From Verrucomicrobiota bacterium (GTDB lineage: Bacteria > Verrucomicrobiota > Verrucomicrobiia > Limisphaerales > AAA164-E04), in contig CP170459.1 in assembly GCA_047947115.1 (NCBI GenBank), positions 4,128,001 to 4,192,000 of the forward strand: a stretch of DNA of 64,000 nt, written 5' to 3'. Every line of letters begins with the position of its first letter. The first letter of the stretch is position 1. The notes below the pieces were generated by a model that saw only the letters and a program-made list of their open reading frames with translations, had not been told where the DNA came from and did no database searches. A program made the position numbers and the translations under genes. Shown in pieces: positions 1-64,000 of this stretch.

Positions 1-1053
1 CCTTTGTCGATGGGCATAGTGGACCGCTTTGAACAAGCAGGATTCACAATTTGGGGACCAAATGCTCAGGCGGCGCAATTCGAAGCTTCCAAGGCGTTTT
101 CACAAGAGTTCATGCAACGCCACGACATCCCAACAGCCCGATCGGGAATTTTTTCAAATCCCAGCGAAGCATTGGCCTTTGCAAAATCACTTCAGGGAAA
201 ATGCGCCGTCAAGGCAGATGGACTGGCATTGGGCAAGGGGGTGTTGATAACCGATACGATTCAAGATGCCGAGACCGCCATTCAACAAGTCATGGTGGAC
301 AAGTCCTTTGGAACCGCAGGCAACCAAGTAGTCATTCAGGAAAAACTTGAAGGGCTGGAAATATCCTTGCACGCCCTCTGTGACGGACAAGGATACTTGC
401 TGTTCGAGACGTCTCAGGATCACAAACGGGCTCTGGATGGCGACGGCGGTTTGAATACCGGCGGAATGGGAACCTACTCCCCCGCTCCTTTCCTGAACGC
501 AAATCAACTGAATGAGATTCGTTCCACTGTCTTGGACAGATGGTTGAACGGATGCCTTATGGAGGGAATTGATTTTCGCGGGATGCTTTATCCCGGTTTG
601 ATGTTGACCAAGGAAGGCCCCAAAGTTCTTGAATTCAATGCGCGTTTCGGGGATCCGGAAACACAGGTTTACCTCATGCGATTGAAAAATGATCTTCCTG
701 AATTGTTGCTGGCGAGTGCCGAAGGACGCTTGCAGGGCATTCAGTTGGAATGGTCCGAACAGGCATCAACCTGCGTGGTGATGGCTTCTGGGGGATATCC
801 CGAATCGTATGCCAAAGGAAAAGTCATTGAAGGCATTGCTGAGGCTGAGACCGATCCACTGGTCAAAGTCTTCCATGCGGGCACAAAACTGGATGATGCA
901 GGGCAGTTGCTCACCGCCGGCGGCAGAGTGCTGGGAGTGACGGCGCTGGGAGATGATTTGGGTCAGGCCACCCAGCGTGCCTACAAGGCAGTGGAGAAAA
1001 TACATTTCGAATCCTGTCATTTTCGTCGTGACATTGCGGCCAAGGCTCTGTAA
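1..1053 (+). CDS. purD: Phosphoribosylamine--glycine ligase, 5'-truncated by the window edge
   Basis: Motifs VKADGLALGKGV, QDHKRALDGDGGLNTGGMG, EFNARFGDPETQ and C-terminal HFRRDIA; the N-terminal domain lies outside the window. Confidence 0.96.
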   Translation, partial: PLSMGIVDRFEQAGFTIWGPNAQAAQFEASKAFSQEFMQRHDIPTARSGIFSNPSEALAFAKSLQGKCAVKADGLALGKGVLITDTIQDAETAIQQVMVDKSFGTAGNQVVIQEKLEGLEISLHALCDGQGYLLFETSQDHKRALDGDGGLNTGGMGTYSPAPFLNANQLNEIRSTVLDRWLNGCLMEGIDFRGMLYPGLMLTKEGPKVLEFNARFGDPETQVYLMRLKNDLPELLLASAEGRLQGIQLEWSEQASTCVVMASGGYPESYAKGKVIEGIAEAETDPLVKVFHAGTKLDDAGQLLTAGGRVLGVTALGDDLGQATQRAYKAVEKIHFESCHFRRDIAAKAL

Positions 1054-1173
1054 TGAAATGGAACGGATGCCGATGGATCTCTGATCGGGCATCACAACGC
1101 CGTTCCGTTCAAACTTCCCGAAAGTGGTGAGCCTTTTATACATTCCACACCGGGTTTCACGACCATTGATCAC

Positions 1174-2232
1174 ATGCGACAAATAACAGCAATTTGTATA
1201 ACAATATTATTGCAAACCGATTTGATGCCCCACATCAAATCGGATGAACCCACACAAGCATCCGATCCGGTTGTGGCTGTTACCACGGAATTGCCCAAGT
1301 ATGACGAAATCGTCCAAACCATCGAATCGAAACTGAACACCATCACCATAGAAGACCTGGAACACGCTGCAATTCAAGGTGTTCTGACAGAATTTCAGAG
1401 CAGTATCGAACTGGAAACCCCGATTTCCCCCGGAGCTCCACTCTCTCAACCACCATCTGTGGCAAAGAAGGAGATCATCGGTAAGCATATCGGATATCTG
1501 AGAGTCGCTGAAATCCGCCCCTCAACTGCCAAGGAAACCCTCGAAGCATTTGAATCGTTGCGCGTAAAAACAGCACTTGAAGGTTTGGTGTTGGATTTGC
1601 GCTATGCCGGTGGCAGCGATTTTGATGCAGCTCTTAAGGTAGCCTCTGTATTTGTTGATGCAGCCACGCCCTTGTTAAACTGGGGTGATGGCATTCGATC
1701 GGTACCGCAAGGAGAAACGAAGATTGCGCTTCCAGTTGTGGTTCTCGTGAACGAAGCCACCACAGGTGCCGCAGAAGCATTGGCCGCAGGGCTGCAACTT
1801 GCGAAAGTCGGCCCGCTCGTCGGACGTCACACCACCGGGAAAGTTCAATCCATTGAACGGGTTCCTCTTTCCAGTGGCCATATTCTGGTTCTTTCATCCG
1901 GTTCGGTTTCACTTGCCGACGGTGCAACCCTCACTGGCCAGGGCATTCAACCAGACATCGGAGTGAATGTATCCGCAGCAGAACAAGCCGCTTTGTTTGA
2001 TGATCCTTACGGTCGGATCACTTCATCACAAAGCGAACCAGGCGAGCGCATGAACGAAGCAGAGCTCATGCGACGGCAAAAGGAAAATGGAGGGGCAGCC
2101 ATCGATATTAATGCCCCCCCGGTGGCAACCGAGGAAAACTCATCCAAACCAAAAGCCATCAAGGATCCCATCCTGGCTCGTGGCGTGGATGTTTTAACGG
2201 GATGGCACATTTTCAAAAACTTGAGGAAGTGA
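1174..2232 (+). CDS. S41 (CtpA/Prc) peptidase-like protein without a PDZ domain, probably catalytically inactive
   Basis: [36 protein letters not shown] and GIQPDI match the S41 core; the SASASE nucleophile position is Gly. Confidence 0.75.
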
Positions 2233-2296
2233 GAACGAAAGCCAATGTTTTCGGTTGAAACCACTTCACACTAACGGAACGTTCGGAAAGCCAATT

Positions 2297-4459
2297 ATGA
2301 CTAAAATCTTGTTCATTTGCACAGGGAACATCTGCCGCAGCCCGATGGCCGAAGGCTATCTGCGTCATTGGGCCGACTTAGAAGGTCGCAAGGACATAGA
2401 GGTGGCTTCCGCAGGTGTCGGTGCCATGAACGGACAAGCTCCGAGCAGACACTCGGTCCTGGCTCTCAATGAATGGGGAATCGACATCACCGCACAGCGC
2501 AGCCAAATGGTTTCCCCTGAGCTCATCGAACAGTCGGATTGGATCTTTGGGATGACACATGGTCACGTGGATGCCATCTGCTCGATTTTCCCTGAAGCTT
2601 CCGGAAAAACACTGTTGCTGCGACATTTTAACGACGAACTGCAAGGTTATGACAAGGAAATATCCGATCCCATTGGAGGTAGTCTTGGGGTTTACAAACA
2701 ATGCCGTGACGAGATCAAACAAGGGATCGACGGAATGATTGCGGCTTTGCTTGGAAATAACGAAACCGACGCCAAACAGGTCCTGAAAATTGCCATTGGG
2801 TCTGATCACGCTGGATTCAAAGCCAAGGAAGCCCTGAAATGCCGGTTGGAGACAGCATCCAGACAGGCAATCGACATGGGCACACACGACGACAAGTCCA
2901 CCGACTACCCGGACTATGCGAGGGCAGTTGCTCAAAGCGTGGCGGATGGCCAAAGCGATTTCGGGGTGCTCGTTTGTTCGACCGGAGTTGGCATGTCCAT
3001 AGCCGCGAACAAAGTATCCGGTGTTCGTGCCGCGCTGGTGCACAATGCGGAGACCGCTCGTCTGGCCAGGGAACATAACCACGCAAACGTTCTCTGCCTG
3101 GGTGCCAAAGGTAATAGCGAAGACGATTTATGGGCCAGTCTCCAGGCCTTTCTAGAAGCAGAATGTGGAGGTGATCGACACCAACGACGTGTCCGAAAAA
3201 TTATAGCCATGGAAGAAAAACAAAAGCACTCGGTTGCAGCCGTGGACCCGGCCATCGCACAAATCATCGAAAAAGAACGTCAGCGTCAGCAGGAAAACAT
3301 CGAGCTGATCGCCAGTGAAAACTTCACCAGCCCTGCCGTCATGGAAGTGCAGGGTTCCGTGTTGACAAACAAGTATGCGGAAGGATATCCCGGCAAACGC
3401 TGGTATGGCGGATGCGAATACGTCGACGAAGCCGAACAACTGGCCATCGACCGGGCCAAGCAGCTTTTCGGAGCCGAGCACGCCAACGTGCAGCCTCATT
3501 CCGGCTCGGGAGCCAACATGGCAGTCTATTTCTCCACACTGACGCCCGGGGATAAAATCCTCACCATGGACCTCAGCCACGGCGGCCATCTGACCCACGG
3601 CAACAAGGCCAATTTCTCTGGGAAATTCTTTGAAGTGGTTCATTATGGAGTGCGAAAAGAAGACGAACGGATTGATTACGATCAATTGGAACAAATGGCC
3701 AAGGAACACCGCCCGAAAATGATCACTGTCGGTGCCAGTGCCTATCCCCGGATCATTGATTTCGAACGCATGGCAGCCATTGCCAAAGAGGTGGGAGCTT
3801 ACCTGTTGGCGGACATCGCGCACATTGCCGGATTGGTGGCCACCGGCAATCACCCCAGCCCCGTGGGACATGCCGATTTCGTGACAACCACCACACACAA
3901 AACTCTTCGGGGGCCTCGAGGGGGATTGATTTTGTGCGGACAGGAACACGCCAAAGCCATCGATTCCCAAACGTTTCCCGGTATTCAGGGAGGGCCTCTG
4001 ATGCATGTGATTGCCGCCAAAGCTGTCTGTTTCCTCGAAGCCCTGCAACCGGAATTCAAATCATACCAACAGCAGGTCGTTAAAAACGCTGCCGCCCTGG
4101 CTGAAGGAATGGTTCGCAACGGATTCAGGTTGGTGAGCGGAGGTACGGACAACCACCTCATGCTTGTCGATGTGGGTGCCCGGGACATGACGGGTAAAGC
4201 CTGCCAACACGCACTTGACGAAGCGGGAATCACGCTCAACAAGAATACCATTCCCTTCGAAACACGCTCCCCCTTTCAAGCAAGTGGCATCCGCATTGGA
4301 TCACCAGCTGTAACCACAAGAGGCATGAAAGAGCCGGATATGACGGCCATCGCAGACATGATCAGTGAGGTACTTCTCGATATAAAAAATGTTGACGCAG
4401 CGGCCAAGGTAAGGCAGCGTGTCAGGGAATTGACCGCAAGATACCCCTTGCCGTATTAA
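2297..4459 (+). CDS. glyA: Triple fusion: low-molecular-weight protein phosphatase + ribose-5-phosphate isomerase B + serine hydroxymethyltransferase
   Basis: [12 protein letters not shown] and ISDPIGG (LMW-PTP); [26 protein letters not shown] and GDRHQRRV (RpiB); [22 protein letters not shown] and [14 protein letters not shown] (SHMT) all in one frame; ATG at 2297 preferred over TTG at 2255. Confidence 0.93.
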
Positions 4460-4731
4460 AACACACCTTACAAGGAATTGATTTTCTTCAGGAAACCGGT
4501 TCCCGACTACGATTCTCAGAATGTTACTGGCCTATGAGTCCGATTGAATTCAATTCTTTCAGCTCATTCCTTTGATTCGAGTTGAAGTAGTCCATGTGTT
4601 CTTTGGATGGATGAAAAAGATATTTTTGTCCCTGAAAATTGACAGTGTCTGCCTGAGCCTCTGCTTGATATCTTTCCATCGAACATGACGAATGGTTGTG
4701 TTGATGAGCCGATAAACAATAGTACCGCATT

Positions 4732-6552
4732 ATGCCAAGAGCAGCCAAGAAGGCGACCCGCAGTCACGCCAAAGCCACATCTGCATCCGACGAAATTCAA
4801 CCCGATTTGATAGATCAGGCTGAAACAACCAGCGATGCGCCAGATGGGCCAAACGCCGAAGCAAAACCCGCCGCCAAAAAGAAGCGTGCCACCCGCAAGA
4901 AACGGGTCACCAAGAAGACGTCCGCCAACTCAGAAGAAGCTTCCGATACAGCAACACCCCATGCAGATGAAACAACCTCTGCTGCAGGCGAAGATTCAAC
5001 CCCTGCTCCAGAGCCATCCGCAGAGGAGTGTGACCTAGTCCAGTTCGATTCGGAAGAGCAACCTGACAGTGAGGAGAAGCCCGAGGAAGCCTTCGACTGC
5101 GATGCAGCAGCCGATGATGTGTCTGTTTCTGAAGGATCCGATGAAGATTCAGAGGACGATGACACGCGAAGCGATTCGGATGAGGACGCAGAGCAGGAAG
5201 ACGAGTCTGAGGCAAATTCAGAAGACAGATCCGAACCTGAAAGCGGCAAAAGGAACCACAAGAAGGACAAACGCAACAAGGACAAGCCAGCCAAGACGAT
5301 TAACATCAGTCAATTGCAGGCCATGTCCATGGGCGAGCTCAACATCATGGCCAAGGAACTCGAGATCGAGAACTTTGGGACCATGAAAAAGCATGAACTG
5401 ATTTTTCACATTCTTCAGCAAAATGCGGAACGCAGCGGTGTCATGTTTGCCGAAGGTGTCCTGGAGATTTTGCCCGAAGGATTCGGTTTCCTGCGTTCCA
5501 GGAGTTACAACTATCTCTCCTGCCCGGAGGACATCTATGTCTCCCCTTCCCAAATCCGTCGATTCGACCTGCAAACGGGCGATATCGTCGCAGGCCAGAC
5601 ACGTCCGCCAAAGGAAAAGGAACGTTTCTTTGCTCTGTTACGTGTGGAAGCAGTGGACAAGGAAGATCCGGAAAAGGCCAAAGACAAGATTCATTTTGAC
5701 AACCTCACACCGTTGTTCCCCGAACAACGGCTGATTCTGGAAAACGACAAGGAAGAATATTCCACCCGTGTGCTGGATCTCGTATGCCCGATCGGAAAAG
5801 GAACCCGTGGTTTGATCGTGGCGCCGCCTCGAACCGGTAAAACGGTCCTGATGCAGAATGTTGCCAATGCGATCCTGAAAAACAATCCGGAAGTCTATCT
5901 GTTCATCCTGTTGATTGACGAGCGTCCTGAAGAAGTGACGGACATGGAACGTACCTGTAAAAAGGCGGAGGTCATCAGTTCCACCTTCGACGAACCGCCC
6001 GAACGCCACATCCAGGTGGCGGAAATGGTCATCGAGAAGGCAAAGCGCATGGTTGAACATAAAAAAGATGTCGTCATCCTGCTTGATTCGATCACCCGAT
6101 TGGCTCGCGCCTACAACACAGTACAGCCCCACTCCGGCAAGATCCTTTCCGGGGGTGTGGATGCCAATGCTTTGCACAAACCGAAGCGCTTTTTCGGTGC
6201 AGCGCGTAACATTGAAGAAGGCGGATCATTGACCATCATCGCCACCGCACTGGTTGACACCGGTTCGCGCATGGATGAGGTGATCTTTGAGGAATTCAAA
6301 GGCACCGGCAACATGGAAGCACACCTCGACCGTCACCTGGTGGATCGGCGTATCTTCCCTTCGATCAATGTTGAACTCAGTGGCACTCGTAAAGAAGAAC
6401 TGCTCTACCACCCGGACGAATACAACAAGGTCGTGCTATTGCGCAAAGCGTTGACCGGGGTTCCGCCTGTTGAAAGCATGGAACTGATGCTGAACAAACT
6501 GAAGAAAACTGGAACCAATATCGAATTCCTGCTATCTGTTGGCAATCCCTAG
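4732..6552 (+). CDS. rho: Transcription termination factor Rho with a ~190 aa low-complexity N-terminal extension
   Basis: [58 protein letters not shown]. Confidence 0.97.
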
Positions 6553-6607
6553 GACTTGGATAACTACTGACTTGGACTTCGGACCCGTTTCAGCCCCTGA
6601 AAAATTC

Positions 6608-6642
6608 AAAACCGAACCTGCTTGACCAGGTTCGGTTTTTTA
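6608..6642. terminator. Bidirectional intrinsic terminator between convergent rho and ubiX
   Basis: AAAACCGAACCTG-cttgac-CAGGTTCGGTTTT hairpin with A/T runs on both sides. Confidence 0.85.
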
Positions 6643-7200
6643 TTATTCCGCCTCCTCTTTCCAGCGTTTTGAAACGGAGTGGTCAATGTTCATGTGATCG
6701 AGAATGCGCGCGACCACCGTATCCACCAGCTCTTCAATATTGGCAGGACGATGGTAAAAATGAGGCGACGCAGGCATCATGGTCGCGCCTGCCAGGGTAA
6801 GGAGTTCCATGTTGCGGATATGGACCAGGTTATAGGGAGTTTCTCTCAGAACCAGGATGAGCTGCTTTTTTTCCTTCAACATGACGTCTGCCGTTCGGAG
6901 CAGTGCATCCTGACTGAATCCATGCGCAATACGCCCCAAAGTCCCCATGGTGCAAGGCACGATCACCATGGCATCCGCCGGATTGGATCCGCTTGCAAAA
7001 GGGATATTCATGGATTTCACGGAATGTAATTGAACGCTCTCAGGTATCTGCAACCCGCATTCGAGCTCCTCCCCTACAACCTGAGTGGCGTATTGGCTCA
7101 TCACTAAATGCACCTCATGACATGTCCCCTCGAGATGGTGCAGCAAGCGCTGGGTATAAATGGCTCCACTCGCACCGGTAACTCCCACGACTAACCTCAT
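6643..7200 (-). CDS. ubiX: Flavin prenyltransferase UbiX
   Basis: VGVTGASG, FASGS, PCTMGTL, LRETP, PASPHFYHRP. Confidence 0.92.
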   Translation of the reverse strand: MRLVVGVTGASGAIYTQRLLHHLEGTCHEVHLVMSQYATQVVGEELECGLQIPESVQLHSVKSMNIPFASGSNPADAMVIVPCTMGTLGRIAHGFSQDALLRTADVMLKEKKQLILVLRETPYNLVHIRNMELLTLAGATMMPASPHFYHRPANIEELVDTVVARILDHMNIDHSVSKRWKEEAE

Positions 7201-7429
7201 TTTTCGGCCCTTTCTATCGAATCATTCATTTCAGGCAGACCATGCACCGGTTTGAATCACTGCGCAAGGAGACATAGGATTGAGACAAAATACGCAGCAA
7301 TAGTTCAAAACCGCCAATCCCCTCAGATTCACGCTTTTCAAGATTTCGTTTTTCACATAGATTGTCCTCTCCTTTGGGAACCTTTCCCCTTTAAAGCTGG
7401 GAGTTCCCGAGGGTTTTAGTCAATCAAAG

Positions 7430-8809
7430 ATGCCAAGCGTTTACATCAAAACCTACGGATGCCAGATGAACGAGCGCGACTCTGAAGCGGTCGCGGCGCA
7501 ACTGTGTGCCAAGGGCTACACCATCGCCCCCTCCGAACAACTGGCTGATGTTGTCCTGCTCAATACCTGCAGCGTCAGAGATCAGGCCGAACAAAAAGCA
7601 CTGGGGAAAATGCAAAACCTGGTCTCCACGCTCAAAAGGGATCGTCCGGATGTGGTCCTGGGCTTCATGGGCTGCATGGCCCAGAGTCGGGGCAAGGACT
7701 TGATTGACAAGTTGCCGGATGTCGACCTGGTGCTCGGGACTCAAAAATTTCATCACGCTCCGAATTACATCGACGCACTGGTGCAGGGCGATCAAAAGCG
7801 GATAGTTGACATTGAGGAGGAAAAAGGCAGCGAGGCCACCATCAAGGAACATCTGCTCCAGGGCAACACGGACCGCACCTCCGTCACCGCATTTGTCAGT
7901 ATCATGCAGGGATGCAATCAATACTGTACCTTCTGCATCGTTCCCTATACCCGCGGCAAGGAAAGATCGCGTTCAATAGAAGACATCGTCGCCGAGTGCC
8001 GGCAGCTGGTGGCCAAGGGAGTCAAGGAAATCACTTTGTTGGGCCAGATCGTCAATAGTTATGGAAAACGGGAAATTGGCGTCAAAGACGGCAAATCAGC
8101 CTTTGTCCAGCTTTTGGAAGCGGTGCACGAAATTGAAGGATTGCTTCGAATCCGTTTCACCTCCCCTCACCCAAAGGGATATGGTGATGATTTGATCGAG
8201 GCATACGGTCGATTGCCCAAACTTTGCCCAAGCGCGCACATCCCAGTGCAAAGTGGCAGCAACCGAATTCTGAAGCGCATGCATCGGGTCTACACCCGGG
8301 AGCGATTTCTCGAAATCGTCGAAAAACTTCGCCGTGTGAATCCCGACATTGGGATCACGACCGACATCATCGTCGGATTTCCGGGTGAAACCGAGGAAGA
8401 TTTTCAGGAAACCATGTCGCTGGCAGAGGAAGTGGTTTTTGAAAATGCATTTGTTTTCAAATATTCACAGCGTAGCGGAACCCCTGCCGCCGAGATGGAT
8501 GGTCAACTTCCAAAGGAAGTGATCGAACGCCGACACGCAGCTTTATTGAAACAGATCACCGACCTGGGCCGTAAGAAATATGAACAGTTCCTGGACCGGG
8601 AGGTTGAAATTCTGGTGGAAGGGCCAAGCCGAAGAAATCCGGAACGTCTTGAAGGCCGGACCGGGTGCAATAAGATCGTGGTGTTCGAGGGCAATCGAGA
8701 GCGTTTTCAGGGTCAGCTTCTGAACTTGCGCATTGAACGCGTTGGCTCTTTTACGCTCTACGGTGATCCCGCCATCCTGAATGTCTCGGAGACGGCGCCG
8801 GTCGCTTGA
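7430..8809 (+). CDS. miaB: tRNA-2-methylthio-N6-dimethylallyladenosine synthase (radical SAM methylthiotransferase)
   Basis: TYGCQMNERDS, NTCSVR, GCMAQ, CNQYCTFC (CX3CX2C), IIVGFPGETEEDF and a C-terminal TRAM domain. Confidence 0.95.
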   Translation: MPSVYIKTYGCQMNERDSEAVAAQLCAKGYTIAPSEQLADVVLLNTCSVRDQAEQKALGKMQNLVSTLKRDRPDVVLGFMGCMAQSRGKDLIDKLPDVDLVLGTQKFHHAPNYIDALVQGDQKRIVDIEEEKGSEATIKEHLLQGNTDRTSVTAFVSIMQGCNQYCTFCIVPYTRGKERSRSIEDIVAECRQLVAKGVKEITLLGQIVNSYGKREIGVKDGKSAFVQLLEAVHEIEGLLRIRFTSPHPKGYGDDLIEAYGRLPKLCPSAHIPVQSGSNRILKRMHRVYTRERFLEIVEKLRRVNPDIGITTDIIVGFPGETEEDFQETMSLAEEVVFENAFVFKYSQRSGTPAAEMDGQLPKEVIERRHAALLKQITDLGRKKYEQFLDREVEILVEGPSRRNPERLEGRTGCNKIVVFEGNRERFQGQLLNLRIERVGSFTLYGDPAILNVSETAPVA

Positions 8810-8834
8810 TTTGCCCAATTATACAAAACAATTT

Positions 8835-9389
8835 ATGTCACTATCACTATTGTCTATCTTGTTGGGTGTGGCTTTTGCCATTCCCAATGTCTATGGCATC
8901 CTCAAACCCGAGGCTTTTAAGAAGGCCGCCACTGCTTTTCCCCGGTCAAATCCCTGGGGCTACGCTCTGATTGGCCTGTCCACCCTCTGGTTTCTCTACC
9001 TGGTCAAGCAGGAGGATATTTCCGATTTTGCCGCCTACAAAACGCTGATGCTATGGGGGTTCGCCGCCATCGGATTGGGAACCGCTTTTTATGTGAAAGA
9101 TTTCCTGGCAGTACGTGGTGCTGCCGTCTTTATGTTGCTTCTTGCCAAATTAATGGTCGAAACAGCCCGTTGGGTTGACACACCATGGCGTCTGGTCATT
9201 GTGGTATGGGCATATGTCCTGGTTGTTGCCGGGATGTGGTTTACCATTTCACCCTGGCGCATGCGTGACTTTCTTCTTTGGAACGTGCGTGAACTGAAGC
9301 GACTCAAAACTCTTTGCATCGCCCGAACAGCATTTTGTGTGATGGTCATCTTGCTGGGCCTGACGATTTATCGCACCACACCCCAATAG
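8835..9389 (+). CDS. Hypothetical integral membrane protein (about 6 TM segments)
   Basis: Multiple hydrophobic segments; ATG at 8835 follows the miaB stop. Confidence 0.7.
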   Translation: MSLSLLSILLGVAFAIPNVYGILKPEAFKKAATAFPRSNPWGYALIGLSTLWFLYLVKQEDISDFAAYKTLMLWGFAAIGLGTAFYVKDFLAVRGAAVFMLLLAKLMVETARWVDTPWRLVIVVWAYVLVVAGMWFTISPWRMRDFLLWNVRELKRLKTLCIARTAFCVMVILLGLTIYRTTPQ

Positions 9390-9391
9390 TC

Positions 9392-10339
9392 GTGATCGAT
9401 CACAAGGGTAAAATACTGGTTATCCGTGGAGGCGCCATCGGGGATTTCATTTTGACCATTCCCGTATTCCAGGCTCTCAAAAAATATTTTCCCCAAGCGG
9501 AATTGGAAGTCCTTGGTTACCCCAAGGTGGCCAGACTCGCCGTGGAAGCAGGATGGGCCAGTCAGGCCAAATCCATTGAAGATCCAGGACTGGTTCGCTT
9601 TTTCGCCCCGCGTGGACCTGTTCCGCCAGAGTGGCAGCAGTACTTTTCCCAGTTCGATATCATCATCAGTTACCTCTTCGATCCGGACGAAATCTTTAAA
9701 AAAAATATCGAACACTCCGGCAAGCACCACTACATCCACGGTCCGCATCGACCGGATGAAAAACTAAACATTCACGCCATTGACGCCCTGTTAAAGCCAT
9801 TGGAGAAACTGGCTGTCTATGAATCCGGGTGGGTGCCGGATCTGGGACGTTTGATGGGCACCCAATCAAAACCGGAACGAAAAACGATAAGAATCGCCAT
9901 GCACCCGGGAAGTGGCAGCACTCTGAAAAACTGGCCTTCTGAACGTTGGACAGAGTTGATTCAGCACTTTTCTGGAGTATCGGATCTCGAAATCCTGGTA
10001 GTAGGCGGTGAAGCAGAACGGGAACTATGCGCGCTCATCCCGACTCATCTTCCCCAAGGCAAATGCAGAGTATTCATGAACCATCCCCTTGATGAACTGG
10101 CAAGATCACTGGGTGAATGCGACGCATTCATCGGACACGATTCAGGGATCAGCCATCTCGCAGCTGCCATTGGGGTACCATCGGTTGTGCTTTGGGGCCC
10201 CACCAACCTCAACATCTGGCGCCCGGTTGGAAAGCACGTGACCGTCATCGAATCCGACAGCGGACTTCCTGGCATCACCCCAAGACAGGTTCTCCGGGAA
10301 ATCAACCGTTTGCTGGGAAAGGATCGTCCTGTTGGATAG
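9392..10339 (+). CDS. Glycosyltransferase family 9 (heptosyltransferase-like)
   Basis: ILVIRGGAIGDFIL, HPGSG..KNWP, FIGHDSGISHLAAA, VVLWGPT; likely GTG start at 9392. Confidence 0.88.
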   Translation: MIDHKGKILVIRGGAIGDFILTIPVFQALKKYFPQAELEVLGYPKVARLAVEAGWASQAKSIEDPGLVRFFAPRGPVPPEWQQYFSQFDIIISYLFDPDEIFKKNIEHSGKHHYIHGPHRPDEKLNIHAIDALLKPLEKLAVYESGWVPDLGRLMGTQSKPERKTIRIAMHPGSGSTLKNWPSERWTELIQHFSGVSDLEILVVGGEAERELCALIPTHLPQGKCRVFMNHPLDELARSLGECDAFIGHDSGISHLAAAIGVPSVVLWGPTNLNIWRPVGKHVTVIESDSGLPGITPRQVLREINRLLGKDRPVG

Positions 10340-10467
10340 ACGATCCTTTCACCTCCGAAAACAATCCGGTTTGGCACTGACCATTCCGACGGTCCAATAA
10401 ATGCAGGAAGGATCATGTTTGCCCGCACGAATGGCTCCAATATTGCCCTCCGTGGGGAAACCTTGGA

Positions 10468-11823
10468 TCAAACATTCTCAGGCGTAGGGTGCACCCAGTC
10501 ACCTCTGTATTTTCGAGCCAAACGGTGATTCGCATCCTCATCGCCGATCACTCGACCATTTGCTTCATCCCATCTTAATTCCCTTCCCAGTTCCATTGAT
10601 ACATTGGCAAGGATACAGGATGCCGACGAAATATGACCTTCTTCAATATCCGCAACCGGCCGTTTTCCATGCAGTCGGGATTCGACAAAGTTGAGCAATT
10701 GTCTCCGATTGCCGGGTGCAGCAAAGATTTCGGTTTCCTTGTGTTGCAGGTCTTCAGGGTATTTGGCTCGCTCATCCTTGTAATCCTTGCGCACGGTGGG
10801 CGCATTCCCGTTGGGAATAAAGTCATAACGCCAGACACTCAATTTCAGGGTTCCTTTTTCACCATACACCGTAGCCGCCCAAGGATAATCAGGATCCGGA
10901 TTCGTGCCCCAATTTTTCTGAGTCCAAACTACCTGCAAGTCGTCGTAATCGAACAAAGCGGTTTGAGTGTCATGCACGTTCACCCCTGAATCGGGATCAC
11001 GCATCAGTATGCCACCAGTCGCTGAAATGCGTTTGGGCCATTTCAATCCCAGAAAATAACGAATCAGATCAAAGAAGTGCACGCAAAGATCTCCAGTTTG
11101 ACCATTGCTGAATTCTCTGCAGTTGCGCCAACGCCTCGGGTGAATGCCCTCATTAAAGTCACGCCACTCAGCAGGCCCGACAAAAGTATCCCAATCCAAA
11201 TGATCCGGAGGTGTGGACACGGCAGGGAAACGACTGCGGGAACCTCCGTAATAACTGTGGATATCCACGTAACCTATTTTCCCAAGTTTGCCGGAAAGAA
11301 TGTATTCATCCCGCGCCTCAAGCAGGTGCGGTGTGCTGCGCCGTTCCAGGCCAACCTGAACCGTTCGTCCATACTTGCGGGCAGCGGCCACCATGGCCTG
11401 CCCCTCGACCACGTCATAACTGATGGGCTTCTGCACGTAAACATCCGCTCCGGCCTTGCAGGCTTCCACCACCGGCAAACAATGCCAGTGATCAGGAGTT
11501 CCCACCAACACGATCTCAGGACTTTGTTCCTTGAGTAGTTTGCGGTAGTCGCCATAGGTGGGCGGACGTTTACCTGATTTCTGTCTTCCGGCAGTCAGTT
11601 CGGCAGCTTGAGCAACCATGTTTTGGTCCACATCGCATAGTCCCACAACTTCGACAGGTGCGACTTGCATCAAATGCAACAGATCGGTTTTGCCATACCA
11701 ACCGCAGCCAATCAATGCCACCCGTAAAGGCTTCTCAACGTCGGCGGCGAACAAGTTAGATTGCAGGGATGCCAATCCCATCGCTCCCCCTACTCCGGTC
11801 TGAATAAATTTTCTGCGATTCAT
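10468..11823 (-). CDS. Tat-exported Gfo/Idh/MocA family oxidoreductase
   Basis: MNRRKFI twin-arginine signal, VALIGCGWYG, TPDHWH, VYVQKP. Confidence 0.9.
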   Translation of the reverse strand: MNRRKFIQTGVGGAMGLASLQSNLFAADVEKPLRVALIGCGWYGKTDLLHLMQVAPVEVVGLCDVDQNMVAQAAELTAGRQKSGKRPPTYGDYRKLLKEQSPEIVLVGTPDHWHCLPVVEACKAGADVYVQKPISYDVVEGQAMVAAARKYGRTVQVGLERRSTPHLLEARDEYILSGKLGKIGYVDIHSYYGGSRSRFPAVSTPPDHLDWDTFVGPAEWRDFNEGIHPRRWRNCREFSNGQTGDLCVHFFDLIRYFLGLKWPKRISATGGILMRDPDSGVNVHDTQTALFDYDDLQVVWTQKNWGTNPDPDYPWAATVYGEKGTLKLSVWRYDFIPNGNAPTVRKDYKDERAKYPEDLQHKETEIFAAPGNRRQLLNFVESRLHGKRPVADIEEGHISSASCILANVSMELGRELRWDEANGRVIGDEDANHRLARKYRGDWVHPTPENV

Positions 11824-12006
11824 GTTATACGTGTTTGTATGGTGTTCAAATGATGCGTTTGAGTCTCATCCTAGCAATGCCCCTGCCCGGACACAATCAT
11901 CAATGATGGAATGCGTTTCTTCTGAATTCTTTGATGGACAATGGAGTTGATGATGGCTATTTGGTTGTCTTCAGTTCCCGAGATTACTTTTAAAATCATT
12001 AAAGCC

Positions 12007-12405
12007 ATGAGCAACGATCAAAAACCAAAAACAGGCACTATCGGTTGGACGGAAATTGTTACTCACAACCAGTCTGCAACTGACGCATTCTACACCCAAA
12101 TGTTTGGGTGGTCACAGGAACAAATGCAAATGCCTGATTGCCCTCCCTACACCATCTTCAAATCAGGCGAAGACCATGTGGCAGGATCTGTCACTCCGCC
12201 TGACGCCCCAGAAGCGCCCAGCACGTGGTTGACCTATATCAATGTGGAAGACCTGGACGCGGCCGTTGCCAAAGCAAGGGAATTGGGAGCTACCATACGC
12301 AAGGAGCGCGTGGATCTGCCGATGGGCAGCTTCGCTATCATCACCGACCCCCAGGGCGCAACCTTCGCCGTGTGGCAACCAACCGGTAGTTGTGATGAGG
12401 AGTGA
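12007..12405 (+). CDS. VOC/glyoxalase family protein
   Basis: WTEIVT..FYTQMFGW, WLTYINVEDLDAAV, IITDPQGATFAVWQ. Confidence 0.88.
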   Translation: MSNDQKPKTGTIGWTEIVTHNQSATDAFYTQMFGWSQEQMQMPDCPPYTIFKSGEDHVAGSVTPPDAPEAPSTWLTYINVEDLDAAVAKARELGATIRKERVDLPMGSFAIITDPQGATFAVWQPTGSCDEE

Positions 12406-12506
12406 TACTCGTGAAATCATAGTTCCATCCCGAACCAGTTTGATCAACGAACCGAATGACATCTGCGTTATTCCGGACAATCTGCGTTTCGATAAAAACA
12501 AGCGAC

Positions 12507-13725
12507 TCAATCTCCCCCGCCTGGTTTACTAATGCGCAACACCCCGGCGTGGTCTTTCTCCTTGTGCAACATGCCGGGAGGAAAGACGTGTAACGCTGTT
12601 GAGTGATGCATGTTCGTATAGCTCGGTATGTAAATGTTTTTTCGAGCCTTCTGAGCGATAAGTTCTTCTAACTGCTGATCGGTCAACAGAACACGAAAAT
12701 AACCCTCCTGATCGGGGACCACAGCGCCAGAAAAAGGGAGGTTGATCGAAACCTCGGCACCAGGCCAGGGAGACGGCTTTAGATCAGGGGGTGTTGTCTT
12801 CAAACAACAAACGCCCCCAATAATATTCGGGAGAGGATATGCTCAAAGGGTTGATGGCTTCCGGATCCTTTGTCAGCCTTTCGACGGGAAACCTCATGTC
12901 ATCCCGCGTGGGTTGTGTGAAGTCATTCCCCAAAGTCAGCGTGATGAAGGATGTTCCATCTTCCAACGATTTCATCTCTTCTACAGAGAATTGTGCACTG
13001 AACTTTCCCGTATTCTCTACCGAGGTCAGTCGCAGGGGCGCGACCTCATCTGTTTCCCACAAGCTCAGCCGCACCCTCATGGAGGTTACAAAATCGGATG
13101 CAGGGCTTCCATCGTCAAATTTTAATCCACCCCAATAATGGTCGCGTTCGGGCAGTTGTGCCGGACTTTTAATCTTTCCAGCGGAGGTTTTATCCTGAAC
13201 TACAATGTGATCCTCCCATTTCACAGCATCCAGCGTGGTGGTATCCGATTGTTGATAAATGGTCAGAGTAGGAGTGAGCGGAAGCCCCGTATCTTTTCCC
13301 TCTGCCAATTGCCGGCGTCCATACCAAAGCGCAATTCCGTCCACAACTTGCAAGGTGACATTGTAATCAATCTTTTCCTTTTTGAACGATGCACGTTGTG
13401 GGGCATCATCCGCGACCACCACCATGTGATCACGTAGTCGCGATTTTGAATACATCGCAATCAATTCCTCAATCTGGCGGGGTGTGGCACTGAAATAAAA
13501 AGTTTCATTGCCGTTGACCCAAATAGAGTAAACCCGTGATGGATGACGCAAGAGATCAACCAAGCCAACTGGCCAATCAGGTTGCGCAAAAGCATCGGGT
13601 TTCGGGCCAAATTGTTCTTCAGCCATCCCATGCACGTTGGGAAGCAGGCATAACACATTCAAACAGAGTGCAAGACCTGCCACAACATTTCTCAAAATAT
13701 GACAATAAGTGATTTTCACGATCAT
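12507..13725 (-). pseudogene. Secreted hypothetical protein apparently split by a frameshift in a C5 run near 12787-12791
   Basis: The signal-peptide ORF 12784..13725 ends GRLLFEDNTP* and the overlapping ORF 12507..12803 continues TPPDLKPSPWPGAEV in another frame across ACCCCCTGA. Confidence 0.6.
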
Positions 13726-13864
13726 TGATGAGACACTGGAGGTTTAGGATCATTAGAAATTTTTTCTGTCCAAAGTCAGATTCAGAAACCCAAATTCATT
13801 GACCAAACTCACTCCATCCCTGAAACTGTGCTCATCCCTAGAATGATTACCCGAAGGCACGCCA

Positions 13865-14320
13865 ATGCAGATACCCGAAAAACCGGTGATTCCGGACGAT
13901 CAGTTGATTGAACTCGCACGCGCCACCATGAAGGAGGCCAAGTTTCCCTTCTTGTCATCCATCGACGGCGATCAACCTCGCCTTCGGCCAATATCTCCTG
14001 TGCAAGTGGAGGGTTTCACTATCTATGTGGCCAATCTGAAGATTTATCACAAAACCGCGGAAATAGCCGCCAACCCGAAAGTCGAGCTTTGTTACATGGC
14101 CAGCAACCATGACCAGGTCCGCATCACGGGCATGGCCCATCATGTCACTGATCGTGAAACCATCACAGCACTCTGGGACACCAACCCGCTGCTTCGCAAA
14201 TACCTTGGATCCATTGAAAACCCTCAGCTTATCATCTATAAAATTACGCCAAGACGGGTGCGCTATATGAAGGAATGGGCATTGGAGTATTACGAGGTGC
14301 CGATAGACAAGCAGGATTAG
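13865..14320 (+). CDS. Pyridoxamine 5'-phosphate oxidase-like FMN-binding / general stress protein
   Basis: LSSIDGDQPRLRPI, KTAEIAANPKVELCY, QVRITG. Confidence 0.85.
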   Translation: MQIPEKPVIPDDQLIELARATMKEAKFPFLSSIDGDQPRLRPISPVQVEGFTIYVANLKIYHKTAEIAANPKVELCYMASNHDQVRITGMAHHVTDRETITALWDTNPLLRKYLGSIENPQLIIYKITPRRVRYMKEWALEYYEVPIDKQD

Positions 14321-14343
14321 CTCCTGCCAAAGGTCCTGAGCCG

Positions 14344-14466
14344 TATCACGTTTGCCTAAAGTAATTTCAGAAAAATCTTTGCGTCACCGCGCCCCCGGCC
14401 CATCGGGCATGAGAAAAAGAAGCATCATCGAGCCCTTGTGCGCAAATACTTTTGGCAATCAATATA
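14344..14466. mobile_element. 123-bp MITE-like repeat, copy A
   Basis: Colinear with 58198..58320; imperfect terminal inverted repeats TATCACGTTTGCCTAAAGT / ACTTTTGGCAATCAATATA. Confidence 0.75.
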
Positions 14467-14607
14467 ACAGCCTGCCATTTTCGGCGGGCAACCCTCGCTT
14501 TCTCCGACACAACGCCCCTGATCCAGTGAGATTTCCCTCAGCTCGTTGCTTCTGATATCAATCATACTCCGCGCCACCATGCCATAATCAGCTTGACCAA
14601 ATTGAAA

Positions 14608-14619
14608 ATTGTTAACAAT
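14608..14619. promoter_or_regulatory. Candidate GntR operator ATTGTTAACAAT
   Basis: Perfect 12-bp palindrome just downstream of TTGACC (14593-14598) and upstream of the GntR gene. Confidence 0.65.
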
Positions 14620-14652
14620 CTGCAATCAAGCTTTCACACCAGATAATTCATC

Positions 14653-15264
14653 ATGAGATCTCGATACCCGGAAATACAAACGGTTCATGAGCAGATCGCC
14701 GGGCACATCCGGTCGGACATTCTCGCCGGGACCTATCCGAGTGGCACTCCACTTCGTGAACAACCACTGGCCAAGAGATTCGGGGTCAGCCGTGGCCCAA
14801 TTCGCGAAGTGCTTCTCAAGCTCACCCAGGAAGGACTCCTTGTTTCGGAACCGAATTGCGGGGTCAAAGTCAGCACCAGCCCCAGCGAATGGCTCCAACC
14901 TTTGATCGTTCGACAACGTCTGGAAATCGAGATTTTTGCACTGCGAAAATCGATATCTGTCATTACAGCCGATGACATCAAGCACCTACATGAAAAACTG
15001 GAGGTTTTAAGCAATGCCTGCCGTCGGAAGGAATTTGGAACCATCGCGGAATGTGACATCGCGTTTCATCGCTATATGCTGGAATGCGCCGGAGAGGAAG
15101 ATTTGATTGCCATGTGGTTACCGCTCGTTACGAGGATGATTATGAATTATTCACGCCACACCGCCATGAGTCAGAGCATCGATGAACACAAGGAAATACT
15201 TCAGGCGATCAAGGAAAAGGATCTCGCTCGAGCAATCAGAGCTCTAAAGCAAAACATCCGCTAG
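14653..15264 (+). CDS. GntR family transcriptional regulator (FCD domain)
   Basis: LREQPLAKRFGVSRGPIREVL wHTH; DIAFH and SIDEHKEILQAI in the FCD domain. Confidence 0.93.
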   Translation: MRSRYPEIQTVHEQIAGHIRSDILAGTYPSGTPLREQPLAKRFGVSRGPIREVLLKLTQEGLLVSEPNCGVKVSTSPSEWLQPLIVRQRLEIEIFALRKSISVITADDIKHLHEKLEVLSNACRRKEFGTIAECDIAFHRYMLECAGEEDLIAMWLPLVTRMIMNYSRHTAMSQSIDEHKEILQAIKEKDLARAIRALKQNIR

Positions 15265-15295
15265 TTCCCGGCAATCACGTCATCCTTTACAAAAC

Positions 15296-18265
15296 ATGAA
15301 CCCAGCAACCGTCATCCGCCCTCACAAAACACCTTCACGGCTAATACAATGGTTGATTCCCCCTGATGCCATTTGCTTCGGCAGACATTACTCAGCCGTC
15401 GTCTCCATCTGTCTTACCGTGGGTCTTTTTTGCCACTTGGCTGCGAGAGCGAGTCAAAGTGCCGACCATGCCGAGATCGACCAGGTCTTTACTCTCAAAG
15501 TATTTCCCTTGTTGAAGGATAAATGTTTCGGCTGTCATGGGGATGATCCTGAGGAAATCAAGGGAAATCTCAATCTGACCACACGGGAGGGCATGCTTGC
15601 CGGAGGGGAGAATGAATCCGCGGCTCTGGTTCCCGGCAACTCAGCTCAAAGCCCCCTTTACTTGAGCGCCACCTGGGGGAATCCCGATTTGGAAATGCCT
15701 CCCAAAGAAAATGATCGTCTTAATCCGGAGCAACTTCAGTTGCTAAAAAACTGGATCGATCAAGGTGCTTCCTGGCCGGATGCATCCATTCAAAAGCAAA
15801 TCCGGGAAGCCCAGTGGAATGAACCCGAAAACGCCGATGGTATTCTGGTTAAAACAAGCGGGGGCACTTCAGATGCATGGACCTTCAGACGTTATCAACC
15901 GGAGGATTTATGGGCATTTCAACCGGTTGAAAAGCCCGCACTCCCTGAAACAAACGAAACGGCAGCCAATCCTGTCGACGCTTTTCTGGATCAAAAACGT
16001 CTGGAAAAAGGATTCGATCCTGCACCTGTAGCAAATGACCGCACTTTGGTCCGGAGGGTCTACTTCGATTTAATCGGTCTTCCCCCTACCCCGGCTGAAA
16101 TGAATCGCTGGTTGGATACATTTGCCAAATTTACCGACAAATCCATTCCCATGGGTTTGTTGGTGGATGAATTGCTGGCAAGTCCCCACTATGGTGAACG
16201 CTGGGCACAGCATTGGTTGGATGTGGCCCGATACGCCGACACGGGAGGCATGTCGAATGACTACGAACGCTCAAACGCCTGGCGGTATCGAGACTATGTC
16301 ATTCGAGCCTTCAACGATGACAAATCCTACGACCAGTTCATTGTCGAGCAACTTGCAGGGGATGAACTGGCGGATGCTTCCGTGCTAAAGCGACACAATG
16401 GCGACAGACCGAAAGTACAAAGCGCCCGACTGAAAGGTGAATATAACTCAGAAGAAGCCGAATGGATTGTAGCTACCAGCTTTCTGAGGATGGGTCCATG
16501 GGATAATGCCATGGTCAAGGCTCCCGAAGCTCGTCAGATGTATCTGGATGACGTGGTCAATGCGGTCGGACAAACCTTTCTGGCCACCACTCTCCGCTGT
16601 GTCAAATGCCACGATCACAAGTTCGATCCGATTCCGACACGCGATTATTACCGCATTTACGCAGCCTTCGCCGGAACCCACATGGCCGAACGTCATGTCC
16701 CCTTCACCTCTGAAGAAAATCTGAATGGATTTGAACCTGGCAAAAAAATGGTTCACACCATGCTGGACTTCGCCACCCGGGAAAAGCAACGTATTCTGAA
16801 CAAGCAGGAAGACGCAGCACGCGCCTGGTACAAAGCCCGCAACAAGGAATATCTCACCGAAGAGGATCGCAAGGATTTGCCGGACGAAGAAAAACCTCCG
16901 CGCATGGTGGGACTCAATCATGTGGAACAGGGACAACGCAAAGTTCGCGAACAAGACGAATGGATCTGGAAACGTCGACTGGAACGTTACCAACCCATGG
17001 TGCAAAGTGTCTACAATGCCAAAGAAGTCACCGTAGCATGGAATGCAGCCCGCAAGCTTCGAATCACTCCCCCCTTGCAGAGCGCCGAATTAGTATCCTA
17101 CATTTTACAGGGCGGCTCTTTAGCCGCGCCCGGGCCAAAGGTTCAACCTGGTGTGTTGAGCGCCATAAAATTACCGGTAAAAGGAGCCAGTCCGGATAAT
17201 CCCTATGTGATCGGGGAAAGTATTGATGGCCGTCGCCTGGTACTCGCAAAATGGATCGCAAATCCCGGCAACGCCTTGACGACCCGAGCCATCGTCAATC
17301 GCATATGGCAACATCATTTCAACAAGCCGCTCGCCGGCAATCCGAACAACTTCGGGGCCAAAGGAAAGAAGCCCACCCACCCGGATCTGCTGGATTGGCT
17401 TGCTTCCGATTTCGTGGAGCATGGATGGAAGATCAAACGAATGCATCGCCTGATCATGACCTCACGCGCATACCGGCAGTCGGGACAACATCCGGAACTG
17501 GAAAAACTGCGTGAAGCAGATCCCGATAATGCCCTTCTCGCTTACTATCCATCACGACGATTATCGGCGGAAGAACTGCGCGACAGCATGCTGCGCATCA
17601 CTGGCGAATGGAACCCAACCATGGGCGGGCTTCCCATCATGCCCGAAATGAACATGGAAGTGGCTTTGGCCCCCCGCATGATTCAATTCTCTCTGGCCCC
17701 CGCCTATCAACCCGCGCCCGTTCCCGAAGCGCGGCATCGGCGCAGCATTTATGCTTACCGGGTAAGAGGCTTGGCAGACCCGTTTCTGGAGGTGTTCAAT
17801 CAGCCCAACCCAAACGATTCCTGCGAGGCCCGAAATGCATCTTCGGTTTCTCCCCAGGCATTCACGTTGTTGAACAGTGATTTGACCAGTGACCGTTCCA
17901 TTGCCTTTGCCAGACGATTGGAAGAGGAATCAAATTCATTACCGGAACAAATTGACCGAGCCTTTCAACTGGCCTTGGGAAGAAGCCCCGAAACAGAGGA
18001 AATCAATCGCTTGTCGAGTTACATCAAAGACATGAACGAGTATCACAGCAAGCATACACCGAAGGCGGTTCACTACCCGAAACAGATCACACGCTCCTTG
18101 GTCGAGGAATTCTCCGGCAAACCATTTGAATACGAGGAAATCCTGCCGGCTTACGAGCATTATCAATCCAACCTCAAGCCATCGGATGTTGAACCTGCCA
18201 CCCGTGCGCTGGCCGACATGTGCCTGGTGCTTTTGAACGCCAACGAATTTGTCTACCTATATTGA
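15296..18265 (+). CDS. Planctomycete cytochrome c + DUF1549/DUF1553 (PSD1) protein
   Basis: CFGCH, CVKCHDHKFDP, SPHYGERWAQHWLDVARYAD, PTHPDLLDWLA, RRLSAEELRD. Confidence 0.9.
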   Translation: MNPATVIRPHKTPSRLIQWLIPPDAICFGRHYSAVVSICLTVGLFCHLAARASQSADHAEIDQVFTLKVFPLLKDKCFGCHGDDPEEIKGNLNLTTREGMLAGGENESAALVPGNSAQSPLYLSATWGNPDLEMPPKENDRLNPEQLQLLKNWIDQGASWPDASIQKQIREAQWNEPENADGILVKTSGGTSDAWTFRRYQPEDLWAFQPVEKPALPETNETAANPVDAFLDQKRLEKGFDPAPVANDRTLVRRVYFDLIGLPPTPAEMNRWLDTFAKFTDKSIPMGLLVDELLASPHYGERWAQHWLDVARYADTGGMSNDYERSNAWRYRDYVIRAFNDDKSYDQFIVEQLAGDELADASVLKRHNGDRPKVQSARLKGEYNSEEAEWIVATSFLRMGPWDNAMVKAPEARQMYLDDVVNAVGQTFLATTLRCVKCHDHKFDPIPTRDYYRIYAAFAGTHMAERHVPFTSEENLNGFEPGKKMVHTMLDFATREKQRILNKQEDAARAWYKARNKEYLTEEDRKDLPDEEKPPRMVGLNHVEQGQRKVREQDEWIWKRRLERYQPMVQSVYNAKEVTVAWNAARKLRITPPLQSAELVSYILQGGSLAAPGPKVQPGVLSAIKLPVKGASPDNPYVIGESIDGRRLVLAKWIANPGNALTTRAIVNRIWQHHFNKPLAGNPNNFGAKGKKPTHPDLLDWLASDFVEHGWKIKRMHRLIMTSRAYRQSGQHPELEKLREADPDNALLAYYPSRRLSAEELRDSMLRITGEWNPTMGGLPIMPEMNMEVALAPRMIQFSLAPAYQPAPVPEARHRRSIYAYRVRGLADPFLEVFNQPNPNDSCEARNASSVSPQAFTLLNSDLTSDRSIAFARRLEEESNSLPEQIDRAFQLALGRSPETEEINRLSSYIKDMNEYHSKHTPKAVHYPKQITRSLVEEFSGKPFEYEEILPAYEHYQSNLKPSDVEPATRALADMCLVLLNANEFVYLY

Positions 18266-18268
18266 ATC

Positions 18269-19693
18269 ATGAATCCTTTTAATGTTTGCCACCGTCCGAT
18301 ATCGACAGCCTGTTCACGCCGGGAGTTTTTGTTTGGATTGGGTTCCAGTCTGGGCTCGCTTGCCTTCAGTGAAATGTTGGCCAAAGACATGATTCAGCAC
18401 AAGGGACCGCTTTCCCCCAAACCACCGATGCATGCATCCAAAGCCAAGGCCTGTATCATGCTGTTCATGGAGGGCGGTCCTGGACACATGGACACATTCG
18501 ACCCCAAACCCAAGCTGCAAGCCCTCCATAAATCCGAATCCAAAAGCACTGCCGGGCTCGCGAGTGGTTACCGCTTTTTCGTGGGGAGCCCCTTTTCCTC
18601 TCGGAAAGTGGGGCAATCGGGACTGGACATGTGTGATCAATGGCAATACATGGCCGATCCGGAAGTGGCTGATGAACTCTGCAATTATCGTGGTTGCCAG
18701 GCCGAATCTCTCAATCATCCGGAAGCCCTGTTTCACATGAATACAGGCAGCAGACTCGGAGCCGATCCGGCCCTCGGTTCCTGGATCAACTATGGTTTGG
18801 GTTCCATGAACCAGAACCTTCCCGGATATGTGGTAATGACTGAACTGGCCATGCCGCAAGGTGGCCCCACGAATTGGAACAACGGTTTCCTTCCCACTCA
18901 CTATCAAGGCACCCGGCTTCGCCCGGAAGGAAGTCCCATTCTGGATCTCGCATCACAGAGTCACAAAAACCGAGAACACCTGAGGCGAACCCTGGACGAA
19001 CTTGCGTTTCTGAACAAAAAGCATGCCGCCTTTCACCCGGAACATCAGGAACTCTCCGCCCGTATGGAAAACTACGAACTCGCCTATCGCATGCAGATGG
19101 AAGTGCCGGATGTGATCGATCTGAAAGAAGAAACGGACGCCACACGGGAAATGTATGGATTGAACACACCTGAAACCGCCAACTTTGGCAAACAATGCCT
19201 CATGGCTCGGCGCCTGGTTGAGAAAGGAGTTCGCTTCGTGCAAATCTTCAGTGGAGGCTGGGACAGTCACGATTACCTGGAACGCGGTCACACATCTCGG
19301 ATCAAAAGTGTCGATCAACCCATGGCAGCCCTCATCAAAGATCTCAAACGCCGTGGCATGCTGGATGAAACACTTGTCATCTGGACGGGTGAATTCGGGC
19401 GCACACCGGACAACACCCGACGCGGAGGTGTTTACTCTCCTGGCAGAGGACATAACGTCGACGCGATGACCATGCTCCTGGCCGGTGGCGGCGTACGTAA
19501 AGGGTCCATTGTGGGTGCAACAGATGAAATTGGGGCCGAAGCCGTGGAGTGCGTGCACCCTATTCGAGATCTTCACGTCACACTTCTCCACCTGATGGGA
19601 TTGGATGACAACAAGCTCACATACTTCCATGCCGGGCGATTCAAACAGCTGAGTCAATTTGGAGGTAGGCTCATTAACGAATTACTTGCCTAA
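18269..19693 (+). CDS. DUF1501 domain protein with Tat signal
   Basis: SRREFL, FMEGGPGHMDTFDPKP, LMARRLVEKGVRFVQ, GEFGRTP. Confidence 0.9.
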   Translation: MNPFNVCHRPISTACSRREFLFGLGSSLGSLAFSEMLAKDMIQHKGPLSPKPPMHASKAKACIMLFMEGGPGHMDTFDPKPKLQALHKSESKSTAGLASGYRFFVGSPFSSRKVGQSGLDMCDQWQYMADPEVADELCNYRGCQAESLNHPEALFHMNTGSRLGADPALGSWINYGLGSMNQNLPGYVVMTELAMPQGGPTNWNNGFLPTHYQGTRLRPEGSPILDLASQSHKNREHLRRTLDELAFLNKKHAAFHPEHQELSARMENYELAYRMQMEVPDVIDLKEETDATREMYGLNTPETANFGKQCLMARRLVEKGVRFVQIFSGGWDSHDYLERGHTSRIKSVDQPMAALIKDLKRRGMLDETLVIWTGEFGRTPDNTRRGGVYSPGRGHNVDAMTMLLAGGGVRKGSIVGATDEIGAEAVECVHPIRDLHVTLLHLMGLDDNKLTYFHAGRFKQLSQFGGRLINELLA

Positions 19694-19780
19694 ACCATCA
19701 AGATTGCCTATAAGACGATCATCCAAAACCGCAAATCCAATCTGCCTGCATTGCGTACGTGAGCAAAAGGACAAACACTT

Positions 19781-21409
19781 ATGACAAAATCAAACACCCT
19801 CATAAAATTCGGAGGATTACTGATGGCGATGGCCACCGGTCACCTTGCAAGCGCCCAGGCGCTGGACCCTACAAAAACGCAAATGGCTCTTCCACTTCCC
19901 GAAGCACCTGTTATTGACGGTGTGTTGGATGATGGAGAGTGGATTTATGCAGGAGGCGCCGCCCAGAATTTCTGGCGTGTCAGTTTTGATGCAAATCAGG
20001 ACGACCTCTTTCGCGGTGGCGGCCCGGGTGATGGCAATCCTCTCGAACCCTTTGATGACACTGATTTGCAATACAATCTCTATGCAGGGATACACGGCAA
20101 TGATTTATACATCGCCGTGGAAGTCACCGACGACTGGATCAATACGGATGGCCCCGAGCCGGAATCCGAAAACGGACAAACCTGGACCGACGACAGTGTT
20201 GAAATATTCATTGACGGAGACAACAGCAATTTCGAAGAACGCAGTACCAACGGTGCGCCGGAAGTCATTGATACCGGGGGGCAATTCGTTATCACTGCCA
20301 ACAACGCCTATCGTCAGGCCGAGGCAGGAGATCCGGGTTATGGCCCCGCTGCCGCCTGGTATGCACGGACCGAATTGACGGACAATGGTTATGTGGCCGA
20401 ATTTCGAATTTCCCTGGATATCATCGGCAACCCCGAGCCCGGCAGCGCAATCGGGTTCACAGTCGGAGTCAATGATGACGACGAATTGGGTGATCCCGGC
20501 TCCGAACGTCAGATCCTTTGGGTAGGCACACCGCACACGGAATCCACCTACGGCAACCTGATCATCGGAGAACGCACCTACACCGCGCCCAAGACCTCGG
20601 CTCCGACAGTGGATGGCAATGTATCCGCCGACGAATATGCGGGGGCTGAGAAGATCGATCTGAACATGCACACCGGTTCCTATCATATCGGAGTCGGCAA
20701 CGACGAATGGGAGGACGGAGATCACAGTCTGCAAGCATGGGTGGTTCATGATGATGAAGCCGTTTATATCGGAATCATTGCCGTGGACGACATTATTTCC
20801 ACCGATTCGGCGGCAGCAGGCTCTGAAGATGGCCAAACCTGGATTGATGACAGTATCGAAATTTTCTTCGATGCCAATGACAGCAATGATCAAGGCAGAG
20901 ACCAGGCTTCCCTCTATGAAGGCCAGTATGTCATCACAGCCAATGGTGCACGGCGTGACAACGAAGCCAATAATCCAACATGGGGAGAAGACGCACACTG
21001 GTACGGTGCTGCCAAGGAAACATCGGACGGATATCAACTTGAGTTCAAAGTGACTAAAGAAGCACTGCTCGGAATACAGGATGGAGGGCGGATGGGTTTC
21101 AATATTGCCATGAATGATGATGACGGAGACGGTCGCAAATCCCAATTGAACTGGGCAGGCAACCCTCATCTGGAATTTTCGTATGGAGCCCTCATTCTTG
21201 GTCCTGCTTCTGAAGGCGGCAACCAAGGTGGCGGGGCTGCCAATGTGAGCATTTCCATTGCGGACAGTTCCATCACTTTGGAATGGGAAGGATCAGGATC
21301 GTTGGAAACGGCCGAGGTGGTTACCGGCCCCTGGAGCACGGTAGACGGAGCGGCCAGCGGCGTCAGCATTCCAGCAAACAACCAGCAGGCTTTCTATCGA
21401 GTTAGATAA
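19781..21409 (+). CDS. Secreted protein with tandem CBM9/DOMON-like sugar-binding domains and a C-terminal FYR domain
   Basis: Signal peptide; two repeats of P.IDG...LYIAV.V.DD...W.DDS.EIF.D...GF.....NDDD; ends QAFYRVR. Confidence 0.8.
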   Translation: MTKSNTLIKFGGLLMAMATGHLASAQALDPTKTQMALPLPEAPVIDGVLDDGEWIYAGGAAQNFWRVSFDANQDDLFRGGGPGDGNPLEPFDDTDLQYNLYAGIHGNDLYIAVEVTDDWINTDGPEPESENGQTWTDDSVEIFIDGDNSNFEERSTNGAPEVIDTGGQFVITANNAYRQAEAGDPGYGPAAAWYARTELTDNGYVAEFRISLDIIGNPEPGSAIGFTVGVNDDDELGDPGSERQILWVGTPHTESTYGNLIIGERTYTAPKTSAPTVDGNVSADEYAGAEKIDLNMHTGSYHIGVGNDEWEDGDHSLQAWVVHDDEAVYIGIIAVDDIISTDSAAAGSEDGQTWIDDSIEIFFDANDSNDQGRDQASLYEGQYVITANGARRDNEANNPTWGEDAHWYGAAKETSDGYQLEFKVTKEALLGIQDGGRMGFNIAMNDDDGDGRKSQLNWAGNPHLEFSYGALILGPASEGGNQGGGAANVSISIADSSITLEWEGSGSLETAEVVTGPWSTVDGAASGVSIPANNQQAFYRVR

Positions 21410-21436
21410 AAGCGAACAACATCTGCAACCAACGAC

Positions 21437-21473
21437 AAGGGGCGGGATTCACTCAATCAATCCCGCCCCTTTT
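21437..21473 (+). terminator. Intrinsic terminator
   Basis: AAGGGGCGGGATT...AATCCCGCCCCTT followed by a short T run. Confidence 0.8.
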
Positions 21474-21477
21474 GATT

Positions 21478-21489
21478 GCTGTCGACAAT
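21478..21489. promoter_or_regulatory. Candidate second GntR operator GCTGTCGACAAT
   Basis: TGTCGACA palindromic core resembling ATTGTTAACAAT; upstream of the ThuA gene. Confidence 0.45.
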
Positions 21490-21564
21490 CCAACCCCCAT
21501 GCTCGAGGAGATGTCACGCGGCAAATTGTTTGTCTTTCGCATCGTTTTGACTCAGACTTCTGCC

Positions 21565-22464
21565 ATGTTTCGCTTAATCCCTTGGATACTCTGCACGCTT
21601 GTCATCACGCAGGCTGAAATCAACGTCGTGATTTGGGACGAACAGCAGCCACGCCAGAAACAGGCTTACGAAAACTTTCTGGGCAACGCCATTGCTGACC
21701 ACCTGCGGCCCCTTCCTGGCATCTCAGTCAAAACCGTCACACTGGACAGCCCTGGTAAAGGCATCGGACCGGATGTGCTGAACTCATGTGATGTGCTTCT
21801 CTGGTGGGGGCATGTTCGACAAGCGGAGATTACCCCTGAAGATTGCAAGCCGATCATTGATCGCATCAGAGCAGGAAAAATGTCATTCATCCCACTGCAC
21901 TCAGCGCATTGGTCAACCCCCTTCATGGAAGCCATGAACGAACGCACCCGCATGGACGCAGCCAAACGTTATCCACGCACACAGGATTCACCTAATGTGG
22001 CCATTGAATTTGTCCCACCACCCGGGCGTGTCCCTCCAACTGCAGACTCGATGGTAACGCCCGCCTATCTGGCATTAAAGCGTGGTGGTGTAGCCACAAC
22101 CGTGCGGGTTGATCTTCCAAACTGTTGTTTTCCAGGTTGGCGTAACGACGGGGAACCCAGTTCTCTTGAATCACTGCTGCCTGATCATCCCATTGCCCAA
22201 GGACTCCCCAAATATTGGTCCATCTCCTCTACCGAAATGTACGCCGAACCCTTTCACGTTCCCGAGCCGGATCAGGTTGTTTTCAAAGAGACCTTTTCGA
22301 AGGGCGAATGGTTCCGAAGCGGCTGCGTGTGGGAACTGGGTAAAGGCAAAGTATTCTATTTCCGTCCGGGGCATGAAACATTCCCGATCTTCAAGGAAAA
22401 GCTTCCACTCAAAGTGATAGAGAATGCCGTTCGATGGCTGGCTACAGATTTGCAGAATCCCTGA
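21565..22464 (+). CDS. ThuA (trehalose utilisation, class I glutamine amidotransferase-like) domain protein
   Basis: VVIWDE, DVLLWWGH, LHSAHWS, EMYAEPFHVPEPD, GEWFRSG, FYFRPGHETFP. Confidence 0.88.
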   Translation: MFRLIPWILCTLVITQAEINVVIWDEQQPRQKQAYENFLGNAIADHLRPLPGISVKTVTLDSPGKGIGPDVLNSCDVLLWWGHVRQAEITPEDCKPIIDRIRAGKMSFIPLHSAHWSTPFMEAMNERTRMDAAKRYPRTQDSPNVAIEFVPPPGRVPPTADSMVTPAYLALKRGGVATTVRVDLPNCCFPGWRNDGEPSSLESLLPDHPIAQGLPKYWSISSTEMYAEPFHVPEPDQVVFKETFSKGEWFRSGCVWELGKGKVFYFRPGHETFPIFKEKLPLKVIENAVRWLATDLQNP

Positions 22465-22509
22465 AGCAAGTTGCATCCTATCACCAAACTTGTATGGTAT
22501 ATCACGAAC

Positions 22510-23823
22510 ATGGACTTCCCCTACATCGCCAAATATCATTCACTGAGTCGTCGCCACTTTTTGCGTGGAACGGGCGTCGCTCTTTCATTGCCGATGCTCG
22601 ACGCCATGCTACCGGCATTCGCTGCAACAAGCGAAGCCCCTTTGCCAGCCAAGCGATTTATCGGTGTCTGCAATAATCTCGGATTATTGCCCGATCGTTT
22701 TTTCCCATCCGAAGCCGGACCCAATTATCAGCTTTCTCCCTACCTGAATGAACTGGAAACTCACCGAAATGATTTTACGGTCTTAAGCGGTGTGTCACAC
22801 CCTGGGGTGGATGGAAGCCATTCCTCGGATATTTCATTCCTGACCGCCGCTCCTCACCCGGCCAGCGGTGGCTTTCGCAATTCCATTTCCCTGGATCAGT
22901 TCATCGCAGAAAAAGTGGGACACTTGACACGTTTTCCATCACTGACTCTTGGAGTCAATGCCAAGGAAGGTCGTCGTAGTCTCTCCTGGACGAATGCAGG
23001 CGTGCTTATTACCTGTGAAAACAAAGCTTCCGAAGTGTATCGAAAGCTTTTCTTACAAGGCTCAAAAGAAGAAATCGAGCAACAAATGCGCCGTCTGCAG
23101 TTGGGACAAAGCATTATGGACACCTTGGCGGAAGACTCAAAGCGCCTGTCCAAAAAGTTGAACGCTTCCGACAAGGACCGCCTGGATCAATATGTCACCG
23201 CCGTGCGCGAGGTGGAACGTCGCATGGACAAAGCCAGGGAATGGGAAAAGCTTCCCAAACCCACTGCGCCCGTCCCCATGCCGGAAGATCCTGATTCGAA
23301 GGCGGCCTATATGGAAAAAACCGCGTTGATGTATCAGATGGCATCTCTGGCCTTTCAAACCGACTCCACACGCAGCATCACCCTGTTGCTGGACAGTAAC
23401 AACTCGCCCACCATCAAAGTTGATGGTGAAAACATTACAGACGGTTATCACAACTTGTCCCATCACGGTAAAAACGAATCAAAACTCAAGCAATTGGAAG
23501 CCATTGACCGGGCTCATATGATGGAGTTGCGCACATTTTTGGATTCATTGAAATCAAGTCAGGACAATTCAGGATCGCTTTTGGACCAGACACTGGTCCT
23601 CTACGGAAGCAATTTCGGAGACGCAAACAAACACACAACCACCAACATGCCCATTGTAGTGGCTGGCGGACAACTTAGACATGGACAGCACCTGGCATTT
23701 GATCCAGCCAATAACCATCCACTCCCCAACCTGTTTGTCAGCATGCTCAACAGCATGGACATAGAAACGGAGCATTTTGCCTCCTCAACAGGTTCCATGA
23801 CAGGTTTGGAGAGTCTGAAATAG
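22510..23823 (+). CDS. DUF1552 domain protein with Tat signal
   Basis: LSRRHFLRGTGVALSLPMLDAM, ISLDQ, AFQTDSTR, YHNLSHH, LYGSN. Confidence 0.88.
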   Translation: MDFPYIAKYHSLSRRHFLRGTGVALSLPMLDAMLPAFAATSEAPLPAKRFIGVCNNLGLLPDRFFPSEAGPNYQLSPYLNELETHRNDFTVLSGVSHPGVDGSHSSDISFLTAAPHPASGGFRNSISLDQFIAEKVGHLTRFPSLTLGVNAKEGRRSLSWTNAGVLITCENKASEVYRKLFLQGSKEEIEQQMRRLQLGQSIMDTLAEDSKRLSKKLNASDKDRLDQYVTAVREVERRMDKAREWEKLPKPTAPVPMPEDPDSKAAYMEKTALMYQMASLAFQTDSTRSITLLLDSNNSPTIKVDGENITDGYHNLSHHGKNESKLKQLEAIDRAHMMELRTFLDSLKSSQDNSGSLLDQTLVLYGSNFGDANKHTTTNMPIVVAGGQLRHGQHLAFDPANNHPLPNLFVSMLNSMDIETEHFASSTGSMTGLESLK

Positions 23824-23902
23824 AAAAAATCAACTAATCAGCAGCCAAAATGCATCCCTGTGGTTGAAAAGCTCGAAGACACAGGCATAATCGCATCAAA
23901 TC

Positions 23903-26341
23903 GTGAATTTCAAATCAACAAAGCAATTTCTGACCGCCATCGGCCTGGGACTTGGAGTATGTTCGTCTGTCGCACAAGACGCATCCCAGGTCTTCGAGGA
24001 CGAAATTAGACCGCTTTTCAAAACACATTGTTATCGATGTCACGGAGCCACCCAACAAAAAGCGGGGCTCCGACTGGATCTTGGATACGCCCCTTCCCCA
24101 TGGGCTGGCGACTCAGGCCCCGTTTGGATAAAGTCCAACAGCGATGACAGCCTCCTGATTCAACTCCTCCGAGGCACGCATGATTCGATTGAAGCCATGC
24201 CTTATAACCAGAAGCCTCTTCCGGAAGCAGATATCCAAAAGGTCGTGGCGTGGATTGACGAGGGAGCCATTATCCCTGAGGGATTGACCGAAGATGCTCA
24301 GGAACACTGGGCTTTTGCCAAACCCATCAAGCCGGAGTTGCCAAAAATCAAGCAAACATCATGGCCCCGCAATTCCATCGATTTTTTTGTGCTCGCCAGA
24401 TTGGAGGAACAAGGTCTCAGCCCTTCGGACACCGCTCCACCCAGAACCCTGTTGCGGCGGTTGTTTCTTGATTTGACCGGACTCCCGCCGACTCGAAAGG
24501 ATCTGAGCGCTGTGGGAGATCACCTTTCCATGGAAGACTATGAGGATTGGGTGGAGGATCTTCTTTCATCGCCACATTTTGGGGAAAGATGGGGGCGTCA
24601 TTGGCTGGATGTGGCACGTTACGCTGATTCAAATGGTTACAGTATAGACGGAGCCCGTTCCATGTGGCGTTACCGTGATTGGGTGATCGATGCCACCAAT
24701 GCCAATATGCCGTTCGACCAGTTCACGATCGAACAAATCGCAGGCGACCTGCTTCCTCATGCCACCATGCAACAGGTCATAGCCACGGGTTTTCACCGCA
24801 ACACCCAGATCAATCAGGAAGGGGGAATCGACCCCGAGCAATTCCGAATGGAATCCATTTTCGATCGCATGGCGACAACTGGGGCTGCCTGGCTTGGACT
24901 CACCACCGGATGCGCACAATGTCATGATCATAAGTTCGACCCGATGACGCAAGAGGAATACTACCAGATGTTTGCTTTCTTCAACAATCAGGATGAACCA
25001 TCCATCCCCGCCCCCACTCATGAAGAATCCATGCGATTGATTGCCTGGGAAAAACAATACAAGCCCCTTCAGGCGGAACTGGATCTGTTGAACCAGGAAC
25101 TGCCCGACAGAGTGTGGCAGTGGGAAAAGTTCTTCGATGAAAAGGACACCGAATCCGCGCCTGAAGAAATCAAAACCATCTTGGGCAAACTACCGACCGA
25201 CCGATCCAAAGAGGACGAGCAAAAGCTCATCGATCATTTCAAAAAGAACCAGCCTGACTATGTGGAGTTGAGTAAAAAGGTGGAGCAGCTGCGTCGCAGA
25301 CGTCCGAGAACCACCACCGCCATGGTATTGAAAGAACGGACCGAAGAACGTCCGACCCACATGCTGATCAAAGGCGACTTTACTCGTCCTGCAGATCAGG
25401 TGAGACCTGGTGTCCCAGCTTCACTGCATCCATTGGAAGCTGAAGGTGAGCCAAACCGACTGGACCTGGCCAATTGGCTGGTTTCGAGTGAAAACCCCCT
25501 GACCGCCCGCGTGGTGATCAATCGGGTGTGGCAAAAGTATTTTGGAACCGGAATCGTCGAGACAGAAAATGATTTCGGAACGCAAGGAACCCTTCCTAGT
25601 CACCCACAATTGCTGGATTGGTTGGCTTGTGAATTCATGGACTCTGGTTGGGACATGAAACACATGCACCGCCTCATCGTCAACTCGGCCACCTACCGGC
25701 AGTCCTCGAAGGTGCGCAAGGATCTGAACGAAAAAGACACCCGCAACCTGTTTCTGGGGAGGCAAAACCGACTGCGCCTGGATTCCGAAATCGTTCGCGA
25801 TGTGGCATTACACGCCTCCGGTTTGCTACAGCAGGACATCGGCGGGCCCAGTGTTTACCCGCCTCAACCAGACGGGGTGATGGGACTGGGTCAGGTCCAG
25901 CGTTCATGGAAAGCTAATGAGGGAGACGATCGATACAGGCGCGGGATGTATACCTTTTTCTGGCGTGCCACGCCGCACCCGGCCCTGGCGGTTTTCGACA
26001 GTCCCGACGCCTTCAGCACCTGTACAAGGCGCATTCGCTCCAACACACCTCTGCAGGCACTGACGCTATTGAACGATCCGGCTTTTTATGAAATGGCCAC
26101 TCACTTTGCTGATCTGATTCAAGAAAAAGGTGGAAACGATGATGCGAGCCGGATTCGATTTGGATTAGAACGTTGCACGGCTCGACAACCCTCATCCGAT
26201 GAATTGCAGCAGCTGCTCCTTTTCATCCAACATCAACGACAACTTGCCGAATCAGATGATTCGGTGAACCAAGATAAGCAGGTCTGGCTGAATGTCGCTC
26301 GTGTCCTGTTGAACCTCGACGAAACCATTACCCGCGAATAA
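23903..26341 (+). CDS. Planctomycete cytochrome c + DUF1549/DUF1553 (PSD1) protein
   Basis: CYRCH, CAQCHDHKFDP, GERWGRHWLDVARYADS, PSHPQLLDWLA, NTPLQALTLLND. Confidence 0.9.
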   Translation: MNFKSTKQFLTAIGLGLGVCSSVAQDASQVFEDEIRPLFKTHCYRCHGATQQKAGLRLDLGYAPSPWAGDSGPVWIKSNSDDSLLIQLLRGTHDSIEAMPYNQKPLPEADIQKVVAWIDEGAIIPEGLTEDAQEHWAFAKPIKPELPKIKQTSWPRNSIDFFVLARLEEQGLSPSDTAPPRTLLRRLFLDLTGLPPTRKDLSAVGDHLSMEDYEDWVEDLLSSPHFGERWGRHWLDVARYADSNGYSIDGARSMWRYRDWVIDATNANMPFDQFTIEQIAGDLLPHATMQQVIATGFHRNTQINQEGGIDPEQFRMESIFDRMATTGAAWLGLTTGCAQCHDHKFDPMTQEEYYQMFAFFNNQDEPSIPAPTHEESMRLIAWEKQYKPLQAELDLLNQELPDRVWQWEKFFDEKDTESAPEEIKTILGKLPTDRSKEDEQKLIDHFKKNQPDYVELSKKVEQLRRRRPRTTTAMVLKERTEERPTHMLIKGDFTRPADQVRPGVPASLHPLEAEGEPNRLDLANWLVSSENPLTARVVINRVWQKYFGTGIVETENDFGTQGTLPSHPQLLDWLACEFMDSGWDMKHMHRLIVNSATYRQSSKVRKDLNEKDTRNLFLGRQNRLRLDSEIVRDVALHASGLLQQDIGGPSVYPPQPDGVMGLGQVQRSWKANEGDDRYRRGMYTFFWRATPHPALAVFDSPDAFSTCTRRIRSNTPLQALTLLNDPAFYEMATHFADLIQEKGGNDDASRIRFGLERCTARQPSSDELQQLLLFIQHQRQLAESDDSVNQDKQVWLNVARVLLNLDETITRE

Positions 26342-26343
26342 TC

Positions 26344-27804
26344 ATGCAATCCACTTTTGAAAACAACCTGCTGTCCGCCCAAACCCGGCGCCATTTTTTC
26401 AGTCGTTGCGGCATGGGCGTAGGCTCCATGGCTCTGGCTTCATTGACGCAAAAGGATCGGCTTCAGGCCGCGGTGGATGACAAACTGAACAATCCGCTGT
26501 TCGCCAAGAAACCTCAGTACGCCCCAAAAGCCAAAAACGTCATCTTCCTCTTCATGGCAGGCGGACCTTCGCAACTCGAATTGTTCGACTACAAACCGGT
26601 GCTACAAAAATATAACGGCGAACCCATTCCCGAATCTTATCTGGAAGGAAAACGCTTCGCCTTCATGGACAGTTCTTTCAAGAACCGGTCCACCCTGATG
26701 GGCACCCGGCGTGAATTCAGACAATACGGTCAATCCGGCATGTGGGTCTCCGAATTGCTCCCACATACAGCCGGCATCGTGGACGAGTGTACATTCGTAA
26801 AAACAGTCAAAACCAATCTGTTCAACCATGCCCCTGCCAAATTGTTCATGAACACCGGTTCCGGTCAGTTCGGCCGCCCTTCTATGGGAGCCTGGACGAC
26901 TTACGGGCTCGGCAGCGAATGCGACGACCTCCCCGGTTTTGTTGTATTGCAGAGTGGACCACGCGGACCACGCGGAGGCGCGGTGAATTGGGGAAGTGGC
27001 TTCCTGCCCACTGTTCATCAAGGGGTTCCATTGCGCGGACAAGGAGAACCCATCCTGAATCTGACTTCCCCCGAGGGGATTGATGATGTCACACAACGTT
27101 CGGTCATTGATACCGTCAAGGATCTCAATCTGAAACGTTTGGTTGAAACCGGTGATCCGGAAATCTCCACCCGTATTTCTGCTTACGAAATGGCTTATAA
27201 AATGCAGGCCAGTGCACCGGATCTCATCGATCTGTCCGATGAATCACAGGAAACCAAGGACATGTATGGTGTGGACACCAATGGGTCCAGCTTTGCACGC
27301 AACTGCCTCCTCGCGCGGCGCCTGGTCGAGAAAGGCGTCAGGTTCATCCAGCTTTATCACACGAACTGGGACAGCCACGGCGGACCGGGGGAAAACTTGC
27401 AGAACGATTTTGAAAAGGTCGTCAAGGAAATCGACCAACCCTGCGCTGCTCTGGTCAAAGATTTGAAACGCCGCGGACTCCTCGATGATACCCTGGTCAT
27501 CTGGGGTGGCGAATTCGGCCGAACACCCATGGGTGAAAACCGAAGCACCACCGGTCGCAACCACCACATCGACGCTTTCACCATGTGGTTTGCAGGCGGT
27601 GGCACCAAACCCGGCAACATTGTCGGAGAAACGGACGAACTCGGTTTTGATGCAGCCATTGATCCCGTCCATACCCATGACGTGCATGCAACCATCCTTC
27701 ACCTTCTCGGCATGGATCATGAGAAACTGACCTTTCGTTTCCAAGGACGTGATTTCCGCCTGACGGACATTCACGGTGAGTTGATCGAAAAAATGTACAC
27801 CTGA
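26344..27804 (+). CDS. DUF1501 domain protein with Tat signal
   Basis: TRRHFF, FMAGGPSQLELFDYKP, LLARRLVEKGVRF, GGEFGRTP. Confidence 0.9.
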   Translation: MQSTFENNLLSAQTRRHFFSRCGMGVGSMALASLTQKDRLQAAVDDKLNNPLFAKKPQYAPKAKNVIFLFMAGGPSQLELFDYKPVLQKYNGEPIPESYLEGKRFAFMDSSFKNRSTLMGTRREFRQYGQSGMWVSELLPHTAGIVDECTFVKTVKTNLFNHAPAKLFMNTGSGQFGRPSMGAWTTYGLGSECDDLPGFVVLQSGPRGPRGGAVNWGSGFLPTVHQGVPLRGQGEPILNLTSPEGIDDVTQRSVIDTVKDLNLKRLVETGDPEISTRISAYEMAYKMQASAPDLIDLSDESQETKDMYGVDTNGSSFARNCLLARRLVEKGVRFIQLYHTNWDSHGGPGENLQNDFEKVVKEIDQPCAALVKDLKRRGLLDDTLVIWGGEFGRTPMGENRSTTGRNHHIDAFTMWFAGGGTKPGNIVGETDELGFDAAIDPVHTHDVHATILHLLGMDHEKLTFRFQGRDFRLTDIHGELIEKMYT

Positions 27805-27805
27805 C

Positions 27806-28081
27806 ATGGATCCCCTCATCCGAAAAGCATCCGACAAACGTCGACGCTGGTTCGGTCTTTTCTACCTGTTGGTGGCCGGCATCATGCTGATTTGGGGCAC
27901 CACATGGTTGAACCCCTATTTGGAAGGGTGGAAGTTTGTCATCTATTGGTTGGGCTGCTTCATCGTGACCGTCATGGCCATGCTCATTGCCTTGCTGGAT
28001 ATGTGGATCATCCGGATCCGGGCCCGCCAAGCCCGCAACAGTGCTGCAAAAGAAGTGTTTGACGAAAGCACGAAGAAATAA
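27806..28081 (+). CDS. Small two-TM membrane protein
   Basis: Two hydrophobic helices; starts 1 bp after the DUF1501 stop. Confidence 0.7.
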   Translation: MDPLIRKASDKRRRWFGLFYLLVAGIMLIWGTTWLNPYLEGWKFVIYWLGCFIVTVMAMLIALLDMWIIRIRARQARNSAAKEVFDESTKK

Positions 28082-28196
28082 AAAAACCGAGCATCAACGG
28101 GCTCAGTAAGACAAATGCACCCGGGTCATTCCAGTAACCCCTGAAGCTCAATCTCAAACAATATCCTGGTCATTCTGCAAATCCCGTTTTGTGAAA

Positions 28197-28841
28197 CTAT
28201 ATCTCAGGATCGCTATCCCATTTCGGATATACCGAAGCATCCAATTCTCCCCGCCGGATCATCTCCTGCAGATCTCGTATAATGGTTCGACGCGCCACGC
28301 GAAACTCACGGGCCAGTGCGGAGATGTTCGGACGTTCTTTGGCATCTTCCAGTTGCAACCGGATATGATGCTGCCTGCTCAAACGATCCGTCGAACGGCT
28401 TAACAGGAATTCTATATCGGACCGCTTGGAGCGTTCCAACGATTCAAACTGTTTAATGACTTCCTTCTCCCCACATTCACTGACTGCAGTGCGAATCGTA
28501 TCTTTCAGCACATTGATATCAACAGGTTTGGGCAGACAATAGTGTGCGCGCCGCGGTCCTTGAAGGGCTTCTATCTGCTGCTGCACTTCCAAGGCACCGG
28601 ACACCACAATGATCGGAACATGCGGCATGAGTTGTTTGAAATCCGGCAGAAAATCGAGCCCCAACTCCTCGTCCTCCAGCACATGATCCAGCACGATGGC
28701 TTCTGGCAAATACGAGGACGCTATCTTAATCGCTTCAGAACCCGACTTGGCTCGCTGGATCTCGAATTCATCCAGACATTCCTCATAGATCTCATACTGA
28801 AGATCCTCATCCTCAATAATCATGATCTTGGCTTTAGGCAT
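28197..28841 (-). CDS. Response regulator (receiver + C-terminal HTH)
   Basis: IMIIEDE, IVLDH (phosphoacceptor Asp), IIVVSG, LPKPV; ISALAREFRVARRTIIRDL HTH. Confidence 0.85.
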   Translation of the reverse strand: MPKAKIMIIEDEDLQYEIYEECLDEFEIQRAKSGSEAIKIASSYLPEAIVLDHVLEDEELGLDFLPDFKQLMPHVPIIVVSGALEVQQQIEALQGPRRAHYCLPKPVDINVLKDTIRTAVSECGEKEVIKQFESLERSKRSDIEFLLSRSTDRLSRQHHIRLQLEDAKERPNISALAREFRVARRTIIRDLQEMIRRGELDASVYPKWDSDPEI

Positions 28842-28929
28842 ACGCCGACAATGAATGAAAACAAACTGAACTTCAAGTGTGTTTGAGGTTTGAATTGATT
28901 GGGCCCGCTCTCCAAAAACTCAGGTAAAA

Positions 28930-30444
28930 CTAATCTCCCGACCACTGACCCGCCAGTTCCCACAATCCAGGACTATCCTCCTGATAGGTATCAAAGTTAA
29001 TTCCACTGGAGATCAGGAAGTCAATGATTGCCAGGTAATAACTATGTTGTGCCGATAGCAGAGATTGTTCTGCTTTGATCGCGGTCTGTTCCCGGATCTG
29101 CACGGAAAGAAGATTGGTAGCTCCGAGTCGAAAGCGATCCTCTTCAATTTCACGCAGCATCTCTGCCAGTCGTCGATTCTCGCGTGTTAAGGTCAATTTT
29201 TCATCACTGGCGCTGATGGAGACATATCCTTTTTCGATTTCAGCGAACACTTTTTCCATCGCAAACGACGCTTTGGTCTGCATTTGTTCAATTTTTGCGG
29301 CGTTGGCATCAGCCGCACCTTTTGCCGCATTTCGCTGAAGGGGCACTCTGAATTCGATGCCCAATTTAAGTTCGAGTTCACCTGTGTCTTTGTACAAGGA
29401 TTCGCCCAGGTTTTGACTTGCCGACGCATAGGCGTCCAGACTGGGCAACAATTGGTTCCTGTAATACTCCTTATCGACTCCCAGCTTCAGCAGTTCCAGT
29501 TCATAAATCCTCAACTCCGGGCGATGTCGGCTGGCATATTTCCAGGCGGAGGAAATCAAATCTTCCGGTGACTCCGATGTCGAAGGCCATGTCTCGGGTA
29601 ATTGCTCACGCAGGGGTCTGACCGGTTCATCCTGGTCATCTCGATGAAAAAGGGATAAAGCGATGCCTGCCGAATCGAAATCTCTCTGGGCATCAATGAG
29701 CAGTATCTCCCGACTGACTACCACTTGATCGTTTTCCAGTGCAACCGCCTTGGCTTCAAGCCCCTGGTCTATGCGTGTTTCAATGGCCAGTCGCCGGTCC
29801 TTCGCCAAAGCAAGCATGCGTTCCGCCACTTCAAGTGCCCTACCGGTTTTTATCCAATTGAGATACGCGGCGGAAGCGGCGCGCACGAAATCAAGGTGTT
29901 GCCTTTGGATCACTGGATCCGCCAATTCGACGTCCAGACGGGCATTTTGAATCGATCTTCTTCTTTGATCAATCGCACGGTTTTTCAGCAATGGTAATTT
30001 GAATCCAATGTTGGGGGATCCTCCGCCGTCAGTTCTACGATCATAATAGTAATCGGGTAAGATCCCATCGGTCCAACGATAGCCTCCAAACAAAGTGCTT
30101 CCCCATAATCCGGTAAATTGTTCAAATCCGGCTTCAATGGTGCTGCTTTGATAAAAACCAGTAGGATTGTCAAAAATCCGGGCAAAGGTTTGAAAATCAA
30201 AGGCTCCCCGGGCGCTGCGGAGTTGGCCTTGGGCAATGTCCCTTTCGATTAGAGCAGCCAGATATGGAGGATAGGTATTTGTCACCTTCTCCAAAAGAAC
30301 ATGAAGGTAAAGGGTGCTTGGACGATCCGGTTCGTCCACTTCATTTTCTGCGTGACCATTGAGGCACACAACATTCAGAAGAAGAAAAAGGAACCATCGC
30401 CATAAAGCCCTTTTCCTGATTACTGTTTTCCCCACGCGCCTCAT
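28930..30444 (-). CDS. TolC family outer membrane efflux protein
   Basis: Signal peptide; LPLLKN, RHRPEL, LLPSL, EEDRFRLG..NLL; start overlaps the HlyD stop (TGATG). Confidence 0.88.
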   Translation of the reverse strand: MRRVGKTVIRKRALWRWFLFLLLNVVCLNGHAENEVDEPDRPSTLYLHVLLEKVTNTYPPYLAALIERDIAQGQLRSARGAFDFQTFARIFDNPTGFYQSSTIEAGFEQFTGLWGSTLFGGYRWTDGILPDYYYDRRTDGGGSPNIGFKLPLLKNRAIDQRRRSIQNARLDVELADPVIQRQHLDFVRAASAAYLNWIKTGRALEVAERMLALAKDRRLAIETRIDQGLEAKAVALENDQVVVSREILLIDAQRDFDSAGIALSLFHRDDQDEPVRPLREQLPETWPSTSESPEDLISSAWKYASRHRPELRIYELELLKLGVDKEYYRNQLLPSLDAYASASQNLGESLYKDTGELELKLGIEFRVPLQRNAAKGAADANAAKIEQMQTKASFAMEKVFAEIEKGYVSISASDEKLTLTRENRRLAEMLREIEEDRFRLGATNLLSVQIREQTAIKAEQSLLSAQHSYYLAIIDFLISSGINFDTYQEDSPGLWELAGQWSGD

Positions 30445-31802
30445 CAGTAAGCCTCCACCTGTTTCAATACGGAACTTTCCTTGTGCAAGGCAGGAGGAAA
30501 GCCATTCAGCTGCCGCCAAACTTCATACCACAACGGCACACGCTCCAGCAAAACCCAACCTTGTGCCAGCACTCCCTGACGCATGATGGGAGACTCAGGC
30601 CAGTCAATCACACTGGCCTCTTTGCCTGCTATGATATCGGGATCAGGAGCCACCAGGATCCTGAATAGACCCTGACCATTATCCGTGGCATCCACAAAGA
30701 CAACCTCGCCCCCGAAAGTACCGACGGCCACACTCGGCCACCCTACAAACTGAATGGCCGGCCAGCCTTCAAATTGGAGACGAACGGGGCTGCCGGGATG
30801 GATCACTTCGCCGTTTTCATCCACCAGACGTTCCCTGATGAGCGGCATATCGTTACCGTCAACCCACATTTCAACGACCAGATTGTCCGATCGCGGGATG
30901 ATGACACACATTGGAGCGGAGGATTTGACAAAACTACCTTCAGTTACATTGACTCGAAAAACCACGCCGTCCCTGGGAGCCTTGACCGACAAGCGACCGG
31001 TCTGGTTGATTTTGATTTCGATGTCCTTGATTTCCTTCAGCACCTTGTTGAAATCGCTTTCGGCCGAAGCACGGGATGCACGAGCCTTATCGAGCGTGAC
31101 ATTCATATCGAGACGGGTTTTGGCCAGCTCGGCTTCCATTTTGAGCACCTCGGCTTGCTTGCTGTTTCGATTGAGAGTCGCCAGTTCGAACTCTCGTTGG
31201 GAGACCAGTCCCCTCGGATCCTTGAAAAGTTTTTCCACCCGAAGGAACTGTTGTTCCGCAGCCAGAAGTGCAGCTTTGGATGCTTCAACTTGTTGCTCTG
31301 CGATGGTAATCGCCTGTGGCACGGTGGATTCCAGATCCTTGATCTGCGTCGTCAATCGGCTGAGTTTCTCTTGTGCGGCTTCTCGCTGCCCTTCAATGGA
31401 TGCCTTTTGAAGTTTCAAATTGTTGAGATATTCCGGATCATTATCAACAATTTGAAACAACATGTCACCTTTTTGAACAGCACGACCTTCAACGATATGA
31501 ATCTGATCCACCCGACCGGAGAGAGGGGCTTCCACTGTGATGCTTCGCTCCTTAGGGTCGAAAGCCACAACTTTCCCCTGCCCTCGGATGAATTGTTGCC
31601 AAGGCAGAAAAAGCAGCGCCACAACAAGAATCAAAAAAATCAGGACCAGCAACTTGAACAGTCGTGTCAATCCGATGGGCAAGCGTGTTCGATCCAAACA
31701 TTTCAACTGGGCAAACTGGTCCAGTATGGGCATGTCGCGGGAAGGATCGTTCATTTTCATCGTTTTCCTGGAATGGTTATGAATTTCAGAGGGTAGACTC
31801 AT
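30444..31802 (-). CDS. HlyD family membrane fusion (adaptor) protein
   Basis: N-terminal TM + LPWQQ, APLSGRV lipoyl half, coiled coil, KAPRDG, VRLQFEGWPAIQF..WP, YEVWRQLNGFPP; ATGA overlap with the ABC stop. Confidence 0.9.
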   Translation of the reverse strand: MSLPSEIHNHSRKTMKMNDPSRDMPILDQFAQLKCLDRTRLPIGLTRLFKLLVLIFLILVVALLFLPWQQFIRGQGKVVAFDPKERSITVEAPLSGRVDQIHIVEGRAVQKGDMLFQIVDNDPEYLNNLKLQKASIEGQREAAQEKLSRLTTQIKDLESTVPQAITIAEQQVEASKAALLAAEQQFLRVEKLFKDPRGLVSQREFELATLNRNSKQAEVLKMEAELAKTRLDMNVTLDKARASRASAESDFNKVLKEIKDIEIKINQTGRLSVKAPRDGVVFRVNVTEGSFVKSSAPMCVIIPRSDNLVVEMWVDGNDMPLIRERLVDENGEVIHPGSPVRLQFEGWPAIQFVGWPSVAVGTFGGEVVFVDATDNGQGLFRILVAPDPDIIAGKEASVIDWPESPIMRQGVLAQGWVLLERVPLWYEVWRQLNGFPPALHKESSVLKQVEAY

Positions 31803-33541
31803 GATGCAGCCTCCTCTCCGTGTGATGCGGCCAACGATCCCGGGGGTATTTCCTTGACTCCGTTGGTCTGAAGGCGGAACACCCGGGAACAATGTTGAAG
31901 CAGATCCCTATCCCTCGTGGCAATGAGAATGGTACACTGTTTGTCCTTTGCAAAGACGGTTTGAAAGAGGGTGCGAGAAGCCTGTGGATCCATTCCGTCC
32001 AAAATTTTATCCACCAGAATCAATTCCGGTCGTGCCAGGAAAGCCCGCGCCATGCAAAGTTTGACTCGCTCTGAATCTGATAATGGGTGTCCCCCGGGGC
32101 GAAGGGAGGAATTTAGTCCATCTTTCATTCGGCGTATTCGTTCGAGTAAACCGACGGAATTCAAGGCTTCGTTGACGTCACTCAGCGGTATGGATGGGTC
32201 ATTCAGTGCAAGGTTCTCCAGAATGGATCCTTCGAACAGCTCAACACCACGTATGAAGACCACCTTGGATCTCAGTTCGTGGATGTTGGTGTGCCTGATA
32301 TCCTGACCGTTCAGGAACACCATCCCCTCTCCTACCGGTCGCAACCCAAAAAGCAATTCCAACAGAGTTCCCGTACCTGCTCCGACCGGCCCGGTAATCC
32401 CGACAATTTCGCCATTTCCAATTTCCAGCTTCACCCCTTTGAACAATGGAGGAGCCTGTCCGAAGGAAAATCCGAGGTTTTCGAGTTTCAAATGCACCCC
32501 GTTACCAGTATGGATGAATGTCTCCCCACTTTCCTCTTCAATTTCCATGTCCACGAGACTTCCCAGTTTGTCCGTTGCGGCCAAGGCATCGTACCAGGCT
32601 TCGATGTGCTTACCGAAATTGACCACGGCCGCAACAATGGCACTGACAATCAGCTCACTTGCCACCAATTGCCCGAGCGTCAGTTCACCGCGCAAGACAA
32701 GCCATCCTCCAATGGCCAGGAGACCGGCACTTGCCAGGGCCTGGATGCTCAACAACCCTATCAGTTGCCGCAAAAGAATGCGATAATGGCGTTTGCGGCA
32801 GGTCAAATAGTCATCCACCAGTTTGTCTGCCATGTGTGTGGAATATTTCTTGGCCTGTTGCCATTTGAACAGGAGTGGAAACATGACAATTTGCTCAAAC
32901 CAACCGGCAACGGCGTGTTTGGCATACGATTCCTGGATACTTGTCCTGACTCCAAATCTTCCCAACCCAAAGAAAACGATCATCAAAGCCATCACCAAAA
33001 TAAAGTCAAATGCCAGCAGAAAAGGATGGTAAAATCCCAATACCACTAATCCGATCAGGGCGCTCAACAGCACATTGACAGCGTCCAGCAGGATCAGGGC
33101 GCTGCTTTTCTGCAGGGTGGTCACGTCCAGAAAACGGTTGATCAACTCTACAGACTTGGCTTTCTGCAATGCCGCCAGCTTCAGTCGAGGCAAACGATAA
33201 GCGAGATCTGCAGACACACGTCCGAATATTCGCTGTTGGATCAATTCCGCCACTGCATGTTGAGCAGCACTAATCATGGACAACAAAGCAAGAAATACCA
33301 GCAGAGCGACACTAAAAATCAACAAGGTCTGCACATAAACCTGCTGCTGCCCTCCAAAAGCAATGTTCTGAACAACAGCATCCACCGCGAGCGGGGTTGC
33401 CAGATAGAGCATCCCCGTGATCACTGAAAAAAAACAAATGATCCCTATATCAATCCGTTCCGGCTTCAGCAGAGCGAACAGACGGTGGTGGGGCGCGGGA
33501 TGATGCCCCTGGTGATGGTCGTGTTGGTTTGAATCATTCAT
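31799..33541 (-). CDS. T1SS-type ABC transporter (TMD + degenerate NBD) with a His-rich N-terminus
   Basis: TMD with GELTLGQLVASELIV; Walker A GPVGAGTGT, signature LSDSERVKL, Walker B LILVDK; alternative start at 33562. Confidence 0.85.
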   Translation of the reverse strand: MNDSNQHDHHQGHHPAPHHRLFALLKPERIDIGIICFFSVITGMLYLATPLAVDAVVQNIAFGGQQQVYVQTLLIFSVALLVFLALLSMISAAQHAVAELIQQRIFGRVSADLAYRLPRLKLAALQKAKSVELINRFLDVTTLQKSSALILLDAVNVLLSALIGLVVLGFYHPFLLAFDFILVMALMIVFFGLGRFGVRTSIQESYAKHAVAGWFEQIVMFPLLFKWQQAKKYSTHMADKLVDDYLTCRKRHYRILLRQLIGLLSIQALASAGLLAIGGWLVLRGELTLGQLVASELIVSAIVAAVVNFGKHIEAWYDALAATDKLGSLVDMEIEEESGETFIHTGNGVHLKLENLGFSFGQAPPLFKGVKLEIGNGEIVGITGPVGAGTGTLLELLFGLRPVGEGMVFLNGQDIRHTNIHELRSKVVFIRGVELFEGSILENLALNDPSIPLSDVNEALNSVGLLERIRRMKDGLNSSLRPGGHPLSDSERVKLCMARAFLARPELILVDKILDGMDPQASRTLFQTVFAKDKQCTILIATRDRDLLQHCSRVFRLQTNGVKEIPPGSLAASHGEEAAS

Positions 33542-33628
33542 TTGTTTAATAAGGGCATGCAATCCAGAGTGGATCTAGTAAAAGCCGGCTCAAGATTGAC
33601 CATGGAGGCAAGTGGCGCAAGTTGTTTC

Positions 33629-33644
33629 ACGAATAATTTTTCGC
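33629..33644. promoter_or_regulatory. Candidate operator ACGAA-TAATTT-TTCGC upstream of the ABC-HlyD-TolC operon
   Basis: Near-palindrome with the same geometry as 36490..36505. Confidence 0.6.
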
Positions 33645-33664
33645 ATTTATTTATCGTATGATGG

Positions 33665-36463
33665 TTAGCCGGTTGTTCGCTGTCCGCTGGCAATGGCGTT
33701 GACAATCACCAGAAGCTCCGAAAGTTGTTCCGGCTTTTGCTCGCGTCGCCAGTCTTGCAGCAATTTGATTTGTCGCTGATGCAACATTTTAAGGTCGTGA
33801 TCTCTCGCATGCAGGGTTTTGAAGAATCTGGGCCTGCGCCGGCTCAAAGGACCTTCAAAGGTTTCATCCAGGAGTTTGCGCGTTCGGGCGTGTTCACTCA
33901 GAATGACCATCATGCATTGGTCTCGAAGTGCTTGATCCGGCACCAATGAAGCATAGGTCTCCATGATGTCTGTATCGGCACTTTCCAAACTCGACTCAAC
34001 ATTGTAGATCAAATAACGGAGAAATGGAAGCTCTTGAACACCACGACGCAAAGTTTGGAGGAAATCTTCTTCCTTTAGGACAAGCTGCTCCAGTGCCGTC
34101 CCCACTCCGAACCAACCCGGCAGATAAAACCTGGCCTGATTCCAACTGAAAACCCAAGGGATGGCGCGCATGTCCTGAACCGTTCTCAGTCCGCTTCGGG
34201 CCGCAGGTCTTGACCCGATTCGACTGTTCTGAAGGACATCCACAGGGGTTGAATGTCGAAAAAATGTTTCGAAGCCGTCTGTGTGTATCAGTTTTTGATA
34301 AGCATCCCGACTGATTTGAGCCAGTGAATCCAACCTGTCTTCCCAAACTGCTGGAATGGAGGATCTTTCGTTATTAAGTCGCCCTGCATGTGTTCCGGCG
34401 AACCACAGTTCGAGGTTGTTTGATGCGGTCAACACGTTGCTGTATTTCTGAGCAATGGTTTCGCCTTGTTCTGTCAGACGCACACCTGGTTCCAAACTGC
34501 CCGGTGGCAGCGCTTCCAGAAAACGGTCTGTAGGACCCGCCCCACGACTAACCGTGCCACCTCGACCATGAAAAAACTGAAAAACAAGTCCAAGCTCCTT
34601 CCCTAAACGGATCAAATCCACTTGGGCTTTGCGCACATGCCACAAACTGGACAGTATCCCTCCATCCTTGTTGCTGTCACTGTAACCAAGCATGACGGGT
34701 TGAACCAAGGATCCTCCAGAGGTCATCGACCATTCATCAACTGAATCACCCGGTCGTGCTTCTTCATCAAATTCTTTTCGCCAAAGTGGCAGACTACATG
34801 TGGTCACTGGATGAGACAAAAATGAACTCATGATCCCCTGACTTTTCTGCAAGTCATCGAGAGTTTCGAATAGTGGCACGACTGGGAGAAGACAGGCCAA
34901 TCCCTTCTCCCCTTCCACCATCAATCCGGCTTCACGGCACAAGAGATAAACTATGAGCAAATCCGAAACGCTTCGCGTCATGCTGACAATGAGGTAGCCA
35001 ATCCCCCCTCTACCGTATCGCTTCATGTGGTCAGCCAGGCAACCCAATGCACCAATGGTTGCGGCGGCTTCCTCAGGCAGACGTGTCGAGGGCGAGCTGA
35101 AAGGTCGGAGAGTTTCCAGCTCTTCGGTCAAGAACGCAATCTTTTGGTGTTCGGTCATCGAAGAAAAGGAGGCAGCTTCCTCCATATTCGCAACTTCCAA
35201 CAATTGGATAAGGGCTTTCTCGTGGTAAGTTGAGTTTTGACGCACGTCCAGTCGGGCCATGTGGAATCCGTAAACATCGATCAACCGTCTCAATGGAGCG
35301 AGTTCGTTGATGATCAGTCGGTCTGCACGTACCGCCTTTAACGAGCTCTCCAAAATATCCAGATCAGCGATCAGCTGGCTTGGGTGCTGATAAAAAGCCT
35401 CTCTGCCTGTTGAACGCACCAATAGTTGGCGCAGGTGAAAAACAAACTCTTTCCAAGGTTCCTCCTCAAGTCTGATCCCAGGAGTCATGCCACCCATTTG
35501 AGCCTCTCTCAATTCCTTCAAACGCAGCATCATGGCGTCAGAAGGGCTTTGGCTCAACCTGGACAAGGGCAGTCGGGCCCCCAATTGATCCAACGCTTCT
35601 CCCACGACATCCAGGGCTCCTTCCCTGAGCACGCTGAGCGTTTCACGGGTTACTTCAGGCGTGACAAACGGATGTCCATCGCGATCACCTCCCACCCACA
35701 TGCCCAGCCGGAGTCCGGGCAGTGTATGATGGGATGCAAGCTTGTTCCGATCGAGACCATGTCGCCGTAATGTGTTCAGCAAGCGCCGGTCGTGCATTCT
35801 CAAGGCCTGGGGAAATTTCGTGCGCAAATAATACAGAATGTTGTTGCGCTCCGATGTCAAATCAGGTTTTGAGAGGGGTATCTCTCCTGTCCTCCAAAGC
35901 CGCTCCAATACATCTTTGATGTCCTCCAGAATCACCTCACGTTCGGAATCGGTGAATATCTTGTTTTCAAGCTGAAACAACAGCAGATACAGCTCTCTGT
36001 GCTGATCCAAAATACTGGCTTTTTTGGACTCGGTAGGATGTGCAGTGAAGACAATGTCCACCTTTGCCCGGGATAGGCTTGTCACAAGGGATTCCGGTGT
36101 GCGGCATGCTTCGGGCAGTCGCTTGATGGAGTGGGCCCAGGAACCGGAAACCACCTCTTCCCCCCCTGCAGACTGGCGTCGTCGATTCATCTGGTTTGCG
36201 GCATTTTCTTCCACCAGATTGAGGATTTGAAACAGAATGGACAGCAACTGCACAGATTCCTGGTCGGTCACAAGATCCCCCTTATGGCCGTCATGCAACT
36301 TGGTTAACGGACACAGACGTTCCAACCCCATGTCGTTGAGCACTTCATCCAGACATTTTCGCAACAACCGTTCATCACGCTCAATTTTGTCAAATCCCTC
36401 TGACAGCCAGGCATCCATTTGCCCGGCTGATTCCTTCGTTGCAGCTGCGTCTGATTGTTTCAT
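33665..36463 (-). CDS. ppc: Phosphoenolpyruvate carboxylase
   Basis: VFTAHPTE, GGDRDG.P, VPLFET, MLGYSDSNKDGG, FHGRGG, TEQGE, IGSRP, RAIPWVFSW, C-terminal RTTG. Confidence 0.95.
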   Translation of the reverse strand: MKQSDAAATKESAGQMDAWLSEGFDKIERDERLLRKCLDEVLNDMGLERLCPLTKLHDGHKGDLVTDQESVQLLSILFQILNLVEENAANQMNRRRQSAGGEEVVSGSWAHSIKRLPEACRTPESLVTSLSRAKVDIVFTAHPTESKKASILDQHRELYLLLFQLENKIFTDSEREVILEDIKDVLERLWRTGEIPLSKPDLTSERNNILYYLRTKFPQALRMHDRRLLNTLRRHGLDRNKLASHHTLPGLRLGMWVGGDRDGHPFVTPEVTRETLSVLREGALDVVGEALDQLGARLPLSRLSQSPSDAMMLRLKELREAQMGGMTPGIRLEEEPWKEFVFHLRQLLVRSTGREAFYQHPSQLIADLDILESSLKAVRADRLIINELAPLRRLIDVYGFHMARLDVRQNSTYHEKALIQLLEVANMEEAASFSSMTEHQKIAFLTEELETLRPFSSPSTRLPEEAAATIGALGCLADHMKRYGRGGIGYLIVSMTRSVSDLLIVYLLCREAGLMVEGEKGLACLLPVVPLFETLDDLQKSQGIMSSFLSHPVTTCSLPLWRKEFDEEARPGDSVDEWSMTSGGSLVQPVMLGYSDSNKDGGILSSLWHVRKAQVDLIRLGKELGLVFQFFHGRGGTVSRGAGPTDRFLEALPPGSLEPGVRLTEQGETIAQKYSNVLTASNNLELWFAGTHAGRLNNERSSIPAVWEDRLDSLAQISRDAYQKLIHTDGFETFFRHSTPVDVLQNSRIGSRPAARSGLRTVQDMRAIPWVFSWNQARFYLPGWFGVGTALEQLVLKEEDFLQTLRRGVQELPFLRYLIYNVESSLESADTDIMETYASLVPDQALRDQCMMVILSEHARTRKLLDETFEGPLSRRRPRFFKTLHARDHDLKMLHQRQIKLLQDWRREQKPEQLSELLVIVNAIASGQRTTG

Positions 36464-36489
36464 GTTTTTTTATTCCTAATTTCGTTTTG

Positions 36490-36505
36490 ACGAATTATTA
36501 TTCGT
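36490..36505. promoter_or_regulatory. Candidate operator ACGAA-TTATTA-TTCGT between divergent ppc and the wHTH regulator
   Basis: Inverted repeat ACGAAT/ATTCGT in a 63-bp divergent intergenic gap. Confidence 0.7.
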
Positions 36506-36526
36506 AAATTAGTATTCCATCACGCT

Positions 36527-36841
36527 ATGTCAACTCCTGTTAAAACAAATCGTTCAAAGGCGACTCAAAACTCTGGGACTTGGACCTTTTTGACTAATCA
36601 TTCGCATGTTTTGATTTGCCTCACCCGCAATCCGGACATGGTGCTCCGCGAAGTGGCTTATGAAGTCGGCATCACTGAACGAGCCGTGCAACGTATTGTG
36701 CAGGAACTGGAAGAGGCTGGTGCTATCCAGCGAATCAAATGTGGACGTCAGAACCACTATCGCATCAATCGAAAGTGCAAACTCCGCCATGATATAGAAA
36801 ACCATCGAACTTTGGGGGAACTCTTGGACACCATTGATTGA
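36527..36841 (+). CDS. Small winged-helix regulator (WTFLTNH family, MarR/AsnC-like)
   Basis: [43 protein letters not shown]. Confidence 0.9.
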
Positions 36842-37039
36842 GTGACTCTTGCACCAACCTTCATGACACACCATATCGGAATCTATGACACGAACTCTAT
36901 TCGAAAAGCAGGTCCGCGACAAAATGCATGGATGATTTGATCCCTCCCAACACGTCAAATTTCCAATCAGCTTGGAGGATGATAAAGTATCAAATCCCAA
37001 TGATTCGCTTCCCCCTTCATATCCGCTTGCTGGCTACGG

Positions 37040-38938
37040 TTAAGGAAGAGAGGGACCCAAAATTAAATTTGGAAGGAAGGTTGTCAGGAATGGAATATAG
37101 GTGATCAGCATTACGCTGATGGCAAGCACCAGCAGCATGGGTAAGGCAGATTTGGCAACTTCCATCACCGGGCGGTCGAATCGGTAGGCTGATAAAAAGA
37201 GATTCAATCCGACCGGTGGAGTCAGGTAACCCAGTTCGAGATTGGCCAGAAAAATGATACCCAAGTGAATCGGATCAATGCCAAATTCCACGCCTAAAGG
37301 CAACAAAAGTGGCACCACAACAACGATGGCGGAATAAATATCCATCAAACACCCCACCATCAACAAAAACACATTCAAGGCCAGCAGGAACAGCAACTTG
37401 GATTCAATATTGGCCGTGGCCCATTCGATGGCCATGTCGGGAATCATGGCAAATACCAGAAAATCTTTGGTAAAACTCATGGCTACCCCAAGAATCAAAA
37501 GTACTCCCCCAACCAGAAGACCACACTCTGTCATCACCCTTGGCAGATCTTTCCATGGATGTATCTCACGATGCACAACCACTTCTACGAACAATGCGTA
37601 AAGAGCCGTGAGGGCAGCAGCAGCGACCGGTGTACTGAAAACGCCACTGAAGAGGGCAGTCAGGGCGACGACGGGAATCATCAACTCCCATTTGGCTTCC
37701 CATAGGGCGATTCGAGCTTCCTTCCACTCAAATCGTTGTCCAGCTACGGCTTCCTTGGATACCAAGCGTCGACTGTAAAGCGTCATCAAAACAACCATCA
37801 ACAGTCCGGGAATCAAACCGCCCAAAAACATATGTTCAAGTCGCAGTCCGGTCGGAACATTGGCATTGGCGACGATGAAATAAAGGATAATGGGAAGCGA
37901 AGGAGGAAAAAGGATGCCCAGCGCCCCTGCTCCGGTGATCAAACCCAGTGAAGGTCGATCACCATATTTCGCAGAAGTCAAAACCGGCATTAACAAAGGT
38001 CCAAGTGCCAGAATGGTCACACCGGACCCCCCGGTAAATGCCGTAAAGAAAGCACAGACCATGACGGTAACGATAGCGGGACCGGCACGGAACTGCCCGA
38101 CAAAGGCCTGAAACACCCTCACAAGACGTTTGGACGCCTGACTTTCCGCCATAAAATATCCTGCCAGCGTGAACAAGGGGATGGTGGGGATCAGGGCTTC
38201 GGTAGACATGGAGTAGTGGCTCGTCGCCACGCCGGAAATCGGAAAATCTTCCAACCAAAGGTAGATCAGTGTCGCGCCTCCCAAAGCAGTATATAGAGGA
38301 GCACCCAATAGTGTTGCAGCCACAAGGATGCCGACGGAAGGCCAGAGCATTTTTTCCAGAGGAATCCAGCCCTTCCAGAGAACCCACCCCATGCAAACAG
38401 CAAGGATACAGGTGATGACTTTCACCCACCATTGCTTCCCGGAACCCCAGACCAGCCTGACAGCAATCAGTCCGAAACCAAAAGGCAGGACCGTTTGAAT
38501 CCACCACCGGGCCACGCCATAGGCAATCTCATTTCCGGCCCCCTTTTCGTCTTGAAGAAAAAGCCAGCCCGCATAGGCCAGCACACCTGTAATGACCGTT
38601 GCCCAACTGTTCGCAAAGATGTCCGCAGCCGCCTTCCAGGGCCCCTTGAGGAATTGTGCGATGGTTGAAATCGCCAACAAACGCTGATCACGAGCAGCGA
38701 TCGCACCACCGATCATGCCGATGATCAGTGAGAAGTGCATTACAAATTCCGCTTCACCCTCAATGCCCGTATTGAAAAAACCCCGCAAGACTCTTTCAAA
38801 CAAGGGTAGAAGAATCAGTGCAAACAGACAAACCACCAGCAAGCCATTTTCAACACCGTGGATACAACGCAACCAAACCGGAGTCTTTTCGATTGCGGAT
38901 GAACTGTTCGAATGATCTGAATGAATGGAGCCTGCCAT
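37040..38938 (-). CDS. TRAP transporter fused small/large permease (DctQ-DctM)
   Basis: Many TM segments; TIPLF.LAG, AFTGGSG, GILFPPS, ELGYLTPPVGLNLF. Confidence 0.9.
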   Translation of the reverse strand: MAGSIHSDHSNSSSAIEKTPVWLRCIHGVENGLLVVCLFALILLPLFERVLRGFFNTGIEGEAEFVMHFSLIIGMIGGAIAARDQRLLAISTIAQFLKGPWKAAADIFANSWATVITGVLAYAGWLFLQDEKGAGNEIAYGVARWWIQTVLPFGFGLIAVRLVWGSGKQWWVKVITCILAVCMGWVLWKGWIPLEKMLWPSVGILVAATLLGAPLYTALGGATLIYLWLEDFPISGVATSHYSMSTEALIPTIPLFTLAGYFMAESQASKRLVRVFQAFVGQFRAGPAIVTVMVCAFFTAFTGGSGVTILALGPLLMPVLTSAKYGDRPSLGLITGAGALGILFPPSLPIILYFIVANANVPTGLRLEHMFLGGLIPGLLMVVLMTLYSRRLVSKEAVAGQRFEWKEARIALWEAKWELMIPVVALTALFSGVFSTPVAAAALTALYALFVEVVVHREIHPWKDLPRVMTECGLLVGGVLLILGVAMSFTKDFLVFAMIPDMAIEWATANIESKLLFLLALNVFLLMVGCLMDIYSAIVVVVPLLLPLGVEFGIDPIHLGIIFLANLELGYLTPPVGLNLFLSAYRFDRPVMEVAKSALPMLLVLAISVMLITYIPFLTTFLPNLILGPSLP

Positions 38939-39041
38939 TGAATTATATTGGGGGCTTGTTGTTACGTAAACACACGCGGAAGCCGTCGGTCATCAGGGAT
39001 GTTGCCCGGATTTGGGCTAGTGCAGCCAATAGAAGGTTTCC

Positions 39042-40064
39042 CTATTCCTTACGGTATGCTTTAAGCAATGCCTGGACTTTTTCAAACACGGCTTCATCCA
39101 CCATCAGCCCACGAATTTCGGGATATGCTTTGGCAGTTTCGACACGCCACTCCTCCAGTTCCTCAGGGGTGGGCTCAATGACGGTCAGGCCACGCTTTTT
39201 CATGGCTGCAATAGACTCTTCAGCTTCGCGTAAACCATCCTCCTGGATTGCTTTGGCAGCCTTTTCGGCTGCGGATCTGAGATGGGCTTGCTGAGGTTTG
39301 CTGAGATTATCCCAAGTGCTTTTATTGATCACCAGGCCGCCCACCAGCGCACCCCAGTTGATTTTCAACATATAAGGGGCTCGTGTGTCGACCTGACTGA
39401 AATTGGCCGCCATCGGCGGCATGACCACCGAGGTAATCATGCCGGTCTGCAAGCCTGGGACGATATCTTTTGTTTCCAGAGGCACCGGATGAAACCCGTT
39501 ATTCTGAAGCACCTTCACCACTTCCGGATTCCCTGCCCAGGAAAATATCTTCGTCTTGCGGACATCATTGATGGTGTGAATGGGTTCTTTGGAGAAGAAA
39601 TGTACCCAACCCGCATGTGTCCACCCCAAAACGACAAACCCCTTTTTCTCCATCAAGTCGGCCAGTTCGCTTCCAAGTGCCTCGGAGACATGTTCCACCT
39701 CCTCAAGAGAGCGAAACATCAATGGCACGTCCTGCAGTCCGCTGACTTTGGGTTCGATTTCAGACAATCCCACTGTGGTCATCAGCCCCACCTGCAATTG
39801 CCCTGAACGCATCCTGCGAACCATCTCTGCTTCACCGCCCAAACGGCCATCCGGATAAATACTGAGAGCAACACCACCGCCTGGAGCGTTTTTCCAGGCT
39901 GTTTCCATTTCTTTGAGGTGATTGTAATAGGAAGACCCCTTGGGAACCAAGGTGCCCAAGCGCAATCGCTGAGCTCCCTGCAAGTCGGAAATATTGCCCA
40001 AAAGCAATCCAACTGCGGCCAATAAGTATCCGAGCGATTTCATGGAAACGAAAGATTTTGTCAT
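39042..40064 (-). CDS. TRAP substrate-binding protein DctP (TatP-like)
   Basis: LGTLVPKGS, YPDGRLGGEAEMVRRMRSGQL, GLQTGMI; start at 40064 or 40043. Confidence 0.88.
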   Translation of the reverse strand: MTKSFVSMKSLGYLLAAVGLLLGNISDLQGAQRLRLGTLVPKGSSYYNHLKEMETAWKNAPGGGVALSIYPDGRLGGEAEMVRRMRSGQLQVGLMTTVGLSEIEPKVSGLQDVPLMFRSLEEVEHVSEALGSELADLMEKKGFVVLGWTHAGWVHFFSKEPIHTINDVRKTKIFSWAGNPEVVKVLQNNGFHPVPLETKDIVPGLQTGMITSVVMPPMAANFSQVDTRAPYMLKINWGALVGGLVINKSTWDNLSKPQQAHLRSAAEKAAKAIQEDGLREAEESIAAMKKRGLTVIEPTPEELEEWRVETAKAYPEIRGLMVDEAVFEKVQALLKAYRKE

Positions 40065-40125
40065 GTGTAATATCAAGTTTAACGATTTTAACGCATTGCG
40101 GTTTGTCCGAATGACAGCATTTGAA

Positions 40126-41070
40126 TCATTCAATATCATCCAGCGGTGGCAATATCAGATCATCCTGATGCTCCAGCAGCCATCGAGCCCTGCGTTGCAT
40201 CAGTATATTGACCAATCGGTACTGTAAATATTCATCCGGATCAATCATCAATGCCTGGTGAAGCAATAATTCAAATAATTCGGCATCCTGATCCTGCACG
40301 GCAACTGATTCCGCCAAAGCCACATACGGCGACACCTGTTCCCCTTTGGAATACTCGATGGCTTTATCAAAATGAAATTTGGCAGCTTCTACCGGATCGA
40401 CATTGCTGGTCTGCCGTGCCATGGAATAGGTGATCATGAAACTGTGAATCGCCCCGTGTTCCCAAGTTGGATCCAGTTCCAGCGCCCTGTCCATCAACGC
40501 TTCCAACTGCGGAATCTCAGCGATCAGGTGAGGGTCTTCCTTGGACAAATTGACAGCTCCAGCCCACGCCGCGGCGGTCCAGTAAATCTGAGGTACTTCT
40601 GCTTTTACCAGATCTCCCACAGCCTGCATCGGGTCGGAGGCAAGGCGATCAGCAAATCCTGAATGATTTAATTCCAAAGCTTTCAATCCATAATTTCTGG
40701 AGCGCAAAAACAAATTTGCCGCACGTTCTCTCAACGCCTGGGCTGCTTCAAAATCCTCCTCCTCCAATCGATCTGCATCCATCTGCAGAAAGGCATAGGC
40801 ATATTGTGCATACGCGCTGCTCGTTGCCAACAGCAAGGGCTGATGATCCGGAATTTCGGCCAACAGACTTTCCATCAGTTTGAGTGAAAAAGGCAGTGCT
40901 TCACGAATGAGTTCAGGATCGTTTTCGGAGGAAAAAGTTGTTCCGGTTCCGGCAAAAGCATTGCCCACCTGGCGAATAGCCATTTTTTTCACCGAACATC
41001 CACCGCAACATGCCACCAGGCATGCCAAGCAAAGGATGTGGATTACCTTTATTCTACTGAAAAAATTCAT
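40126..41070 (-). CDS. TRAP transporter TatT component (TPR-like lipoprotein of TPAT systems)
   Basis: Lipobox-like GGC-S, ENDPELIREALPFSLKLMESLL, YAQYAYAF, RALELD; ATG at 41070 lies downstream of the ppdK terminator. Confidence 0.82.
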   Translation of the reverse strand: MNFFSRIKVIHILCLACLVACCGGCSVKKMAIRQVGNAFAGTGTTFSSENDPELIREALPFSLKLMESLLAEIPDHQPLLLATSSAYAQYAYAFLQMDADRLEEEDFEAAQALRERAANLFLRSRNYGLKALELNHSGFADRLASDPMQAVGDLVKAEVPQIYWTAAAWAGAVNLSKEDPHLIAEIPQLEALMDRALELDPTWEHGAIHSFMITYSMARQTSNVDPVEAAKFHFDKAIEYSKGEQVSPYVALAESVAVQDQDAELFELLLHQALMIDPDEYLQYRLVNILMQRRARWLLEHQDDLILPPLDDIE

Positions 41071-41171
41071 ATCTACTTTTGCAAGGTGGAACGATCGAGC
41101 TGGCTGGGGCAATTGTCGAGAAAATTGGGAGAAATCCTTCTCTCTTCCATTGTCCTCAAATGTTCCTATGG

Positions 41172-41211
41172 CAAACAAACACCGCCGAAGCGACAAACAC
41201 TTCGGCGGTGT
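41172..41211 (-). terminator. Intrinsic terminator downstream of ppdK
   Basis: ACACCGCCGAAG...CTTCGGCGGTGT 12-bp stem followed by TTGTTTG on the minus strand. Confidence 0.75.
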
Positions 41212-41239
41212 GTGAATCATTGCGTGTCAAGCCGACGGC

Positions 41240-44056
41240 TTATTTCTTGGATTTTTTGGCCGCCTTCTTGGCTGTTTTTTTAGCTGTTTTCTTGGCCGCC
41301 TTCTTGGGAGCAGCTGCAGGAGCGTCCTTCAAAGCTGCCTGTGCAGCCGCCAAACGAGCCACGGGCACACGATACGGAGAACAGCTAACGTAGTTCAAAC
41401 CAACCTTGTGGCAGAATTCCACGCTGGAAGGATCTCCTCCATGTTCCCCACAGATACCCAGCTTGATATCCGGGCGTGTGCTGCGTCCTTTGGCGGTGGC
41501 AATTTCCATCAACTGCCCAACACCGGTTTGATCGATGCTGGCAAATGGGTTGGCGTTGACAATTTCCATTTCCTGGTAAGCAGGCAGGAAGCTGCCACTG
41601 TCGTCACGGCTCATTCCCAGGGTTGTCTGGGTCAGATCGTTGGTTCCGAAGCTGAAGAACTGAGCATGATGGGCGATTTGATCGGCGGTCAGAGCGCCGC
41701 GAGGCACCTCAATCATGGTTCCAACCATATAGTTGAACTTCACCTTCTTCTCCTTCGCCACTTCTTTGGCTACGGAGTGAATCACCTCAATCTGCAACTC
41801 AAGTTCACGGTCAAAACCGACCAGCGGCACCATGATTTCCGGGCAGCACTTGATCTTGTTTTTCTTTTGAACATTGGCTGCAGCTTCAAAGATGGCGCGA
41901 GCCTGCATGGCGCTGATTTCGGGGTAAACAACACCCAGACGACAGCCACGATGACCCAGCATCGGATTGAATTCATGCAATTCGTGAACACGTTTGGTGA
42001 TCAGGTCGGCACTCACACCCAGCTTGTCGGCCAGTTGGGACTGCGCTGCGTGATCGTGAGGCAGGAACTCGTGCAAAGGCGGATCCAGCAAGCGAATGGT
42101 CGCAGGCAGGCCTTTGAGAGCTTTGAAAATACCTTCAAAATCTGCACGTTGGAAAGGCAGCAGCTTGTCAAGGGCCTTCTGGCGGTCTTCAATCTTGTCT
42201 GCCAGGATCATTTCACGCACGGCATCGATGCGATCTCCTTCGAAGAACATATGTTCCGTACGAGTCAGTCCGATACCACTTGCTCCAAAGGCAACGGCTG
42301 TGGCGGTTTGATCCGGGGTGTCCGCATTTGTGCGGACATCCAAACGGGTCACTTTCTTGCACCAGCCCATCAGTTCTGAGAAGTTCTGGTAAGTGCGGCT
42401 CTTATTAGGTTTGAGGGATTTCTGCACCAGAACCTGAATCACTTCAGAAGGAGCAGTGTCAACCTTGCCGGCGTAGATGTCTCCTGAAGTGCCGTCGATG
42501 GAGACGAAGTCACCTTCCTTGAAGACGTTTTTTCCGACGGTCATGGTCTTGGCGTGGTAATCAATCTTTAAATCAGCAGCACCACAGACACAAACTTTAC
42601 CCATCTGACGAGCCACCAGCGCGGCATGAGAACTCACACCACCACGAGCGGTCAAAATACCTTCCGCAGCAATCATTCCGCGCAAATCCTCAGGTGAGGT
42701 TTCGACGCGAACCAACAGGACCTTTTCTCCTTTATCGGCAGCTTGAACACAACGATCGGCATTGAAATAAATCTTACCAGTCGCAGCACCAGGTCCGGCA
42801 GGCAGACCGTTGGCAATTTTCGTGGCCTTCCTGATGGCGACGGAGTCAAAAATAGGAGCCAGCACCTGATCCAGCTGTTCAGCCGGAACACGTCCGATGG
42901 CGGTCTTCCAGTCGATCAGTTTTTCCTTCACCATGTCGCAGGCAAGCCGGACAGCGGCGATACCCGTACGCTTCCCGTTTCGGGTCTGAAGCATGTAAAC
43001 TTTGCCTTCCTCGATGGTGAACTCAAAGTCCTGCATGTCTTTGAAGTGAGTCTCAAGGGTCTTGCGGATTTTTTCGAGTTCCGCATAGGCCTTGGGCATA
43101 ACCTTCTTGAGTTCTGCCACGGGCTCCGGTGTGCGGACCCCGGCCACAACATCCTCACCCTGGGCATTGATCAGGAATTCGCCATAGAACACCTTGTCGC
43201 CGTTGGCGGGATCACGGGTAAACGCAACACCTGAACCGGAGTCCTCACCAGTGTTGCCAAACACCATGGCCTGAACGTTGACGGCGGTGCCCCATTCATG
43301 AGGGATGCCGTATTTGCGGCGATAAACCTTGGCTCGGTCATTCATCCAGGAACCGAACACGGCGCCCACAGCACCCTGAAGTTGCTTCCAAGGATCATTT
43401 GGAAATGCTTTTCCGGTGCGTTCCTTGACCAGTTTCTTGAATCGACTGACCAATTCTTTCATTTGCTCGGCGTCCAGACGTGTGTCTTCCACATCGTCTT
43501 CGCCGGGCCAAAGTTCGTTCTTGTAGCCTTCGATCACGGTTTCGAAAGGTTCGTGATCTTCACCAGGACGGCTTTGAACTCCCATGACGACATCGCCATA
43601 CATCTGAATGAATCGGCGATAGCAATCGTAAGCAAAACGTTCATTGCCACTGGCCTTTGCCAATGCCAGAACGGTTTTGTCGTTCAATCCCAGGTTCAGG
43701 ATGGTGTCCATCATGCCGGGCATTGAATCGCGAGCGCCGGAACGGACGGCAACCAGCAAAGGACGGTTTACATCGCCGAATTTGCGGTTGAGGATTTTTT
43801 CCATGTTGAGAACACCGGCCTCGATCTGACCTTGGAGTTCCTTCGGATATTTGCGACCGTTGTCGTAGAAGTAGGTGCAAACTTCCGTCGAGATAGTGAA
43901 TCCCGGAGGCACCGGCAATCCGATGCGAGTCATCTCAGCGAGATTGGCTCCCTTACCCCCGAGGAGTTCCTTCATCTTGCCATTGCCGTCGGCCTTCTTG
44001 TTACCGAACGTGTAAACGTACTTTGTGTTTTTGGTTCCTGATGCTTTTTTAGCCAT
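41240..44056 (-). CDS. ppdK: Pyruvate, phosphate dikinase with a Lys/Ala-rich C-terminal tail
   Basis: [61 protein letters not shown]. Confidence 0.97.
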
Positions 44057-44158
44057 AATTTTCTTTATGCAGTGAATCTGAAAAAATAGATTGCTGAAGT
44101 CATTCGCCCCGTGCCCCTATGTGACACAAAATGAGCGGGGAAAATATCAGACGTTTCC

Positions 44159-44983
44159 ATGTTGTCAATGTCCGAGTTGAAATCAAAACCTTCCATCATC
44201 ACTCTGACTACCGATTTCGGGACGCAGGACTGGTTTGTCGGCGTGATGAAAGGTGTCATTGCGCGTATCCACCCAAACGCTCATGTCATCGACATCACCC
44301 ATCACATCACGCCCGGGTCCATCCGGCAAGGAGCATTCGTTTTCAGCCAGTCCCACCTGTGGTTTCCCAAAGGAACCATTCATGTCGTTGTGGTGGATCC
44401 CGGAGTTGGAACTTCCCGCAAAGCCATTGTTTTGAAGACCCATCATGGATACTGCATCGGGCCGGACAATGGAGTGTTCTCCTGGGCCCTCGACGAGAAT
44501 CGGGTGGATGGTGTATTTGAAATTCGTCCGGATAAACTGAATCAGGAGACGAGCCAGACGTTCCATGGTCGCGATCTCTTTGCGCCTGCTGCAGCAAAAT
44601 TGGCCAGGGGCGAGGATCTTTACGACTGGACCATTCCATGCCAGGATTTCCAAAGGCTCAATTACCCTGCCCCTCAAATCAATCGGAGGGAGATAACCGG
44701 TGAGATTCTTTACACAGATCGATTCGGCAATATGGTTACCAATCTGCCTTCAGCTCAAATCACTCCCATTTCAGATAGGTTTACCTTACGGAAAAATCAG
44801 GAAACCGAACCGGAACCGACAGGAATCTTCCAGACCTACGGACTGGCACCACCCGGCAGGCGATCACTGATCACCGGATCAAACGGGTATCTGGAATGGG
44901 CCGTCCCCAACGGCAACGCCGCCCTGTCCTGCGGATGGAAAGAGGGAGACCTCTTCCACCTTATCCCGTTACGAAAGTGTTGA
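44159..44983 (+). CDS. DUF62 SAM hydrolase / SAM-dependent halogenase family protein
   Basis: TLTTDFG, VVVDPGVG, GPDNG, TFHGRDLFAP, DRFGN. Confidence 0.9.
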   Translation: MLSMSELKSKPSIITLTTDFGTQDWFVGVMKGVIARIHPNAHVIDITHHITPGSIRQGAFVFSQSHLWFPKGTIHVVVVDPGVGTSRKAIVLKTHHGYCIGPDNGVFSWALDENRVDGVFEIRPDKLNQETSQTFHGRDLFAPAAAKLARGEDLYDWTIPCQDFQRLNYPAPQINRREITGEILYTDRFGNMVTNLPSAQITPISDRFTLRKNQETEPEPTGIFQTYGLAPPGRRSLITGSNGYLEWAVPNGNAALSCGWKEGDLFHLIPLRKC

Positions 44984-45000
44984 AGGGGGATGATCTTCCA

Positions 45001-45948
45001 CTACCCGACACCGGGCCGGAAGGTGGATTCTTTACGCAGTTGCTGCCAGAGTTCCGTTTCCCGCTCATTCAGCGTCGTCGGGCATTCCACCTTCAACTGG
45101 ACAAACAAATCACCCACGCGGTCAGAACCAATCGGCAAGCCCTTCGACTTAAGGCGGAGCTTCTGACCATTCTGGCTACCCGCCGGAATGCGAATCTGGA
45201 CGCCTCCACCAATCAAGGGAACACGAATTTCGCTTCCCAGGACAAGATCCCATGGTGCCAGGGAAGCTTCAAAATGAAGATTTCCCTGTTCCACGGTAAA
45301 ATCGGGATGCTTGGCAAATCTTACCCGTAAAAAGAGATCTCCTGCCTGGCTGCCCCCCTGCCCCATCTCACCCTTTCCGGCTAACCTCAGCTTTTGCCCA
45401 TCGGAAACGCCTTTCGGGATCTTCACTTTGAATGTCTGCACATCGCCGGCTCCATTCCGGTTCTGAACTGAAATGGAACGGATGGACCCATTGGCCACTT
45501 CCTCCAATGTCACAAGGATATCCGCTTGCACATCCGCGCCTCGAGCTTGCCTGGCCGCTCCTGGCCCCCGGCCTCCGCCAAAAGGACTGTGACCGCGCCC
45601 ACCGCCAAAAAACTGTTCAAAAAAGTCGCTGAATCCTGTGCCACCAAAATTGAAATCAAAGTCAGGCTGACCTCCGCGAAATCCTCCACCCTGCCATCCA
45701 GGAGGTGGCCTGAAACCGCCACCCTGCTTCCAGTTTGCCCCCAACGTGTCGTATTTCTGACGCTTATCCGGATCGCTCAATACCTCATAAGCCTCATTGA
45801 TCTCTTTGAACTTTTCCTCCGCCTTGGGGTCATTGCCCGCCACGTCGGGATGGTACTGACGCGCCAATTTACGAAAGGACGATTTGATCTCATCCTTTCC
45901 GGCCCCCTTGGTGACGCCCAAAATTTTGTAGTAATCTTTGTAGTCCAC
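45001..45948 (-). CDS. DnaJ class B co-chaperone (CbpA-like, no zinc finger)
   Basis: J domain with HPD, G/F linker and C-terminal domain; no CxxCxGxG repeats. Confidence 0.9.
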   Translation of the reverse strand: MDYKDYYKILGVTKGAGKDEIKSSFRKLARQYHPDVAGNDPKAEEKFKEINEAYEVLSDPDKRQKYDTLGANWKQGGGFRPPPGWQGGGFRGGQPDFDFNFGGTGFSDFFEQFFGGGRGHSPFGGGRGPGAARQARGADVQADILVTLEEVANGSIRSISVQNRNGAGDVQTFKVKIPKGVSDGQKLRLAGKGEMGQGGSQAGDLFLRVRFAKHPDFTVEQGNLHFEASLAPWDLVLGSEIRVPLIGGGVQIRIPAGSQNGQKLRLKSKGLPIGSDRVGDLFVQLKVECPTTLNERETELWQQLRKESTFRPGVG

Positions 45949-46107
45949 GTTCCACTCTCTGCAACAACCTGACGCAGACGAAAAAGAAAATCAATAGTGT
46001 GGTTTCATGCTGCGCAACGATTGGGGTGATGCCCATGTCGGGCAAACAGATGCCGACATCACCCGGAGCAGGGAGACGGTTTTAGAGTGTTTTGACAAAT
46101 CAGGGAA

Positions 46108-47670
46108 TCACTCACCCATTGTGACAGCGATGAAAAATACCTCATGCTCGTCAACGGCCAGATTACGCTGGATGATTCCACCATCCCCTGTCACTTCGTC
46201 AGAAATTTTAAGTGCCTTTATATCTGATCCCGTCATGAGTTGATAGTTCCTGCCTTCTTCGGATTGCCAGCTGACAGAAACTTCTCCTCTATCCCGACGC
46301 TCGATTTGCAGTGAGAACGGATTTGGTTTTACTACAGGAATGGGTGCTGCATTTAAATCCAGAATTCCCGCATGAACCGATCGAACAGGCGTTGAAAGTT
46401 CTCTGTCAACCAGCACGTCTTCGAAGACAATGACAAAGGTCCCATCTTCGCGCGCTGCAATTTCCGGATGAACCATACTGGCGGCTTGAGACGAAACCAC
46501 ATCGAACCATTCAACGTTGCCGGGCTCCAGTGTTTGATCCAGTGAGCCAACACGCAAACTGGCATTTTGCTTGGATGGGTCTCCATAAGCCACGACCAGA
46601 CGTCGCTCCCAAGTGGTGGTCGCGCTGACTTTCACCGCCCAATCGATGGGGAATCCGGGCAATACCCCCCAATTAACAACCTGGAAACCGTCCTTGGTAA
46701 TATATCGGGAACCCAGAACAGTCGAATAATCAGCATCATCACCACGCATTTGCCAAAACGGGAGCAAAATGAAATATCCCCTGCCGTCTACCATTTCAAT
46801 GCTTGGGGGAAGATAATCATCCGATTCCGCGACAGGCCTGGCAAGCTGCCTGCTGTAAGTTTTCAGGCGGTCTTCCGATGAAACCTCAGCCGTACTCATC
46901 GTCACGTAGGACTCCTTCGTCAGGTCCGGCAAATCAAGAAAGGACCGTTCCAGCCATCCCACGACAAAGGAGTCATCTTCATCCATAGCCAGATCCACCA
47001 TGGAATGTGTTTCAAATTCAGACCATGACTTCTTGTTCAACTTGATCGGTTCGCCGCGAGGGCTTAAGTCTTTTGAGAACCTCTGAGCCATCACGTTGGA
47101 TGGCCCGAAAGCCGATTCACTGTAAGCCCAGGCAATGACAAAGCCGCGATCCGTTGTCACCTCCACATCGAAATCCGCCAAATCAAGACCTCCCACAACA
47201 AAGTGGATTTGTTCCACATGCTCATGTTGCACAATCAACTGGCCGGACGAATCAAATCGACTGGCAAACAAACTAAACTCGTAGGACGTTGCACCCTCAC
47301 CGACTTCGGGTGCATACTCCATCCAGAAACAGGAAAAGTTCCCCTGATCATCCATTACCACTCTGGAAGATACATCGAGAGGAAGAGGTCGGTCGGGGGC
47401 GTTGATTTCAAGTGATGAAGACAAAGGCTGCCCATTGGAATCATAAAGCCGGGCTTTCCAAGGACGCCTTGGACCCTTCACGTCGCGGTCCTCGTCAGGT
47501 GGCAAGTAATCATACCAAGTCACCACATATGAACCTTTTTTGGAAAGAGCCAACTGTGGGCGAAATGCGTTATCGGCGACCAGACTATCTTTGATGACAA
47601 AATTATTCGACTGAGCATTTGCCTTCAAATGCCCTAATGAACACATCCATAAGATTAGAATGGTCCGCAT
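46108..47670 (-). CDS. Secreted beta-repeat protein with a C-terminal F[YF]x domain
   Basis: Signal-like N-terminus at 47670; repeats of MD..G.FVVxW...ARxF(D/S)..G; paralog of 48063..49544. Confidence 0.7.
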   Translation of the reverse strand: MRTILILWMCSLGHLKANAQSNNFVIKDSLVADNAFRPQLALSKKGSYVVTWYDYLPPDEDRDVKGPRRPWKARLYDSNGQPLSSSLEINAPDRPLPLDVSSRVVMDDQGNFSCFWMEYAPEVGEGATSYEFSLFASRFDSSGQLIVQHEHVEQIHFVVGGLDLADFDVEVTTDRGFVIAWAYSESAFGPSNVMAQRFSKDLSPRGEPIKLNKKSWSEFETHSMVDLAMDEDDSFVVGWLERSFLDLPDLTKESYVTMSTAEVSSEDRLKTYSRQLARPVAESDDYLPPSIEMVDGRGYFILLPFWQMRGDDADYSTVLGSRYITKDGFQVVNWGVLPGFPIDWAVKVSATTTWERRLVVAYGDPSKQNASLRVGSLDQTLEPGNVEWFDVVSSQAASMVHPEIAAREDGTFVIVFEDVLVDRELSTPVRSVHAGILDLNAAPIPVVKPNPFSLQIERRDRGEVSVSWQSEEGRNYQLMTGSDIKALKISDEVTGDGGIIQRNLAVDEHEVFFIAVTMGE

Positions 47671-48062
47671 CGGATGGATGGGACGTCTCCCAATTGGGGC
47701 AAAAAGCAATAATCGACAAATATGTGCCAAAGAGCAATGGCAAGTATCTTGGAAGAAGGGAGTACATTGCATGCAGTATGATCAGCATTATTCCTGCCAA
47801 AAGAAATGATTTCTCTTAAAAACTTTTTGCTTTATTCAGTTCAGCAAAAGGCCAATTAAACCGCCCGATAGCTTGCAAACCGCCACACCTGAACAACACC
47901 TTATCTACATAAACTTTTAACCTTCACTCACTAATTTGGTACTATTTATGCTGAAAAAACCACATGATCCCCTACATGAAAAGTAACTGCTTTTTACGCC
48001 TCATTCACTCGTTGCATTTGTTTGCGGGGTTTTTTAAACATCATGGCATTCCCAAACAACCA

Positions 48063-49544
48063 ATGCATCGAGCCGTAAAGCCATTATCATTGTTTGTCAT
48101 CTGCCTGATGATTATCAGCACGCAGATCCATGAAGCCCAGATACAACCATTCCAAGTGACCGATACCGGAGTGAGCAAGACGATTGCGGTTAGTCATACA
48201 GGCGAGTTCATGGTGACCTGGACAAGAGGCGTCCCAGGCGCAGGTAATCCGTTGCCCATCTACTCGCCCTTCAGCCAATACGGTCGCGTCTTCAACTCTG
48301 ATGGCACACCCAAGTCATCGGAATTCAAAATCAGCGACGACGGGACACATACGCTGGTAAAGACGGATGAACGAGGAAACTACACCTGTTTCTGGCCAAG
48401 CTCAGGCTTCTCTCGACGCATATTCATGAGACGATACGATGCCAATGGTGTGGCGAGAACCAGTGCAGAAAGCATCATCACCAGCGGTAACACGACAACG
48501 TTCGATGCAGACATGATGCCTGATGGCAGATTTGTGGTGGCCTGGAGTGAAAATGACGGAAGCATCTTTAACGGAAGCTCCATTGTTTATGCTCAAAAAT
48601 TTGACTCACGAGGTAGAAAGGAAGGCTCCGTCATACGAGTGACCCCTGAAGATAATGAATCACCGTCCATGGTGAGCGTCAGCATGGACGAAGAGGGTGG
48701 CTTTGCAATTGCCTGGCTGCTGCGCACATTCCCTCCTTTTCCAGCCATCGAGAAGCACATCGCTTTGAAAGTCGCAACCTTCGATGCCGATGGAAATGTT
48801 CTGACAACCCAGGTGGCCATGGAAGAGCGAATTGAAGGCATCCATGAGCATTTGCCTCCCGTGATCAAAAAGACATCCAAGGACGGTTGGATCGTGCTGA
48901 CCACCCACACTGAAAGATTGATTGGCCCGGAAGTTCTCGTTGCCAAAATTGAAGGAGCGTATCAGAAAACTGCGGACACCCCAATGCAACATCTATCCCT
49001 CCCTGTTTCCACCACTTATGGTGGGATCAATGGATTCAACCTAGCACGGACACAGGATGGGCGAATGGTGCTGAACGTCGCCGGGTTGAGCTCAGAACCT
49101 GATGTCCCCCATTATGCAATATTTGAGGACTCACTTCCTCTGCTGGCTGATTTCCACCCGATCCAGGAAGAATCCATACCTTCACTGAACCCCATGCTCA
49201 TCACATCGATTGCAGCCCACCCAGAAGGTACGTTCATCTATACAGCCACTTACTATCCACCAGGATTTCCTGATAATGCCTATTATGCGGTCAAGGCTGG
49301 GGTCATCAGGCCGCCGTCAGAAAACCAAAACACCGCTCCCACCCCTTTTCTCAACTGGAATTCCTCAGGCAAACTGGATTTGAATTTTGAAAGCGATGAA
49401 GGGAAAACCTACCAATTAGTGAGAGGTTCGCAGCTGGACTCCATGAAAGAATCCGAACTCATCGAAGGCACTGGGACGACCGTAACGCTTACCATTAGTC
49501 CGGAACAAAGTACTGAGTTCTTCTCAATCGTCCAAAAGGAATGA
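48063..49544 (+). CDS. Secreted beta-repeat protein with a C-terminal F[YF]x domain
   Basis: Signal-like N-terminus; repeats G.F.V.W...R.FD..G; paralog of 46108..47670. Confidence 0.7.
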   Translation: MHRAVKPLSLFVICLMIISTQIHEAQIQPFQVTDTGVSKTIAVSHTGEFMVTWTRGVPGAGNPLPIYSPFSQYGRVFNSDGTPKSSEFKISDDGTHTLVKTDERGNYTCFWPSSGFSRRIFMRRYDANGVARTSAESIITSGNTTTFDADMMPDGRFVVAWSENDGSIFNGSSIVYAQKFDSRGRKEGSVIRVTPEDNESPSMVSVSMDEEGGFAIAWLLRTFPPFPAIEKHIALKVATFDADGNVLTTQVAMEERIEGIHEHLPPVIKKTSKDGWIVLTTHTERLIGPEVLVAKIEGAYQKTADTPMQHLSLPVSTTYGGINGFNLARTQDGRMVLNVAGLSSEPDVPHYAIFEDSLPLLADFHPIQEESIPSLNPMLITSIAAHPEGTFIYTATYYPPGFPDNAYYAVKAGVIRPPSENQNTAPTPFLNWNSSGKLDLNFESDEGKTYQLVRGSQLDSMKESELIEGTGTTVTLTISPEQSTEFFSIVQKE

Positions 49545-49545
49545 A

Positions 49546-49872
49546 TCACTCCCGAAGGGGCGGCAGGTGTTCAACGCCATAATCCAATAGCAGAAAAAAG
49601 GCACTGAAACAGGTCTCAGGGCTCTCTGGTTTGAGTGCTTCTTTAACAAGGGGGATGAACTGTTCAGGTTTGTCCTCCATGCCCATGAGGAGATGGATGG
49701 ATGCAAGCACGTCTCCCGGCTGACCTGAGGTAAATCCGTATTCAATCAACGCCAGCAGGTTTTGTTGTTCCTCACTTCCTTTTAATTCTTTCCGAACAGT
49801 TGAAACGCTGGCGCCATTCTCCCAATTCAACATAGATTCACTCGAGAGCAACTTAGGTTCTTCAATTCCCAA
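49546..49872 (-). CDS. Hypothetical protein or gene remnant
   Basis: 108-aa helical-looking ORF with a TTG start and no recognisable family. Confidence 0.35.
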   Translation of the reverse strand: MGIEEPKLLSSESMLNWENGASVSTVRKELKGSEEQQNLLALIEYGFTSGQPGDVLASIHLLMGMEDKPEQFIPLVKEALKPESPETCFSAFFLLLDYGVEHLPPLRE

Positions 49873-50039
49873 ACTTTTTGTCGAACGCGATTGGCATGCC
49901 TCCAGTCACTCAGCCCCAACCACAAACCAAGCAGCAAAAGAGGGGCTGCGACGATCTTTAAAAGGAATTTTATTTTCCATTTTCGACTGGGCATGAGCGC
50001 ATTATATCATATCATGCATCCAACACAATCGATATAATC

Positions 50040-50426
50040 ATGTCTAACACTCCAGCATTCAAAGCCGCATATCCTTATCAAAAAGCAATTCTTGCCCTGC
50101 CCGTCATCGATATTGACGAGGCGGCCAATTGGTATTCAAAGCACTTTGGCATGTCCGAAGTGGCACGAACATCCGCACCAGAACCGACGATTATACTCGA
50201 ACGGGATGGCGTTCAAATCGGGTTTGCCATAAACGGAGGCGATGCATCACAGGACGGCGCAGCCATCCTGGTGAATAACATTCAGGGAATGAAAGAGGAG
50301 CTGGAATTGACCGGACTGAAAACGGGCAATTCAAGAATCGATGAACGTGAAGGTAAAAAATTCCAGGTCTTCTTCGTCGTAGCTCCCGATGGATTGTGCT
50401 ATTACTTCCACGAACCGATTGAATAA
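50040..50426 (+). CDS. VOC/glyoxalase family protein
   Basis: LPVIDIDEAANWYSKHFG; FFVVAPDGLCYYF. Confidence 0.82.
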   Translation: MSNTPAFKAAYPYQKAILALPVIDIDEAANWYSKHFGMSEVARTSAPEPTIILERDGVQIGFAINGGDASQDGAAILVNNIQGMKEELELTGLKTGNSRIDEREGKKFQVFFVVAPDGLCYYFHEPIE

Positions 50427-50552
50427 TTCGAACCAACCCAAGCAGTCCTCATGTCAACCGAATGACGGTCAACTGAAGACGGCGAATCCTTGAAACATAG
50501 GGTCGCTTGGGGACTGCGGCGTTTCAAGACGCCTGCTCAGGATTCATACTGC

Positions 50553-52406
50553 CTATTCCAAAACAACTCGGAAAAACTTGTTGCTCGAATCGGCGGACTC
50601 TGAATGCGGGCTCGTTGCGCCTGCTACGTCACTCCATGAACTTGGATCAGACAGATCAACGGTGGATTGCAGTTTGACACCCCCAGACTCCCAGCTTACC
50701 GAGACGGTTCCATTCAAGTTTTGAGCCGAGATGAAAACGCTCAGATCCGCCGGCAACTCGGGAGGAGTGGGCGCTTTGGCCTGCGTCAAACCTTTCCCAT
50801 CCAATCCGGCCTCGTAAATCCCGACAATTTCCTCCGAAGCAAGTGCCCGGGCCCAGAAGCCGAAATCATCCATCCTCCCTGCCCAGAACCCCGGGTCCGC
50901 CTCCAATGGCAGGTTAAAACCATCCGGATCCATCAAAGCCCCAATGGAAATAAACTCATTTCGCCCTCCGTTCACTCCATCGGTCGTATCCAACGAAGCC
51001 ACCAAATGACCATTCAAATACAATCGAGCCTGCCCGCCGGATTGTAATTCGGGATCGAAATCTTCCAAGACGTAGGCCACATGCTGCCAGGAGCGCGTGG
51101 GAAACATTTCGGAATGGCTGATAACGGATACATCACCGTTCTTGGTGCGTGCGCTCCCCTCCAGATGTTCTCCGTCAGGCGTCAGGGCCATTCTGAATTG
51201 TCTTGGGTTGGTCCCTTCGGCTCCGTGCACAGCAATCACGGCTCCATCCAGCAAAGTGTCCGCCCAAACCCAGGCTGCAACTGTGATGCTGTCCGGAGAC
51301 GGGGTTGGATAGCCGGGAACGACTACCCACTGTTCATCAGCCGGACCACCAAATGCCAGTGCCCCGCCAACTTGTCCTTTTACCCATTGGGTGTTTCCTG
51401 AAAAATTGACCAGTTCGCCAACACCGCCATCATATTCAAAATTGTCCGGTACGGGAGCCGACTGACTGGCTGTGGTTCCAGAGGTTTCATCGAACTTCCA
51501 ATGCCCGATCAAATCTTCACTCACATCAAATGCGGGCAAACTCGACCGATCACCGGGGTCGCTTCCCTTGGCCACTTCAAAACCGTCCCCGGATCCGTCT
51601 CGATCCGTGTCAATCTTATTCGGATTGGTGCCCGTGTCGTTTGAGCTGATGAATTTTCCTGAATTGGATTCCACCGAATCACCAAGTACGTCATGATCAG
51701 AATCAACGTTCAATGGGTTGGTTCCACGGTCGTCTGCACTGCGCCAGACGCCTGTTCCGGATTCGACAAGATCGGACAGTCCATCCCCGTCCGTATCGGG
51801 ATTTACCGGATCCGTTTTGCGTTCAAACTCAGCCAGATTGCTCACCCCATCCTCATCGGCGTCACCGTCGGCGTCGTCGGCATCTGGGTTCAGTCCGTTT
51901 GCTTCCTCAAAAAAGTCGGGCATTCCGTCCCCATCCCTGTCGGACAGCTCCGCCTGTTTGGGTTCCAGAACGATGCGATCATATATGTGCTCGATATCAC
52001 TTCCGGCCTGGCAACTGACAAAAATGTGCCATTCCGTATCGTCCCCAAAGACTTCATCGAATGAAGTCCCGGCATCCGCCCATTTACCGGAATTGGAAAA
52101 TGTTGTCTCGACAAAATCCATATCCATCACCCCTGAAATCTCATAGGACCACCCCTCGGCATCTGCGGCAATTTTCACGATGCAACCATCGGTGAAGGAT
52201 TCCAGATCCAGGTCTCCATCGTCAAAAAAGTGATCCGAAGCCCCTCCTCCGTTGCGGTCTCCGGCAACCAGGCCAAATCCGTTGGCACTGGCCGTTCTCG
52301 ATTCCTGACCGAAGAACGTCAGTCCAAAATTATTGGCAGCACGATAAAAAGCTCCATTGTTGCCCCCCGCACCCATGAACAAGCCATTCGCAGAAGGTCT
52401 GATCAT
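50553..52406 (-). CDS. LamG-like jellyroll protein with DxDxDG Ca-binding repeats and a C-terminal FFR domain; apparently N-terminally truncated
   Basis: DRDGDGMPD/DTDGDGLSD repeats, GHWKFDE, WQHVA, LYLNG, GRMDDFGFWARAL; no signal peptide; in-frame stop at 52440-52442. Confidence 0.75.
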   Translation of the reverse strand: MIRPSANGLFMGAGGNNGAFYRAANNFGLTFFGQESRTASANGFGLVAGDRNGGGASDHFFDDGDLDLESFTDGCIVKIAADAEGWSYEISGVMDMDFVETTFSNSGKWADAGTSFDEVFGDDTEWHIFVSCQAGSDIEHIYDRIVLEPKQAELSDRDGDGMPDFFEEANGLNPDADDADGDADEDGVSNLAEFERKTDPVNPDTDGDGLSDLVESGTGVWRSADDRGTNPLNVDSDHDVLGDSVESNSGKFISSNDTGTNPNKIDTDRDGSGDGFEVAKGSDPGDRSSLPAFDVSEDLIGHWKFDETSGTTASQSAPVPDNFEYDGGVGELVNFSGNTQWVKGQVGGALAFGGPADEQWVVVPGYPTPSPDSITVAAWVWADTLLDGAVIAVHGAEGTNPRQFRMALTPDGEHLEGSARTKNGDVSVISHSEMFPTRSWQHVAYVLEDFDPELQSGGQARLYLNGHLVASLDTTDGVNGGRNEFISIGALMDPDGFNLPLEADPGFWAGRMDDFGFWARALASEEIVGIYEAGLDGKGLTQAKAPTPPELPADLSVFISAQNLNGTVSVSWESGGVKLQSTVDLSDPSSWSDVAGATSPHSESADSSNKFFRVVLE

Positions 52407-52601
52407 GTCAAGAAACTGGGATGTTAAACGCCCGCAAATTCAAAAATAGCCTCAATGCCCTGCCCCTGGAGAAAAGGATGCTTTGCTGGCCAGACCGCCA
52501 TTTTGATTCGCTTTTTGATTCAGCAGAACCAATTGACCGTCCCGCACTTCAAATTCACCTGATCTCGCTCAAGCACATTGCGATCAATCGAAAAAGATTA
52601 C

Positions 52602-53336
52602 TTAAACCTCTCCTGCGGTGGACTCGAGTTCAATTTCCGCAAAAGGGCTGGTCGCAAAGCCCTCCGGAGCCCCTTCCTCCATGGCATTGATCGCCACCCG
52701 GTCCGTTTTGTGGTTGGCAGTTTTTTCTGGATCGTCGGAATCGGATTGGGCCGGTTTTTCAACAACCCTGGGATTGGGGGCACGCTTCACCTTGGGCAAC
52801 GGTGAAATCATGCAGTTCAGCCCTCTTCCTACCACTTTGGGAGGGAAATCAGGAGTGCCCCATTTGCTGAGGTCGTTGATGAACTGCTTCACCAAGTCCA
52901 CACCAATCTCCTTGTGAGCATTTTCACGCCCACGAAACCTCAGTGTAATCTTTACTTTGAAGTCGTCACAAAGGAAATCCACGGTGTGATCCAGCTTGAA
53001 TTTGAGGTCGTGCGGATCAATATTCATTGAAAGCTGAACCTCTTTCACCTTGTTGGATTGCTGGTGCTTTTTGGCCTCCTTTTCTTTTTTGGACTGCTCG
53101 TAACGGTATTTACCGAAATCAACCAGTCGACAGACCGGAGGTCTGGCTGTGGCCGCCACTTCCACGAGGTCGACCCCCCGCTGTTTAGCCAGGTTTATGG
53201 CGTCCTGCTTGGCAAGAACGCCCAGTTGATTTCCATCGGCGTCGACCACACGTACTTCTCTGGCGCGAATGCGCTCATTGATACGCGTTTTGGGTTGGTG
53301 ACGCCCCCGATTTTTGAAGGGTTTTGGGAAACTCAA
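52602..53336 (-). CDS. infC: Translation initiation factor IF-3 with a C-terminal extension (TTG start)
   Basis: RINERIRAREVRVV, DLVEVA..ARPPVCRLVDFGKYRYE, KVKITLRFRGRE. Confidence 0.95.
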   Translation of the reverse strand: MSFPKPFKNRGRHQPKTRINERIRAREVRVVDADGNQLGVLAKQDAINLAKQRGVDLVEVAATARPPVCRLVDFGKYRYEQSKKEKEAKKHQQSNKVKEVQLSMNIDPHDLKFKLDHTVDFLCDDFKVKITLRFRGRENAHKEIGVDLVKQFINDLSKWGTPDFPPKVVGRGLNCMISPLPKVKRAPNPRVVEKPAQSDSDDPEKTANHKTDRVAINAMEEGAPEGFATSPFAEIELESTAGEV

Positions 53337-53594
53337 GAGAGGGGCAAGGTTAGGGTGTTAACAAAGAAGAAACGCATAAACTGTCGTTCACAAATATCCG
53401 CTTACTATTCCATGCAAATGGCCATAATCTAACTTTTCTCGGCAATTAATGGAATCCAGATCATTTTAGCAAGCTTTTTCTGCATTTTTATTCAAAAAAG
53501 AAGATCGCCCTCCTCTTGAAACTACTTCTCATCAGAATTTTTCCAGTCCACCATTGACCTGATCTGGGTAGGTTTGCTTAGGTGCTTGCCCATT

Positions 53595-54812
53595 ATGGCG
53601 ACATTAAATCCATTCAAAGCAGTCCGCCCCAAAAAAGAACTGGCGGCCGAAATCTGCGAACTTCCCTACGACGTGCTCTCATCAGCTGAAGCTCGCGAAG
53701 CGGCTCAAGGGGCTCCCCTGAGTTTCTTTCATGTGAGCAAACCTGAAATCGACCTTCCCGAAGACACGGATCCTTACTCCGACGCGGTTTACGCCAAAGG
53801 AGCTGAAAACTTTCAACAATTGATCAGCCAGGGGGCTCTGTATCAGGATGAAAAAGCCTGCTTCTACCTTTATCGGCAAATCATGGGCGAACACAGTCAG
53901 ACCGGACTGGTCGCCGCCGCAAGCAGCCAGGAATACCTCGATGAAGTCATCAAAAAGCACGAATTCACCCGACCGGATAAAGAAAACGACCGGGTTCGAC
54001 ATATCGAAGCCCTCAACGCCCAGACCGGACCGGTCTTCCTGACTTACAAATCACGTCCCGAACTGGATCAAATTTTCAAGGAACAATCAGACAAAGACCC
54101 CTGCGTGGATTTCACCGCTCCCGACGGCGTACGCCACACCGCCTGGACCATCGATACCGACGCGGTGATTGAACGGATTGAAACTCTGTTGAGTGAAATC
54201 CAGACACTCTACATCGCCGACGGACACCATCGGAGCGCCGCAGCAGGCCGGATTTTTGAATCCCGACAAGGTTCGGGCAACTCCGGAGGATTTCTCACCG
54301 TCGTTTTCCCGCATGATCAAATGCAAATCCTGGCCTACAATCGTGCCGTAAAGGATTTGAACGGTCGTCGACCTGAGGAAATTCTATCCACTCTGGAAGG
54401 TTTGGGAGATCTGGAGGAATCCGATACACCGGTCGATCCCGCCAATAAGAACGAACTAGGTATCTACATGGGGAACCATTGGTATCGATTCCGCTTCAGT
54501 CAGGATGTCGCCCAAAAAGGATCAGCGGTGGACCAACTGGATGTATCATTGCTTCAGAATCACGTCTTGTCTCCCCTGCTGGCCATTGATGATCCACGTA
54601 AAAGCGATCGGATCAGCTTCGTGGGAGGCATTCGTGGCGTTGGAGAATTGGTCAAGATGGTTGACAGCGGAAGATACGCGATCGCTTTTTCCATGCACCC
54701 GACCCGCATCGAAGATTTGATGTGCATCTCCGACGAAGGCGGAATCATGCCGCCCAAGAGCACCTGGTTTGAACCAAAGCTCCGGGACGGCATGTTCACG
54801 CACCTTATTTGA
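53595..54812 (+). CDS. DUF1015 family protein
   Basis: LPYDV, IKKHEFT, YIADGHHRSAA, MPPKSTWFEPKLRDG. Confidence 0.9.
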   Translation: MATLNPFKAVRPKKELAAEICELPYDVLSSAEAREAAQGAPLSFFHVSKPEIDLPEDTDPYSDAVYAKGAENFQQLISQGALYQDEKACFYLYRQIMGEHSQTGLVAAASSQEYLDEVIKKHEFTRPDKENDRVRHIEALNAQTGPVFLTYKSRPELDQIFKEQSDKDPCVDFTAPDGVRHTAWTIDTDAVIERIETLLSEIQTLYIADGHHRSAAAGRIFESRQGSGNSGGFLTVVFPHDQMQILAYNRAVKDLNGRRPEEILSTLEGLGDLEESDTPVDPANKNELGIYMGNHWYRFRFSQDVAQKGSAVDQLDVSLLQNHVLSPLLAIDDPRKSDRISFVGGIRGVGELVKMVDSGRYAIAFSMHPTRIEDLMCISDEGGIMPPKSTWFEPKLRDGMFTHLI

Positions 54813-54816
54813 ATAG

Positions 54817-54865
54817 TGGCGGCGGTGGCACCCAGCAACCAAACTCTCCACCGCCGCCATCTTTT
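54817..54865 (+). terminator. Hairpin/terminator after the DUF1015 gene
   Basis: TGGCGGCGGTGG...CCACCGCCGCCA 12-bp stem with a long loop, then TCTTTT. Confidence 0.55.
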
Positions 54866-54875
54866 CCCCACTCCG

Positions 54876-55523
54876 TTACACGGCAGGAGCCAATCCAACG
54901 AAGGAAACCGATGGCTCCGCAAATTTGTAATAAACTCTCAATTCACCCACCTGGCGCTTGGGTATATGGTTTTCGATCACCAGCAATGCGCTTTGATCCT
55001 GCCAGAATGTATCTTGCTTGAAGGTGCCGCTTGGCCCGCATACCAAGTGTGAAGAACCATCTTCATCCTGCTTCAACACAGCATGCATGCCCTGATGAAG
55101 GTTCATCAGACATGTTTCTTCCCCATCGGATCTGATATCGTACTGACCATGACTATAGGCGACGATCCGGAGGCTTAGATCCTGCTTCGGATCCACCAGC
55201 ACTTCATAGGGGCAATCCACACCGGTTTGCCCTTGAATACGAATCACATGCCCCTTTTTAATCTCGGGGGAAATGTGATGCCAGGTGAGCACATATTTAC
55301 CTGGGTCACCCAAATTCATGGTGCCTACTGCCTGCTCGTCAGGCATGTCAGCCGCCTGAAGGGCTTCTTCTTCGACAAGCTGAGTCTTCAGCCGGCGTTT
55401 GTTCACCACCCGGCGTATTTCGAAGCCGATGACTCCCAAAACCACCACAGCGGCAAATAGCAGGTAATAGCCAAGCATATTCATATCCATCGAATTAATG
55501 TGTCCAACATGACTGTTATCCAA
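54876..55523 (-). CDS. Hypothetical membrane-anchored protein
   Basis: Single N-terminal TM (YYLLFAAVVVLGVIGF) followed by a soluble domain. Confidence 0.6.
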   Translation of the reverse strand: MDNSHVGHINSMDMNMLGYYLLFAAVVVLGVIGFEIRRVVNKRRLKTQLVEEEALQAADMPDEQAVGTMNLGDPGKYVLTWHHISPEIKKGHVIRIQGQTGVDCPYEVLVDPKQDLSLRIVAYSHGQYDIRSDGEETCLMNLHQGMHAVLKQDEDGSSHLVCGPSGTFKQDTFWQDQSALLVIENHIPKRQVGELRVYYKFAEPSVSFVGLAPAV

Positions 55524-55761
55524 TCACCAAAGAATAGCATAATCGATGCCAGTAGAAAAACATATGCGAAGTTTCATTCAAATTATGGCCGCTCTCTTCT
55601 AAACAGGCGAAAGGTTGCACATATACTCACCGGGGGCCTTGAAAGAAACGCCCATTCATATTCAAGCATGGTTGCATGTCCCCATACTCTAGCTAATACT
55701 CATTGACCCGCTTATATATTTTCGATAGAAGAGTCCACATCCAACAAATGATTGTAAATTT

Positions 55762-56556
55762 ATGAGGACTCATGATTCCTATCGAAAGGGCTCCGTGCGC
55801 CGTATCGGAGCATTCACACTGATTGAATTGCTGGTGGTCATCGCCATCATTGCCATTCTTGCAGGCATGCTGCTGCCAGCACTGAGCAAAGCCAAAATGA
55901 AAGCCAAAGGCATCTCCTGCCTGAGCAACCTGAAACAAATGCAGCTCTGCTGGATCATGTATGCCACGGACAATGATGGAAACCTGATCTTAAATCACCT
56001 GGGGACACGTGACTCCTGGATCGGCGGCAATGTTTCATCCTCACCAGGCTGGACAAATCGCTTGGACATCACTGAAGGCGCACTTTATGCCTACAACTCC
56101 TCCGAAGAAATCTACAAATGCCCCTCGGATATTGCATTCAAATCCGGAACACGCAATGTGATCCGTGTGCGAAGTTTTTCCATGAGCGGCCGCATGAACG
56201 GTAATGCCGACTGGGTTTACCCAAACCTTAAAACATGGACAAAAGAATCCTCCATTGTCACACCGGGACCGTCCGGAGCTTTTGTTTTTGTAGACGAGGA
56301 CAAGGATAGCATTGATGACGGCTTCTTTGCGGTGCGTGACCCATTTGGCCCGAATGTCGGCCATTGGCAAAATGCACCTTCCAGTCGGCACGGTAACGGT
56401 GGCAACCTTTCCTTCGCCGATGGCCATGTGGAAAACTGGCGTTGGGTAGAGAATACAGCCACTGCCGTAACCGGACTCGACACCCGCACCTTCGCCGGCG
56501 ACCGGGACCTTGAGAAATTCCGCCAGGCAACCCACGAGCGGCGTGGAGACCAATAA
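55762..56556 (+). CDS. Prepilin-type N-terminal cleavage/methylation protein with H-X9-DG motif
   Basis: [48 protein letters not shown]. Confidence 0.92.
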
Positions 56557-56581
56557 CTCTTTCCTCTAACAGGATGATCAT

Positions 56582-56614
56582 AAGGCAGCCATTGTTTCAA
56601 TGGCTGCCTTTTTT
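56582..56614 (+). terminator. Intrinsic terminator
   Basis: AAGGCAGCCATTG-ttt-CAATGGCTGCCTT + TTTT. Confidence 0.85.
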
Positions 56615-56777
56615 AATTCAAGGCAACTAACGCAAAAAAGGTCACGGCATGACGTCAGGACCGCTGAATGATACCGCCCTGTAGCTTCCTGAAATTTGAA
56701 CTCGCTTTTCTGTCTCCATGTTGAACAATGTGTCTTTCCTAATTATTGCAATAAACAAGCAGACAATTGATCGAACA

Positions 56778-58088
56778 ATGAATATTCGAACCGTTTTATT
56801 AAGCGCATGCGCCCTCGGACTGGGCTGCTTTCAAGCCATTCAGGCAGGCGAACTCAAGGTTCCCCCCACCGGATTCACCGCCCTATTCAACGGCAAAGAT
56901 CTGAGCGGTTGGCACGGTATGGGACACTTCGACCCCCGCAAGTTGTGGGCCATGAGCGACGAAGAACGCAAAGCCAAGCGCGAAGCTGATCTCAAAGACG
57001 CCAAGGCACACTGGACCGTGGAAAACGGTGAACTCGTCAATGACGGTCACGGTGTTTACCTCACCACCGACAAAGACTACGGCAACATGGAGTTTCTGAT
57101 TGATTACAAGACTGTGGCCCAAGCCGACAGCGGTATCTATCTGCGCGGGAATCCTCAGGTGCAAATCTGGGATTACACAAAAGAAGGCGGCAAATGGAAC
57201 ATCGACGCCGACAAAGGCTCAGGCGGTCTCTGGAACAACAGTGCCGGCGCGCCGGGTAAAAACCCAATGGTCCTCGCCGACAGACCTTTTGGGGAATGGA
57301 ACTCATTCCGCATCATTCAGATCAAAGACTACACCACGGTTTACTTGAACGATCAGCTCGTGGTCGACCACGCCAAGATGGAAAATTTCTGGGATCGATC
57401 CAAACCGCTCTGGGACAAAGGTCCGATCCAATTGCAAACCCACGGCGGCGAAATACGCTGGCGCAACATTTTCGTTCGCGAAATTCCAGACAGTGAAGTG
57501 GAACAAATGCTCGCCGAACCCGGATTCAAACCCATCTTCAACGGCAAAAATCTCGACGGCTGGGCCGGTCCTGTTGAGAACTATCAGGTCCAGGACGGAG
57601 CTATCGTCTGTAAACCGAATAATGGCGGCACGATCTACTATCATCAGAATCTGACCGATTTTGTGGTCCGCCTTGAGTTCAAGGTTCCCCCCGGCGGCAA
57701 CAATGGATTGGCCATTCGCTACCCCGGACAAGGTGACACTGCCTACAGTGGCATGTGCGAACTGCAGGTCCTGGACAACACCGCTGAAAAATACGCCAAA
57801 CTCGACGCCCGCCAATACCATGGTTCCGCCTACGGCATGGTGGCTGCCAAACGTGGTGCGCAGAAGCCTGTTGGAGAATGGAACGAACAGGAAGTGACCG
57901 TCCAAGGATCCAAAATCAAGGTCGTCCTGAACGGCGAAACCATCCTGGATTGCGACTTGCGTGATGTGAATGAATACATGGGCGGACGCCCTCACGCTGG
58001 CAAAGATCGCTATGAAGGCTTCTTCGGATTTGCCGGTCACGGCGATCCCGTCGCCTTCCGCAACATCCGCATCAAAGCCCTGCGATAA
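56778..58088 (+). CDS. Tandem DUF1080 (3-keto-glycoside hydrolase-like) secreted protein
   Basis: Two domains, each with FNGK(D/N)L.GW...GEWN...(W/F)RNI; signal peptide. Confidence 0.9.
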   Translation: MNIRTVLLSACALGLGCFQAIQAGELKVPPTGFTALFNGKDLSGWHGMGHFDPRKLWAMSDEERKAKREADLKDAKAHWTVENGELVNDGHGVYLTTDKDYGNMEFLIDYKTVAQADSGIYLRGNPQVQIWDYTKEGGKWNIDADKGSGGLWNNSAGAPGKNPMVLADRPFGEWNSFRIIQIKDYTTVYLNDQLVVDHAKMENFWDRSKPLWDKGPIQLQTHGGEIRWRNIFVREIPDSEVEQMLAEPGFKPIFNGKNLDGWAGPVENYQVQDGAIVCKPNNGGTIYYHQNLTDFVVRLEFKVPPGGNNGLAIRYPGQGDTAYSGMCELQVLDNTAEKYAKLDARQYHGSAYGMVAAKRGAQKPVGEWNEQEVTVQGSKIKVVLNGETILDCDLRDVNEYMGGRPHAGKDRYEGFFGFAGHGDPVAFRNIRIKALR

Positions 58089-58107
58089 TCAAGACACCCT
58101 TTAAATC

Positions 58108-58147
58108 AAACGCCCCGGAAGTCAGGTTGACTCCGGGGCGTTTTTTT
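58108..58147 (+). terminator. Intrinsic terminator
   Basis: AAACGCCCCGGA..GTCA/TGAC.TCCGGGGCG + T7. Confidence 0.85.
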
Positions 58148-58148
58148 A

Positions 58149-58393
58149 TCGCAGATTAACGCAGTGACTTCGAAATACACATTCTACTTTAGTTGGCTAT
58201 AACGTTTGCCAAAAGTAATTTCATAAAAACCTCTGCGTCACTGCGTCTCTAGCGTAGCGGGCGTGAGACTAAGAAGCATCAGCGAGCCCTTATACGCAAA
58301 CACTTTTGACAATCAGTATATCAATCCTCCAGTTGTAAAATCAAACCTACTGTCCAGCTTAAACTCCAGTACATCCTCTGCGTTAATCTGCGA
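58149..58393. repeat. 16-bp perfect inverted repeat pair enclosing MITE copy B
   Basis: TCGCAGATTAACGCAG (58149-58164) / CTGCGTTAATCTGCGA (58378-58393). Confidence 0.7.
58198..58320. mobile_element. 123-bp MITE-like repeat, copy B
   Basis: TATAACGTTTGCCAAAAGT...ACTTTTGACAATCAGTATA imperfect TIRs; colinear with 14344..14466. Confidence 0.75.
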
Positions 58394-58417
58394 AATCTCG
58401 AAGATCCCGCGACTGCG

Positions 58418-59931
58418 CATGCGCGTCAGGATAAAGCCAGGAGGTTTTGTTCATAGTTTTGACGAGATCGTTTGTCATATTTGCATTGGTATCTCATTTG
58501 TATAGGGATAGCATCGCTGACTTGTACATTCCACGCTTCAAAACACAGAGCCAAAAAGTAATCTCCCAGTAGAGCAGCCACTTTCAACATGCTCAAATGC
58601 GCCGCGTTGCAAGTCTGCCCCGGGGCAAGCCAGTCACGCTCTATCAAGTTTGTAAGAACGGTAATAAAAATGAGTCGTGCACAAACCACTATCCGGAGTT
58701 GCTCTGCAGAACCGTCAGGAACCTCGGTGATACGAAAATGGCTTTTCCATGCCTTAAAAATGGTTTCTATCCGCCAGCGCAAACCGTAGATCTTTGCCAC
58801 TTCTTTTGCTGTGCATTCGTTCTGGGGAACATTGGTTGTGAATATCGCCCAACCAAGCAACTCCAACCTTTGGGCATTGGGCTTTCGCCTTTTATCACGA
58901 TTGCTCTTGGCTTTGCGTCGCCGTTCTGCCGCGATCTCATCGGGAAGTTTGATGGCCACCAATCGCACGGGTAACTGCTTATCTGAGAGCAAAACATCAA
59001 AGTCCAAATTTCCTAATCGTTTCAGTTTTTTGAGTAAATCGATTTTTTCTCCTGTGGCTGGGTCCCTCACTTCGATATCCAATCGGATTCGACTCAAATA
59101 ATAGGCTCCAGCGTTTGCTATCTGTTGGAATGATTCTATCACGAAATAGCCCAAGTCACGGAGTATTAAGTCCCCCTTACGTATGACTTTCAAAATATCA
59201 TAAGTTGCGGTTTGGTCGTTACGTCTAAATCCACTTATCCCGAAGTAGAGGAATTGTTGATTTTGTATATCCTGAATGGCTTGTATTTTCAGCGATGCAA
59301 TTTTGGAACCACTTTGGTTAGCCGAACCGGGAAAAGCAGCCGCCAGTTTCGAATTTACTTTGATGGTCGTGCTATCATGAACAAGGATTCGTGGAAATCG
59401 ATTGAACTTGTTTGGGACGTTGCGGCCATTGTCTTTGGATTTGGCGCTTAATACTAGCGCCAGGATGCATTGAATATAATTCACAGCGCCCTGGTTCATT
59501 CGTTCCCACAATGACTGTTTGGCAATAGTATTATTGCTCAAAATTCCCAACAAAGTCGCCCATCGACTCAAACTTGCGGTGCCTTGGCAAACCAATAGAA
59601 TAGTCGCTTGTAGAAAAAATTCGGGCATTATTTTTCGCGGAGTTCGCAGGACAAAGCCGGTGGCGCGAGCAAGTGTCTGGAAATCGAAATCAGCGAACCA
59701 ACCGGTTAATGTTTGGGCACATCGGTGCCATTCATGAGGCAGGGAAACCCCTTGTGAATCTGGGAGTAAAGTCAAACATTTGGGTTGAGGTCTTGTTGTG
59801 TGTTGAAGATCTGAAGATGATATTGTCTGACAAGGATTTGTTGGAGAGTCATTCGGAAAAGTAGAAAGCAAACTGTACATAAAAGTACAGCTTTATCGTT
59901 AAAAATAATCATTTTTATCCTGACGCGCATG
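58418..59931 (-). mobile_element. Complete IS4-family insertion sequence (1514 bp)
   Basis: 18-bp TIRs CATGCGCGTCAGGATAAA / TTTATCCTGACGCGCATG; 10-bp direct repeat CGCGACTGCG at 58408-58417 and 59932-59941. Confidence 0.93.
58426..59880 (-). CDS. IS4 family DDE transposase
   Basis: LVHDST (D), LRDLGYF (D), YGLRWRIETIFKAWKS (YREK signature); stop codon lies inside the TIR; start uncertain. Confidence 0.93.
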   Translation of the reverse strand: MYSLLSTFPNDSPTNPCQTISSSDLQHTTRPQPKCLTLLPDSQGVSLPHEWHRCAQTLTGWFADFDFQTLARATGFVLRTPRKIMPEFFLQATILLVCQGTASLSRWATLLGILSNNTIAKQSLWERMNQGAVNYIQCILALVLSAKSKDNGRNVPNKFNRFPRILVHDSTTIKVNSKLAAAFPGSANQSGSKIASLKIQAIQDIQNQQFLYFGISGFRRNDQTATYDILKVIRKGDLILRDLGYFVIESFQQIANAGAYYLSRIRLDIEVRDPATGEKIDLLKKLKRLGNLDFDVLLSDKQLPVRLVAIKLPDEIAAERRRKAKSNRDKRRKPNAQRLELLGWAIFTTNVPQNECTAKEVAKIYGLRWRIETIFKAWKSHFRITEVPDGSAEQLRIVVCARLIFITVLTNLIERDWLAPGQTCNAAHLSMLKVAALLGDYFLALCFEAWNVQVSDAIPIQMRYQCKYDKRSRQNYEQNLLALS

Positions 59932-59961
59932 CGCGACTGCGGTGATGCGGTTCCAAAAAAC

Positions 59962-61281
59962 TTACAAACTCCACCCCTCGCGATACTCACGCTTGATGTA
60001 AGCATTGGCTTCAGGAACGTTGGTGACACGCAGATTCTTGCTGTCCCATTCAATTTTCTTTCCCGCCCGAATGGCCACATTACCCAGCAACACCACCTCC
60101 GAAAACGGTCCTGAACGTTTGAAGTTGGAAAGCGGCTGGTCCGGGTTGTTGTTCCGAATCGCTTCCTGCCACTCCTCATCCTCATTCTTGACGCGGGGTA
60201 TGGATTTGGGAATATGCGTCACTTCCGCCATCACGCCGTTGGCCTTGATCAGCCAATTGGTGTTGCCTCGATTGAAATACAGCTTCCCTTTGCTACCCAC
60301 CAACACCGCGCCGTATTTGGAAATATCTTCGCCGTCGACCACTTCAGCGGGCGGGTAATGTTGCTCACCATTCCTTTGGCCATCGTACCAAACAAATTTA
60401 ACAGGGGGTTTCTGGCCTCGTTTTGGAAATTGATAGGTCACAATGGATGATGTGGGCGGAGATTCCAGAGTCATGCCCTCCTGCTCTGCCTGCACGGTAT
60501 CCGGAGCGCCAAGTTCGAGCGCCCAGTAGGCCATGTCCATGATATGACAGGCCATGTCGCCCAAAGCGCCCGTTCCAAAGTCCCAGTAACCTCTCCATTT
60601 AAACGGAGCGTACTCCGGATGATACGGCCGCCATGGAGCAGGCCCAAGGAACAAATCCCAATCCAGGGTATCCGGCACTTTGTGATCACCGGTGGGACGA
60701 TTCACTCCTTGAGGCCATACCGGACGATTGGTCCACATGTGCGCTTCGGTCACATCACCAATAATGCCACCCTGTATTAACTCTACTGCTCGTCGAATAG
60801 GCTCCCCTGCATGCGCCTGATTGCCCATTTGCGTGACCACCCCATATTCCTCTGCCACCTGGGTCATGACACGGGCTTCGTAAACGGAATGGGTGAGCGG
60901 TTTCTGGCAGTAACAATGTTTCCCCATCTTCATCGCCATGACGGCTGCCACCGCATGGGTATGATCCGGAGTGCTAACGGTCACGGCATCGATCCCCTTG
61001 TGTCTTTCAAGCATCACCCTGAAATCTTTGTAGCGTTTTGCAGTAGGAAAATTCTTGAACGTTTCAGCAGCACGCACGTCATCCACATCGCAAAGGGCCA
61101 CAATATCCGCCCCGGCATCAGCGTTGTTCATGATTTCACCGCGTCCCTTGCCGCCCACGCCGATCCCCGCCAGAGCGATACGGTCATTGGCACCGAAAAC
61201 CCGGCTTGGAAAAAAGTTGAAAGCGAACGCGGTCGCTGTGGATGCACCGACAAACTGTCTGCGAGTATAATGTTTTTTCAT
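59962..61281 (-). CDS. Tat-exported Gfo/Idh/MocA family oxidoreductase
   Basis: TRRQFV, IGVGGKG, STPDHTH, YCQKPLTH, GALGDMACH. Confidence 0.92.
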   Translation of the reverse strand: MKKHYTRRQFVGASTATAFAFNFFPSRVFGANDRIALAGIGVGGKGRGEIMNNADAGADIVALCDVDDVRAAETFKNFPTAKRYKDFRVMLERHKGIDAVTVSTPDHTHAVAAVMAMKMGKHCYCQKPLTHSVYEARVMTQVAEEYGVVTQMGNQAHAGEPIRRAVELIQGGIIGDVTEAHMWTNRPVWPQGVNRPTGDHKVPDTLDWDLFLGPAPWRPYHPEYAPFKWRGYWDFGTGALGDMACHIMDMAYWALELGAPDTVQAEQEGMTLESPPTSSIVTYQFPKRGQKPPVKFVWYDGQRNGEQHYPPAEVVDGEDISKYGAVLVGSKGKLYFNRGNTNWLIKANGVMAEVTHIPKSIPRVKNEDEEWQEAIRNNNPDQPLSNFKRSGPFSEVVLLGNVAIRAGKKIEWDSKNLRVTNVPEANAYIKREYREGWSL

Positions 61282-61408
61282 AGATAATAATGTTGTTCAG
61301 TCGCCTTTGGTGGAATGGATTGATCCTCTTACGAGGATTCAGAACGGGCAAGAAAATTAAACCTCGTTGCAAACCTGGAAAGATGCCGTTAAGTTCCAAA
61401 CCTGATTT

Positions 61409-62335
61409 ATGGAAAATGTTGTCATCATTGGAACCGGATGCGCGGGATTGACCGCCGCCATTTACACTGCACGCGCCAACCTGAACCCCTTGGTCCTGAC
61501 CGGCACCATGCCCGGCGGACTGCTGACGACCACCAGCATCGTGGAGAATTTCCCAGGATTCCCTGAGGGTGTGGATGGGTTTGAGCTCATGCAACATCTA
61601 CAGAAACAAGCCGAACGCTTCGGTGCACGCGTCCAGTTCGCAACCGTTGAATCAGCTGATCTTACGGGCGAACACCCCAAATTGGTGGTGGACGGCAAGG
61701 AATTGGAAACAAAAACCCTGATCATCGCCACCGGCGCGGGTCACCGCCATCTCGGACTCGATAACGAAAAGAAACTCGAAAACAAAGGCGTCACCTACTG
61801 CGCCACCTGCGACGGCGCCCTCCCCATGTTCCGGGACAAGCCCCTCGTCGTAGTGGGAGGGGGAGATTCAGCATGTGAAGAAGCCACTTATCTGACCCGA
61901 TTTGCCTCCAAAGTTTACCTGGTCCACCGCCGCGATGAACTGCGCGCCAGCAAAATCATGGCCGATCGCGCAGTGAACCACGAGAAGATTGAAATGGTCT
62001 GGGATTCCGTGGTCAGCGAAATCCACGGTGTGGAAGAAGACACCGTCACCGGCGTTCAACTCAAAAACACAAAGACCGGTGAGGAGAAACGACTGGACTG
62101 TGCAGGCGTCTTCATTGCCATCGGTCATGTTCCCAACACCCAAATCTTCAAAGGACAAGTCGACATGGACGAAGCCGGCTACGTCACCCGCACCGAAGGC
62201 AGCAAAACATCCGCCAAAGGAGTCTTCGTTGCTGGAGACTGTGCGGACAAAGTTTATCGCCAAGCCATCACCGCCGCCGGCATGGGCTGCATGGCCGCCA
62301 TTGACGCCGAACGCTACCTCGGCGAACAAGATTGA
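61409..62335 (+). CDS. trxB: Thioredoxin-disulfide reductase
   Basis: [47 protein letters not shown]. Confidence 0.96.
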
Positions 62336-62353
62336 CACGAATGCATTCCAACA

Positions 62354-62392
62354 CCACGAATAATGGGAGCCCCCCCTAACCATTATTCGTGG
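62354..62392. repeat. 13-bp perfect inverted repeat after trxB (possible terminator or REP-like hairpin)
   Basis: CCACGAATAATGG-13 nt-CCATTATTCGTGG. Confidence 0.6.
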
Positions 62393-62413
62393 CTAGCGAC
62401 TTTCACCTGAGAA

Positions 62414-62467
62414 ACCATCTCATTCGCAATGAGATGGTCTGGGGTTCGACTCCCCATGGCTCCACCA
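62414..62467 (+). pseudogene. 3' half of tRNA-Ala(CGC); probable integrase attachment site
   Basis: Anticodon arm TCTCA-TTCGCAA-TGAGA, T arm TGGGG-TTCGACT-CCCCA, acceptor 3' strand TGGCTCC-A-CCA; no matching 5' acceptor strand or D arm upstream. Confidence 0.8.
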
Positions 62468-62718
62468 AAACCTCCCGTTTTTCGCCCCTTTATCCCACTT
62501 TTTAGCAGATTGTTAGCTGTGTTTAAGGTAACTGATTAGGCTCCCTACTGGAATCTGCAACGCCAAGCAATTCAGTGAAGTTCCAGGCAAGGAAACCAAA
62601 TAAATGCCAAATTTTCAGGACCTAGATGCTCGGAAAACATCGCGGTAATTAAAATGATCAGCAATAAGTGAATCATTAAAGCCCTCAAGTCCATGTAACG
62701 ACATCACTCATCTTCAAT

Positions 62719-63849
62719 ATGAACAAAACCGAGAAAACCAAATGGTCACGTATGGGGTATGGCTTTTTCGCTCTCACATTTCACTTCTGCGTGTTCTGCA
62801 CGTCAGCCCATTCGCTGGACACATGGCAAGTTCGGCACTCCGGTGAAAACGGACTCACCGGTGTTACTTTTGGTTCCGATTTGTTTGTGGCTGTTGGGGG
62901 GAACGGGACTATTCTGACATCAACAAATGGTGAGATTTGGGAATCACAAGATTCAGGGACCAGTGTGGCTCTCAACGATGTCGCATATGGTAACGATACA
63001 TTTGTTGCAGTAGGGGCCAACGGGTTGGTATTGACATCGCCAGATGGAAGCAATTGGGGGGCCAAAGCATCAGGGAGCACTGCCAAATTACAGTCTGTTG
63101 CCTTTGAGAATGGTCTTTTTGTTGCAGTTGGCGAATCCCTTACATTACTGACATCGATAGATGGCCATGCATGGACGATTCAAAAACTCGATGCCCCTTT
63201 TATTCCATGGTTCATAGCTCACGGCGCAGGTTTGTTTTTAATTGAAAGCACCCGAGGCAAAGTTCTCGTTTCTATAGACGGCGCCAATTGGCTTGAGCAA
63301 AAAACGGGTTCTGACACGGGTCTTTACAGGGCTGGCTTTGGCGGAGGCCGGTTTGTCGCGATTGACACCAACACCCGTACGTTTCTCTCTGCTGACGGGA
63401 TCAATTGGCTGGAAGGTGGCACGACAAACCTGGGACGACATGGCGGGATTGCCTATGGAAATGGCCATTTTGTCGCCGGAGGCGGTGGTCTTGAGTATTC
63501 GCAAAATGGAATTGACTGGACCTTCAGTCCTTCAAGCTATGTTAGAGCTATCAAAGATGTGGCGTTTGGTGACGGGACTTTCGTAGCGGTTGGTTCGGGA
63601 GAAACAATCATGCAATCGCCCCCTGTTGTCTGGCTTCAAAGTATAGATCAGGGAATTTTGGACATTTACGGTCCGAGCGGAATCTCATACAGCATTGAGG
63701 CTCGAAATTCTCTGACAACTGATAGTAAATGGAGCAACTTGATGAACCTAACGGCCACTAACCTTCCACACCGCTGGGTAGACCCGGAAAGATTGCAGCA
63801 TTCAAACCGCTTTTATCGCGTGACAACTCGAGAGCAGCCAAGACCCTAA
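62719..63849 (+). CDS. Secreted BNR/Asp-box-like repeat (beta-propeller) protein with a C-terminal FYR domain
   Basis: Repeats L..V.(F/Y)G...FVAVG..G.ILTS.DG..W; signal peptide; ends RFYRVTTREQPRP. Confidence 0.82.
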   Translation: MNKTEKTKWSRMGYGFFALTFHFCVFCTSAHSLDTWQVRHSGENGLTGVTFGSDLFVAVGGNGTILTSTNGEIWESQDSGTSVALNDVAYGNDTFVAVGANGLVLTSPDGSNWGAKASGSTAKLQSVAFENGLFVAVGESLTLLTSIDGHAWTIQKLDAPFIPWFIAHGAGLFLIESTRGKVLVSIDGANWLEQKTGSDTGLYRAGFGGGRFVAIDTNTRTFLSADGINWLEGGTTNLGRHGGIAYGNGHFVAGGGGLEYSQNGIDWTFSPSSYVRAIKDVAFGDGTFVAVGSGETIMQSPPVVWLQSIDQGILDIYGPSGISYSIEARNSLTTDSKWSNLMNLTATNLPHRWVDPERLQHSNRFYRVTTREQPRP

Positions 63850-63964
63850 AACAAATGATCAAGAACAGGTTTGAAAAATGTAGGAAATCGACGATACCGC
63901 AATTAAACCTACCAAGGGAAACAGCAACTCAACAGCCCTTCAGTCTCATAATCCCGCGACTGCG

Positions 63965-64000
63965 CATGCGCGTCAGGATAAAGCCAGGAGGTTTTGTTCA
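63965..64000 (-). mobile_element. End of a second copy of the IS4-family element (truncated by the window edge)
   Basis: 36 bp identical to 58418..58453, preceded by the same flank ATCCCGCGACTGCG. Confidence 0.9.

Follow-up and report, generated by a model that had tools for sequence, protein, structure and literature searches.

Five open reading frames (ORFs) in the window, the 64,000-nucleotide stretch of a Verrucomicrobiota genome that we analyzed, end in a similar beta-rich domain, hereafter the module. The proteins are named by the lower coordinate of each ORF (Table 1). A sequence-only reading of this DNA had described them as five unrelated proteins sharing a candidate sorting signal, and all five ORFs and the tail motifs that it quoted were found in place. 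However, two of the proteins, 46108 and 47964, share 26% identity across 348 aa and are paralogs, so the five tails represent four unrelated passengers rather than five. The repeat passenger of 46108 had no match in Pfam, and the real start of this ORF probably lies further downstream. The 50553 ORF has no signal peptide, is preceded immediately by in-frame stops, and is apparently 5′-truncated. A scan of the window against Rfam returned no match.

Table 1. Module-bearing ORFs and their modules in the window, with held-out HMM scores
Feature	Coordinates	Strand	Held-out HMM
19781: 542-aa protein, signal-peptide-like N-terminus, two CBM9-like domains, Gly-rich linker, terminal module	19781..21409	+	
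Module of 19781, short subtype, residues 484-542	21230..21406	+	62.2 bits, E 4e-17
46108: 554-aa ORF, repeat passenger, terminal module, paralog of 47964	46108..47772	-	
Module of 46108, long subtype, degenerate, residues ~474-552	46117..46353	-	25.3 bits, E 2e-5
47964: 526-aa ORF, terminal module, paralog of 46108	47964..49544	+	
Module of 47964, long subtype, residues ~450-526	49311..49541	+	18.4 bits, E 3e-3
50553: 617-aa ORF, TSP3-like repeats, LamG domain, terminal module	50553..52406	-	
Module of 50553, short subtype, residues 556-615	50562..50741	-	46.7 bits, E 3e-12
62719: 376-aa protein, signal-peptide-like N-terminus, beta-propeller-like repeats, terminal module	62719..63849	+	
Module of 62719, long subtype, residues ~301-373	63619..63837	+	29.3 bits, E 1e-6

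Using HMMs built with the window proteins excluded and 200 shuffles per tail as the control, we found that the common tail proposed for the five proteins was significant on every one, at 18.4-62.2 bits against a best shuffle score of ≤8.8 bits over all five. Each of these scores comes from the HMM of the tail's own subtype. The lowest-scoring module, that of 47964, stood against shuffles of ≤6.3 bits. The short-subtype HMM was blind to the three long tails (46108, 47964, and 62719), the long-subtype HMM detected all five, 19781 weakly (E 0.04), and the two profiles were mutually alignable (hhalign P 97.3, E 2e-11). The modules form a single family of 60-90-residue domains with three linked subtypes. 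The tails are all-beta and, as had been described, free of a transmembrane helix; a predicted helix anywhere after residue 80 occurred in 6 of 128 carriers.

In this genome, ~135 proteins carry the module (128 in the first count), and the family comprises 32,648 clusters (50% identity) at E ≤ 0.001, a figure that takes in some FN3 and CBM32 cross-hits. When 45 tails were compared with Pfam and NCBIfam, nothing came near a curated cut-off. No choice-of-anchor family matched 45 carriers, sequence searches of the PDB returned CBM32 and FN3 matches alone, all weak, and a literature search, largely outside subscription journals, found no publication that defines the family. This is a very large family, and neither Pfam nor NCBIfam has a model for it. 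We also considered Akkermansia-like genomes to be module-free and rejected this as an artifact of profile sensitivity; the third-subtype profile found 1-6 module copies in 4 of 11 such genomes.

The module ended within 10 residues of the C-terminus in 113 of the 128 carriers, usually with 2-9 residues between the last motif and the protein end. Its expected C-terminal location therefore prevails but is not strict: the module directly followed the signal peptide in seven carriers, occupied other positions in eight, and was present in seven tandem copies in one carrier of this genome. Passengers of extracellular type included CBM9, LamG, S8 peptidase, Calx-beta, PKD, GH18, and GH33, and within this genome the module was found on 5 of 160 large haem-motif proteins and 0 of 37 sulfatase-like proteins. 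By a crude signal-peptide test, 72 of 112 carriers were positive vs. 728 of 1960 background proteins (37%), with 4 of 112 in a mid-protein control. In the 600-1000 aa class, the same crude test showed no enrichment, with 18/34 carriers vs. 179/349 background proteins.

Both structure models contained six strands, and the predicted fold is a fibronectin-III-like sandwich that lacks the last strand; FN3 (PF00041) has seven strands, A-G, and in the models the G strand is missing. FN3 domains took the top ranks in structure comparison (Z 6.9-8.1, rmsd 2.0-2.8), a range that the tool flags as possibly reflecting a common arrangement. In several FN3 domains, the model aligned with the first ~75 of 90-98 residues and stopped ~20 residues before the FN3 end. 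Foldseek with the single domain returned nothing at E ≤ 0.001, and PF00041 matched none of the 45 tails.

A pair of proteins from the gut bacterium Akkermansia muciniphila bears on function. In the part of PMC13524802 accessible to us, the sulfatase Amuc0953 is SPI-bearing, extracellular, and absent from the medium, and its translocation mechanism is called unknown, whereas the published location of its paralog Amuc0451 is intracellular, in the periplasm. Three Amuc0953 orthologs matched a long-type model built from sequences of this genome only (E 7e-4 to 6e-3; profile P 96.2), and the published reverse primer for Amuc_0953 encodes the end LRLKVTR. Protein L143 matches PDB 9s8x (2465 bits), a structure from which the C-terminal domain of Amuc0953 is absent. 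By these HMM and profile matches and by the primer-encoded end, the terminal domain of Amuc0953 is a distant member of the same family. By contrast, the accessible part of PMC13524802 treats this tail as a T9SS-tail-like feature of a single protein and names no family or machine. In the Amuc0451-like protein, PA14 is the last domain, and no module match was obtained. Amuc0953 further differs from Amuc0451 in its N-terminal beta-helix and BACON domain, and the localization support amounts to one protein pair.

The module is also linked to secretin and pilin operons. Within this order, an Amuc_1098-type secretin operon was followed by a gene block in 12/12 informative loci, the first gene of which carried the module in 10/12, with the loci being related by kinship rather than independent and one family supplying 6 of the 12. 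In 6/7 loci of the order, the gene directly after a pilin cluster encodes a giant S8 protease bearing 1-9 modules. In this genome, the operon of PilM, PilN/O-like, Amuc_1099-like, and secretin genes is conserved, and a carrier lies directly downstream of two of the eight secretins (P about 0.02). Secretin, PilM, pilins, and assembly genes are all present, the ATPase and platform genes being recognized from sequence rather than by library scan. The operon resembles that of the MUL2/Amuc_1098-1102 type IV pilus-like system and is followed across this order by module genes; the portions of PMC4960237 and PMC13174399 available to us describe a pilus for attachment and mucin uptake and name no substrate or export signal. 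Beyond the order, the synteny was seen in 1 of 20 secretin loci and 0 of 4 pilin loci. Secretin is near-universal in the phylum (75 of 80 genomes), and its co-occurrence with the module therefore discriminates little. Family f20 had neither in 3/3 genomes, four genomes (G042, G054, G075, and G138) had secretin and no module, and G234 had four module matches and a sole secretin that is frameshifted, which may be an assembly fault. G026 was considered as a joint loss of module and machine and rejected, as secretin is present; the contig breaks off within the first gene after it, at what seems to be the beginning of a module. Cross-matches to TSP3-like repeats made the Amuc_1099 family model a poor marker.

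Because a distant relative of the module terminates the surface-reported Amuc0953, we consider it likely that the module marks Sec-exported proteins for outer-membrane passage and helps to retain them at the surface. The machine that reads it is possibly the Amuc_1098-type secretin. The reading that we favor, a folded export-and-docking tag read by this pilus/type II-like machine, is tentative, with chances a little short of even. The export or anchoring role put forward from sequence has thus gained partial support from the Amuc0953/Amuc0451 localization pair, from a tail swap in orthologs, and from the linkage to secretin and pilin operons. Carriers would cross the inner membrane by Sec and then fold in the periplasm. 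The missing G strand would leave an unpaired edge bearing a conserved aromatic-aromatic-Arg strand, and this open edge would take up a strand from a surface partner or from a component of the machine. The carrier would then leave through the secretin and remain attached, uncleaved. If it is the folded domain that is recognized, the tolerance of N-terminal and tandem copies would be accounted for. Held more loosely is the broader possibility that this G-strand-less FN3 is a portable folded label for the pilus/type II-like secretin machine of Verrucomicrobiota, available to any protein through fusion at either end, and directs as much as 3% of the proteome to the surface.

If the module is an export tag, the surface proteome could be read from sequence in a major soil, freshwater, marine, and gut phylum. 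The broader possibility, if true, would also supply a discrete, transplantable substrate signal for a class of machine whose known signals are diffuse, as well as the route, so far missing, by which Akkermansia mucin enzymes reach the surface. In Akkermansia, for which there are transposon mutants, an export tag would make two questions approachable by simple experiments: how the surface sulfatase Amuc0953 crosses the outer membrane, and whether a portable domain of a discrete kind can be read by a secretin machine. On a probiotic species, selected enzymes could be displayed by means of a working tag.

The foremost alternative, though on balance unlikely, is that the module acts purely as a non-covalent surface anchor, dockerin- or S-layer-binding-like, whose partner is a polymer at the surface, a protein of the outer membrane, or another module, while export depends on other signals. 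Tandem arrays, which in other genomes reach ~ten copies with linkers of 0-20 residues, are more in keeping with a binding module than with a signal. An anchor also fits the copies immediately following the signal peptide, the several short ORFs (126-155 aa) that consist of little besides the module, the absence of Amuc0953 activity from the medium (PMC13524802, accessible part), and the replacement of the module in orthologs from two genomes by a larger, unrelated tail of ~300 aa. However, an anchor gives no account of the passage of Amuc0953 and other SPI proteins through the outer membrane, offers no reason to expect the linkage to secretin and pilin operons, and is at odds with the single module copy in most carriers.

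It is improbable that the module is an export signal for some further translocon, a T9SS analogue other than the secretin machine. The tail of PorZ (5m11 residues 686-762) shares the fold class of the module model (Z 5.6, rmsd 3.2 over 70), the distribution by lineage is mostly many-or-none, PMC13524802, in the part accessible to us, puts forward a comparable system, and G234 has modules without an intact secretin. Still, SprA and the T9SS tail were found in 0/5 genomes, in a search that covered these two components and was equally silent in control genomes, and a search with no genome-wide profile behind it yielded no candidate gene. The only C25 peptidase of this genome was set aside as a sortase, being itself a carrier and located in a mobile region with integrase and transposase genes around it; with this one C25 protein found, no conserved sortase was identified in the single genome. 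The T9SS C-terminal domain is present as a single copy and is strictly C-terminal. Like the module, its type A form (TIGR04183 Por_Secre_tail) is shared by numerous unrelated Sec-exported proteins within a single phylum. The T9SS analogy drawn earlier therefore stands for a small terminal beta-sandwich of the same fold class, but not for the N-terminal and tandem copies or the missing last strand: the module is predicted to be one strand shorter, has no sequence match to the type A domain, and shows no sign of a sortase or cleavage. The T9SS tail models in Pfam and NCBIfam (TIGR04183 and related) matched 0/45 tails and 0/5 window proteins, and the module is not a T9SS signal by membership.

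Similarly improbable is that the module plays no part in sorting and is just an FN3-derived spacer or an accessory domain for sugar binding, of an ordinary kind, that underwent expansion in one phylum. This would fit the FN3-like fold, the weak cross-matches to CBM32/F5-8 domains (E 1.5e-4) and FN3 repeat proteins, and the N-terminal, C-terminal, and tandem placement typical of binding modules, but a spacer would not be expected last in 113/128 proteins, the passengers extend beyond glycosidases to proteases, a sulfatase, and kinase-like proteins, the CBM32 match is limited to the middle strands, and module presence or absence in the Amuc pair agrees with localization.

Two other systems invite comparison. 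A precedent for the favored reading comes from PelI/Pel3, whose Pel3 Fn3 (PDB 4u49) compares with the module model at Z 7.3: a loop of the Fn3 acts there as a determinant of type II secretion, although in PelI the Fn3 signal is insufficient by itself; the PelI signal is a composite of loops in one enzyme family, not a portable domain like the module (PMC7949064). PEP-CTERM/exosortase tails and other sorting tails with a membrane anchor resemble the module in being C-terminal, many-to-one, and found in the same phylum, but they have a transmembrane helix and a basic cluster, and the module has neither. By pattern, this genome holds only five PEP-CTERM-like tails, vs. the ~135 module proteins.

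Iterated HMMs run over all 28,429 six-frame ORFs of the source genome recovered short and long subtypes of the tail module, together 134 domains in 128 proteins (E < 0.01). The best reversed-ORF decoys reached only E 1.6-2.1 across the subtype searches. Profile alignment joined the two subtypes (P 97.3) and linked a third (P 97.1), giving 135 carrier proteins, 130 of them within an approximate gene set of 4,318; further, more divergent tails were visible below threshold. Among the 128 carriers, the module was single and C-terminal in 112, formed a seven-copy array that reaches the C-terminus in one, and lay directly after the signal peptide in 7 and elsewhere in 8. By a crude hydrophobic-run test, 72 of 112 carriers of at least 300 aa had a signal-like segment, vs. 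4/112 mid-protein controls and 728/1960 other membrane-free proteins, but carriers of 600-1000 aa were not enriched. In motif-based sets from the same genome, the module was rare on large haem-motif proteins (5/160) and found on 0/37 sulfatase-like proteins.

Checked on the window sequence, the five ORFs (named by start coordinate) and their tails were present where first reported, and the tails are real relatives: in a held-out test, each outscored all 200 of its own shuffles on its own-subtype model. Their passengers, described earlier as unrelated, include one paralogous pair, 46108 and 47964 (26% identity over 348 aa). These two genes are divergently oriented and their modules degenerate; by eye, their repeats look similar to the gene that opens the secretin-linked block described below, with no significant BLAST match to it at E 1e-8. 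ORF 50553 has no signal peptide, and it looks shortened at its 5' end, its start apparently lost, because in-frame stops lie directly upstream. One pilin-like gene also falls within the window.

None of 45 module tails reached a Pfam/NCBIfam cut-off, and only unnamed Atlas clusters matched, mostly from Verrucomicrobiota where phylum was recorded. The long profile scored 32,648 clusters (threshold E ≤ 0.001). The 150 best-scoring ones, which include FN3 and CBM32 cross-matches, were multi-copy proteins with the last copy terminal in 113/149. It also matched 29 of 30 relatives (18-139 copies each) and, in a lineage-patchy distribution, at least 139 of the 301 genomes compared within the phylum, a lower bound because the third subtype adds further genomes. 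No paper defining the family appeared among those listed by literature searches; the domain of one member is noted in print.

AlphaFold2 predicted six strands for a single module (pLDDT 88) and six in each copy of a tandem pair (pLDDT 92). FN3 structural alignments (Z 6.9-8.1, middling values that say nothing on function; rmsd 2.0-2.8) span only the first ~75 of 90-98 FN3 residues (e.g., 3mpc 3-77 of 96; 3teu 1-75 of 98). Since they stop there, we read the modelled module as FN3 strands A-F with the G strand missing. The T9SS tail of PorZ aligns likewise (Z 5.6). Searches for SprA and the T9SS tail found no match in 5 genomes, where control searches were equally silent. The proposed T9SS analogy survives as a similar way of working in outline, but not as membership. 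For type II secretion, an Fn3 loop of PelI is described as a determinant that is not sufficient alone (PMC7949064).

The source genome has about eight secretin genes. One closes an operon of PilM, PilN/O-like, Amuc_1099-like and secretin genes, followed by four genes, three of which end in the module; three of the four have no informative Pfam match, and the secretin itself contains long Gly-rich loops plus an additional helical region at its N-terminus. Its counterpart Amuc_1098 is an outer-membrane secretin described as abundant (PMC4960237), and the MUL2 locus is reported to be conserved and pilus-like (PMC13174399; 10.64898/2025.12.30.696933). From the 26 matching genomes of the order we retrieved 15; three contigs stop inside the secretin, and the block follows in all 12 remaining loci, with the module on its first gene in 10/12 and on its third in 9 of 11 complete copies. 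Outside the order this linkage fades (1/20 secretin loci). The secretin was present in 75/80 genomes examined; family f20 has neither secretin nor module, and four f17 genomes have the secretin but lack the module. Small genome G234 has modules and a frameshifted secretin, its only secretin locus found, split over three frames by either pseudogenization or sequencing error. In G029 and G028, orthologs carry an unrelated, uncatalogued ~300-aa C-terminal domain in the module's place, or none; this domain has no Pfam match and no copy in the source genome.

A giant S8 protease that carries modules in tandem directly follows the pilin cluster in the source genome and in 6/7 order-level loci, the seventh stopping at a contig edge. 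PilY1 occupies this position in type IV pilus operons. Outside the order the linkage was found in 0/4 loci; all four proteases there end in the module, and one sits 6 kb from PilM. A pattern search found 73 pilin-like N-termini in the source genome.

We tentatively favor a route in which a carrier would cross the inner membrane by Sec, fold, be recognized through the module's open edge by a secretin-type machine, and then remain at the cell surface; we infer every step after Sec export, recognition and surface retention included. A role purely as an anchor is less likely than this route, and an unidentified translocon and a generic accessory domain are each improbable.

An Akkermansia muciniphila sulfatase pair bears on localization. 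L143, the Amuc0953 match, aligns with PDB 9s8x over residues 44-1303 (2465 bits), and 9s8a, which is Amuc0451 per the supplement of PMC13524802, covers only 521-1213. LRLKVTR, the sequence of the module's final strand, is encoded by the reverse primer published for Amuc_0953. Three Amuc0953 orthologs match the long model built from the source genome alone (E 7e-4 to 6e-3). Nine tails of this kind align to the long profile (P 96.2) and not to the short (P 1.2). Amuc0451-like L160 has no match to the module models and ends in HGKESR, as hand-read from the Amuc_0451 primer. As described in PMC13524802, with which the preprint agrees, Amuc0953 has an SPI signal, is the source of extracellular activity and is absent from the medium; intracellular activity comes from Amuc0451. 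This comparison covers one enzyme pair whose members differ in other domains too. The authors of PMC13524802 call the translocation mechanism unknown and report that Amuc0953's predicted last domain, unresolved in the crystal, resembles a T9SS tail. In one genus, 4 of 11 genomes have third-subtype carriers (1-6 each), among them GH18, GH33 and the sulfatase L143.

A TSP3-like acidic motif often precedes the module (16/128 carriers vs. 24/2411 other proteins, several of the 24 having unrecognized modules), and the Amuc_1099 family model holds a similar motif. One C25 peptidase gene, sitting among integrase and transposase genes, ends in the short-subtype module; its catalytic part is exactly repeated internally, through either a real duplication or an assembly artefact.

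Features of the window, source genome (G000) and compared loci
Feature	Coordinates	Description
19781	window, from 19781	two CBM9-like domains
46108 and 47964	window 46108-49544	paralogous passengers, no library match
50553	window, from 50553	TSP3-like repeats and LamG
In-frame stops by 50553	window 52406-52600	
62719	window, from 62719	propeller-like repeats
Pilin-like gene	window 55762-56556	
C25 peptidase gene	G000:C1:14793-20900	
S8 protease (L042)	G000:C1:476355-494032	3021 aa; N-terminal hydrophobic segment, seven tandem modules; after six pilin-like genes
Block after Amuc_1098-type secretin (L041)	G000:C1:5785517-5802505	four genes
Split secretin (L097)	G234:C6:70720-74010	
~300-aa-domain orthologs	L107:7704-11771; L108:6358-10176 and 12485-14998
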